Made by a program: the position numbers and the translations under genes. Shown in pieces: positions 1 to 32,000 of a DNA stretch of 32,000 bases. The notes below the pieces were generated by a model. The model saw only the letters and a program-made list of their open reading frames with translations. It searched no databases and was not told the DNA's origin. The stretch covers positions 970,444 through 1,002,443 of the forward strand of contig PQXB01000001.1 of assembly GCA_003194425.1 (NCBI GenBank). Direction: 5' to 3'. The first letter of the stretch is position 1. Each line of letters starts with the position of its first letter. Source of the stretch: Candidatus Methanophagaceae archaeon. Its GTDB lineage: Archaea; Halobacteriota; Syntropharchaeia; Alkanophagales; Methanospirareceae.

Positions 1-154
1 CACGCAAGTGCCGTCCCACTCGCTGCTCCAAGCCCGCGAGTGCAGAGCCGACGTAGGCGTAAAATCCGTTTTTGAACGCAATGCTTCCGAGTTTGCCTAC
101 TTTCACTTCTCTGCTTGCACTGTTTTTTATGAGCAGCACGTAAGTCCCTTTCAT
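1..154 (-). CDS. GIY-YIG / DUF123-like (Uri-superfamily nuclease-like) protein, first 51 codons; CDS continues off the left edge
   Basis: Not in the ORF track because it is too short inside the window. My own minus-strand translation from the ATG at 154-152 gives MKGTYVLLIKNSASREVKVGKLGSIAFKNGFYAYVGSALAGLEQRVGRHLR.. The GxYxYVGSA...RxxRH pattern is what I recall for DUF123/GIY-YIG proteins. The family call is from memory only. Confidence 0.45.
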   Translation of the reverse strand, partial: MKGTYVLLIKNSASREVKVGKLGSIAFKNGFYAYVGSALAGLEQRVGRHLR

Positions 155-388
155 TTCCCTCCTGCTTTCCTTTTATTTTTATCTTTGCAGATTGGTTTGT
201 CTACTAATTAACAAATCAATGGATTGACGGATAATATAAAACAACTAATTTATTTTATGGTAAAAAGGGATAGGAAAGGAAGTTTATAATAGCATGCCCA
301 ACAGGTTCGTGAAGGATTAAAGAAACCAAAAAAGCAAGAGGCTTATGAGTGTGGTAAGAATATTTATTAATTTTTAGACAAACCATTT

Positions 389-1549
389 ATGATGATAAAT
401 TATTTTAAGCCAATGACGAAAAAAATACTCGAAATAAAAGCCTGGAAAGAGCTTTTAGACCTTAATATGCAGGTTTACCTCTTAACAATTCTATTCTGCA
501 TAATTATTACAAAATCTTATAATTATGGCGTAGCAGCAGAAATAACAATACTAATAAGCCTTTTATCATTATATTTGGTCTACACATTCCTCGTTAATGA
601 TTACTGCGACATGCCCTTTGACATAAAAGCAGGGAAAAAAAGGGCGATTCACGAAATGCCAAAAATCGTACCTCTTGGAATGCTCATTTTTTTCGTCTTC
701 TTGAGCGTTATTTTGACCCTGCTTCTGATTTTTTGGAACTCTGAACCTCTCTCAGAAGGTCTCTCAGAAGGTCTCTCAGAAGGTCTCTCAGAAGGTCTCT
801 CAGAAGGTCTCTCAGAAGGTCTCTCAAAATATGGAATCTTCGTCCTCCTTTACGGTACCGCTTACTTCCTCGCTACAGTCTACTCCGCGTTTCCTGTAAG
901 GCTGAAGAGCAGGGGCTCGCTTGGCATAATCGACGATGTCTTGATAGAAAAGACGCTCCCTGTCCTACTAATCTTTTCGTTCTTCGAGTATTACAATCTC
1001 GAAACGCTCCTTTTAGTCGTTCTTTTCTCGCTGCTGCAGCTGAAGATAATTGTAGAACATCAGATCTTGGACTACGAGGCGGACTTAAAGACTGAAGTTC
1101 ATACCTTCGTCGTTAAAGTGGGCGTCAAAAAGGCATCGTCTCTTTTAAATGCAGTCCGTGTCTTCGTGCTACTTTTTTTCATCCTCTTTGCAATAACGCT
1201 CCTGCTAAAAATCCCTTTTTCTGTGATAATCTTAGCCCCCCTTTTCATAGGCTATTTCGTAATGAAAAAACTTGTCGCAGAGGGGAAAGTCGAGAAGAAG
1301 GCGGCGCGTCAGGATTTAAATGTTCCGAAGGAATGGATTGACCGTGTGCCGCTCTATGATGGCTACATCGTCTCGAGTATGAATATTGTCTCGCTGTTTC
1401 TGGCTCTTTTCCTCGCGTTTAAGTCTTATCCTTTTACGGCTTACGGCTCTGCACTGCCCGCCTTTTTAATCGCCCTCGTCTTAATATCGCAGTACTACCT
1501 TATCAGAAATATTTACATACCCTTAACAAAAACCGTTATTTCCTGTTAG
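389..1549 (+). CDS. UbiA-superfamily prenyltransferase-like polytopic membrane protein
   Basis: 386-aa multi-pass hydrophobic ORF. It has a first Asp-rich motif N-D-Y-C-D-M-P-F-D (NDxxDxxxD) and a second motif D-Y-E-A-D (DxxxD followed by T..G), as in UbiA prenyltransferases. It carries an in-frame LSEG x6 tandem-repeat insert. Confidence 0.6.
   Translation: MMINYFKPMTKKILEIKAWKELLDLNMQVYLLTILFCIIITKSYNYGVAAEITILISLLSLYLVYTFLVNDYCDMPFDIKAGKKRAIHEMPKIVPLGMLIFFVFLSVILTLLLIFWNSEPLSEGLSEGLSEGLSEGLSEGLSEGLSKYGIFVLLYGTAYFLATVYSAFPVRLKSRGSLGIIDDVLIEKTLPVLLIFSFFEYYNLETLLLVVLFSLLQLKIIVEHQILDYEADLKTEVHTFVVKVGVKKASSLLNAVRVFVLLFFILFAITLLLKIPFSVIILAPLFIGYFVMKKLVAEGKVEKKAARQDLNVPKEWIDRVPLYDGYIVSSMNIVSLFLALFLAFKSYPFTAYGSALPAFLIALVLISQYYLIRNIYIPLTKTVISC
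749..826. repeat. Perfect 12-bp tandem repeat ctctcagaaggt, 6 copies plus 6 bp, in frame (LSEG)n
   Basis: Counted directly: units at 749-760, 761-772, 773-784, 785-796, 797-808 and 809-820, plus partial 821-826. No mismatches. Confidence 0.95.
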
Positions 1550-3709
1550 ATAATTTTGTAAAAATATCTGAACTTTCTCCTCGTCAGTCCTCAAACTCGG
1601 AAACCAAAACAACGTTCTCTCTTTGTAGTTACAGCCAACTGTTGCAACCTCAGGATTGTCATTTAATTGCCCCAGTACCTTGTAGCCCTCTTTTTCGTAA
1701 TCAAAAGAGGGAAGATATAGAATCTCATCGCCCCTTATTTCCCTGCTTTCTATCCCTTTCAATAATGCATCTCCTTTGGCAAAATGCCAGGAGGATTTGT
1801 CTCTCTCCTGCACCTCTACATTGGTGGTGACATTTAGAAGTCTCTTTAAGTAACTTGCATCTCTATTTCCATATTCATCAAACAAACCTGTCCTACCAAC
1901 AACAAATAAACCCCCTCCTCTCGCACGGTAATCGAGAAGGGCATTTAAAACTTTTTCATCCATTCTTCCGAGATTTACCAACGCTACCACCTTATAACTT
2001 TTTAATTTTAATATCTCAGGATTCTTTACTATTTCATCCGTCGCAACCACATCAAAATCCTCTCCTGCTGAGATAAGTAAAGCACCGAGAGCAAGCGGTT
2101 CGTAGCCTTTGTAACCAGAAAATACATCTAACTCTTCCGTGCCTCTCCTATAATCGAAAGCACCAGCCATAGGTTCTTCTATTATCGCAATCTCGCTTTT
2201 CTCCAACTTTTCCTCCGGCGTCGTATGAAAAGTTTTTGCAAAAGTTGCTATTTCCTTATCTGTAAATTCATCTATAAATTCGTCATCATCACTGCCAAGT
2301 GCTTCATTACCGGAATACCTGTTCTTTCCTTCCCAGATAACTAACCCGCTACTTGTTCTTCTTGCAAACTCCGCACATTTTTTTATCTCCTCTAAATCCG
2401 TGCAGCCCCAATCTTCCCAGGTGATAAAAGCAGGTTTTCCGTGATTTTGGAAGTATTTTATGAAACTGTGGCATATCAGGCGATATAAAGGATTTTCCCA
2501 AAATCCGTTCGAGACCCCGGGGTTAAAGAGAACTAAATCAATATATGAAGAGAATGCATATTCGTAATAATCTGTCTCCATTGTAAATCCCGAAGCGAAA
2601 GTTGTTAAGGGAAGAGAAGAAGTGCAGAACAAGACATGATTTGGGTCAAGGGTTTTATAGAGTTCTGCAAAGTGGTCTCTTGAACGCTTCTTCTCTTCTA
2701 ATCTAAAGAATTGCCAGTCGTAGAACTGCCTTCTTTCGTCTCCACCGCTGTTCACATAATCTACCATTTCATTGAAATCATCAATATCTGGTAAAGGTTG
2801 CGGTATCTCAGCATTCTCAAAAGTCAGACTTTCATTATTCCACCCCTGCCTAAGTTCGGCGGAGTTATTAGAATATTTGTCCTTAAGGTATTCTCTAAAC
2901 CTCTGCTCTGCGAATTCTGAGTAATCGTACCACCCCAACGAGCCGTATCTGAGAACAGGACCGCCAGGATAATTATTCTCTTCTGTATATCCAAACCCTA
3001 AATTCCAGCCAAGCAACGCGGGATGATTCTTGTATCTTTTGACCATTGCTGTAATGACTTGGTCTGTGTATTTCTCATGAGCGGGCGAATTAAAGCAGGG
3101 CATAAAGACTATTTTTCCTGTATTATTTTTTTGAAGATTTGTTTTGTAGTTCTTGAGCCACCACAAAGGCGGTGTGTGATAAACAAAGCAAGGAACTAAA
3201 TAAACACCTCTACTTTCTGCATAATCAAAGAGCTCATCCAAGAGCGTCCAGTCTATTAGTTCTGCAGCATCTTCTGGCGGCTGCATTGGTTTTATTGCAT
3301 CAATTAGCTCTTCATACTCTCCCGCATCATATAACTCCCAAATATTAGGCGGCGCTAACTCCAGCGATGTCTTATCAATAAATAACCACCGTAAATCAAG
3401 AATTACAAAAGTAAAGTTGTGCTTAGCTGCTTTGTCTATGTATTTTTTCACAGGCTCGACGCTTTCTTGACTCCAAGGCAATAGTTGAGAGGTAGTGTAG
3501 AATCCGGTTATCTCTGTCTCTTTATCCCCTACAAAAAGCTCAGGCGTTCCGTTTACAATCTTTACATAACTCTTTTCAGAATTTGCCACTGAAAAAGCTT
3601 TTTCAACTTTTACCCCAGGTGGCGTGGAATCGTAGTACACAACGCCAATTACGGCAATTCCACTTGTAATTCCGATTATCAGTAAAGCTAATATAACTTT
3701 CACTTTCAT
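1523..3709 (-). CDS. Membrane-anchored glycoside-hydrolase-like protein (GH42 / beta-galactosidase-like TIM barrel with C-terminal trimerisation/GATase1-like domain)
   Basis: 728 aa with an N-terminal TM anchor (MKVKVILALLIIGITSGIAVIGVV). The segment MPCFNSPAHEKYTDQVITAMVKRYKNHPALLGWNLGFGYTEENNY parallels the GH42 'C.nsP.y....la.ry..hPal.gW.v.NE' region. The C-terminal VVALVNLGRMD...GGGLFVVG resembles the GH42 C-terminal domain. Its start codon abuts the stop of the upstream GT-C gene (3709/3711). Confidence 0.5.
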   Translation of the reverse strand: MKVKVILALLIIGITSGIAVIGVVYYDSTPPGVKVEKAFSVANSEKSYVKIVNGTPELFVGDKETEITGFYTTSQLLPWSQESVEPVKKYIDKAAKHNFTFVILDLRWLFIDKTSLELAPPNIWELYDAGEYEELIDAIKPMQPPEDAAELIDWTLLDELFDYAESRGVYLVPCFVYHTPPLWWLKNYKTNLQKNNTGKIVFMPCFNSPAHEKYTDQVITAMVKRYKNHPALLGWNLGFGYTEENNYPGGPVLRYGSLGWYDYSEFAEQRFREYLKDKYSNNSAELRQGWNNESLTFENAEIPQPLPDIDDFNEMVDYVNSGGDERRQFYDWQFFRLEEKKRSRDHFAELYKTLDPNHVLFCTSSLPLTTFASGFTMETDYYEYAFSSYIDLVLFNPGVSNGFWENPLYRLICHSFIKYFQNHGKPAFITWEDWGCTDLEEIKKCAEFARRTSSGLVIWEGKNRYSGNEALGSDDDEFIDEFTDKEIATFAKTFHTTPEEKLEKSEIAIIEEPMAGAFDYRRGTEELDVFSGYKGYEPLALGALLISAGEDFDVVATDEIVKNPEILKLKSYKVVALVNLGRMDEKVLNALLDYRARGGGLFVVGRTGLFDEYGNRDASYLKRLLNVTTNVEVQERDKSSWHFAKGDALLKGIESREIRGDEILYLPSFDYEKEGYKVLGQLNDNPEVATVGCNYKERTLFWFPSLRTDEEKVQIFLQNYLTGNNGFC

Positions 3710-3710
3710 T

Positions 3711-5828
3711 TTATCCTTTTTTCAAAATGATACACTCAGTCTGAAATGAATCTACTTTTCTCCATGCCTCTTCTCTTTCTCCTCCTTCTTCTCCTCTGTT
3801 TCCTTCTCTTTCTCCTCTGTTTCCTTCTCTTTCTCCTCTGTTTCCTTCTCTTTCTCCTCTGCTTCCTTCTCCTACTCTTTCTCCTCCTTCTCTTTCTCCT
3901 CCTTTTTCGTATTCGGCATAAAGGTCAACCGTTATTGAAATCTTCCCTGCGTGTTCCCTAACAGGAAGTATTTTAAATTTGAGCATACGAGTTGAATCGC
4001 TATTGAGGGTTAGACTACGCCACGGCTCATCCACAAATATTGTATATTGATCAGAATACACTACAACAGTAAAATTTGTGCGAGAACCCCCCGTGTTCTT
4101 CACCCGAACTAACGCGGTAGATACTGCCCCAACTTTCATCACGCTTGGCACGCTCCTCTCGAAAATCTCTTGAGATATTTTTCCGTCTTTACCATCGTCT
4201 GATGACAATAATTCTGGAGGTTGCATAGTTCTCCTTTTAAAAACAAGACATTTGTAGGGGTAGGTTTGGGAGTGAAAAACGAGTGTATAATCGTCAAATA
4301 TCGGCTTTGCAGTCTTTCCTTCGAGATAGAAAGAATACAGTTCTTCCACTATTAAATAATGTGGTTTTAAAATATTAATTTTTTCTATATCTACTGTTGC
4401 AAGTTCCCCTGAATACTCACTCGCAGGCGTCATAATGAGAAATGAAGTTGCATTAAGGTCGCTAAGGTGTATGCCGTAATCTATAATATTAAATTGAGTA
4501 ATCCGTCCTATTATAATATGCCCTTCATAGCCGCTCTTACGGACATCGGTTTTTATATAATTTAAGGCACTTTCAGTCCACGAATAATCGCCTTTATCCC
4601 AGTAAGGCGACGAAACCGCGGTAACGAAGGAAGAAAACAGCATTATTGTAGTGAGCAGAATTACGAAAAAACTGAAGATATTTTTGTAGTTTTTTCCGCC
4701 TCTCGTTCTCAGTCTCGTTCTCAGTCTCGTTCTCAATTGCTCAAAAGATTTTACAGCAAGATGAGAAAGCATTACAAAGTAAAACAGAACTGTGTAGAGC
4801 AGATAATATTTACTTACTGAACATCCGAGAAATATGAACATAAAAAAACCCAAAATAAAAATCGTAAGAAAACTACCCTCTTTTTCTCGTTTCGTGAAGT
4901 CAAGAAAGAAATAAAGAAGAGTTATAATAAAGAGTAAAAGCGCTGAGAGGAGGAAGAGGGATCTCCAGAAAGGATTTAAACTCTGGTTGCCCCAGGCTAA
5001 TATCTCTGGTATTTTTATCCCTGCTTTTTCAATTAATTCATTTAAAGGTATTTCGTGAACGCGAGTGGCTGACGGTAGTCTTCCTCCTGCTTGTGCTCCC
5101 TTCTCAAATCGTTCCACAGCGTGGTAGTAAATCGGACCTAATCCTACGCCTGTAATCTGAAAACATATCAGCAAAGGGGCGAAGAACAAGAGAGCGAAGA
5201 GAAAAGTTATAATTAGCCGTTTATCCAGCAGCGCTTTAAAACTAAACCGTTTTGTCCAAAAAACATATGCAAGTGCAGCAGGCGCCAAAATAAAGGAAAT
5301 GTATTTCGCATCTATTGCCAGACCAAGCATTATTCCAGCAAGGCAAGCAGATTTTATCTTTTCTTCTGACTGACTCCGCCAGAAGAAGTAAACGAACGCG
5401 GTAATAAAAAATAATGTAAGTGCTTCAAACATTATTAAGCGACTGAATAAGCAGTGGTAGGACGAGAAACAAAGAAAAGAGGCAGCTAACAACCCTGTTT
5501 TTTTATCGTACACCTCTCTTCCAAAAAGATACAAGAAGGGTACAGTTAAACTTCCAAAAAACACGGAAATCATCCTGATAGTCTCTAAATTGCCATCAAA
5601 GAGCAAAGAAACCACTGCTTCAATATATGAAAATAATGGATTTACATATTTAAATACTTCTGCAACAGGTGTAAAATTGTTCGCTAAAACTGTACTTCCC
5701 AGAAAATGATATCCATACTCGTCAGGATACATACAAGCAGTAGGAACGCCCGCTGCTCGTATTAAGAATGCCACAGAAAACAAACTAAGAATTATTAAAA
5801 TATCTTTTCCCCTTCTCTCCGCTATCAT
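3711..5828 (-). CDS. GT-C fold glycosyltransferase (ArnT / PMT_2-like, polyprenyl-phosphate-sugar dependent) with extracytoplasmic Ig/CARDB-like C-terminal domain and repeat tail
   Basis: 705 aa with about 10 or more TM helices. The first-loop acidic motif YPDEYGY matches the DE motif of GT-C enzymes. The soluble C-terminal region (VGAVSTALVRVKNTGGSRTNFTVVVYSD) looks like a CARDB/Ig fold. The extreme C-terminus is a GEREGNR repeat. Confidence 0.6.
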   Translation of the reverse strand: MIAERRGKDILIILSLFSVAFLIRAAGVPTACMYPDEYGYHFLGSTVLANNFTPVAEVFKYVNPLFSYIEAVVSLLFDGNLETIRMISVFFGSLTVPFLYLFGREVYDKKTGLLAASFLCFSSYHCLFSRLIMFEALTLFFITAFVYFFWRSQSEEKIKSACLAGIMLGLAIDAKYISFILAPAALAYVFWTKRFSFKALLDKRLIITFLFALLFFAPLLICFQITGVGLGPIYYHAVERFEKGAQAGGRLPSATRVHEIPLNELIEKAGIKIPEILAWGNQSLNPFWRSLFLLSALLLFIITLLYFFLDFTKREKEGSFLTIFILGFFMFIFLGCSVSKYYLLYTVLFYFVMLSHLAVKSFEQLRTRLRTRLRTRGGKNYKNIFSFFVILLTTIMLFSSFVTAVSSPYWDKGDYSWTESALNYIKTDVRKSGYEGHIIIGRITQFNIIDYGIHLSDLNATSFLIMTPASEYSGELATVDIEKINILKPHYLIVEELYSFYLEGKTAKPIFDDYTLVFHSQTYPYKCLVFKRRTMQPPELLSSDDGKDGKISQEIFERSVPSVMKVGAVSTALVRVKNTGGSRTNFTVVVYSDQYTIFVDEPWRSLTLNSDSTRMLKFKILPVREHAGKISITVDLYAEYEKGGEREGGERVGEGSRGEREGNRGEREGNRGEREGNRGEEGGEREEAWRKVDSFQTECIILKKG
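3791..3872. repeat. 21-bp tandem repeat ctcctctgtttccttctcttt, 3 perfect copies plus 1 diverged partial; encodes (GEREGNR)n on the minus strand
   Basis: Units at 3791-3811, 3812-3832 and 3833-3853 are identical. 3854-3872 is a variant (ctcctctgcttccttctcc). Confidence 0.9.
4701..4735. repeat. 12-bp tandem repeat tctcgttctcag x2.9; encodes (LRTR)3 on the minus strand
   Basis: Units at 4701-4712 and 4713-4724, plus 4725-4735 (11 of 12 bp). Lies inside the GT-C CDS between its TM and soluble parts. Confidence 0.9.
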
Positions 5829-6634
5829 TCCATTTTTTTAACCCTTAAATACCAGCCTACACCCACAAATCTAAGAAAACCGTTTTTATTAGATATTTTA
5901 GATATTCTTTCGCTTACTGGCTGCCATATTTTAAACAACCTCATTAGAATTGGAGTGGGCAGGAAGAGAAGAGGACCCCAAAGTTCAAAAGTGGTCTTGA
6001 CCTCTATTACCCGTAAGCCACACCGTTCAATAATTTTAAGCAGTGAGAAGTAGTTAAAGAATGTGTGGTGAGGCATATTAGCACCAAGCAGCGTAAGAAT
6101 TTTCCGCCCGAAAATCTGTGTCCAACTCATCGGGTTTAAATAATTCTCAACATTAAAATATATTATTCCATCCTGCTTCGTTATTCTGGCTAACTCTTTC
6201 AACGCTTTTTCTACACCTTGCTGACCTCCTGGCAAGTGAAATATCGTGCCAACGCAAAACGAAATATCAAAACTCTCTTCTTTGAACGGTAAATTCATTA
6301 TGTCCGCTAAGGTTAAATCTACCCTTCTACCGTTTAGTGCAGTTTTAGCGCTTTCTAAAACGGCTCTCGATAAATCAACGCCGATGACTTCTGCACCTAA
6401 CTCTGAAAAAAGCGACGAAAACCTCGCAAGTGGTCCAACCCCGGCATCAATAATTCTTTTACCCTCCACTCTTAATTCCTTTGCTATTTCCTCATTAGCA
6501 TTTTTTACGTGCTCTCTTGCCTCGCTTTCCTTTAGTATTTCCTTTAGCCGAGTTCCCTGCAATCTTCCGAAGACAATATCCTCCGGAGGCTCCTCTTTTG
6601 CCCTCTGTTCCCAGATCTCCTTAATTTTCATCAA
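5825..6634 (-). CDS. Class I SAM-dependent methyltransferase
   Basis: 269 aa. Motif I-like IIDAGVGPLARF, then acidic VIGVDLS (motif II) and FDISFCVGTIFHL (motif III region). The stop overlaps the GT-C start by 4 nt (5825-5828), indicating an operon. Confidence 0.7.
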   Translation of the reverse strand: MMKIKEIWEQRAKEEPPEDIVFGRLQGTRLKEILKESEAREHVKNANEEIAKELRVEGKRIIDAGVGPLARFSSLFSELGAEVIGVDLSRAVLESAKTALNGRRVDLTLADIMNLPFKEESFDISFCVGTIFHLPGGQQGVEKALKELARITKQDGIIYFNVENYLNPMSWTQIFGRKILTLLGANMPHHTFFNYFSLLKIIERCGLRVIEVKTTFELWGPLLFLPTPILMRLFKIWQPVSERISKISNKNGFLRFVGVGWYLRVKKME

Positions 6635-6675
6635 AATTACCTACAATTGTTATTCTGATAAAAGTCTTTCTCTCC

Positions 6676-7812
6676 TCACATAAACCGATAGTAAAATCTC
6701 AAATCGCTGATATATTTTAAGGGATTTTGAACAACATATTTAAGAGAACAACGCAAACTGGGTTCGATAAAACAACCCATCCAACACTTCTGGCAGTTAC
6801 CCTTTTTTATCTCCTTTCTAACATCGTTAAACCGCCGAGAGTTCCAAATCTTCTCAAAAGGTTCGTTCCTAACGTTTCCAATAGCAGGGATAAATGCACA
6901 CGGTACTACGTCTCCCGTCCAACTTATGTTACACGAGAAAGAACCTGCAAAACAATCTATCTCTATCCTGTTTATATCCTCAAAGAATCTTCTCATTCCT
7001 CTCAAATAAACATCGCAGTTTGTATAAATACCGTATTTTTTCGTTCTCTCTATAATTTGCTCTATCACTTCATCCAAAACATCTAATCGTTTTCCTCTTA
7101 TTATTAACATCTCTTCCGTCTCTTTATGTCCAAGAGATACATGCCATGGTTGGAATCTTATCGCGTCAACCCCTAAATCATTCGCAAAATCAACGAGTCG
7201 TGGCAACTCTTCAAGATTCAACCCGGTAATAATAGGGCTAATGCCAACCTGAGTATGGTCTTTGTAATCTACAAGGTATTTAATAGCAGCTACAGTTCTC
7301 TCGAAAGTGCCTCCGATTCCCCTTATCTTATCATGCAATCCTGGTGTGACAGCATCCAATGAAATACTAATAGCATCCAATCCTGAGTCGTTAATTCTCT
7401 TCGCAGCCTGCTCTCCGATAAGAGAGCCGTTAGAACTTATATGTAAGCCTAAATCCCTTCGCTTTACGTACTCTATCACCTCAAAAATATCTTTCCTTAA
7501 AAAGGGCTCTCCTCCACTTATGCTAATATAAGACGTTCCCATGGACTTTATGGAATTAATAATTTTTTTAAGTTCCTCAGTTGAAAATTCCTTATTTATG
7601 ATGTCAGAATATTTTTCTGGTACCTCACGAATATCACAATGTATGCATTTCAGGTTGCATCTTCTGGTGATTTGTAGGTTCACAAGGAGTGGAGCGGGTG
7701 GCGAACGATTTGCATATCTCGATAAATTGAGATGAAGGAAATATAAGGCGCCACGAGTGATAAATTTTGCTTTTTCAATCTTCTTTTTCTTGAGCATGAT
7801 TCTCGTCACCAT
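6676..7812 (-). CDS. Radical SAM enzyme with C-terminal SPASM-type auxiliary cluster domain
   Basis: 378 aa. CNLKCIHC (CxxxCxxC) radical-SAM cluster motif, the ISISGGEPFL SAM-binding motif, and a Cys-rich C-terminus (CFAGSFSCNISWTGDVVPC ... GNCQKCWMGCFIEPSLRC) typical of SPASM/twitch domains. Confidence 0.85.
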   Translation of the reverse strand: MVTRIMLKKKKIEKAKFITRGALYFLHLNLSRYANRSPPAPLLVNLQITRRCNLKCIHCDIREVPEKYSDIINKEFSTEELKKIINSIKSMGTSYISISGGEPFLRKDIFEVIEYVKRRDLGLHISSNGSLIGEQAAKRINDSGLDAISISLDAVTPGLHDKIRGIGGTFERTVAAIKYLVDYKDHTQVGISPIITGLNLEELPRLVDFANDLGVDAIRFQPWHVSLGHKETEEMLIIRGKRLDVLDEVIEQIIERTKKYGIYTNCDVYLRGMRRFFEDINRIEIDCFAGSFSCNISWTGDVVPCAFIPAIGNVRNEPFEKIWNSRRFNDVRKEIKKGNCQKCWMGCFIEPSLRCSLKYVVQNPLKYISDLRFYYRFM

Positions 7813-7830
7813 TTTGTAAGCATTCTACAG

Positions 7831-7839
7831 ATATAAAAG
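7831..7839 (+). promoter_or_regulatory. TATA-box-like element (atataaaag) in the 56-bp divergent intergenic region
   Basis: AT-rich octamer about 30 bp upstream of the GT4 ATG at 7869. This spacing is compatible with an archaeal promoter and a short or absent leader. Sequence pattern only. Confidence 0.3.
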
Positions 7840-7868
7840 ATAACGAAGATAAAATTTTAGTAAATCTT

Positions 7869-9035
7869 ATGAAAATAGCGATGGTAACAGCCTGGTTCCC
7901 TCCGATTATTGTGGGAAGTGGAAATAGATTTTATGAAATAGGCAAGCGACTTGCAAGAAAGCACGAGATAGATGTATATACTCTTAGAGTAGACTGGCAT
8001 GCAAGAGAAGAAATGATGGATGGGATGCATATTCACAGATATGGCAGATTCAATATCTCTAAAAGCGGAAGTATAGAGGAGAGCTATCATCTGCTCAAGT
8101 TAAGATTTAGTCTTGATGTGGTCAGAAAATTGAGCAGGAACTTCGATATAATAGATTGTAACATTGTTTCAAAAGTGCTTCCTTTTGCCTCTTATCTGTT
8201 ATCAAAAATATCCGGGGCATCGGTGATTTTGACGTGGCACGAAATATGGCACATGCAAAATTTCAAGGTCCTCAACCCGATGTTGGCTTTACCTGCCTTT
8301 TTCATTGAGTTATTTATTCCAAGATTGGCTGATGTAAACATAGCGGTTTCTGGGACAACAAAAAGGAGATTAGTAAGCCTACTCGGTGCTGATCCGAAGA
8401 AGACTCACGTGATACCGAATGGCGTGGACATGAAGAAGTTCAGGGATACTTCTGTAGAGAAGAAATATGGAAGGATTTTATATATTGGTAGGTTAGAAAG
8501 CCATAAGCGTGTAGATACATTAATAAGGGCTTATCGGCGCTTGAAAAGAGGTTATGCAGACATCGAGCTGATCATCGTAGGGACAGGCTCGCAGAAGCCA
8601 CACCTAAAAGCCCTGTCAAGAGAGTTAAATCTTGAGGTAGAATTCTTAGAGCCGCTACCTTACGAGAGGTTGGTAGAACTGATGAAATCTGCGTGGGTGC
8701 TGGTGCTTCCTTCGGTGAGAGAGGGGCAAGGAATCGTGCTGTTGGAGGCGATGGCTGCGGGGACACCGCCAGTCGCGGTAAACGCACCCGGAAGCGGCGT
8801 GGTTGACGCTGTTACAGACGGTTACAACGGCTTGCTCGCACCGTCGGCTGGAGAAAGAGAACTCGAGAGTGCGATCGAGAGGCTCTTGACGAACGAGGAT
8901 TTGTATGAAAGGTTGAGGAAAAATGGGTTAGAATTTGTGAAGAAATATGACTGGGAAGTAGTAGCGAAGAGGACTGAGGAGGTTTACGAGCAGGCTCAAG
9001 CTGCGAGGGCGAGAGCGAAGAAAGGCGGGTTTTAA
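7869..9035 (+). CDS. GT-B fold glycosyltransferase, family 4 (GT4)
   Basis: 388 aa. N-terminal MKIAMVTAWFPPIIVGSGN (glycine-rich GT4 start) and a C-terminal E-x7-E motif, EGQGIVLLEAMAAGTPPVAV. Confidence 0.85.
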   Translation: MKIAMVTAWFPPIIVGSGNRFYEIGKRLARKHEIDVYTLRVDWHAREEMMDGMHIHRYGRFNISKSGSIEESYHLLKLRFSLDVVRKLSRNFDIIDCNIVSKVLPFASYLLSKISGASVILTWHEIWHMQNFKVLNPMLALPAFFIELFIPRLADVNIAVSGTTKRRLVSLLGADPKKTHVIPNGVDMKKFRDTSVEKKYGRILYIGRLESHKRVDTLIRAYRRLKRGYADIELIIVGTGSQKPHLKALSRELNLEVEFLEPLPYERLVELMKSAWVLVLPSVREGQGIVLLEAMAAGTPPVAVNAPGSGVVDAVTDGYNGLLAPSAGERELESAIERLLTNEDLYERLRKNGLEFVKKYDWEVVAKRTEEVYEQAQAARARAKKGGF

Positions 9036-9046
9036 GTCAGGTTTAT

Positions 9047-10264
9047 TTATTTAGAGAGCGCCTCGAGAATGTCGTGCGGGTTTGGGGGGCAGCCTTTTAT
9101 GTGCGTGAGGTTGTTCTTCTTCGCAATCTCTCTGGTGCAGTCGCCGAGGCAAATTACCTTTCCGTGCTGCTCCGGTATTTTCGCGTGCTTTCCCTGAATT
9201 ACATCAAGCCTCTTGAAGAGGGCGTAGTACGAAAATCTCGGTACGAACCGGAGCCAATATTTCGGGCTGCGGACTCCTGTCTTCACAGCCAACGAGAAGG
9301 AATCAATGCACATCGAGCAGGCGTAGGGGTTCCGCCATGAGTAGACATTTAAGATGTTTCCGTATTTTTTATTCGCCTGTTTGAACTTTTTTTTTACCCC
9401 TCCTTCTTCTTTTTCTTCTTTGACTTTAACACCAAATAAATTCAGCTTCGCAGGACCGATTTTCTGTTTCCGTCCCGCTCTAATGTGTTCAACGCTCTCG
9501 GGCTTTACGCCCATAATTTCGCAGCACGCAGTGTCCACTTCTAAAAGATTTGTTCCGAGAACAAGGACGCCAACTCGCTTCTTCTTGCCGTTCAGCGGTC
9601 CTTCGCCCTCCATTCCTTCAACGCCGTCAACAACAACCAAGTCCGGCTTCACAACCTTCGCCAACTCTACTAACGGCTCGTGCAAGCCCAAGTTGTGAAA
9701 ACGCTTCTTGTCGGAGTTCAGGAGAAGCCCCTTTTGGTTCTTCATTGAAAGCGTCACGACGGTCTGCCCGTGCGTTTTCATCTTCGGCAGATTTACATAC
9801 AAGTCCGCGTCAAGAACGATTTTCGGGATTTTCAGGACGCCGTATTTCCACCTTAACTCTGTGCGTTCTGCTTTCTTGAGGCTGTTGTTTAGGCTGTTGT
9901 TTAGGCTGTTGTTTAGGCTGTTGAGGTTCACGAGGTTCACCCCCTTTCTCGCTGCCAGCTCGCTGTACCCCGAGACCTCAAAGACCCTGCTCTCGTCTGC
10001 CCCTAACCCCGAGCCTTCTGCGATTGTGATGTTTCGGGTCTCAAAGCCGTTCTCTTCGAGGACGCTGATCGTTGCTTCGACGACCGCGGGGTGAGTAATT
10101 ATTGCAGAGCTTGGTTTTGCGGGAATGACAATATTTGGCTTTAGGACTGCGGTTCTTTTAGTTCTGTTCTGCAAGTCCAACCCTAACTCTTTAACTGCAC
10201 TGCCGATCAAACGCTCTAACGATTTTACACTGTATTTCTTGGCTTCAACAACTTTCACACTCAT
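9047..10264 (-). CDS. DUF362-domain protein (putative Fe-S / Cys-rich C-terminus)
   Basis: KPNIVIPAKPSSAIITHPAVVEATISVLEENGF is typical of DUF362. I place the start at the ATG at 10264-10262 (MSVKVVEAKKY..), which overlaps the upstream gene's stop as ATGA (10261-10264). The 44-codon extension in the ORF track lies inside the upstream CDS. Confidence 0.6.
   Translation of the reverse strand: MSVKVVEAKKYSVKSLERLIGSAVKELGLDLQNRTKRTAVLKPNIVIPAKPSSAIITHPAVVEATISVLEENGFETRNITIAEGSGLGADESRVFEVSGYSELAARKGVNLVNLNSLNNSLNNSLNNSLKKAERTELRWKYGVLKIPKIVLDADLYVNLPKMKTHGQTVVTLSMKNQKGLLLNSDKKRFHNLGLHEPLVELAKVVKPDLVVVDGVEGMEGEGPLNGKKKRVGVLVLGTNLLEVDTACCEIMGVKPESVEHIRAGRKQKIGPAKLNLFGVKVKEEKEEGGVKKKFKQANKKYGNILNVYSWRNPYACSMCIDSFSLAVKTGVRSPKYWLRFVPRFSYYALFKRLDVIQGKHAKIPEQHGKVICLGDCTREIAKKNNLTHIKGCPPNPHDILEALSK
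9879..9940. repeat. Two abutting in-frame tandem repeats: 12-bp aggctgttgttt x3.75 (NSLN)n and 9-bp gaggttcac x2 (VNL)2
   Basis: 12-bp units at 9879-9890, 9891-9902 and 9903-9914, plus partial 9915-9923. 9-bp units at 9923-9931 and 9932-9940. All perfect. Confidence 0.95.
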
Positions 10265-11214
10265 TTCTTCCCAACCTTCTCCGCAATCAAATAAGGGTGG
10301 TGAGCGACAAAAGTCTTGAACGCCGACGGTGCTTGCTTCTCGATTAAATTGTACCAAATTCTGAATAAGAGCAGTGCAAACCTGTCCTTCGGGCACGCTT
10401 CCCCCGCCGCTTTAACCGCGTTTAGGTCGCTCAACAGCTCACCGAGTGGCTTGAGTTTGACCGCGGGTCTAAGTTCGTGCCACTCCTCTCTCCCCTTCTC
10501 TTTCCCTCTCCCCTTCTCTTTCCCTCTCCCCTTCTCTTGCGTCTTTTGACTCTGCTCTCGCTTTAGCATTTCGGCAGCCTTTATGTTTATGTCGGGCCAG
10601 GGCGGCATGTCCGTCGCACCGGTTTCAAGAACGACCGCGTCCAAGCCCTCAACGATTTTTTTCAGCCCCGAGATTTTCATCTGGCTCAGGTTGCCGTGGT
10701 CCCAGGGCTCCCGCCGCAAGTAGTGGTAGGCGCGGTGGAAGGGCAAGCCGAGGTTGAAGACATTTTGGATTTCCAAAAAAATGTATCTTCTCGTTACGCG
10801 CAGCATTTCTTTTACTACCGCCTCAGGGCGGGGAAAGTGCTCGTAGACGCAGAAGTTCCAGACCAAGTCGAAGGAGTCGTCTCTAAACGCGGAGTCCTGC
10901 CAGTGCGACCTGACAAATTCGGGTTTTGGTTGGACAAACCCAAACGCAGCCCAAATTTTTCCCGCTGTTTTCAAGAACTCCGCAGAGGGGTGAGCCACCG
11001 TAACCCCGCACCCCTTCGCCGCAAAGACCGCACTTTTCAGCCCCGGCACGCCCATAATTCCGTCTGCCGGCATCTCCAAGACCTCTGAAATCTCGTACCG
11101 CTCTACTAACGCAGAAGCGAACCTGTCAAACGCAAACCGCTCGTACGCGGTGCCGTAGCCCTCGTCAAACGCGAAGAGATATTTTTGCAACCCTTTGCCT
11201 CTCTTCTTTTTCAT
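10261..11214 (-). CDS. Class I methyltransferase-like protein (degenerate SAM motif)
   Basis: 317 aa. VLEMPADGIMGVPG...GCGVTVAH and FDLVWNFCVYEHF resemble motifs I-III of Rossmann-fold methyltransferases. The C-terminal half carries a KGRGKE repeat insert. Assignment is tentative. Confidence 0.45.
   Translation of the reverse strand: MKKKRGKGLQKYLFAFDEGYGTAYERFAFDRFASALVERYEISEVLEMPADGIMGVPGLKSAVFAAKGCGVTVAHPSAEFLKTAGKIWAAFGFVQPKPEFVRSHWQDSAFRDDSFDLVWNFCVYEHFPRPEAVVKEMLRVTRRYIFLEIQNVFNLGLPFHRAYHYLRREPWDHGNLSQMKISGLKKIVEGLDAVVLETGATDMPPWPDINIKAAEMLKREQSQKTQEKGRGKEKGRGKEKGREEWHELRPAVKLKPLGELLSDLNAVKAAGEACPKDRFALLLFRIWYNLIEKQAPSAFKTFVAHHPYLIAEKVGKK
10488..10538. repeat. 18-bp tandem repeat ctctccccttctctttcc x2.8; encodes (KGRGKE)n on the minus strand
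   Basis: Units at 10488-10505 and 10506-10523 are identical. 10524-10538 is a 15-bp partial copy. Confidence 0.95.
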
Positions 11215-11252
11215 CTCAATTGTTTTGCTGTAATAAAATTATCATAAAACTA

Positions 11253-11770
11253 TCAAAAAAAATAAAAAACCAGTGAGACCGCAGGCGAGAACCTCTGCAT
11301 CTTTTTGCCTGTTGTTCCTCCGAGATGGTTGTTGTTCGCTTCGTACAGTTCGATGTTCGCTCGCATGTAGGGCGAAGGAAGATTCGTCACCGCTACTTTC
11401 AAGACGCCTGTCTTCGTCAGGTTCACCTTGAACCAGTCGTGGTCGCCAGCGCCGAAGATGTAGGGTTTTAGTGCCGTGCCAGTGCCGTGCCGAGAGCGAT
11501 TTCCTTCGCGCCTGCGAAATCGCCGTTCGGCTCGTATTCGTCGGGAACTTCGTCCTGCGTTAGTGTTAGCGTGTACGTCGTTGTGTAACTTCCGCCTGCG
11601 TAGTCGCGGATTCGGAAGTAGTAGTCGCCGGGCGTGACAACATCGTAAGAGACCGCTTTGTCTGCGCCCGTGTCGCCCGTCACACCCGTGAGGTAGTTGT
11701 TGTTCGCGCCGTAAATCTCGACCTCCGCGCGCATTGACGCGGGGATATTTGTTACTACATAAATTGTTGT
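11253..11770 (-). pseudogene. Remnant of a secreted protein with pre-peptidase C-terminal (PPC)-type domains; 5'-truncated, frameshifted and 3'-degenerate
   Basis: The 88-aa ORF (11468-11734) reads ..MRAEVEIYGANNNYLTG...GDYYFRIRDYAGGSYTTTYTLTLTQ..EYEPNGDFAGAKEIALG. My translation of the next frame downstream gives KPYIFGAGDHDWFKVNLTKTGVLKVAVTNLPSPYMRANIELYEANNNHLGG, a second PPC-like repeat. In-frame sequence upstream of the Met (TTIYVVTNIPAS) stops at a TAA, so the first domain lacks its start. Confidence 0.6.
11470..11491. repeat. 11-bp tandem duplication agtgccgtgcc x2 (frameshifting)
   Basis: Copies at 11470-11480 and 11481-11491 are identical. Deleting one copy joins ..AKEIALGTAL to KPYIFGAGDHDWFKV.. 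in a single frame. Confidence 0.9.
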
Positions 11771-11796
11771 GTCTCTTTAAATACTTACCTCGTTTA

Positions 11797-11834
11797 ATAT
11801 TTACCTCTTCTATATTTACCTCTTCTTTACCTCT
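11797..11834. repeat. Intergenic 15-bp tandem repeat atatttacctcttct x2.5
   Basis: Units at 11797-11811 and 11812-11826 are identical. 11827-11834 is partial. Lies between the DUF373 stop (11841) and the PPC remnant. Confidence 0.9.
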
Positions 11835-11840
11835 AAAAAT

Positions 11841-12974
11841 TCAAGATTCTTTCCCCTCCCCTTTGCTCATCGTGCTTCTCTCCTTCAAATACAACGAAAT
11901 CCTAACGCCTACAAGCGAAAGAACGGTCGCACCGAGCAGCGAGAAGAAGAGGAACTGGTAGCCCATCGGGTAGTTGCCCTCGCTCAGCAGAATTATGCAC
12001 TCGCTGCCGCCCCACACAATCAAACCCGAGGCGACGACCGAGAACAAAATCGCCCACTGCCGAACGATTCTCTCCCGCTCAATCAACATATTCAGCATCT
12101 TCCCCACCAGAGGAGCGAGCGCCGCACCCACGTACCACCCGACCGCACCCCTGGCAAAATAGACAAGACCCAACAAAATCCGCTCGCCAGACTCGGCGGT
12201 AGGCAGTTTCGTGTACTCTGTAATGCCTTGAGATGTACCTGCCAGAAGAAGCACGACCGCACAAATGTAGGTTACGAGCGAGATTTTACCGCTGTAAATC
12301 GACTGCCTCACGGTCTCAAGAAACTCCATCATTAGATTCTCAAGCCCAAAGCTCTTGAGCAGCAGGTAAATCCCGACGAACCCGAAGATCAGCCCCACCG
12401 CCCAGCCCGGCTGCCCAACCAAGAGCGAAATGAAGAGGGAAATGAAAATAAGACCCAGAGGTGTCAAGAATGTGTGAGCGAACTTCGGGTCCTCAAGCAA
12501 TTTCTTTACGACATAAAAACTGCTTTCCAACGGCTCGCTCTGCCTCACTACAACTCTCCGCACAGCGTCTATTTTCACCCGCGACTGCAGAATTGGAAGA
12601 ATGCTCTCGTCCTCTGCACCGTCGCTCACCAAAATCGCAGTCTCTGCACCGGTCTTTGAGAGAACCTTGTCCAACTCCCGCCCGACTTTACGGTCCGCCT
12701 CAACTCCAAGATTCTTCTCGCCCGCGACCAACGCGATTTCCACATCGTCCGCTCCCGCTCCGTTCCCTTCACCTTTCAACCACTCGTAAATCCGAACCGC
12801 CGCAAAAATCGCATTTACATCCGAGTCCTCGGCGTCCGCAAGCCCCAGCTTCGTCGCTGCCGAGAGGCTCGCTGCCCTGCCCACGACCGGCGTCTGCAAG
12901 CCCGCTTTCTCTCCGATGTCGTCGTCCCGGTCTACGCAGAGGACAAGCGTCCCTCCCCTCTCCCTTCTACTCAT
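11841..12974 (-). CDS. Archaeal DUF373-family integral membrane protein
   Basis: 377 aa. The N-terminal soluble domain LVLCVDRDDDIGEKAGLQTPVVGR...LGLADAEDSDVNAIFAAVRIYEWL matches my memory of DUF373. It is followed by about 6 TM helices. The start overlaps the purF stop by 8 nt. Confidence 0.55.
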   Translation of the reverse strand: MSRRERGGTLVLCVDRDDDIGEKAGLQTPVVGRAASLSAATKLGLADAEDSDVNAIFAAVRIYEWLKGEGNGAGADDVEIALVAGEKNLGVEADRKVGRELDKVLSKTGAETAILVSDGAEDESILPILQSRVKIDAVRRVVVRQSEPLESSFYVVKKLLEDPKFAHTFLTPLGLIFISLFISLLVGQPGWAVGLIFGFVGIYLLLKSFGLENLMMEFLETVRQSIYSGKISLVTYICAVVLLLAGTSQGITEYTKLPTAESGERILLGLVYFARGAVGWYVGAALAPLVGKMLNMLIERERIVRQWAILFSVVASGLIVWGGSECIILLSEGNYPMGYQFLFFSLLGATVLSLVGVRISLYLKERSTMSKGEGKES

Positions 12975-14643
12975 TTTTTACCCTTACCTTACTTTCACAG
13001 TCTACCTTACTTTCACAGTCCTCGCCTGGAATTTCAACAGGGTACTTCCCAGTCAGACAGCCGAGACAGAGGTTCTCCGCCGCAATTCCCACCGAATCCA
13101 CCAGCCCCGCCAGGCTGAGGTAGCCAACCGAATCCGCGTTTAGAAACTCGCAAATCTCTGCCAAATTCCGCCCTGACGCCAGCAACTCCGACCGCGTCGG
13201 CGTGTTAATGCCGAGGTAGCAGGGAGCAATTATCGGCGGGCTTCCGATTCTTATGTGCACTTCCTTCGCCCCTTTCTTCTTCAGGTTCGCCACAATTCGC
13301 CTTGAAGTCGTCCCTCTCACGACGCTGTCGTCCACCAGAACCACCCGTTTCCCCTTCACATTCTCCTGCACGACATTTAACTTCAGCCGCACCGCCGTGT
13401 CCCGCGACGCCTTCTCGGGCATTATAAAAGTCCGCCCCACGTACCTGTTTTTCATAAGCCCCTCTTTGTAGTCGAGCCCTGCCCGCTTTGCGTAGCCGAT
13501 TGCGAAAGTAATTCCAGAATCCGGCACCGGCGAGACAATGTCCGCCCCCTGCACGCCGCAGCCACCGCCACAGCCGCAGCCACCGCCACAGCCGCAGCCA
13601 CTGCTACCGCCACTGCTACCGCTACTGCTACCGCCACTGCTACCGCCACACACCACCCCTTCCTCTTCCGCCAGCCGCTCGCCGATTTTCATCCGCACAT
13701 CGTAGACTAACCGCCCGTCCAAGACCGAGTCCGCCCTCGCGAAATAAATGTATTCAAAGACGCAGTGAGCCGTGTTCTTCCCGCGGCACAACTGGTAACT
13801 TTCTAAACCTACTCCGCCCCCTTTCCCTCCTCCTCCTTTTCCTCCTCTCCCCTTTCCTCTCGCCACTAACACCTCCCCTGGTCTCACATCTCTCACCAAC
13901 TCGCCGTCTAACAGGTCAATCGCGGGACTTTCCGACGCAATTATGTACCCGTCCTCTGTCTCGCCAAGGCACAGCGGTTTAATGCCCAACGGGTCTCTAA
14001 CCGCGATTAAAGTCCCGTCCAGCAAAATAACCAACGAATAAGACCCTACAACACGAGTCATCACTTTTTTAAGCGCCTCTACCGGGTCGTTCCTCGCCTG
14101 CTGCCCTGCCTGCTGCTGCCCTGCCTGCTGCTGCCCTGCCTGCTGCTGCCCTGCCAGTTCCTTCGCGAGCAGCTGTGCCACCACTTCGGTGTCGGTCTCG
14201 GAATGAAAAATTCTGCCTTCCTTTTTTAATTCTTCTCGCAGCTCCGCGGTGTTTACGAGGTTGCCGTTGTGTGCGATTGCGAATTTCCCGCCACGGTAGT
14301 TCACGAGCAGCGGCTCGGAATTCTCTACATTTGACGCCCCTGTCGTCGAATATCTGACATGCCCAATCCCGAGGTTACCCTTCCCTCGCAGCGAATCTAA
14401 GCGTTGGCGGTCGAAGACCTCGTAAACAAATCCCATTCCCCTCTCCAGTTTTATTTTATTCCCCTCTTTTCTCTTTCCCTGCTCGGCACTCGTGCTCGTG
14501 CTCTCACTTACTGCGATGCCCGCGGATTCCTGACCCCTGTGTTGCAGAGCGTAGAGGGCGTAAAAAGTCGGTAGAGCAGCGTTTCCCTGCCCTTGGGCTA
14601 AAGCCACGCCAACTATTCCGCAGCTTTCTCTTTGGTCTTTCAT
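12967..14643 (-). CDS. purF: Amidophosphoribosyltransferase (glutamine-PRPP amidotransferase) with multiple low-complexity inserts
   Basis: Ntn-type CGIVGV, HVRYSTTG, HNGNLVN, SETDTEV, PVPDSG, the PRPP loop VVLVDDSVVRGTTS and RIGSPPIIAPCYLGI. I place the start at the ATG at 14643 (MKDQRESCGIVG). The TTG start at 14664 in the ORF track lies inside an 11-bp non-coding-type repeat. Confidence 0.9.
   Translation of the reverse strand: MKDQRESCGIVGVALAQGQGNAALPTFYALYALQHRGQESAGIAVSESTSTSAEQGKRKEGNKIKLERGMGFVYEVFDRQRLDSLRGKGNLGIGHVRYSTTGASNVENSEPLLVNYRGGKFAIAHNGNLVNTAELREELKKEGRIFHSETDTEVVAQLLAKELAGQQQAGQQQAGQQQAGQQARNDPVEALKKVMTRVVGSYSLVILLDGTLIAVRDPLGIKPLCLGETEDGYIIASESPAIDLLDGELVRDVRPGEVLVARGKGRGGKGGGGKGGGVGLESYQLCRGKNTAHCVFEYIYFARADSVLDGRLVYDVRMKIGERLAEEEGVVCGGSSGGSSSGSSGGSSGCGCGGGCGCGGGCGVQGADIVSPVPDSGITFAIGYAKRAGLDYKEGLMKNRYVGRTFIMPEKASRDTAVRLKLNVVQENVKGKRVVLVDDSVVRGTTSRRIVANLKKKGAKEVHIRIGSPPIIAPCYLGINTPTRSELLASGRNLAEICEFLNADSVGYLSLAGLVDSVGIAAENLCLGCLTGKYPVEIPGEDCESKVDCESKVRVKNE
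12985..13020. repeat. 18-bp tandem repeat taccttactttcacagtc x2; encodes (DCESKV)2 in the purF C-terminal extension
   Basis: Units at 12985-13002 and 13003-13020 are identical. Confidence 0.95.
13558..13647. repeat. Composite GC-rich tandem repeats inside purF: 18-bp gcagccaccgccacagcc x2, then 12-bp actgctaccgcc x4
   Basis: 18-bp units at 13558-13575 and 13576-13593. 12-bp units at 13600-13611, 13612-13623 (1 mismatch), 13624-13635 and 13636-13647. They encode GGSSGGSSSGSSGGSSGCGCGGGCGCGGGCG. Confidence 0.9.
14096..14155. repeat. 15-bp tandem repeat gcctgctgctgccct x3 plus one 12-bp shortened copy; encodes (AGQQQ)n in purF
   Basis: 14096-14107 is a 12-bp variant. Units at 14108-14122, 14123-14137 and 14138-14152 are identical. 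Confidence 0.95.
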
Positions 14644-14653
14644 TTCTGACTTT

Positions 14654-14708
14654 ACTGCCTCCAAACTGCCTCCAAACTGCCTCCAAACTGCCTTTAAACT
14701 GCCTTTAC
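14654..14708. repeat. Intergenic 11-bp tandem repeat, 5 copies (actgcctccaa x3, then actgcctttaa / actgcctttac)
   Basis: Units at 14654-64, 14665-75, 14676-86, 14687-97 and 14698-708. Lies immediately upstream of the purF ATG (14643), in the purF / signal peptidase divergent region. Confidence 0.95.
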
Positions 14709-14803
14709 CACCCTACTAAAAAATGCTCTAATATTTTTCGCACTTCGTTTACTTCTTCCTCCCTTCGCCTTATTTATGTTTCTAAATTCTTTGTTCTTCT
14801 AAA

Positions 14804-15316
14804 ATGAAAGAAGCGTTGGTAGAGACAGGAAAATTAGTGGCAGAGGTGTTGGTAATCGTTGGCGTAATAGTCGTCGGCGCACACACGGTTACAGGCTCGT
14901 GGCACATCGGGTTCGCCGTCGAGTCGGGCAGCATGGAACCGAATATGCAGGTCGGCGACCTAATCTTCGTGCTCGCACCGCACCGCACAAACATCACGAC
15001 CTACGAAGAAGGCAAACTCCTCAACTACACCTCGTTCCACGACTACGGGGATGTGATTATTTACCGCCCGAACGGGCTCTACTCGGCGACGCCGATAATT
15101 CACCGAGCGATGTTTTGGGTAGAGGCGGGGGAGGAGATGCCGGACGGAAGACCTGCCCCTCACGCAGGCTACATTACGAAAGGCGACAACAACCCCGGCT
15201 ACGACCAGCCGTTGCTTGGCGTTGAGCCTGTGAAACCAGAGTGGGTCATCGCAGTGCCAAGAGCAAGGCTGCCTTACCTCGGCTACCCCTCGCTTATTTT
15301 AAAGAAAGTTTTTTAA
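14804..15316 (+). CDS. Archaeal/eukaryal-type signal peptidase I (S26B, Sec11-like)
   Basis: 170 aa. N-terminal TM anchor, catalytic-Ser box VESGSMEPNMQVGDLIFV, IIHRA (His box) and the ITKGDNNPGYD motif typical of S26B peptidases. Confidence 0.8.
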   Translation: MKEALVETGKLVAEVLVIVGVIVVGAHTVTGSWHIGFAVESGSMEPNMQVGDLIFVLAPHRTNITTYEEGKLLNYTSFHDYGDVIIYRPNGLYSATPIIHRAMFWVEAGEEMPDGRPAPHAGYITKGDNNPGYDQPLLGVEPVKPEWVIAVPRARLPYLGYPSLILKKVF

Positions 15317-15375
15317 GTAGGAAGGAAAGACAAGGAAGGAAAGTAGGAAGAACAGACAAGAAAGGATACGGATAA

Positions 15376-15403
15376 AAAGTAAAAGAAAGAAAGTAAAAGA
15401 AAG
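15376..15403. repeat. Intergenic all-purine 14-bp tandem repeat aaagtaaaagaaag x2, within a purine-rich spacer (15317-15417)
   Basis: Units at 15376-15389 and 15390-15403 are identical. The upstream spacer also carries imperfect aggaaggaaag repeats. Confidence 0.85.
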
Positions 15404-15417
15404 GGAAGATTAGAAAA

Positions 15418-15942
15418 ATGGGAAAAAAACCGGCTCGTAAATACACGAAAATAACAGGACCCGCGTACGTGCGGAAAGAATATATGGGCGGGATTCCAGG
15501 AAGCAAAATCGCACTCTTTGTGATGGGAAATTTGAGCAGAGATTTCCCGGTCTCGCTCTCCCTCGTCGCGAAAGAACCCTGCCAAATTCGGCACAACGCG
15601 TTGGAGGCGGCGAGGATTTTTGCTAACAGGTATTTGGTGAAGGCGGTAGGGCGGAAGAACTTTCACCTCCGAATAAGGATTTACCCGCACCACGTGCTGC
15701 GAGAGAACAAAATCGCCTCGGGGGCAGGCGCGGACAGGGTTTCAAGCGGAATGCGGCACGCGTTTGGAAAAGCCGTTGGCACTGCTGCGAGGGTGAAGAG
15801 CGGGCAGAAAATGCTGAGCGTTGGCATTGAGGGGCAGAACTTTGAGGACGCGAAGGAGGCTCTGCGACGGGCGAGCTACAAACTCCCCACTCCGTGCAGG
15901 ATTGTCGTGGAGAAGGGCGAGGAGTTGGTAGTGGGTGCGTAG
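15418..15942 (+). CDS. rpl10e: 50S ribosomal protein L10e (uL16)
   Basis: 174 aa. [31 protein letters not shown]..., [14 protein letters not shown] and [12 protein letters not shown] are characteristic of archaeal L10e/uL16. Confidence 0.9.
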
Positions 15943-15969
15943 TTGGTGGTTAGAGAATTCTGCAGAAAA

Positions 15970-17178
15970 ATGAAACGAGGCTACAAAATCGCGGTAATTC
16001 GCGGCGACGGAATCGGACCTGAAATAATTAGCGAGGGCGTAAAAGTGCTGGAGGCGGTCTCGGAGCAGGAGGGGTTTGAACTCGAGTGGGTTGAGTTCCC
16101 GCACGGTGCAGAGCATTTTTTGGCGACTGGCGAGTTGCTGGGCGAGGAGACGCTGAAGGAGTTGGAGCGGTACGACGCAATTTACTTCGGCAGCATCGGC
16201 GACCCGAGAGTGCCAACAGGGGTTCTGGAGCAGGGCATTCTGCTCGCGATGCGGTTCTACTTCGACCAGTTCGTGAACCTGCGACCTGTGAAACTGCTGG
16301 AGGGCGTTCGCACGCCGTTGGCGGGGAAGGGTCCAGAGGAGATCGATTTTACGGTGGTGCGTGAGAACACCGAGGATTTTTATGTCGGCATCGGCGGCAG
16401 AGCGAAGGGCGGCAGGTCGGTGAAAGCAGAAGGGAGAGAAGGAAAAACGAGGCAAGAACTTGAAATCGCAAGGAAACTTTACAACATTAAATTCGGGCTT
16501 GACATCGAAACCGACGCAGACGAGCTCGCTTACCAAATCGGCGTCGTTACGAGGGTGGGCTGCGAGCGCGTAATTCGGTTCGCATTCGAACTCGCAAAGG
16601 CAAGGGCAGAGAGAGGGGGCAAGCAGAAGGTAACGAGCGTGGACAAGGCGAACGTGCTGACGCACTGCTACGGCTTCTGGCGTGAGGTCTTTAGCGAGGT
16701 CGCACGGGACTACCAGGAAATCGAAACCGAGTTCAACTTCGTGGACGCTGTCTGTATGTGGTTCGTCAAGAACCCGGAGTGGTTTCAGGTCGTCGTCGCT
16801 CCAAATATGTTCGGCGACATAATTACCGACCTCGGCGCGATGATTCAAGGCGGGCTCGGGCTCGCTCCCGGCGGAAACATTAACCCCGACGGCGTCTCAA
16901 TGTTCGAGCCGATTCACGGCTCCGCACCGAAATACAAGGGCAAAGGCGTCGCAAATCCCGTAGCCACGATTTGGGCAGGCGCGATGCTTTTGGAAAATCT
17001 CGGCGTTGGCAGCGGCAGCGGCGAGAAAAGAGCTGCGAGAGCGGCGGAACGGGTCTTGAGCGCGGTTGAGGCGGTTCTGCGGGCGGGGAAAGTGCGGACA
17101 CGCGACCTCGGCGGGAACTCGAAGACGAGCGAGGTCGGCGACGCGGTTGTTGGTAAGATTAAGGAGCTGGGAGAGTAA
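15970..17178 (+). CDS. Isopropylmalate / tartrate dehydrogenase-family beta-decarboxylating dehydrogenase (LeuB/TtuC-like)
   Basis: [58 protein letters not shown] and [19 protein letters not shown] place the start at the ATG at 15970 (MKRGYKIAV). The TTG at 15943 directly abuts the rpl10e stop. Confidence 0.85.
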
Positions 17179-17194
17179 CTAACTCCTCTCCAAT

Positions 17195-17208
17195 TCTTTA
17201 TTTTTTAT
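17195..17208 (+). terminator. Oligo-T tract (tctttattttttat) after the dehydrogenase gene
   Basis: A T6 run at 17201-17206 lies about 20 nt after the stop at 17178. Archaeal termination commonly uses oligo-T. Pattern only. Confidence 0.3.
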
Positions 17209-17499
17209 TCACAACCACTTGTACCCCTTTTCACGATGCAAAATCTGAATTACCTTAAGGCAGTCGGAATCTTCAAAATAAACGACACGATAATCGCCAA
17301 TTCGCAGCCGAAAAAGGTCTTCCCTTCCCCTAACTCCTTTTAACTTTTTAATGTCCAGCATTCTGCTTTTCCCTTTCCTTCTCTCAGGCTTTTGCTCACC
17401 GAGAAAATGTAAAGTCGCTTTGATTCTTTTCTTCTTATCCTCGGGTAACGCGTCGAGTTGTTTTCTTGCAACTTTCGACAAAAGAACGGTTTTTGGCAT
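17209..17499 (-). CDS. relE: Type II toxin, RelE/ParE family
   Basis: 96 aa. ARKQLDALPEDKKKRI...LKGVRGREDLFRLRIGDYRVVYFEDSDCLKVIQILHREKGY matches the RelE/ParE consensus (K.LKG....fRlRiGdYRvvY....i.v..i.HR...Y). Confidence 0.8.
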   Translation of the reverse strand: MPKTVLLSKVARKQLDALPEDKKKRIKATLHFLGEQKPERRKGKSRMLDIKKLKGVRGREDLFRLRIGDYRVVYFEDSDCLKVIQILHREKGYKWL

Positions 17500-17502
17500 T
17501 CA

Positions 17503-17691
17503 TTACAATTCATCCAAAGCGACCCACTCGTCTTCTTCGTCCAAAATCTTGTACTGCTCCCGCATAAACGCCTCGTAACTCACCCGCTCTATCAGACGCC
17601 GAATAATCTCGCCGTAGCTCTCTCCTTCTTCGCCAAAGGCTCTTAATTTCTCCAAAGTTTCAGTGTCCAGTTGCACTGCCGTAGTTCTCAT
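17503..17691 (-). CDS. Putative cognate antitoxin (small, RHH-like/acidic)
   Basis: 62 aa. Its stop is 3 nt upstream of the relE start. MRTTAVQLDTETLEKLRAFGEEGESYGEIIRRLIE resembles ribbon-helix-helix antitoxins. Assigned mainly by position. Confidence 0.55.
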   Translation of the reverse strand: MRTTAVQLDTETLEKLRAFGEEGESYGEIIRRLIERVSYEAFMREQYKILDEEDEWVALDEL

Positions 17692-17741
17692 CTCAAGTTT
17701 TTATTCTTTTGCTAAAGATTTTCTTTCTAAGAAAAGGTTTT

Positions 17742-19349
17742 TTATCCCGCGTTCCTTCTTTTCTTTTCTCGCCGTTCCTTGAGTTTCTGTTTGTAGATTT
17801 TCATAAATTTTCTGAAGGCGTCACGGTCTTCTTCTTCCTTTAACATCGATTCGTAGTCTTGAATCGCTGTTTTGACGACTTCTTCGCTTGAAAGTGTTAA
17901 GATTGTAAGATAGAACGCTGCGCTCTCTGCCGAATTTTTAAAACCTTTCTCCACAGATTTTCTTCCTATTTCTCCAAACGACCGTACCACTTCCTTGGTC
18001 GCGCGTTCAAGACCGTTTCTTTCAGACGTACTTCCAACAAAATCAAGATTAAACATTGCATCTAATATTATGTCCTCAAGACCTTTTTCCGCAGCAGTAC
18101 TTCCTAATTTTCCAAGATACTTTGCTGCAAGAAATGTTGCTTCTTTAACCTCCTCAATATGACCCTTCGCTGCGGCAATTCTTCCAATCTCTGCAAGAGA
18201 GAATCCTGCCCTCTGTGCCGCTCTTTTAAGACCTTTTTCTACAGCAGTTATTCCAATAAGTCCTAAATAGATTGTAGTATTTATAACGGCAATACTGAAA
18301 TCTTTTTCCACAGCTTTTTTTCCAATTTTTTCAAAGGAGTACACTGCTTTTATCAACCCACTCTCAAGACCTTTTTCTGCAGCTGCACCCACTACAGCTC
18401 CAAGAAACCATACTACATTCTCTGTCGCTTTTTTAAGTTCTCTTTTTACAGTGGTCTCTCCAAACTTCTCTAAATTTTCAATAACTTCCCAGACTGACTC
18501 CTCGTCCTCCCTGCTCGCAGCCAGCCTGCCAACTCGTTCTAAATGCCTGCAAAACCGCTTTGAAATCTCCTCCTCTCCCTTGCCCGCACTTTCCGAACCA
18601 AGAATTTCAGCCACCCGCTCAGTAACCTCCTTCAACCCAACTCTCGTCGTCGCGAAGTCGTATTTCATAATTGCACTGCGAACAACATCCAAAACCGGCA
18701 GAATCGGGTCTTCTTCCTCGTTGTCTTCCGCCTTGAGAATTTTCTCTCTCGTAATTCCCACCGCCAACCGTTTAACAATTTCCTCTGCTTTCAAAAGTTC
18801 GAAAATATTCCACAGGTACGGAAACAGGGCAACGAAAGAGAACGCCCCGAGCCAAAACGCGAGCGAAACCCAAAACTCAAGCGAGCCAGAGACCGCCTCT
18901 CCTCCCGCTCCTCCCGCTCCTCCCGCTCCTCCCGCTCCTCCCGCTCCTCCCGCTCCTCCCGCAGCCTCCACCAGTTTCAGCACGCCGAGACCGTAAAACA
19001 TCGAGAGCCCGTAGAAAAACAAAAGCAGCCACAGGTCAGGATTCCGCTTAAAAATATCAACAACTCGCGGCGAGTACGCGGAGGCGGTGAGTTGAACCGC
19101 GATTAGGGTCAGCGAGACAACAATTGCAACGACCGACGCCTGACTCTGAACCAACGCGCTGAGCAAGTACCTCGCACTCTCGGCGTCGGTGTGAAAAAGG
19201 TTGAGTTCGCGAAAAAGAAAGCAGCAAGCCAAAACAACCACCGCAAGACACGAGAAATACTCAACGAGCCGTGCAGGCCACGGGTGCAGGAATTTAAAAC
19301 TCTCCCACCCAACCAACCCCTCACCTAACCCCTCACCCAACCCCCTCAC
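17742..19349 (-). CDS. DUF2254-like membrane protein with C-terminal array of about 23-aa helical repeats
   Basis: ARYLLSALVQSQASVVAIVVSLTLIAVQLTASAYSPRVVDIFKRNP matches my memory of the DUF2254 N-terminal membrane region. The C-terminal half has about 7 degenerate repeats of the type ..A....L..IG..A.EKGL... The start is uncertain: the GTG at 19349 lies inside a tandem repeat, and TTG (LVGWESF) is an alternative. Confidence 0.5.
   Translation of the reverse strand: MRGLGEGLGEGLVGWESFKFLHPWPARLVEYFSCLAVVVLACCFLFRELNLFHTDAESARYLLSALVQSQASVVAIVVSLTLIAVQLTASAYSPRVVDIFKRNPDLWLLLFFYGLSMFYGLGVLKLVEAAGGAGGAGGAGGAGGAGGAGGEAVSGSLEFWVSLAFWLGAFSFVALFPYLWNIFELLKAEEIVKRLAVGITREKILKAEDNEEEDPILPVLDVVRSAIMKYDFATTRVGLKEVTERVAEILGSESAGKGEEEISKRFCRHLERVGRLAASREDEESVWEVIENLEKFGETTVKRELKKATENVVWFLGAVVGAAAEKGLESGLIKAVYSFEKIGKKAVEKDFSIAVINTTIYLGLIGITAVEKGLKRAAQRAGFSLAEIGRIAAAKGHIEEVKEATFLAAKYLGKLGSTAAEKGLEDIILDAMFNLDFVGSTSERNGLERATKEVVRSFGEIGRKSVEKGFKNSAESAAFYLTILTLSSEEVVKTAIQDYESMLKEEEDRDAFRKFMKIYKQKLKERREKKRRNAG
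18901..18961. repeat. 9-bp tandem repeat cctcccgct x6.8; encodes (AGG)7 between TM helices
   Basis: Six identical units span 18901-18954, plus a 7-bp partial copy. Confidence 0.95.
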
Positions 19350-19362
19350 CCAACCCCTCCCG
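19315..19362. repeat. 12-bp tandem repeat aacccctcacc(c/t), about 4 copies, one of them 13 bp; spans the annotated start of the DUF2254-like gene (GLGE)n
   Basis: Units at 19315-19326, 19327-19338, 19339-19351 (extra c) and 19352-19362 (diverged). Confidence 0.85.
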
Positions 19363-19416
19363 CACTTTCTCTCTGCAGTTTTTTCTCAAATCTCATAAAA
19401 CAAAATTTGTATAAAA

Positions 19417-19424
19417 TATAAATA
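19417..19424 (+). promoter_or_regulatory. TATA-box-like element (tataaata) upstream of fsr
   Basis: Lies 27 bp upstream of the ATG at 19451, inside a very AT-rich divergent intergenic region (19363-19450). Pattern only. Confidence 0.3.
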
Positions 19425-19450
19425 GGAAGGTAAAGATAATAATAATTATT

Positions 19451-21397
19451 ATGGAAGAATACAAATGGTTTCTGAAGGACGAAGTAGTTGAGACAGGGCT
19501 GTGCACGTTCTGCGGTGCGTGCAGTGCGGTCTGTCCGAACGACCGAATTGAGTTCAGGGAAGACGGACCTGCACTGAAAACCGAGTGTCCGAGGAACGGG
19601 CAGGGTGCCTGTAAGGACGTGTGCCAGCGGGTGGTGACCTTTGCGTCAAAAATCGGTCCGAATGTCTTCGGGTTCAAAGCAAAACCGCCAACAAGTCTGC
19701 TCGGGCAGTACGAGACGGCTGTCTCTGCCCGCGCGACCGACGCTGCAATTCGAGAAGCGGGTCAGGACGGCGGTGCGGTCACGGCTCTGCTGACTTACTG
19801 CTTTGACGAGAGGCTTGTAGACGGCGTGGTTGCAACAGGCGACGCAGGAAAGCCGAGTTCTCGCGTTGTTCGGTCAAAGTCGGAACTGCTTGAAACCGCG
19901 GGGTCAAAGTATTCGACGGTTCCCGTCCTCTCCGCGGTCAAGGAAGCAGGGGCAGAGGGCGTAACGAACGCTGCGGTCGTCGGGCTGCCGTGCCACGTTT
20001 ACGGAGTTCGGAAGACGCAGTTCTTCCCTGGGCTGACCGCACACGGCTACGAGGTCGGCGAGAAAGGAGAGCGAGTAAAAATCCCGAAAATCGCTCTCGT
20101 CGTCGGCTTGTTCTGTACCGAGAACTTCAACTACGAGAAACTGACCAAATTCTTTGCAGAGAGCGGAGTGGAGATTTCAAAGGTCAGAAAAGCCGTCGTG
20201 CACCTCGACGAACTTGTCGTAACGGCGGAGACCGAAGAGGGGGGAACAGCCACTTACGAGTTCGACCTCAACGCCCTCTGGAACGCCGGCTGCGTTCACG
20301 ACGGCTGCGTAATTTGCAGGGACGCGGTCTCAAAACTCGCCGACATCTCCGCGGGCTACATGGGCTCGAGCAAAGGCTGGACAACGCTTTTAGGCAGAAC
20401 TGCGAAGGGCGTTGAAGTGCTCAAGGCTGCGGAGGAGGCAGGCTACATTGAGACGAAGCCGGATGTGGAGCTTCACAGGATCGAAGAGTTCGCAAGTCTT
20501 AAAATGCAGCGGTTCAACTGGGAACTGAAGCGGCGGCTTGACGCGGGCGAGAAAGTCAAGTTCTACTGGGCGTCCGACTACCCTGGCGTCGTGGGCGAGA
20601 CCAAAGGCACATTTTATGTCAAGATAAAGACCAACTCAGGGCTCACGAACGCGGAGACGCTCGTAAAAGCCGCGGAACTCGCTAAGAAATACGGCGACGG
20701 CTCGCTCGAACTCACAACACGCCAGAGCCTTGAGATTCAGGGCGTTCCTGGCACGAAGGTGGACAAACTGATGGCAGAACTCTACGCCAGTGGGCTTGCA
20801 ACGATCGGAATGGGCTACGTCACAACCTGCGTTGGCTCTGACTACTGCACTGAAGGGCTCGTTGAGACGAAGAAACTTGCAGGAGAACTCACAGCAGAGT
20901 TCGCACAGAGGCTGACGCCACACAAGATAAAAATCAGCATCTCGGGCTGTCCGAACGCGTGCAGCAGACCAACGCGTCACGACATCGGGCTCGTGGGTCA
21001 GGTTCGTCCAGAGGTGGACGAAGAGAAGTGCAACGGCTGCGGACGGTGTGCAGAACTGTGCAGGGTGGACGCGATTTCGATTGTGCTTGGTAAGGCTGTA
21101 ATTGACCGAGACAAGTGTGTCGGCTGCGGCTGGTGCGTGAGGGGCTGTCCGAACGAGGCGGTGGTTGAGCTGGAGCGAGGTTACTCAATGTGGATTGGAG
21201 GCAACGACGCACGACGACCTGCCGAAGGGATTTTGTTGAAGTCGTTCTGCACGAGGGAGGAGATTCCGGGGTTGGTTGACGCGGTTGCGAAGACGCTCGT
21301 TAAGTACAAGACAAAACCTGGTCGTGAGCGGCTTGGAAATGTGATGAAGCAGGTCGGTGTGGGGAAGTTCGTTAATGAGGTGCTGGATTTGGCGTAG
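19451..21397 (+). CDS. fsr: Coenzyme F420-dependent sulfite reductase (Fsr-type fusion: FrhB/FpoF-like F420H2 dehydrogenase N-half plus siroheme sulfite/nitrite reductase C-half)
   Basis: 648 aa. The N-half has CTFCGACSAVCPN, GQDGGAVTALL and VVGLPCHVYGVRK (FrhB family). The C-half has TTRQSLEIQGV, the siroheme-[4Fe-4S] coupling cysteines TCVGSDYC (Cx5C) and GCPNAC (Cx3C), and the ferredoxin motifs CNGCGRCAELC and CVGCGWCVRGCP. Architecture and size match Fsr of methanogens/ANME. Confidence 0.75.
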   Translation: MEEYKWFLKDEVVETGLCTFCGACSAVCPNDRIEFREDGPALKTECPRNGQGACKDVCQRVVTFASKIGPNVFGFKAKPPTSLLGQYETAVSARATDAAIREAGQDGGAVTALLTYCFDERLVDGVVATGDAGKPSSRVVRSKSELLETAGSKYSTVPVLSAVKEAGAEGVTNAAVVGLPCHVYGVRKTQFFPGLTAHGYEVGEKGERVKIPKIALVVGLFCTENFNYEKLTKFFAESGVEISKVRKAVVHLDELVVTAETEEGGTATYEFDLNALWNAGCVHDGCVICRDAVSKLADISAGYMGSSKGWTTLLGRTAKGVEVLKAAEEAGYIETKPDVELHRIEEFASLKMQRFNWELKRRLDAGEKVKFYWASDYPGVVGETKGTFYVKIKTNSGLTNAETLVKAAELAKKYGDGSLELTTRQSLEIQGVPGTKVDKLMAELYASGLATIGMGYVTTCVGSDYCTEGLVETKKLAGELTAEFAQRLTPHKIKISISGCPNACSRPTRHDIGLVGQVRPEVDEEKCNGCGRCAELCRVDAISIVLGKAVIDRDKCVGCGWCVRGCPNEAVVELERGYSMWIGGNDARRPAEGILLKSFCTREEIPGLVDAVAKTLVKYKTKPGRERLGNVMKQVGVGKFVNEVLDLA

Positions 21398-21406
21398 TTA
21401 GCTAAG

Positions 21407-21682
21407 TCACCGCCGTCCCAACAGTTCGTTCCACCGCTGCTTGAGGTCGTCCACTGCAGAGACCGCCTTCACCCCCGGCACCTTCTCTTTCAGCGTCGCT
21501 TCAACGAAGTTCGTCAGCGTGTACTGGCTCATCGGGCAGCCCGCACACGCACCGCTCAACTTTACCTTCACCACGCCGTCCTCCTCCACGCTCACCAGTT
21601 CAATGCTCCCGCCTTCCAACGCCAGCAGCGGTCGAATCTCTTTCTCAATTACTTCTTCTATTTTTTCCTGATTTTCCTGCAT
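21407..21682 (-). CDS. NifU C-terminal-domain (Nfu-like) Fe-S cluster scaffold/carrier protein
   Basis: 91 aa from the ATG at 21682: MQENQEKIEEVIEKEIRPLLALEGGSIELVSVEEDGVVKVKLSGACAGCPMS.., with the Nfu CxxC motif. The longer ORF in the track (to 21997) overlaps the opposite-strand gene and is low complexity. Confidence 0.8.
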   Translation of the reverse strand: MQENQEKIEEVIEKEIRPLLALEGGSIELVSVEEDGVVKVKLSGACAGCPMSQYTLTNFVEATLKEKVPGVKAVSAVDDLKQRWNELLGRR

Positions 21683-21720
21683 TTTTCCTTTTATTTTTTT
21701 TAAATGTTCTCTTAAAAAGA

Positions 21721-22929
21721 ATGAAAAAATTTTCCGTCTCCCTCGTCCTTTTTGTCTTCCTCGCCGTCGCCCCTCTTGCATGTGCCGGAGCAGAAAGCCA
21801 GCAGGCAGAAAGCCAGCAGGCAGAAAGCCAGCAGGAGCAGGTGTCTCTTTATTATTTCTACGCAGAGGACTGCTCGCACTGTAAAAAAGTCGCACCTCTG
21901 CTGGAAGAACTTGAGGCGAAGTTCCCGGAGCTTGAAGTCCGCAGGTTTGACCTCTCCTACAACGAGAACAACGCAACGAAGACAACGAAGAACACAAAGA
22001 GCAGCAGCGAACTCTTTAACGCTTTTATTCAGACTTACAACCCGCCAGCAGTCGAAATCCCCGCGGTCTTCGTCGGCAACAAGTCCTTGATTGGACGCGG
22101 GCTGACAAGAGAGAGGCTCGAGGCGGAGGTAGAGTTCTGCTTGCGGAACGGGTGCCCTGACCCGCTCGCACTTGTGAAAGGAGAGGCAGAGGGAGTCACA
22201 GAGGGAGTTGGAGGCAGAGGTGGAGGCGGAGGCGGAGAAGAGGGAGAAGAGGACAAGTCGCCGCTACTTTTAATGCTCGTTGGAACGGCGTTAGTCGAGG
22301 GGCTCAACCCTTGCGGTTTTGCGGTTCTGATTTTTTTGCTCGCCTCTCTTCTCTCCTTGAGGACGAGGAGAAGCGTTCTCGGCGTGGGCTTGGCGTTCGT
22401 CGCGAGCGTCGTCGCCACGCACTTCTTCGTCGGGCTCGGTCTTGTGGGCTGCTACCTCTTCTCGGCGGGCACAACGACCCTCGTTAGACGGTTAGTAATT
22501 TTCGTGGCTCTCTCGGCGGGAGTTCTGAACCTGCACGACTTTTGGCGAGACAAGGCGACTTTAGCCGTTCCGAGCGTTCTGAAACCAGGAATTGCAAGAC
22601 TCGCAGGCTACGCGTCTGTGCCCTGTGCCGTTCTCTTGGGCTTCTTTGCCACGATGGCGGGACTTCCGTGCACGGGCTGCATTTACCTTACCGTGCTGGG
22701 GCTGCTCGCCGCCGAGCCGGCAGCGTCAGCCTTAAAGACCGTTCTTTACCTCCTGCTCTACAACTTCTTCTACGCTCTGCCCCTCCTCCTAATTCTCGCC
22801 CTAATTTACAGGGGGACTTCGCCAGAGGAGGTGGAGGCGTGGAGGAAGGGGAAGCGGCGGTTTATGAAACTCGCCGGTGGTCTCGTGCTGCTTGGATTTG
22901 GCACTGCAATGCTTCTTGGTCTTGTTTAG
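21721..22929 (+). CDS. Thioredoxin-fold domain fused to a DsbD/CcdA-family transmembrane thiol-disulfide electron transporter
   Basis: Signal peptide MKKFSVSLVLFVFLAVAPLACAGA. Trx-like VSLYYFYAEDCSHCKKVAPLLEELE (CxxC). The membrane domain has the conserved Pro-Cys motifs LNPCGFAVLIFLL and GLPCTGCIYL, as in CcdA/DsbD. It contains an AESQQ x3 repeat and a Gly/Glu-rich linker. Confidence 0.75.
   Translation: MKKFSVSLVLFVFLAVAPLACAGAESQQAESQQAESQQEQVSLYYFYAEDCSHCKKVAPLLEELEAKFPELEVRRFDLSYNENNATKTTKNTKSSSELFNAFIQTYNPPAVEIPAVFVGNKSLIGRGLTRERLEAEVEFCLRNGCPDPLALVKGEAEGVTEGVGGRGGGGGGEEGEEDKSPLLLMLVGTALVEGLNPCGFAVLIFLLASLLSLRTRRSVLGVGLAFVASVVATHFFVGLGLVGCYLFSAGTTTLVRRLVIFVALSAGVLNLHDFWRDKATLAVPSVLKPGIARLAGYASVPCAVLLGFFATMAGLPCTGCIYLTVLGLLAAEPAASALKTVLYLLLYNFFYALPLLLILALIYRGTSPEEVEAWRKGKRRFMKLAGGLVLLGFGTAMLLGLV
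21790..21834. repeat. 15-bp tandem repeat gcagaaagccagcag x3, in frame (AESQQ)3 directly after the signal peptide
   Basis: Units at 21790-21804, 21805-21819 and 21820-21834 are identical. Confidence 0.95.
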
Positions 22930-22930
22930 C

Positions 22931-23881
22931 TTAGCCTCTCCTCCTGCTGTTCCTCCTGCTCTTGCTCTTTCCCTTCCTCAGCCAAAAAACAACGGCAAGC
23001 AGACCTGCAACTGCAAGAACCGCTTCAAACCCTGGCTGCTCCGTGCCTGAAGTCGCGTCAGAGTCAGAGACGACCTCAAAACCGCTCTCCTGCCACGCGT
23101 TCATTCCGCCAAACACGTTGTAAATCTGGTCAAAGTCCTGCTCCACAAGAATTTCACAGGCTCTGCTGCTGTTCCGACCGTCTTCGCTGAAGACCACGAT
23201 TTTCTTGCTCTTCTCCAACTCTGCTGCTCTGTTGCTCAACTCTGCGAGAGGAATTGAAGTGGCGCCCTTTAAATGCCCCGCCTTGAATTCTGCGTTGGGT
23301 CTCACGTCGAGTAGAACGACCTCTCCGCCGTCTCTTTGCTGCTGTTGCATTCGCTGTGCCTCGTTGACGAAGATGATTCTTACAGGGTTTCTTCGCCCGG
23401 GGCTTGAGGTAATTTCGATGCTGTGCGTTGCGTTCACGACCTCGCCCTCCGCCTCACAAACCACTGACGCGTTTATGAAGTAAGTCCCCTCGTAGATTCC
23501 TGCACACTTGGAGCAGGAGGGAAGAGTTCTTGAGAAGGTCACTGTGTTCTCCCCCGCGGTCAGATTCGTCTTGTTTGAGTAGGAGATGTAGTTCACGCCC
23601 CGCTTACTCCTCACGCCCGCGACTTCGATGAGGGCGTCGCTTACGTTCTCGGAAGAGTAAACGGTCAAGACGACTTTTACCGTCTCCCGCGCGCAGTACA
23701 CTTCCTTGTCGGTGGTGAAGGCGACGATTTTTACCGCGTTGTCTGTTCCCGCTACTGTTCCCGCTACCGCCGCCGCTGCTGGCGTGGGAAAAGCCGAAAG
23801 CAGCACTGTCGCCACCGCTAACACACCCACACCGATTTTCTTGCTGTTTTCCTTTCCTTGCTTCTCTTTATTTTTTTTCAT
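22931..23881 (-). CDS. Secreted rhodanese-homology-domain protein with N-terminal Ig-like domain and PGF-CTERM archaeosortase sorting signal
   Basis: Signal/TM segment KKIGVGVLAVATVLLSAFPTPAAA. Rhodanese fold VVLLDVRPNAEFKAGHLKGATSIPL...KIVVFSEDGRNSSRACEIL...GGMNAWQESGF. The C-terminus TEQPGFEAVLAVAGLLAVVFWLRKGKSKSRR is PGF plus a TM helix plus a basic tail. The active-site loop has Ser where the catalytic Cys is expected. Confidence 0.7.
   Translation of the reverse strand: MKKNKEKQGKENSKKIGVGVLAVATVLLSAFPTPAAAAVAGTVAGTDNAVKIVAFTTDKEVYCARETVKVVLTVYSSENVSDALIEVAGVRSKRGVNYISYSNKTNLTAGENTVTFSRTLPSCSKCAGIYEGTYFINASVVCEAEGEVVNATHSIEITSSPGRRNPVRIIFVNEAQRMQQQQRDGGEVVLLDVRPNAEFKAGHLKGATSIPLAELSNRAAELEKSKKIVVFSEDGRNSSRACEILVEQDFDQIYNVFGGMNAWQESGFEVVSDSDATSGTEQPGFEAVLAVAGLLAVVFWLRKGKSKSRRNSRRRG
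23743..23766. repeat. 12-bp tandem repeat ctgttcccgcta x2; encodes (VAGT)2
   Basis: Units at 23743-23754 and 23755-23766 are identical. Confidence 0.9.
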
Positions 23882-23905
23882 TTCTCACCGTCCTTTTCTC
23901 TTCTT

Positions 23906-23937
23906 AATTTTAAATTAGTACGCTTTTAAATTAGTAC
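23906..23937. repeat. Intergenic 16-bp tandem repeat ttttaaattagtacgc x2
   Basis: Units at 23906-23921 and 23922-23937 are identical. Lies upstream of the rhodanese-like gene start (23881). Confidence 0.95.
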
Positions 23938-24072
23938 GCCAAAAAAGACAGGAGCAGAATTGATATTTTGAGATTAGTGTCAGCCGAGATTTCCGCGGCG
24001 GTTGCGAAAAATGCAGCGGCAAACGATGAAAAGGACGAAGAATTAGAGGAAGAGGAAGAATAAAAAAAGCGA

Positions 24073-24214
24073 AAGATACAAAGCAAAAATTCCTATTCCT
24101 CCCTCGCCCTCCCACAAAAACCGTCGCCACCCGCCCCTACACCTCCCTCGTTCTCTCAACTGCTCGTAACGCTTTCTGCAACTCGGCGAGTAAAGCACCG
24201 CGTGCGTAAATCTG
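24073..24214 (-). pseudogene. Decayed relic of the C-terminal (target-recognition) region of a type IIG/ISP-like RM enzyme, paralogous to the intact gene at 26006-29185
   Basis: 24180-24203 (aactcggcgagtaaagcaccgcgt) is identical over 24/24 nt to 26452-26475. The relic translates to ..(Q)IY/HAVLYSPSCRKRYEQL.. and ..LWEGEGGIGIFALYL.., against YIYAVLYSPSYRRRYEEFL and VWEYQIGGYQVLAKYL in the intact enzyme. It has a 4-nt gcgt duplication (24200-24207), an internal deletion of about 65 codons, and no upstream body. Confidence 0.5.
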
Positions 24215-24218
24215 CAAC

Positions 24219-24226
24219 ATTTATAT
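24219..24226 (+). promoter_or_regulatory. TATA-box-like element (atttatat) for vapBC; implies a leaderless transcript
   Basis: Ends 24 nt upstream of the vapB ATG at 24250, which is the typical archaeal TATA-to-TSS distance. No Shine-Dalgarno lies between them. Pattern only. Confidence 0.35.
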
Positions 24227-24249
24227 GCTACTACAGTAAACATAAAATT

Positions 24250-24474
24250 ATGTCTACAAAAACCGTATACAGCATACGGATTCCGGTGGGATTACGGAAG
24301 ACGATGGAAGAGCTGAGAGAGGTGAACTGGCAGGAGGAGATAAGAAGGGTGGTGGGCGAACTGGTCAAAAATAAGAGCAAGGAGCGATTACTTGCCGAGG
24401 CGAAGGAGATAAGGAAAGCGATGCAGGTAGATGCGAGTGCTGCTGAACTGATAAGAGGGGACAGAGAGAGATAG
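24250..24474 (+). CDS. vapB: VapB-type antitoxin (small DNA-binding protein upstream of the PIN toxin)
   Basis: 74 aa from the ATG at 24250 (MSTKTVYSIRIPVGLRKTMEELREVNWQEEIRR..). The stop is 2 nt before the vapC ATG. The extension in the ORF track from 24202 lies over the promoter. Assigned mostly by position and size. Confidence 0.6.
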   Translation: MSTKTVYSIRIPVGLRKTMEELREVNWQEEIRRVVGELVKNKSKERLLAEAKEIRKAMQVDASAAELIRGDRER

Positions 24475-24476
24475 AA

Positions 24477-24887
24477 ATGCCAGATCGAGTAATCCTTGAT
24501 TCGAGCGTAATTGCGGCGATATTTTTTAAAGAGGAGGCTTCTGAGCGGGCAGAGAGGGCGGCGGCGAATTACGAATTGGGGACTGTTGATCTTGCGATTG
24601 CAGAAGTGGGGAATGTTGCCTGGAAACGAGTAGTGTTCTTCAACGAGGCAGAAGAGGTTGCGTTAAGAGCGCTGAGAAGGGGCATAAATTTTATTGTCGG
24701 TGCGTGTGAGGTGGTCAGTTCGCGGGAACTGCTCGAAGATGCTTTTGAAATCGCGATCGCGGATAAAATTACAATTTATGATTCGCTTTTCGTAGCCGCT
24801 TCGGAAAGGGAGAAGGTGCCTCTTCTGACTACGGATCGGAAGTTGTGTGAGAAAGTAAAGTCGCAGAGGAGGGTGAAGCTGATATAA
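24477..24887 (+). CDS. vapC: PIN-domain ribonuclease toxin VapC
   Basis: 136 aa. The conserved acidic residues sit in PIN context: VILDSSVIAAIF (D), AIAEVGNVAWK (E), IYDSLFVAAS (D) and LLTTDRKL (D). Confidence 0.85.
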   Translation: MPDRVILDSSVIAAIFFKEEASERAERAAANYELGTVDLAIAEVGNVAWKRVVFFNEAEEVALRALRRGINFIVGACEVVSSRELLEDAFEIAIADKITIYDSLFVAASEREKVPLLTTDRKLCEKVKSQRRVKLI

Positions 24888-25129
24888 AGAGCGATCAGGC
24901 TACGATGCTGTGGGCTGCGGAGTTTGAGGCTTTGAAACTGCTGGAGAGAGCGTGCTGTTATTCAGAGAATGCTTCTCCCGCGCTGCTACTTCAATGGGCG
25001 TAACCAGCTCCTCAGCAAGGGTTGCAGCGTAATCCAGGCAAGTCTTGAACATAGCAACAACTCCTTTGTGTTTAAATTGGTTTTGTGTTTTCTTGTTAAA
25101 AAATAAGATTATGAATGTAGTTAGAGACT

Positions 25130-25379
25130 GTGGATGAAATATTAGTCAGGCAGGGGATGTATGCGAGTCGGGAGGATTTAATATGTGACGCTTTGCGTGC
25201 TCTCCTCAGGGCTAAGCCAAGACTGAGGTCAGATTTAGCGGTAGAATTATACAGAAGAGGGAGTGTGTCACTTTCTTTTGAGGGCGGCAGAGGTCTGTGG
25301 GATGAATCTGGAGGATTTCAAGGAGTTGTTGAAAGAGAGGGGTGTTAAGACAAAAGTTCCGGGCATCGTGAGAGGGTGA
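25130..25379 (+). pseudogene. UPF0175-family antitoxin-like gene with a +1 frameshift
   Basis: Frame 1 (25130-25283) reads ..LRSDLAVELYRRGSVSLSFEG. The frame starting at 25284 reads AAEVCGMNLEDFKELLKERGVKTKVPGIVRG*, with its stop at 25377-25379. Together these give the UPF0175 signature A..LY..G..SL..AAE..GM....F..LL..RGV. No downstream toxin partner is present. Confidence 0.55.
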
Positions 25380-25909
25380 ATATCTCGTGACAATCTTTCA
25401 AATACTTTAACCAATGATTCCTCGTCCTTCAACCCTAACTCGTTTTTAGCAAGATCGAAATAACTGTTAACGTCTTCTACATTAACCGGTACGAGCTTAG
25501 CTTGTTGTCCTGGTATTGATGTGTGAGGGCCAAGAGGGTGGTTGACAGAAGGATCTATGGGGCTTAATTGCCCTATTTTAGTCATGTATATATTATCTGC
25601 ACCTAAAGTAATTAAGGTAGCACAGCTAAGAGCTTTAAAGGGGACAATCACGTTAAAGATGTCACAAAATTCCCTTATGAGATTGACTAATGCAAATCCC
25701 GCCATCGTTATTCCACCAGTGCTGTAAAGATACAAATCAATTTGTCTCTGATGCCCCATCTGCCTAAGATGCTCCAGACAAAAGGGGAAAGAATCAGTTG
25801 CAATCCGGGTCTCTAAACCCTTTCTATCTCCGGTTATAAATACCAATACACGGGATTCTCTCTCCTGCTCGATTTCACGAATGATATTTTGCCTCTCCTT
25901 TCTTCCCAT
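25268..25909 (-). CDS. SDH-family (serine dehydrogenase proteinase, ClpP/SppA-fold) serine protease, probably C-terminally truncated
   Basis: VLVFITGDRKGLETRIATD...IDLYLYSTGGITMAG...VPFKALSCATLITLGADNIYMTKIGQLSPIDPS matches my memory of the PF01972 family. A strong GGAGG Shine-Dalgarno lies 7 nt upstream of the ATG (25909). The last roughly 35 codons are antisense to the UPF0175 gene and look non-homologous. Confidence 0.6.
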   Translation of the reverse strand: MGRKERQNIIREIEQERESRVLVFITGDRKGLETRIATDSFPFCLEHLRQMGHQRQIDLYLYSTGGITMAGFALVNLIREFCDIFNVIVPFKALSCATLITLGADNIYMTKIGQLSPIDPSVNHPLGPHTSIPGQQAKLVPVNVEDVNSYFDLAKNELGLKDEESLVKVFERLSRDIHPLTMPGTFVLTPLSFNNSLKSSRFIPQTSAALKRK

Positions 25910-26005
25910 ATTGCCTCCCCCCTTTATTAGATAAAATTAGGGATTGTTTAACTATTAACTTTTCATTAATATTAAAATCTAAAATTTTCACATAAAAACC
26001 CATCT

Positions 26006-29000
26006 CTATCCCTTCACCTCCTCCACCTCCCCCTGCACCACCCTCGTCCTCTCCACCGCCTTCACCACTCGCCTAAAATGCTCCACCTCCTGCCACGACA
26101 ACTCCCGCCCCTTCCGATCCTTCAAATACTTCGCCAGCACTTGGTAACCCCCGATTTGGTACTCCCACACCGGTTTAGAAACGCCGTCGAAATACTGCTG
26201 CTTGTTAAAATAAACCCGCTCCGTCTTCTCGTCGTACCGCACCCGCTCCACCTTGTTCGACCCGCTCACTGGAAACCCCACCCCGCCTGCCCCTGCCCCG
26301 CTCAGCGACGGATGCCTCAGCAAATGCAACTCCACCAACTCCTTTCCCAACTCGCTCAGCCTCTTGAACTTCCCCTTCCCCTCCTCCGACGCCGACGGCA
26401 GCGGAACTCTCGGAAAATCAACCTTCAAAAACTCCTCGTACCGCCTCCTGTAACTCGGCGAGTAAAGCACCGCGTAAATGTAGTAGAAAATCTCCTCCGC
26501 CGTCGGCTCCGTGCCCAGCGCTTCTTTTACCGCCTGCAAAAACTCTTTGCTCAGGTTCGGGACTCGTTCTGGCTCGGACGCTTCCTCGTCTGACAATTTT
26601 GCTCTCGGCTTGGCTGGGTAGAGGTAGAGTGGAAAAAGATAGCCAATTCCCTTGTTGCTAAGGGTGATTCGACTCTCAATTATTCCGTTTGTAACAAATG
26701 CGTGATTAAAAATACCTTCAGCAACCTGCCTAACTGTGACTAACCCTAAATTCTCCTGCCTCATGTGTCGCATCACTTTTCTTCGTGTTCGCCACACCAC
26801 GGAATCGTGAAAATAAATCTCACGAATGTCAAAGGGTCGGTAAAGGATTTTCGTGAAATAATCTTCCCAATTCTGCACTTTACTCAGCTCGCTCCTCGCC
26901 TTCTTGACTCTCCACATGTAATTCTCTTTCAACTCAAACTCCCGCCGCACGCTCTCGTCCGAGACCGACAAATCCCTGAACCTCTCAATTCGCCTTTTTA
27001 AAGCCGCCCTCTCAAAATCAATTACGAATCTGTCCCTCGCGGTGACAACGCCCGTGCAGTTCACCGGAAAAATATCTGTAACCTTCCAAAACCGCTCGTA
27101 CTCTTCCCGCCCCACCTCCTGCCGCGGCACGAAGAAATAAAACGGGCTGCTCGGCTTCAACTCCTCCCACTCAGTCGTCTCAAGCTCGTTCTCCCACAGC
27201 CACCTGTACTTCTCCTCACGTCGCCCCCACAAGTCAGCGTAAAACACCCTCGCAACTTGCTCTTTTTTCTTTTTTAAAGAACGGTTTTTCACGAACAAAC
27301 TAATTGCCACGCCCTGCCGAATCTCAAAGACATTCTCGTCCTTACTCCCGTCCGGGCACTGCTCCTTCTTCAGCGAGTTACCGTGCAAATTCAAAACATA
27401 AATCCTGTCAAAACTCCGCATCAGCGACTGCCGCATCCCGCGAAAAGTCGGGTTGTCCAAGTAGCTGTGGTTCGTGAGGAACGCCAAAATCCCCTCGCCC
27501 GCCCTGTCAATCTTCCACTGCCCGAACCGAATAAACTTCACATAGTCGTCCTGAAGCCAGTGCTTTTTCTCTCCAAAATGTCTCCCGTCCACATATTTGT
27601 AGTCCTCGATCAACTCAGTTATCCAGTCTCCCTTGTTCTCCGAAACGCCCGAGTACGGAGGGTTCCCGAGCACCACCAAAATCTGCTCCTTCTCCTTCAC
27701 CCGCTTCGCCGCCTGCCCCTCTGCGGTAAGTTCAGGAAGCAGCGGCACCTGCGCCGGCTCCTGCATCTCCAACGCGTTCGTCAGGTAAAACCGCACTCGC
27801 TCGCCCGCCTCGAGTTCGAGCCCCCACTTGTCCTTCAAATACATCGCAGCACGCAAATGCCCAACCACATAAGGAACGATGAGCAGTTCAAAAGCGAAGA
27901 AGTCGGACAAAATATGCCCCCTCAAGTTAGCAGAAACAAGTCCGTCCAAACGGTTCTCCGTCAACTCCGCAAACGCCCGTCCAATCGCACGAATCACAAA
28001 TGTCAGCGTCCCTGCAGCGGGGTCGAGCAGTTTCACGCCGTACTCCGCAAGCCCCTGGTCTTTCCTGAACTCGCTCTTCAACAGCCCGTGAACCGAGCCA
28101 ACGATGTAAGCAACCACCTCCGGCGGCGTGTAGAAAACCCCCAACCTCTTCTTCTCCGCCGGGTTGTACTCGCCTAAAAAGGTGTCGTAAAAATGAATTA
28201 TCGGGTCTCTATCCGCAACCCCTGCTGTGTCCTCGGCTTCTGAAATCGCCCTGACGTCCGCCTTGTTCAGCACATTTATTGTGTCCTCGACAATCCAGCG
28301 CAGAGCCTCTGGCGTGTTCGGACCGCTGAAAATGTAAAACATCTTCCTGAGCAGAGCCACACTGCCGGGAATAAATTCCCACGCATTGCCCCGATTTATC
28401 TCTTTCACCTCCTCCTCCGCCCCTGCGATCATTTTCGCCGCAAATAACCCATAAGTAATCGTTTGTGCATACAAATCCACGAATTCTGCTTTCGTCAAAC
28501 CCGCGATGAGTGAGTTCCGAAAAGCCTCATAAAAACTTGCGACCGGGATGAAATCCGGCTCCGCCTCCTTCTCCAACACCTCCTCCAAAACCGCTCTCGA
28601 CAGCCTCGTCTTCTCTGCCAGCAGAGCCGCCAGTTCTGAGGCTGTCTTTACCGCAGGTGTTGAGAAGCTGTAAAATCTACTCAAAAATTCATAAAACAAA
28701 TCCGCTCTCTCCTCCGCAGGAACAGCCTCTCTCAAACCCGCCAACTCTAAATCCGAGAACTTGCAAACCTCCACGCTCGCCACAAATTTACCGTTCCTGT
28801 AAAGCCAGAACTCTAGAAAGTTCGTCAAAATTAGGTTCGGCAGTGCTGCACGGTACCGTTGAATCTGCTCCGAGTTCTCGGCGGCTTGAAGGCTCGTACC
28901 CGGCGTCTTCGCTTCTACGTGCCCCACAATCTCTCCGCCGCCTCCACCACTCCCTCGGCGAACCAGAAAGTCAGGAATTCCCACCTCCGTCTTCTTCGGC

Positions 29001-29185
29001 AGAACAAGAACGCCAGCTCCCTCTCCCGCAGAGAAAGCAGACGAGCAACCTTCAAAGAGGTCTTTCAAGAGGTGGTAGAAGGTCTCTTCTCTGAAGTTTC
29101 CCGATGCGTAAATCTCGTGAATTTCGTTGAGGTAAGCGGTGAGAATCTTCTGCGGGTTGGCTTTGGCTTTGTCCAGGTTGGTCAT
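26006..29185 (-). CDS. Single-polypeptide type IIG/IIL restriction-modification enzyme (N-terminal PD-ExK nuclease, gamma-class N6-adenine methyltransferase, type-ISP/YeeA-like C-terminal specificity domain)
   Basis: Nuclease: GIPDFLV...GHVEAK (PD...ExK). Methyltransferase: VFYTPPEVV, LLDPAAGTLTF (motif I) and VVLGNPPYSG (motif IV, NPPY encoded at 27653-27664). C-terminus: VWEYQIGGYQVLAKYLKDRKGRELS, typical of ISP/YeeA-type TRDs. I place the start at the ATG at 29185 (MTNLDKAKANPQK). The KSRS-repeat extension to 29293 in the ORF track is repeat DNA overlapping the upstream CDS. Confidence 0.85.
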   Translation of the reverse strand: MTNLDKAKANPQKILTAYLNEIHEIYASGNFREETFYHLLKDLFEGCSSAFSAGEGAGVLVLPKKTEVGIPDFLVRRGSGGGGGEIVGHVEAKTPGTSLQAAENSEQIQRYRAALPNLILTNFLEFWLYRNGKFVASVEVCKFSDLELAGLREAVPAEERADLFYEFLSRFYSFSTPAVKTASELAALLAEKTRLSRAVLEEVLEKEAEPDFIPVASFYEAFRNSLIAGLTKAEFVDLYAQTITYGLFAAKMIAGAEEEVKEINRGNAWEFIPGSVALLRKMFYIFSGPNTPEALRWIVEDTINVLNKADVRAISEAEDTAGVADRDPIIHFYDTFLGEYNPAEKKRLGVFYTPPEVVAYIVGSVHGLLKSEFRKDQGLAEYGVKLLDPAAGTLTFVIRAIGRAFAELTENRLDGLVSANLRGHILSDFFAFELLIVPYVVGHLRAAMYLKDKWGLELEAGERVRFYLTNALEMQEPAQVPLLPELTAEGQAAKRVKEKEQILVVLGNPPYSGVSENKGDWITELIEDYKYVDGRHFGEKKHWLQDDYVKFIRFGQWKIDRAGEGILAFLTNHSYLDNPTFRGMRQSLMRSFDRIYVLNLHGNSLKKEQCPDGSKDENVFEIRQGVAISLFVKNRSLKKKKEQVARVFYADLWGRREEKYRWLWENELETTEWEELKPSSPFYFFVPRQEVGREEYERFWKVTDIFPVNCTGVVTARDRFVIDFERAALKRRIERFRDLSVSDESVRREFELKENYMWRVKKARSELSKVQNWEDYFTKILYRPFDIREIYFHDSVVWRTRRKVMRHMRQENLGLVTVRQVAEGIFNHAFVTNGIIESRITLSNKGIGYLFPLYLYPAKPRAKLSDEEASEPERVPNLSKEFLQAVKEALGTEPTAEEIFYYIYAVLYSPSYRRRYEEFLKVDFPRVPLPSASEEGKGKFKRLSELGKELVELHLLRHPSLSGAGAGGVGFPVSGSNKVERVRYDEKTERVYFNKQQYFDGVSKPVWEYQIGGYQVLAKYLKDRKGRELSWQEVEHFRRVVKAVERTRVVQGEVEEVKG

Positions 29186-29190
29186 TTTTC

Positions 29191-29262
29191 TGCTTCTGTT
29201 TCTACTTTTGCTTCTGCTTTTGCTTCTACTTTTGCTTCTGCTTTTGCTTCTGCTTTTGCTTT
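29191..29262. repeat. Hexamer-based tandem repeat (tgcttc/tgcttt/tacttt), with 24-bp higher-order unit tacttttgcttctgcttttgcttc x2
   Basis: 12 consecutive hexamers span 29191-29262. 29203-29226 and 29227-29250 are identical. It encodes the (QK)n tail and the TAG stop (29226-29228) of the coiled-coil gene, and fills the whole 40-bp gap up to the RM start codon. Confidence 0.9.
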
Positions 29263-30575
29263 TGTACAACCTCAATTTTCTTACCCGCAACACTTTCTAA
29301 AGCCTCTAACAAAACCCTCTCTTTCTCGGCGACTTTCTCTTGCAGCGAAATTATGTGTCTTTTAGAGCGGTCGGTTCTTTCTTGCAATTGAGCGAGTTGC
29401 CCCTTGTCAGAAATAATTCCTCGCTCGACCTCCGTTCTATCTTTGAGCACCGTCAGGTTCGAAAGCGTGCTTTTGGTCTCTTCAATTCTCGATTCTAACC
29501 CCGCCCGTTTTTCCTTGATCGAGGCGAAGGAGAACTCGGTATTCTCGGTATTCGCATTTAACAGGTGTTTTATCCATTTCAGTGTCTCGTCTCGCTTTCG
29601 CTCCTTCAGGATAAAATCTCCCTCTTCAATGATTTTTTTCATTGCGAGTAAGAAATCGCGGACGCCGTCTTCGTCACCGAGCGCTCGAATTGGGGAGGAC
29701 AAGATTGAAGCTAACGCTCTTCGCTCTTCAGGAGCGAGGGTGTGCCGCCCTGTCTCGTCCTGCTTCTTCAAGAGGGAGAGTGCTTTGTTAATCGGCGAGA
29801 ACAATTCGCGGGCAGCGGATTCGAGTGCGTTCAATTCCTTTTCCGACGCAGCCAACTCGGTTTCGAGCTCTTTGAACCGCACCCATTCTTCCCTCTCCTC
29901 AATCGCACTCAATCTTTCCTCCTCCCTCAGGATTCTCTTTTCGAGCGCGGAACACTCTTCTTCTTGACCGCGGACTTTCTCCTTCTCCTTCTCTACCCCT
30001 GATTTCAGATTTTTTATCTCTCGCACTATTTCTGGCACACGCTCTAAATTCATAATCCGGCTCTCTTTTCCCTTAATCGGTGCGATAAGTTGGTTAAGAA
30101 GGGCGTTCAGTCGCTTGAGGTCTGCGAGAACTTCCTTGATCTCGTCGGGAAATAGCGAGCGGACATAGTAGAGGTTCTTCGATGATTTTGACTTGCCAAA
30201 AGCAAAAGCGAATTCTATGATGCTGGGGGTGGTTACTCTGTAAAAGGATAAAACCGTTTTATAATCGGTTTGAGTCGGAATTAACATCTTTTCAGTCACC
30301 GAGTAAAGATGTTTTACCATCTTGTCACGGCTGGGCAACCCTATTTTTGCGATAGGAGCGGGGACATCTTCAATTGGTTCGGCGTCCTGAAGCTCGGAGA
30401 TGTTTTGCTTTAGCCTCTCTCGTGTCTTTCGTATCTCTTCATATAATTGCTCTGCATTTGCACTCAGACCGCGAAATAACGATTTCGACGCAATCTCCAG
30501 CCAAATATCTATTTCATCAAAGGCGACCGCAGACGGTATTTCTTCCTTGCCCAAAATTCTATCCAACCACTTCAT
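29226..30575 (-). CDS. Hypothetical coiled-coil protein (no family recognised)
   Basis: 449-aa ORF that is highly charged. It has long heptad-like E/K/R/L stretches (EKEKEKVRGQEEECSALEKRILREEERLSAIEEREEWVRFKELETELAASEKELNALESAARE), no TM segments and no catalytic motif I can recognise. Same strand as both flanking methyltransferase genes. A TATA-like actataaa lies about 35 bp upstream. Confidence 0.6.
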   Translation of the reverse strand: MKWLDRILGKEEIPSAVAFDEIDIWLEIASKSLFRGLSANAEQLYEEIRKTRERLKQNISELQDAEPIEDVPAPIAKIGLPSRDKMVKHLYSVTEKMLIPTQTDYKTVLSFYRVTTPSIIEFAFAFGKSKSSKNLYYVRSLFPDEIKEVLADLKRLNALLNQLIAPIKGKESRIMNLERVPEIVREIKNLKSGVEKEKEKVRGQEEECSALEKRILREEERLSAIEEREEWVRFKELETELAASEKELNALESAARELFSPINKALSLLKKQDETGRHTLAPEERRALASILSSPIRALGDEDGVRDFLLAMKKIIEEGDFILKERKRDETLKWIKHLLNANTENTEFSFASIKEKRAGLESRIEETKSTLSNLTVLKDRTEVERGIISDKGQLAQLQERTDRSKRHIISLQEKVAEKERVLLEALESVAGKKIEVVQKQKQKQKQKQK

Positions 30576-30639
30576 TTTTATTTTATCGGGGACTCCGAGA
30601 AGATCGCCACTTTATAGTAGGGGAGTTAAACCTTTCTGT

Positions 30640-32000
30640 TCAGATTAGAGTAGTGCGAAAAGTATTATTTTTTTTGTTTTTTTTTTTAGTTTTGTTTTTG
30701 TTAGAGAAAGAATGAAAGGGACCGATTTTTTGCGGCGTCTCGGGCTGCTTACCTTTAAGAAGTTCTTCAATCGTAAAGATTTGCAGCTTTAGATATTTAT
30801 TTCCGAAGGAATCGAGATAAAAGCCAACCTCTGCTGCTTCTTCTTTCATCGGGGCTGTTGCTGTCTTTAGCGTCAAGAAGAAGCCCATCTCAGCCTTCTC
30901 TCGCTCTACAACCCTAATAAGTTCGCGGATTTGGCTTACACCGACCTTACCGCTCTTAACAGAGACGACCGCCTTCTTCGTCTCGCCAGCGTCGTTAAAG
31001 AAGAGAAAGCCGTCAATTCCAGTGTCAGCACCCTTCTTCTTATCGCCGAACGGTCTGGCTCCAATGAGTGAGAGTGCCCACCATTGAAATTGGTAGCGGT
31101 TCTCTTTTGCTAACGCTTCGGCACCTGCTAAATCTACTGGCTCGCCAACGACCGAAAACGCAATATCAGGGAAGTTGGTCTTTAACCGCCATTTCATTAA
31201 CGATATTGCAAGGTGCGTGATGTCAATGCCAATCCAGTTTCTTTTTAGCCTGTGTGCAGCAACGACCGCAGTGCCACAGCCACAGAACGGGTCTAAAACC
31301 GTGTCGCCTTCTTTTGATGATGCTTTTATTATCCGCTCTAACAATGCCTCTGGCTTCTGTGTGCGGTAGCCAACACGCTCCTTGGCCATTGGAGCAAGTA
31401 TTCCAATCTCCCAAACATCAGAGAGCGGTGGTCCAAGAGTCTCCTCCTCAAGCCGCCCGGGTTTGCGGTGCCCAGACGAGAAATCGGCAACTTGCTTTTT
31501 TGTTCCGAATGTTTTTAAGGTTGACTCTGCTAATTGCTCGTATCCGTAAAGGGTGCAAAAAGTGTGCTCCACCGACTTTGAATAGAAGAGAATTACATCG
31601 TGCATTTTTTGAAATCTCTTAGACTTTGCGGGCCATCTTCGATAACGCCAGATTATTTCGTTCTGAAAATTCTCCTTACCGAAGACCGCGTCCAAAACAA
31701 TCCTCAAATAATGGCTCGCTGTAGGGTCACAGTGCAGGTAAAGAGAGCCAGTCGACTTCAAAACTCGCTTCAACTCCAGCAGCCGAATGCACATCATCGT
31801 GAGGTAAGCCATCATATCGCTCCTCGGAAAAACCTCTCTCAATGCACGCATCAAAAGGACGACAGTAGCAGGAGCGGTATTTACAATCTCTTGGAACGCC
31901 CGCTCGCTCTCGCTTGTCCAGTGCCAAGTGTCCTCAAAGGCGGTAATTTGTGCTGCCGACTGCTCGCCACTCTGCTCTTTAAAAAGGATGTTGTAACTGG
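30640..32000 (-). CDS. Beta-class N6-adenine/N4-cytosine DNA methyltransferase (PF01555-like) fused to a C-terminal Mrr-like PD-(D/E)xK domain; N-terminus beyond the right edge
   Basis: SAM motif I is VLDPFCGCGTAVVAAHRLKRNWIGIDI. The frame stays open to 32000 in my translation (SYNILFKEQSGEQSAAQITAFEDTWHW..), so the DPPY motif should lie off-window. The C-terminal GADTGIDGFLFF...AVVSVKSGKVGVSQIRELIRVVEREKAEMGFFLT resembles the Mrr catalytic domain (D..(S/Q)xK). Confidence 0.8.
   Translation of the reverse strand, partial: SYNILFKEQSGEQSAAQITAFEDTWHWTSESERAFQEIVNTAPATVVLLMRALREVFPRSDMMAYLTMMCIRLLELKRVLKSTGSLYLHCDPTASHYLRIVLDAVFGKENFQNEIIWRYRRWPAKSKRFQKMHDVILFYSKSVEHTFCTLYGYEQLAESTLKTFGTKKQVADFSSGHRKPGRLEEETLGPPLSDVWEIGILAPMAKERVGYRTQKPEALLERIIKASSKEGDTVLDPFCGCGTAVVAAHRLKRNWIGIDITHLAISLMKWRLKTNFPDIAFSVVGEPVDLAGAEALAKENRYQFQWWALSLIGARPFGDKKKGADTGIDGFLFFNDAGETKKAVVSVKSGKVGVSQIRELIRVVEREKAEMGFFLTLKTATAPMKEEAAEVGFYLDSFGNKYLKLQIFTIEELLKGKQPETPQKIGPFHSFSNKNKTKKKNKKNNTFRTTLI

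Follow-up and report, generated by a model that had tools for sequence, protein, structure and literature searches.

We found that a 32,000-nt stretch of DNA (the window; contig PQXB01000001.1 of a Candidatus Methanophagaceae archaeon) is densely populated by perfect head-to-tail tandem repeats (TRs) that respect the reading frame inside intact genes and vary in copy number between closely related strains. The window appears to be a normal part of the chromosome of an ANME-1 (Methanophagales) archaeon, and its repeats probably stem from tandem duplication and slippage that are excessive in its clade and are filtered by selection.

TRs were detected with Tandem Repeats Finder and with a separate scan for perfect periodic runs (together, both detectors), and the window was compared with overlapping strain-level contigs from independent assemblies at 95 to 99.4% nucleotide identity. 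Essentially all of the loci listed in an earlier sequence-only reading of this DNA were recovered to within 1 to 3 nt. The perfect-run scan of the window yielded 29 loci that reach 18 nt, 16 of which reach 30 nt, versus chance values of 0.37 and 0 in block-wise first-order Markov shuffles. These counts correspond to densities of 9.1 and 5.0 per 10 kb, as against 0.99 and 0.20 in other ANME-1 loci (253 kb) and 0.71 and 0.11 in other purF-centred loci (1.84 Mb). The earlier reading had allowed that the density might prove no higher than in typical genomes; it is 10 to 70 times that of the comparator loci (2.1 Mb of other ANME-1 and other archaeal and bacterial purF loci), with about a 10-fold excess over other ANME-1 and a 25- to 70-fold excess when the count is limited to arrays of 30 nt or more. 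TRs do occur throughout the window, as that reading held, but their spread is uneven, with about 13 per 10 kb across 8 to 24 kb and about 4 to 6 on either side. Perfect TRs are also about three times denser in the non-coding 9% of the window. The units span 9 to 26 nt, and each unit sequence is confined to its own locus. The repeat process acts on resident DNA, and the low-GC defence islands of the relatives are TR-poor (0 to 2 TRs in 7 to 8 kb). The loci in or overlapping genes other than purF are the following.

748-826, plus strand: perfect 12-nt unit x 6.6, encoding (LSEG)n within a UbiA-family prenyltransferase loop (Pfam).
3768-3904, minus strand: degenerate homopurine array near the C terminus of a PMT_2 glycosyltransferase, with a perfect 21-nt unit x 3.5 (GEREGNR) at 3789-3861.
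3875-3904, minus strand: 15-nt x 2 repeat, part of the preceding array.
4701-4735, minus strand: 12-nt unit x 2.9, (LRTR)n, in the PMT_2 glycosyltransferase (both detectors).
5889-5906, minus strand: minimal two-copy 9-nt repeat (ISK) in a methyltransferase (both detectors).
9404-9421, minus strand: 9-nt unit x 2 (KEE) in a DUF362 protein (perfect-run scan).
9879-9940, minus strand: 12-nt unit x 3.75 (NSLN, 9879-9923) adjoining a 9-nt unit x 2 (VNL, 9923-9940), within the DUF362 domain.
10488-10538, minus strand: homopurine array of an 18-nt unit x 2.8, encoding KGRGKE in a methyltransferase (both detectors).
18899-18962, minus strand: 9-nt unit x 7.1, encoding AGG repeats within a DUF2254 membrane-protein loop (both detectors).
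19313-19362, minus strand: G-rich 12-nt array (GLGE) with one 13-nt unit, across the DUF2254 start codon.
21790-21835, plus strand: 15-nt unit x 3.1 (AESQQ) in a thioredoxin-domain protein (about 400 residues), near the N terminus at relative position 0.08.
21960-22252, plus strand: further in-frame repeats of the thioredoxin-domain gene, 9-nt x 2 (21974-21991) and G/E-rich (22205-22252).
23743-23767, minus strand: 12-nt unit x 2.1 (VAGT) near the N terminus of a PGF-CTERM-bearing rhodanese protein.
29188-29261, minus strand: 12-nt unit x 6.2 (90% matches), running over a coiled-coil gene's stop codon into the spacer before a Type ISP restriction gene.
29535-29553, minus strand: 9-nt unit x 2.1 (NTE) in the coiled-coil protein just named (both detectors).

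Analysis of unit lengths in the window and its relatives revealed that all 21 perfect TRs in intact genes have units divisible by three (3n), versus only 2 of 8 outside them (Fisher p = 5.9e-5), which upholds the frame rule proposed in the sequence-only reading. Two arrays which that reading had placed in coding sequence are real but differently positioned: the GLGE array, taken for a 12-nt repeat, is imperfect, holds the 13-nt unit and straddles a start codon, and the QK array straddles a stop codon, with only 29229-29261 encoding KQ. Units that had looked purine-rich by eye are indeed so, the sense-strand purine fraction being 0.75 in genic TRs versus 0.56 in their host genes and higher at 17 of 21 loci (Wilcoxon p = 4e-4). 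The sense strand of the TRs contains A, G, C and T at 0.37, 0.39, 0.16 and 0.09, versus 0.27, 0.29, 0.20 and 0.24 in coding sequence. This purine-rich, T-poor sense strand is seen in genes of either strand and in oriented spacer TRs (about five spacer loci); TR composition thus follows transcription. The genic bias could stem wholly from selection for Gly, Glu, Lys, Arg and Gln codons, with no mutational preference behind it. The noted richness of the encoded peptides in G, S, E, K, R, Q, N and A was likewise confirmed, these making up 84% of repeat-encoded residues versus 50% in all window proteins.

The same loci recur in the strain contigs with varying copy number, always in 3n steps within genes and in steps of 11, 14, 15 or 26 nt in spacers. 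Between 8.6 and 24 kb, nearly all of the compared loci differ by whole units among strains, and two contigs separated by only 5 substitutions in 9.3 kb (L081 and L087) nonetheless differ at two arrays. Thus, the NSLN/VNL region measures 38, 59, 62 or 68 nt (every step 3n), the KGRGKE region 33 or 51 nt, the AGG array 28, 46, 55 or 64 nt, and the GLGE array 13, 37 or 50 nt. The AESQQ repeat has two or three copies, the further thioredoxin-domain repeats differ by 15 nt and 12 nt, and the VAGT alleles lie 9 or 12 nt apart. The perfection of the arrays reflects rapid turnover. The description of the repeats as young therefore fits the arrays but not the loci, which are common to strains that are 3 to 5% diverged.

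The purF gene, part of a conserved core that hosts many TRs, carries several loci of its own.

11841-17178, no strand assigned: conserved chromosomal core of DUF373, purF, signal peptidase, rpl10e and isocitrate/isopropylmalate dehydrogenase genes (Pfam).
12985-13020, minus strand: 18-nt unit x 2 (DCESKV) at the PurF C terminus (both detectors).
13555-13650, minus strand: composite array of an 18-nt unit (x 2.6, 13555-13601) and a 12-nt unit (13597-13649), encoding Gly/Ser/Cys repeats in the linker between the two PurF domains.
13812-13857, minus strand: degenerate 15-nt array encoding a G/K-rich PurF loop insert (Tandem Repeats Finder, 80% matches).
14096-14155, minus strand: 15-nt unit x 3.9 (AGQQQ; perfect part 14098-14155) in the glutaminase domain.
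14654-14708, minus strand: 11-nt unit x 5 in the purF 5' leader (both detectors).

The DCESKV repeat is present in two copies in all nine strain contigs spanning the site, and the C termini of other PurF sequences differ from this end. The linker array has seven length alleles of 42 to 102 nt, every step being 6n, and its Gly/Ser/Cys insert maps between residues 272 and 274 of Bacillus subtilis PurF (PDB 1AO0). The G/K-rich loop array varies from 46 to 70 nt in 3n steps; the insert is missing from most other aligned PurF sequences, and the variable loop concerned holds a non-repetitive insert in a few other ANME-1. The AGQQQ array, with alleles of 30, 45, 57 and 60 nt, encodes an insert that is absent from all other aligned PurF sequences. 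Because the PurF structure model is poor (mean pLDDT 57, with low confidence at residues 266 to 276, in the G/K-rich insert), the predicted disorder of the inserts is argued from composition and alignment. With the ATG at 14643 as the start, as in relatives, the 11-nt array falls in the purF leader, where its alleles of 44, 55, 67, 77 and 88 nt do not follow 3n steps. Units of the GTTTGGAGGCA variant, read on the purF sense strand, each contain a GGAGG motif.

The remaining loci lie in spacers or in a broken gene.

11470-11491, minus strand: 11-nt duplication (x 2) breaking the frame of a PPC/Big_13 surface-protein gene and leaving an 88-residue stub in the window.
11781-11826, no strand assigned: 15-nt repeat in a spacer, with two perfect copies at 11797-11826 (both detectors).
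15315-15403, plus strand: purine-rich arrays of 26- and 14-nt units (including 14 x 2 at 15376-15403) in the spacer between the signal peptidase gene and rpl10e.
23906-23939, no strand assigned: intergenic 16-nt unit x 2 (23908-23939; both detectors).

The 11-nt unit is single in L081, L083 and L084, and the surface-protein gene is intact (1,254 residues) in the first two of these; it is duplicated in the window, L082, L085, L086, L088 and L089, and the gene in L085 is split into 88 and 926 residues. The gene had been correctly read as broken by the duplication, and this case illustrates the earlier proposal, which our results support, that repeats are generated everywhere and filtered by selection. 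The 11781-11826 region measures 31, 46, 50, 51 or 66 nt by strain, again without 3n steps, and 15315-15403 has alleles of 89, 103, 111, 115 and 139 nt. The 16-nt repeat sits where the gene order of the strains breaks into a variable defence island.

As far as the sequences compared indicate, the excess is restricted to one clade, which includes ANME-1 ex4572_4. The closest outgroup contig (L182, 86% nucleotide identity) has one perfect TR in 6.3 kb; in its PMT_2 gene (67 to 70% nucleotide identity) it has only YEKDER at the GEREGNR site and lacks the LRTR repeat. DUF362 homologues show NLN-KAER at the NSLN/VNL site without an insert, and the KEE repeat is absent from P0164 (the closest extra-clade DUF362 match, 94% amino acid identity in A3) and from all other homologues. 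Orthologues outside the clade, including the 86%-identity relative, thus lack the purF and DUF362 inserts (for the 13812-13857 loop, most of them do), and the inserts do not show the distribution that the sequence-only reading associated with an ancient origin.

On the basis of these observations, we propose that units of 9 to 26 nt are duplicated and that whole units are then gained and lost unusually fast, in genes and spacers alike. The first step would be a head-to-tail duplication of local sequence, in most cases one whose transcribed sense strand is rich in purines and poor in T. Once at least two identical units exist, slipped-strand mispairing (out-of-register realignment during DNA synthesis) or unequal recombination would change their number, and this quick gain and loss would keep arrays near-perfect and polymorphic between strains. 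Selection would then purge frame-breaking events from needed genes, leaving only 3n units, mainly at sites that can accommodate hydrophilic, flexible inserts, as in loops, interdomain linkers, termini and N-terminal regions; any unit length could persist in spacers, and dispensable genes could be broken. We infer that slippage is the propagating step and that its cause is clade-specific; one might speculate about an altered replication or repair factor, or about structure-forming homopurine and G-rich tracts. In PMC4134008, archaeal PolB and PolD are described as slipping in vitro on a hairpin-bearing template. The microhomology flanking two-copy repeats is 0 nt in 10 of 14 cases and 1 to 2 nt in the rest, which is the chance level and fits classical slippage poorly for the first duplication, so that this step may use another route.

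It is also conceivable, if unlikely, that the repeats are kept mainly by positive selection for function, be it as flexible linkers, as tunable 5' leaders or as switches of the contingency type, without the need for a raised mutation rate. The placement of the inserts at loops, linkers and termini, their disorder-prone composition, the multiplication of GGAGG just 5' of the purF ATG and the frame shift introduced by the 13-nt unit at the DUF2254 start codon would all suit such a role, and the Borg authors, who favour a functional role for TRs, argue likewise. However, several spacers contain non-3n repeats of unrelated sequence and a gene is broken by one such repeat, copy number drifts without a preferred value among near-identical strains, the proteins hit range from unrelated enzymes and membrane proteins to neighbours of a restriction system, and selection alone leaves the 10- to 70-fold excess in one clade unexplained. 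Whether the inserts are functional is itself a matter that we can only infer. The missing microhomology would suit staggered cutting with fill-in, or integrase-like chemistry, better than slippage, and, together with the abrupt onset between the 86%-identity outgroup and the clade and the match to Borg TR features throughout, it could point to a dedicated, clade- or element-encoded repeat-adding system that is the same as or related to that of Borgs (for example a family-B polymerase of a special kind, or copy and paste by an integrase or nuclease). We regard this as improbable, given that no candidate gene is seen within the window, that units range from 9 to 26 nt whereas a single staggered-cut enzyme would give one fixed length, and that nothing links the ANME-1 clade to Borgs or Borg polymerases.

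The sequence-only reading had left a choice between a chromosome and a large element that captured core genes, as Borgs capture those of their hosts. Borgs can be as large as about 1.1 Mb and include genes for translation and metabolism, the source contig measures 1.19 Mb, and restriction-modification and toxin-antitoxin genes are present in the window. Nevertheless, the order of rpl10e, signal peptidase, purF and DUF373 genes is kept in several independent ANME-1 genomes (L004, L008 and L010) at 60 to 78% amino acid identity, typical of vertical descent, both strands of the window carry genes, an exact rpl10e look-up found the same neighbourhood in all 10 contigs shown and no second context among these, and no purF relative was found in the IMG/VR viral contigs searched. 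The window proteins (PXF51694 to PXF51708) belong to a 'Candidatus Methanophagaceae' genome bin at NCBI whose longest contig is that of 1.19 Mb, and the conserved-core proteins PXF51702 to PXF51704 are encoded on it. The chromosomal alternative is thus supported, and an extrachromosomal element is very improbable. That the arrays are assembly or scaffolding artefacts has next to no probability. Some contigs do end at repeats, namely the independent Logan contig L091 at both ends (in the arrays at 748-826 and 3768-3904) and L087 in the purF leader array; two TR loci are interrupted by N-gaps in the NCBI contig L082, exactly at the KGRGKE site and at the GLGE array, and 6 of 25 contig ends fall within 30 nt of a TR versus about 3 expected. 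However, coherent whole-unit alleles persist at the same loci in assembled contigs from separate samples (ENA, NCBI, JGI and Logan) with differing assembler naming styles, and the genic alleles always keep the reading frame.

The preferred scenario of clade-specific duplication and slippage leaves the likeness to Borgs to be considered. By the criteria of the Borg paper, TRs cover 0.86% of the window, and that paper gives 0.62% for Borgs and at most 0.01% for Methanoperedens. The descriptive features of Borg and window TRs agree on each point, and by analogy a mechanism might be shared. Our literature search found no earlier report of such TRs for ANME-1. In-frame, strain-variable perfect TRs, whose descriptions have so far been confined to Borgs, the giant extrachromosomal elements of other methane-oxidising archaea, are thus now seen in what appears to be an ANME-1 chromosome.

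The tandem repeats (TRs) of the window were located with Tandem Repeats Finder and, separately, with a scan for maximal perfect periodic runs, and the loci listed by an earlier sequence-only reading were recovered almost base for base. There are 29 perfect TR loci that span 18 nt or more; their units measure 9 to 24 nt and occur in 2.0 to 7.1 copies, and 16 of the 29 are at least 30 nt long; the corresponding means in 200 block-wise first-order Markov shuffles were 0.37 and 0 loci. As a fairer baseline than shuffles, we took purF-centered loci from one genome per species together with metagenomes, and the window has an excess over these loci as well.

Perfect TR loci per 10 kb in the window and in comparator loci
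The window (32 kb): 9.06 loci of at least 18 nt; 5.0 loci of at least 30 nt
Other ANME-1 loci (253 kb): 0.99 loci of at least 18 nt; 0.20 loci of at least 30 nt
All other loci (1.84 Mb): 0.71 loci of at least 18 nt; 0.11 loci of at least 30 nt

Under the definition used for Borg elements (perfect, head-to-tail, at least 50 nt, and at least three units; PMC9879509), four arrays remain. They cover 0.86% of the bases of the window, compared with 0.25% in its strain relatives, 0% in other ANME-1, and 0.010% in the 1.84 Mb of other loci. The published values are an average of 0.62% for Borgs and at most 0.01% for Methanoperedens (PMC9879509), which places the window at the density of a Borg-type repeat syndrome.

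Annotation of the genes by Pfam, with gene starts corrected from relatives, gave the following layout.

1-9 kb (38-45% GC): UbiA prenyltransferase, GH42-like protein, PMT_2 glycosyltransferase, methyltransferase, radical-SAM/SPASM protein, GT4 glycosyltransferase
9-24 kb (46-58% GC), in order: DUF362, methyltransferase, PPC/Big_13 stub, DUF373, PurF, signal peptidase, Rpl10e, isocitrate/isopropylmalate dehydrogenase, ParE, DUF2254, Fsr (F420-dependent sulfite reductase), NifU, thioredoxin-domain protein, rhodanese with a PGF-CTERM motif
After 24 kb (defense island): VapBC, SDH-type protease, Type ISP restriction enzyme, coiled-coil protein, methylase-Mrr fusion

No tRNA or Rfam RNA family was found within the window. 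The GC content steps sharply at about position 9000, between the glycosylation/cell-surface cluster (1-9000) and the core (9000-24000), and TRs lie on both sides of the step. A contig from an outgroup relative, L182, likewise has a glycosylation cluster adjoining DUF362 and a similar drop in GC, with a slightly different gene order. Positions 19451-23881 form a sulfur/redox cluster (Fsr, NifU, the thioredoxin-domain protein, and the rhodanese with PGF-CTERM) that is kept in all strain relatives and in which Fsr consists of FrhB-type domains fused to a sulfite reductase domain.

The unit lengths of the repeats obey the reading frame. All 21 perfect TRs that lie wholly within intact genes have units divisible by three (3n units), as against 2 of the 8 located between genes, in a pseudogene, or across a gene end (units of 11, 15, 11, 11, 14, 13, 16, and 24 nt; Fisher's exact p = 5.9e-5), and this bears out the proposal that intact genes admit only 3n units. 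Perfect TRs are about three times as dense in the non-coding 9% of the window, a figure resting on small numbers, and this roughly matches the action of a pure frame filter. The small conserved genes rpl10e, signal peptidase, DUF373, and nifU hold no perfect TRs. Two arrays that had been placed wholly inside coding sequences, the GLGE array (19315-19362) and the QK array (29191-29262), are indeed repeat arrays but run across gene boundaries, and the position of a third is likewise corrected.

19313-19362: imperfect array with one 13-nt unit, straddling the start codon of DUF2254 and rich in G runs
29188-29261: array across the stop codon of the coiled-coil gene
14654-14708: 11-nt array in the 5' leader of purF

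Read on the purF sense strand, the leader array is made of GTTTGGAGGCA and GTTTAAAGGCA units, and the ATG follows 15 nt after the last GGAGG.

The genic TRs are further distinguished by a bias in base composition. On the sense strand they contain A 0.365, G 0.385, C 0.162, and T 0.088, compared with A 0.274, G 0.290, C 0.197, and T 0.238 in all coding sequence of the window. The purine richness previously judged by eye is borne out by count: 17 of the 21 genic TRs are richer in purine than their host gene (mean 0.75 versus 0.56; Wilcoxon p = 4e-4), and several units are wholly homopurine, e.g., AAGAGAAGGGGAGAGGGA. The bias tracks gene orientation, being seen in genes of either strand and in oriented spacer arrays (A 0.39, G 0.40, T 0.16). 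It is one toward purine in general (A and G both raised, T 0.09 versus 0.24) rather than toward A, and within genes it is confounded with the choice of amino acids. In the encoded peptides, the residues G, S, E, K, R, Q, N, and A make up 84% of positions, compared with 50% in all proteins of the window, and hydrophobic residues make up 9%, compared with 36%. Gly and Gln are enriched 3-4 fold and Cys is enriched too; Pro, aromatic residues, Met, and His are absent. Judging from this composition, the inserts are likely to be disordered.

Strain relatives were gathered by exact look-up of the Rpl10e and NifU proteins across many samples in ENA, NCBI, JGI, and Logan. The resulting contigs (L081-L090 and L172-L181) have the gene order of the window and are 93.6-99.4% identical to it across 7-13 kb. 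TR loci were cut from each of them by means of 30-nt flank anchors, and nearly every locus was found in every strain covering it, with a differing number of units.

Lengths of TR regions among strains (nt)
DUF362, NSLN/VNL: 38, 59, 62, 68
Methyltransferase, KGRGKE: 33, 51
PurF, linker: 42, 54, 66, 78, 96, 102
PurF, AGQQQ: 30, 45, 57, 60
DUF2254, AGG: 28, 46, 55, 64
Spacer, purF leader: 44, 55, 67, 77, 88
Spacer, upstream of rpl10e: 89, 103, 111, 115, 139
Spacer, 15-nt array: 31, 46, 50, 51, 66

Every genic length change between strains is a multiple of 3, whereas those in spacers are not (steps of 11, 14, 15, and 26 nt), and multiple alignments place most inter-strain indels of at least 3 nt at TR loci. 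Between the strain contigs L081 and L087 there are only 5 substitutions in 9.3 kb, but two TR arrays have changed, which implies that the rate of change of one array is comparable with that of several kilobases of ordinary DNA. Some units bear single substitutions in some strains. The repeats had been described as young; the presence of the same loci with different unit numbers across strains indicates that this is correct for the arrays, which turn over by whole units, but not for the loci, which are older than the 3-5% divergence of the strains. Variation in unit number between strains, combined with unit sequences peculiar to each locus, is the fast mode of evolution found in the Borg-type syndrome. 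Assemblies may also stop at arrays: a 3-kb Logan contig has both ends inside arrays, and the NCBI contig L082 has N-gaps at two of them. Because the overall enrichment is modest (6 of the 25 contig ends have an array no more than 30 nt away, where about 3 would be expected), we treat these cases as anecdotal.

An 11-nt unit at 11470 illustrates the fate of duplications that violate the frame. It is single in L081, L083, and L084, and the PPC/Big_13 gene is intact, with 1254 residues, in L081 and L083. L085 has two copies of the unit, and gene calling splits the gene there into pieces of 88 and 926 residues, in line with the earlier suggestion that this duplication breaks its gene; the window and four further strains combine the duplication with the loss of most of the gene. 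These alleles indicate that non-3n duplications do strike genes and persist only where loss of the gene is tolerable. Comparison of positions 11215-11840 of the window with 2426-6190 of L081 shows that about 3.1 kb of this surface-protein gene is gone from the window; the internal repeats of the gene are about 75% identical at a spacing of about 350 nt.

Several other differences separate the window from its strain relatives. The window encodes, at 17209-17691, a ParE-family toxin that is intact at 96 residues and a DUF7557 partner of 62 residues next to it; all strain relatives have a 23-nt or 43-nt deletion within the toxin gene, which is called as stubs of 67-68 residues, so that in those strains the toxin has apparently been inactivated. 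Between rpl10e and the dehydrogenase gene, an indel of 19 nt (window 15943-15990, L081 10526-10571) alters the gene spacing: the two genes abut in the window and are separated by a 46-nt spacer in L081, L087, and L089, and translation of the dehydrogenase of the window probably begins at an internal ATG (MKRGYK...). To the right of the rhodanese gene (23917-32000), the gene order of the strains breaks into a variable defense island, which in the relatives (L172, 1-7800) encodes an MmeI-type enzyme, PIN, DUF2283, a PycTM-like protein, and a different Type ISP gene. Within the island of the window, a 46-nt direct repeat with 89% identity (24158-24203 and 26430-26475, 2272 nt apart) has one copy just upstream of vapB and the other within the 3' part of the Type ISP gene, and may have been left behind by recombination or the insertion of a cassette. 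The low-GC islands that replace the right flank of the window hold no perfect TRs in 7.8 kb (L172) and two in 7.2 kb (L173). The scarcity of TRs in these islands and in the small conserved genes fits a process that acts over the residence time of the DNA in the lineage and is followed by a selective filter.

Alignment to orthologs, which the sequence-only reading had proposed as a check on whether the inserts are specific to the lineage, found no repetitive counterpart of the PurF and DUF362 inserts outside the clade of ANME-1 strains that carries the arrays. In an alignment of PurF from the strain relatives, five other ANME-1, Methanoperedens, Methanococcoides, and Methanospirillum, the AGQQQ, Gly/Ser/Cys, and C-terminal DCESKV repeats are confined to the clade, and a G/K-rich insert sits at a loop whose length also varies in other ANME-1. 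The best 120 database matches of PurF are at most 69% identical, and the 12 of these that were inspected have no repeat inserts. As the AlphaFold model of PurF is poor (mean pLDDT 57, with only the N-terminal domain usable; it renders the G/K insert at low confidence and draws the AGQQQ repeat as a helix extension), the inserts were placed by alignment to Bacillus subtilis PurF (PDB 1AO0). They fall in loops and exactly at the junction of the glutaminase and phosphoribosyltransferase domains, and residues conserved across the aligned PurF proteins are retained, including the N-terminal Cys and the C-terminal Cys pair. One repeat (13555-13601, residues ~355-370 of the 565-residue ORF) encodes a Cys/Gly tract, GCGCGGGCGCGGGCG, at the interdomain linker and alternates between Cys-rich and Ser-rich versions among strains; the B. 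subtilis PurF is an iron-sulfur enzyme.

The DUF362 homolog closest to the window outside the clade (P0164, on the outgroup contig L182; 94% amino acid identity in the alignment) has NLNRLN-KAER where the window has NLN(SLNN)3SLKKAER, and it also lacks the KEE duplication of the window. L182 is 86% identical to the window at the nucleotide level in DUF362 and 67-70% identical further along, has one perfect TR in 6.3 kb, and its PMT_2 ortholog reads YEKDER in place of the GEREGNR array. The absence of the inserts from this contig places the onset of the syndrome between the L182 outgroup and the strains at least 95% identical to the window.

Whether this is a chromosome or a large element carrying core genes had been left as an alternative, and the evidence favors the former. 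Several ANME-1 genomes, one of them from a single cell, have PurF, DUF373, signal peptidase, and Rpl10e in the same order and with 60-78% identity to the proteins of the window (PurF 61-69%, Rpl10e 75-78%), as expected of an ANME-1 chromosome. Exact protein matches identify the proteins of the window as PXF51694-PXF51708 (C4B55_04880-04965) from the "Candidatus Methanophagaceae archaeon" bin, whose longest contig is 1,187,124 bp, and show the ANME-1 cluster archaeon ex4572_4, from the Guaymas Basin (PMC5569505), to belong to the same clade. To reach past the ends of the window, its UbiA, coiled-coil, methylase, and dehydrogenase proteins were looked up exactly, with no match; the GH42 protein led only to a 3-kb contig, and there was no same-clade contig among the matches listed in the genome and metagenome scans. 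A viral or extrachromosomal origin is argued against by the chromosomal gene order, by the 1.19-Mb source contig, and by the lack of any relative of the window purF in IMG/VR. Borgs and mini-Borgs are linear extrachromosomal elements of Methanoperedens that have terminal inverted repeats and keep all genes of a replichore on one strand; membership among them is further at odds with genes on both strands and with the ANME-1 taxon. On this sequence evidence we conclude that the window very probably represents chromosome.

The origin of the repeats can be narrowed by their own structure. The shuffles and the 2.1 Mb of real comparator loci rule out chance, and the presence of the same loci in separate-sample contigs from four public sources rules out an assembly artifact. 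The alignments of PurF and DUF362, together with the L182 contig, exclude inheritance of ancient inserts shared with relatives. Every unit sequence is unique to its locus, which indicates that the repeats arise locally and not by the spread of a mobile sequence, and this disposes of a dispersed repeat family or mobile element. Multi-copy arrays end in partial units, and slippage or unequal exchange accounts well for the later gain and loss of whole units. At two-copy repeats, however, the flanking microhomology is 0 nt in 10 of 14 cases and 1-2 nt in the rest, as expected by chance, which makes classical microhomology-primed slippage a poor model for the first duplication.

We propose that a rare primary duplication, favored in tracts that are purine-rich and T-poor on the sense strand, would generate units that then expand and contract fast, with purifying selection acting against frame-breaking and structurally disruptive events. 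Candidate triggers in this clade are a change in a replication or repair factor, homopurine or G-rich DNA that forms structures, events linked to transcription, and a dedicated enzyme.

The closest known parallel is provided by the Borgs and mini-Borgs (PMC9879509; 10.1101/2023.08.02.551345). Their TRs share with those of the window perfect head-to-tail units of locus-unique sequence, a density that by the same criteria is similar or higher in the window (0.86% versus 0.62% of bases), 3n units only in genes and mostly non-3n units in spacers, a rise of purine on the coding strand at the expense of T, partial units flanking the arrays, copy numbers that differ between close relatives, peptides rich in disorder-prone residues, and arrays that break assemblies. 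In Borgs, the amino acid repeats form intrinsically disordered regions, and the coding-strand bias of genic and intergenic TRs is an enrichment of A and depletion of T (PMC9879509). The window, in contrast, has a bias toward A plus G. It belongs to the chromosome of a cell from another order (ANME-1), carries genes on both strands, and has a GC content of about 50% where it is rich in TRs. Its arrays are shorter, mostly 2-7 units of 9-21 nt, strike core enzymes such as PurF, and encode peptides enriched in Gly, Gln, and Cys with no Pro, whereas Borg repeats lack Cys and have CCA, a Pro codon, among their most frequent codons (PMC9879509). Judged by this comparison, the window is not a Borg, and the descriptive match of its TRs to those of Borgs and mini-Borgs is close.

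The arrays also resemble bacterial variable-number and contingency loci in their slippage-type gain and loss of whole units and their strain-level polymorphism. Contingency loci are few per genome, have frame-shifting units of 1-8 nt, and cluster in surface and restriction genes; the arrays of the window differ in being dense, in frame, built of 9-26-nt units, and situated in housekeeping genes, and the uniform 3n length of the genic units is not that of phase variation. The arrays in 5' leaders or at gene starts, namely, those in the purF leader and at the start of DUF2254, could alter expression, and by their position these would be the only candidates for contingency-type switching. Plasmodium falciparum and Dictyostelium have slippage-derived low-complexity inserts in housekeeping proteins, driven by AT content and consisting mostly of codon-level Asn/Lys runs. 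There, too, a mutational tendency places hydrophilic, disordered inserts in the loops of conserved enzymes whose orthologs are without them; these organisms are eukaryotic, and the window differs in its perfect 9-21-nt units. A survey of 117,861 genomes found the highest density of short tandem repeats in P. falciparum and no average enrichment in archaea and bacteria (PMC12699852).

A second TR-dense archaeal chromosomal contig, L130 (JGI Ga0123353_10003172, 20.7 kb), encodes a PurF that is 89% identical to that of Methanimicrococcus sp. OttesenSCG-928-J09 and is unrelated to this clade. Its perfect TRs number 16, or 7.7 per 10 kb; the unit is 12 nt long in 10 of these, and copy numbers reach 4.9. 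The TRs fully within its ORFs have 9-, 12-, and 18-nt units apart from one two-copy run of 8 nt, and 13- and 14-nt units occur only in spacers, a frame pattern largely like that of the window. In the literature open to search, which excludes subscription-only papers, we found no report of TRs in ANME-1 chromosomes, and our literature search returned no systematic account of the frame rule, strain dynamics, or housekeeping-gene inserts for any archaeal chromosome. A recent paper on ANME-1 strain diversity filtered out structural variants of 50 bp or less, so that shorter TR changes of the present kind would be missed.

Perfect frame-respecting TRs have been used as a signature of Borgs and mini-Borgs and were reported to be virtually absent from host chromosomes, a contrast that left undecided whether the element or the cell makes them. 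What is new here is a Borg-type repeat syndrome of equal density in the cellular chromosome of an ANME-1 archaeon, in core enzymes and with strain-level dynamics. Since cellular chromosomes can show the syndrome, TRs alone are unfit for calling a contig "Borg-like." In Borgs, the directions of replication and transcription are confounded; in the window, gene orientation varies, so that the strand bias visibly follows the direction of transcription and is separated from that of replication. ANME-1 assemblies and protein sets of this clade can be expected to be fragmented or variable in length at TR sites. The pairing of a TR-rich clade with a TR-poor sister across a narrowly bracketed onset offers a tractable comparison for finding the cause. 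We consider it rather unlikely, on present evidence, that the syndrome, instead of being a trait of elements, is the product of the machinery of the cell (host-type), or of some transferable factor, able to switch on in an archaeal chromosome, here between the TR-poor sister with 86% identity and the strains with at least 95%. If this were true, the bracketed onset, along with other TR-rich lineages such as that of L130, would make the responsible gene or genes findable by presence/absence comparison, and the same reading would also explain how the repeats of Borgs arise.

Follow-up and report, generated by a model that had tools for sequence, protein, structure and literature searches.

A group II Fsr beside a putative DsbD-like thiol-disulfide relay in an ANME-1 archaeon

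Gene neighborhood

The stretch of DNA analyzed here (the window; 32,000 nucleotides from a 1.4 Mb genome of ANME-1, Methanophagales) probably holds two unrelated things that happen to be adjacent: a free-standing group II Fsr and a conserved extracytoplasmic thiol-disulfide relay resembling a rearranged DsbD. An earlier note on this DNA had described four neighboring genes with a thiol, sulfur or Fe-S theme, and all four open reading frames are indeed present within 4.4 kb, at the coordinates given in Table 1, and the theme is real. Their strands alternate (+, -, +, -), which means four separate transcription units and speaks against the single coupled system that the note had proposed. Comparison of gene order in relatives showed that co-location is above chance for the Nfu, Trx-CcdA and rhodanese genes and not for Fsr. 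What is left of the suggested four-gene neighborhood is thus a conserved pair, the Trx-CcdA fusion and the anchored rhodanese-like protein, to which Nfu is linked within ANME-1, while Fsr is unlinked.

Table 1. Features of the Fsr/Nfu/Trx-CcdA/surface-protein region (positions counted from the first nucleotide of the window)
Feature	Position	Strand	Description
Fsr	19451..21397	+	648 aa; FsrII-type F420H2-dependent siroheme reductase (by sequence); outside the conserved module
Nfu	21407..21682	-	91 aa; NifU C-terminal domain Fe-S carrier, CAGC motif; PF01106
Intergenic region	21683..21720	.	38 bp, AT-rich, divergent; between Nfu and Trx-CcdA start codons
Trx-CcdA fusion	21721..22929	+	402 aa; predicted exported thioredoxin + divergent CcdA-like membrane domain
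Surface protein, rhodanese-homology	22931..23881	-	316 aa; signal/anchor, beta-sandwich, rhodanese, PGF-CTERM
Surface protein, N-terminal basic + hydrophobic segment	23762..23881	-	putative signal peptide/anchor; most hydrophobic at residues 15-40
Surface protein, N-terminal beta-sandwich	23387..23749	-	residues 45-165; Cys123-x-x-Cys126 at nt 23504-23515
Surface protein, single rhodanese-homology domain	23072..23374	-	PF00581; Ser232 at nt 23186-23188
Surface protein, PGF-CTERM signal	22934..23050	-	PGF, TM helix, basic tail; PF18204, TIGR04126
Tandem 16-bp direct repeat	23908..23939	-	gcgtactaatttaaaa x2, TATA-like cores; ends 27 bp upstream of surface-protein start

Fsr and Nfu are convergent, as the note had it, with 9 bp between their stop codons instead of 10. 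The real start of Nfu is the ATG at 21682, and the listed 196-aa ORF beginning with TTG is an over-extension. The protein matches PF01106 with 93.8 bits (E 7e-27), has its CAGC motif at residue 46, is encoded in a single copy in the window genome and is near-universal in the class. Nfu adjoins the Trx-CcdA or the rhodanese gene in 8 genomes of the family, and its neighborhood with this pair is confined to ANME-1. The spacer between Nfu and Trx-CcdA measures about 145-550 bp in relatives, hence the tight 38-bp spacing is specific to the window genome. Nfu is a housekeeping Fe-S carrier kept beside the relay pair within ANME-1, and the link seen is one of position. No other window gene was syntenic around the trio of Nfu, Trx-CcdA and rhodanese genes in relatives. 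The repeat upstream of the surface-protein gene is, from its sequence, a candidate for that gene's own promoter or operator.

The Trx-CcdA fusion and its surface partner

The fusion starts with a signal peptide (residues 1-23), followed by a thioredoxin domain with the motif C51-S-H-C54 (PF00085) which is modeled with pLDDT >90 as a thioredoxin fold; the top Foldseek matches of this domain were thioredoxins, whose E-values of 3e-3 to 2e-2 did not reach 1e-3 and whose target-normalized TM-scores were 0.5-0.67. Hydropathy indicates about six transmembrane helices and the positively charged loops fit an N-out topology, while the structural model of the membrane domain is of low confidence (pLDDT 40-80). 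Two cysteines lie within the membrane part, Cys198 in TM1 (N196-P-C198) and Cys317 in TM4 (P316-C317-T-G), and together with C51 and C54 they are invariant in an alignment of 28 sequences. The Pfam family DsbD_TM (PF02683) gave no match to the membrane part even at E = 10, no match elsewhere in the window genome, and none among the Trx-CcdA genes of relatives. In hhalign, the membrane part aligned end-to-end with canonical CcdA (191 columns, probability 82.7%, E 9.5e-6), with both membrane cysteines in register with SPC and TPC of the canonical ANME-1 protein. By this profile comparison the membrane part appears to be a divergent CcdA relative outside the Pfam DsbD_TM family as defined, in agreement with the earlier description of a secreted thioredoxin fused to a DsbD/CcdA conduit. 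The family is very widespread: at least 580 stretches of species genomes encode it, among them stretches from Methanoregula, DPANN and CPR.

The surface protein consists of an N-terminal beta-sandwich (N-domain), a rhodanese domain and a C-terminal anchor signal. In two alignments C123 and C126 were the sole invariant residues of the N-domain besides glycines. The model is all-beta with pLDDT >90 and places the CxxC in an exposed loop between strands, where an invariant pair fits reactive cysteines better than structural ones. A structure search with the whole protein gave generic Ig-like matches at Z ~12 in a list dominated by rhodanese-domain matches, and in that same list no specific likeness of the N-domain to DsbD-alpha was seen. 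We found neither a Pfam or NCBIfam family nor any metal-binding family matching the N-domain, which carries many N-glycosylation sequons. Its own family comprises 537 clusters (50% identity) at E <= 1e-3 in a library of 1.84 billion proteins, and the domain also forms the terminal part of surface proteins that are otherwise unrelated, for example beta-helix and cadherin-like ones.

The rhodanese domain is well recognizable, by PF00581 (E 5e-17) and by structural similarity to 3gk5 (Z 16.7) and GlpE (Z 15.8). The position of the catalytic Cys is taken by Ser232 in the loop VVFSEDGRNS, from which the loop arginines are also absent; in alignments Ser232 falls on the catalytic Cys in 6mxv and, among relatives, on that of CRSGHRS paralogues. 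As an enzyme of the catalytic-Cys type (CRxGx[R/T]) the domain was rejected, and the loss of this Cys makes sulfurtransferase activity unlikely; a role as binding or scaffold module is possible instead. Degenerate Ser/Gly rhodanese loops occur together with Trx-CcdA in the same genome in 17 of 18 cases, and canonical CRSGxRS loops only in genomes where Trx-CcdA was not found (7/7), a correlation among non-independent relatives that as few as two or three events might explain. The C-terminus matches the PGF-CTERM families above their cut-offs (PF18204, 30.9 bits; TIGR04126, 26.6 bits), and an archaeosortase A (ArtA) gene lies elsewhere in the genome (G000:C1:567847-568644; TIGR04125, 192.7 bits, cut-off 75). 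Of the secreted and anchored rhodanese that had been claimed, the N-terminal hydrophobic segment, the rhodanese fold and the PGF-CTERM signal with its ArtA therefore stand, and the catalytic Cys does not.

Several observations argue that the two proteins belong together. In relatives belonging to four families the two genes lie side by side and converge; of the 27 genomes of the class that have both, 20 keep them within 3 kb of each other, and in the other seven they are unlinked or on different contigs. In a Nanoarchaeia MAG (L089) the genes of Trx-CcdA and the N-domain are co-directional, overlap by 4 bp and form an operon, and in another archaeon (L184) both are fused in one 589-aa protein, a fusion found also in truncated form (P0262). 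This conserved adjacency, the operon and the natural fusions point to a partnership of Trx-CcdA with the N-domain protein, and its conserved partner, as the sequences indicate, is the CxxC beta-sandwich, a domain that the note had not picked out, and not the rhodanese domain. Outside the class, N-domain members are mostly not beside a Trx-CcdA gene at the few loci examined.

It is on these grounds probable that Trx-CcdA and its surface CxxC partner form an uncharacterized but conserved variant of a DsbD-type relay. A cytoplasmic thiol donor would reduce the Cys198/Cys317 pair of the CcdA-like membrane domain, from which electrons would pass to CSHC in the thioredoxin domain that is joined to its outer N-terminus, an order suggested by the architecture and topology. 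The CSHC would in turn reduce the invariant CxxC of the Ig-like beta-sandwich on the PGF-CTERM-anchored surface protein, and from there a final substrate.

Fsr belongs to group II

The Pfam domains of Fsr follow the order PF04422, PF04432 (FrhB_N/C), PF03460, PF01077 (NIR_SIR_ferr, NIR_SIR), with two Fer4 motifs, so that one polypeptide joins an FrhB/FpoF-like F420H2-oxidizing half to a siroheme sulfite/nitrite reductase half holding two ferredoxin inserts. Its alignment with PDB 7np8/7npa spans the full length (E 1e-135), and both siroheme Cys motifs, Cx5C at residue 460 and Cx3C at residue 500, are intact as had been noted. The assignment to group I or group II, which the earlier note had recommended, was made on published residues: in group II, Arg355 and Arg423 of MjFsr are replaced by Lys and Gly or lost while Lys460 and Lys462 are kept (PMC10229431, PMC6286981), and motif B lacks its Pro (PMC9295563). 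In the window Fsr the position of Arg355 is Lys, Arg423 is absent from a loop (IGMG----Y) four residues shorter, the equivalents of Lys460 and Lys462 are kept, and motif B reads DVCQ without the terminal Pro of the xxCP in group-I-like sequences. The same pattern (Lys, lost Arg423, K/K) is present in all 53 homologues at >=54% identity, while three distant ones (34-39% identity) have R/R at the two Arg positions. Identity is 60-66% to Methanosarcinales FsrII and ~40% to group I, the closest named homologues are from Methanophagales and Methanosarcinales, and the protein sits in a tight sub-clade of 76-84% identity. By diagnostic residues and clade, the window Fsr is assigned to group II (FsrII/FNiR type). 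Group I, the sulfite-detoxifying enzymes of Methanococcales with Arg355, Arg423, Lys460 and Lys462, was rejected.

With two of the four sulfite-binding residues changed and the loop shortened, this Fsr should not be filed as sulfite-detoxifying. The sole characterized FsrII, that of ANME-2c, is an F420H2-dependent nitrite reductase that does not use sulfite with F420H2 (PMC9295563), and by analogy with this one enzyme nitrite (and hydroxylamine), not sulfite, would be the most likely substrate of the window Fsr. In the cytoplasm, electrons of F420H2 would pass through the FrhB-like half to the siroheme center, and reduction of nitrite or hydroxylamine could protect Mcr. Orthologues were found in 4 of 24 family genomes, with neighbors that differ in every genus. 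In two relatives a DsrE-like gene follows Fsr.

Alternative explanations

The four genes could be read as one system that handles sulfite, polysulfide or thiosulfate from outside the cell, with capture by the rhodanese, a Trx-DsbD relay, six-electron reduction by Fsr and clusters supplied by Nfu. Their contiguity in 4.4 kb, their common theme, the sulfur-relay type of the DsrE-like gene and the existence of a recognized family of rhodanese-DsbD fusions (TsoB) speak for it. However, none of the four relatives carrying Fsr has the Nfu, Trx-CcdA or rhodanese gene beside it, and among seven sampled family genomes with Trx-CcdA only one has Fsr, unlinked. This explanation is largely refuted by synteny and the position of Fsr beside the relay genes is incidental; with the alternating strands, the changed sulfite-binding arginines of a group II enzyme, a Ser for the rhodanese Cys and a CcdA relay that carries electrons, not sulfur, across the membrane, the route from surface capture through thiol relay to cytoplasmic sulfite reduction is highly improbable. 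Very unlikely, too, is that Trx-CcdA provides the thioreduction in cytochrome c maturation, as CcdA and CcmG/ResA in one chain that keep apocytochrome CxxCH motifs of multiheme cytochromes reduced, with the surface protein unrelated or an extra client. The window genome does have CcmC- and CcmF-like genes and, in the absence of canonical CcdA (PF02683), the fusion is its sole CcdA-like protein; JGI annotators also name homologues "cytochrome c biogenesis protein CcdA". Yet in 79 genomes of the class Trx-CcdA and Ccm occur together in 14, Trx-CcdA only in 17, Ccm only in 37 and neither in 11, and in two genera (g3 and g5) 18 of 20 genomes have Trx-CcdA and 2 of 20 Ccm. Ccm-positive relatives have a canonical 220-aa CcdA instead, Ccm-positive genera without Trx-CcdA suggest maturation without the fusion, Methanosarcina acetivorans can mature cytochrome c without CcdA and CcmG (PMC9084895), and such a role would leave unexplained why the N-domain is kept adjacent or fused to Trx-CcdA. 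Cytochrome c maturation as a general role of Trx-CcdA is thus not supported.

The CxxC beta-sandwich protein could also stand outside the relay as its final client, or handle a metal or metalloid, for instance as a surface glycoprotein kept reduced or a Cu/Hg/As site, served by a general exported thioredoxin as in ScsB/ScsC or CcdA-Etrx-MsrAB. Trx-CcdA family members elsewhere mostly lack an N-domain neighbor and so serve other clients there, and both the sequons and the terminal position of the N-domain on unrelated surface proteins would suit such a role. We consider it unlikely, because the exposed and invariant Cys pair fits a reactive site, the fusions put the N-domain on the Trx-CcdA chain as in DsbD, and the metal-binding match is missing. 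The DsbD-type relay, which we prefer, can be extended: the beta-sandwich family might represent an as yet undescribed equivalent of DsbD-alpha in archaea, forming the last module of a thiol reductase at the surface that Trx-CcdA drives. In ANME-1 this relay might have functionally replaced an active surface rhodanese (genomes that still have canonical CRSGxRS loops are those in which no relay was found), and the pair might remove or process sulfane sulfur (persulfides, polysulfide) formed at the interface with sulfate-reducing partners; taken as a whole this extension is speculative and quite unlikely.

Comparison with known systems

The window Fsr shares its single-chain architecture of FrhB-like and siroheme reductase halves, and the diagnostic changes described above, with FsrII/FNiR of ANME-2c and Methanosarcinales (PMC9295563, PMC6286981); it differs in coming from ANME-1, in its own sub-clade and in neighbors that vary by genus. 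Group I Fsr of Methanocaldococcus jannaschii and Methanothermococcus thermolithotrophicus (PDB 7NPA, 7NP8) has the same fold and cofactor-binding Cys and aligns end-to-end (E 1e-130), while the window protein is only ~40% identical, with 2/4 sulfite-binding residues changed and the shorter loop. The rhodanese domain has the fold of the single-domain GlpE and PspE (Z 15-17) and of the inactive Anabaena Alr3790 (PDB 2kl3), which likewise lacks the Cys; unlike these it is predicted to be extracellular, behind a CxxC beta-sandwich and lipid-anchored through PGF-CTERM, with Ser232 and no loop arginines.

CcdA is known with exported thioredoxin partners in CcdA-ResA/CcmG and in CcdA1/2-Etrx1/2-MsrAB2 of Streptococcus pneumoniae. 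As proposed here, a six-TM core serves a membrane-tethered extracellular thioredoxin and this in turn a surface client, but in the window thioredoxin and CcdA form one covalent chain, an uncharacterized CxxC beta-sandwich would be the client, and there is no link to Ccm genes. E. coli DsbD (Ig-like alpha, membrane beta, thioredoxin-like gamma) and ScsB combine modules of three similar kinds, all of them carrying a Cys pair: a beta-sandwich of generic Ig-like type, a CcdA-type membrane core whose two Cys lie in TM1 and TM4, and an exported thioredoxin fold. The ANME-1 host lives strictly anaerobically and, to our knowledge, has no clients of the DsbC/DsbG type. The membrane core has 6 TM helices, unrecognized by PF02683, against 8 in DsbD, and the Cys pair of the sandwich is a CxxC, against Cys103/Cys109 in DsbD-alpha, to which the structure search of the whole protein detected no homology. 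The order in the window is thioredoxin-membrane with the sandwich on a separate protein, and sandwich-thioredoxin-membrane when fused, so that in one archaeon all three modules are on a single chain, as in DsbD.

Layout of the four genes

All four open reading frames that the earlier note had described are present (Pfam, NCBIfam). Their host genome amounts to 1.4 Mb on 5 contigs and is 92% complete, and the closest protein matches to the window carry the name Methanophagales, i.e. ANME-1. The strands of the four genes alternate (+, -, +, -), with 9 bp between the stops of Fsr and Nfu, 38 bp between the starts of Nfu and the thioredoxin-CcdA fusion (Trx fusion), and 1 bp between the stops of the Trx fusion and the rhodanese-bearing surface protein. 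Because every neighbouring pair is either convergent or divergent, the four genes occupy at least four separate transcription units, which speaks against the idea that they form one system. A longer ORF starting at TTG was rejected as an artefact for Nfu, the true start being the ATG at 21682.

Genes and sequence features of the window
Feature	Position	Strand	Description
Fsr	19451-21397	+	648 aa; FrhB_N/C, NIR_SIR_ferr, NIR_SIR, two ferredoxin motifs (Pfam)
Nfu	start ATG 21682	-	91 aa; NifU domain (Pfam); downstream of Fsr
Trx fusion	21721-22929	+	402 aa; thioredoxin domain at N-terminal end (Pfam)
Surface protein	22931-23881	-	316 aa; rhodanese domain and PGF-CTERM (Pfam; NCBIfam)
AESQQ repeat in Trx fusion	21790-21834	+	three copies
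Insert in Trx fusion	about 21960-22000	+	NNATKTTKNTKSS
Tandem 16-bp repeat	23908-23939	-	gcgtactaatttaaaa, two copies

Fsr and its neighbours

Fsr aligns over its full length to the solved group I enzymes 7np8 (E 1e-135) and 7npa (E 1e-129), and both of its siroheme cysteine motifs (Cx5C...Cx3C) are intact, as had been claimed. The sulfite ligands of MjFsr are Arg355, Arg423, Lys460 and Lys462, and group II has Lys and Gly for the two arginines (PMC10229431; PMC6286981). In the HMMER alignment the window Fsr has Lys at the 355 position, its Arg423 loop is 4 residues shorter and carries no Arg at that site, and both lysines, at the 460 and 462 positions, are retained. We compared the groups in an alignment of 56 full-length homologues, in which the pattern K / IGMG----Y / K-K, accompanied by the lack of the terminal Pro in ferredoxin motif B, was found in 53/53 homologues at ≥54% identity, named Methanococcoides, Methanohalobium and Methanolobus proteins among them. 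The absent motif B Pro is a trait of FsrII (PMC9295563). The three distant homologues (34-39% identity) show R / GPLVR / CP, the group I pattern. By these diagnostic residues the window Fsr is a member of the nitrite-reducing FsrII group and not of the sulfite-type group I. The enzyme is thus real and probably active, but the label "sulfite reductase" is unlikely to be correct, because it has group II residues and because the characterised FsrII is an F420H2-dependent nitrite reductase unable to use sulfite (PMC9295563).

Orthologues of Fsr (77-82% identity) were found in four of 24 sampled genomes of the same family. When up to 19 kb around them was searched by tblastn with 13 and then 25 window proteins, no Nfu, Trx fusion, rhodanese protein, DUF2254 or IDH was detected, so the proposed four-gene neighbourhood is not conserved. 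The vicinity of fsr was also described as not conserved by Susanti and Mukhopadhyay (PMC3448663). The gene neighbours vary from genus to genus. In the relative G009 a hybrid-cluster protein gene (Hcp/prismane, E 3e-121) lies 38 bp upstream of the FsrII orthologue on the same strand (L015:2839-6103, contig C16), with an AsnC/MarR-type regulator upstream, and such neighbours suggest a response to nitrite, hydroxylamine or NO rather than a link to sulfur. In G023 and G013 Fsr is followed by the gene of a DsrE/DsrF-like protein and by two genes for MinD/ParA-type ATPases into which ferredoxin domains are inserted (L013:2408-4534 and the corresponding part of L014), and in G010 Fsr is situated beside DUF22 and ornithine carbamoyltransferase. 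Only one of the seven sampled family genomes bearing the Trx fusion also has Fsr (G009), on a different contig.

Fsr may have been inserted into an otherwise conserved block, a reading that synteny neither supports nor contradicts, since in relatives none of the remaining window genes (IDH, DUF2254, purF and others) keeps a place close to Nfu, the Trx fusion and the gene of the surface protein. The weak Fsr matches near the surface-protein gene in loci L043 and L061 are FrhB/FpoF paralogues and not Fsr. These FrhB/FpoF-like genes (L043:115-777 in G009 and L061:2529-3560 in G023) share 33-37% identity with the N-terminal half of Fsr; their distance to the surface-protein gene is 0.7-2.4 kb, and this closeness may be coincidence.

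By synteny, the position of Fsr next to sulfur-looking neighbours is a coincidence. The Fsr-centred reading of the earlier note is therefore unsupported, Fsr being of group II and without linkage to the other three genes. Fsr genes of ANME archaea are still commonly taken as a sign of sulfite handling, and this locus cautions against such over-interpretation.

The thioredoxin-CcdA fusion

Four cysteines of the Trx fusion are invariant in an alignment of 28 homologues: Cys51 and Cys54 of the thioredoxin CxxC, Cys198 (N-P-C) and Cys317 (P-C-T-G). The thioredoxin part of the predicted model has pLDDT above 90, and a Foldseek search of the model against PDB returned only thioredoxins, with target-normalised TM-scores of 0.5-0.67 and best E values of 3e-3 to 2e-2, none reaching 1e-3. 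The membrane part is not recognised by Pfam DsbD_TM and its model (pLDDT 40-80) is too poor for comparison with CcdA structures, so hhalign was used instead. Aligned with 12 canonical CcdA proteins, which have 220 aa and occur in many relatives, the membrane part of the family alignment covered the whole CcdA over 191 columns (probability 82.7%, E 9.5e-6), with both active-site cysteines in register. Judging by hydropathy and the positively charged loops, the protein would have a signal peptide that is cleaved off, a thioredoxin domain outside the cell membrane and six transmembrane helices, with cysteines in TM1 and TM4.

The alignment of 28 homologues, searched against species-representative genomes, gave at least 580 stretches, with full-length identities of 30-37%, carried among others by Methanoregula, DPANN archaea, Heimdallarchaeota and CPR bacteria; the JGI label for relatives is CcdA/glutaredoxin. 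With so widespread a family, the fusion as such is no novelty. The window protein also has an AESQQ repeat right behind the signal peptide and an Asn/Thr/Lys-rich insert absent from 27/27 aligned homologues, in keeping with repeat-derived inserts at other places in this genome. A second, different rhodanese/DsbD association also exists in the lineage: on contig C13 of G014 (11343-14207) a bona fide DsbD_TM protein (PF02683) of 422 aa has two ORFs with rhodanese domains next to it, of 304 and 335 aa, and similar 440-aa DsbD_TM proteins are present in G004, G016 and G024.

The surface protein

The model of the surface protein has a mean pLDDT of 78, with 85-95 in both domains. Its N-terminal domain (N-domain) is predicted to be a beta-sandwich of seven to eight strands (residues 50-158), with a CxxC in the modelled loop between strands 110-119 and 132-142, after which the rhodanese domain follows. 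Cys123 and Cys126 of this P-x-C-x-x-C motif are the only invariant cysteines in an alignment of 20 domains and are also kept in a wider alignment of 49 proteins. Structural comparison of the whole model by VIA-align listed mostly rhodanese matches (Z 15-17 to single-domain rhodaneses), and for the N-domain only generic Ig-like ones with Z of about 12 (dextranase N-domain, Spo0M, RbmA). The 49 N-domain proteins had no consistent Pfam or NCBIfam match, and the leads from ESM Atlas were hypothetical or CARDB-like only, none reaching 0.9. When 1.84 billion representatives were searched with a profile, 537 clusters were recovered, of which 415 had E ≤ 1e-10; the majority are stand-alone secreted proteins of 135-150 aa, and P-x-C-x(1,2)-C was present in 137 of the top 150. 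The N-domain family is thus large and has no Pfam or NCBIfam model.

The rhodanese catalytic position is occupied by Ser232 (VVFSEDGRNS), which aligns with the Cys of 6mxv and of CRSGHRS in paralogues, and in the window genome the domain is, as judged from these residues, catalytically dead. The loop could be read in 28 family proteins. Seven of them have the canonical form C-R/C-S-G-x-R-S, all from genomes that yielded no close Trx-fusion orthologue (the copy in G003 is divergent, at 34% identity), and C-G-C replaces the CxxC of the sandwich in 5/6 of canonical-loop proteins. In 18 the loop is degenerate and carries Ser or Gly, and 17 of their genomes have the Trx fusion; three loops are intermediate. 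The genomes belong to a few genera, so these counts reflect few independent events. The PGF-CTERM anchor is plausible because archaeosortase A is encoded in the genome. Upstream of the start codon, and ending 27 bp from it, is a 16-bp sequence repeated perfectly in tandem; it has TATA-like cores and may be a promoter or operator duplication.

A conserved pair

The Trx fusion and the rhodanese protein adjoin convergently in many relatives. In other families of the class the Trx fusion adjoins a protein of 140-175 aa which matches only residues 45-160 of the window surface protein, the part that precedes the rhodanese domain. The N-domain was found in 39 of 79 class genomes, the Trx fusion in 31 and both in 27; in 20 of these 27, from four families, a single contig carries both genes no more than 3 kb apart, the other seven being mostly fragmented assemblies with the genes on separate contigs. 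This linkage stands out against a shuffled background because nothing else from the window is syntenic around the block. The two genes are co-directional with a 4-bp overlap in L089, a locus of a Nanoarchaeia MAG. In another archaeon of the phylum (L184:412-2178, minus strand; G274 contig C1) one protein of 589 aa contains, in order, an N-terminal part of unassigned kind, the CxxC sandwich, a thioredoxin (CSKC) and a CcdA-like domain; read from its sequence this is a natural single-chain form of the two-gene module, and the library protein P0262 shares this design but is truncated. The overlap, the fusion and P0262 tie the N-domain to the Trx fusion beyond adjacency.

Among the species-genome loci examined, the pairing is not general outside the ANME-1/Syntropharchaeia group: 70 of 80 Trx-fusion loci there have no N-domain neighbour, and the 1.5 kb around each of six stand-alone N-domain genes elsewhere in the phylum contains no Trx fusion. 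In 8/13 family genomes with the rhodanese protein, Nfu is at most 2 kb away from that gene or from the Trx fusion; in two of these eight no close Trx-fusion orthologue was detected (G015 none, G003 only the divergent copy, on another contig), and the linkage of Nfu was never seen outside the family in the class relatives searched. Because Nfu is single-copy and almost universal, its proximity seems to be a matter of locally preserved gene order and no proof of a functional tie.

The Trx fusion could, in the window genome alone, serve cytochrome c maturation (Ccm), since CcmC- and CcmF-like genes are encoded there (C1:721649-722203 and C1:1120197-1120796) and no canonical CcdA (PF02683) was found, though many relatives have one. 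Across the 79 class genomes, however, one does not accompany the other: the fusion and Ccm are found together in 14, the fusion alone in 17, Ccm alone in 37 and neither in 11, and in genera g3 and g5 the fusion is present in 18/20 genomes and Ccm in 2/20. Moreover, M. acetivorans can do without CcdA and CcmG (PMC9084895). The Trx-fusion module is independent of cytochrome c maturation across the class.

From all these results, the reading supported by sequence is an extracytoplasmic thiol relay joined to an anchored rhodanese-like protein, with the unrecognised CxxC beta-sandwich as the conserved partner. Of the earlier proposal the relay pairing stands, with the sandwich in place of the rhodanese domain, which is probably dead in this genome. 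The module is a conserved, unstudied pairing in ANME-1 and related alkane-oxidising archaea, and whether a genome has it tracks with whether a presumably active extracellular rhodanese has been lost or kept. Strict anaerobes of sulfidic sediment would not be expected to need a DsbD-like reducing pathway; together with the independence from Ccm and the rhodanese tracking, this points to a chemistry of thiols or sulfane sulfur outside the cell, at the surface of ANME archaea. On the strength of the architecture, the conservation and the fusions, we infer that electrons would pass from a cytoplasmic thiol donor to the CcdA-like Cys pair, then to the thioredoxin CxxC, and from there through the sandwich CxxC to a surface substrate. 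Compared with DsbD, the same three module types (sandwich, thioredoxin and CcdA-like) are present, but their order differs.
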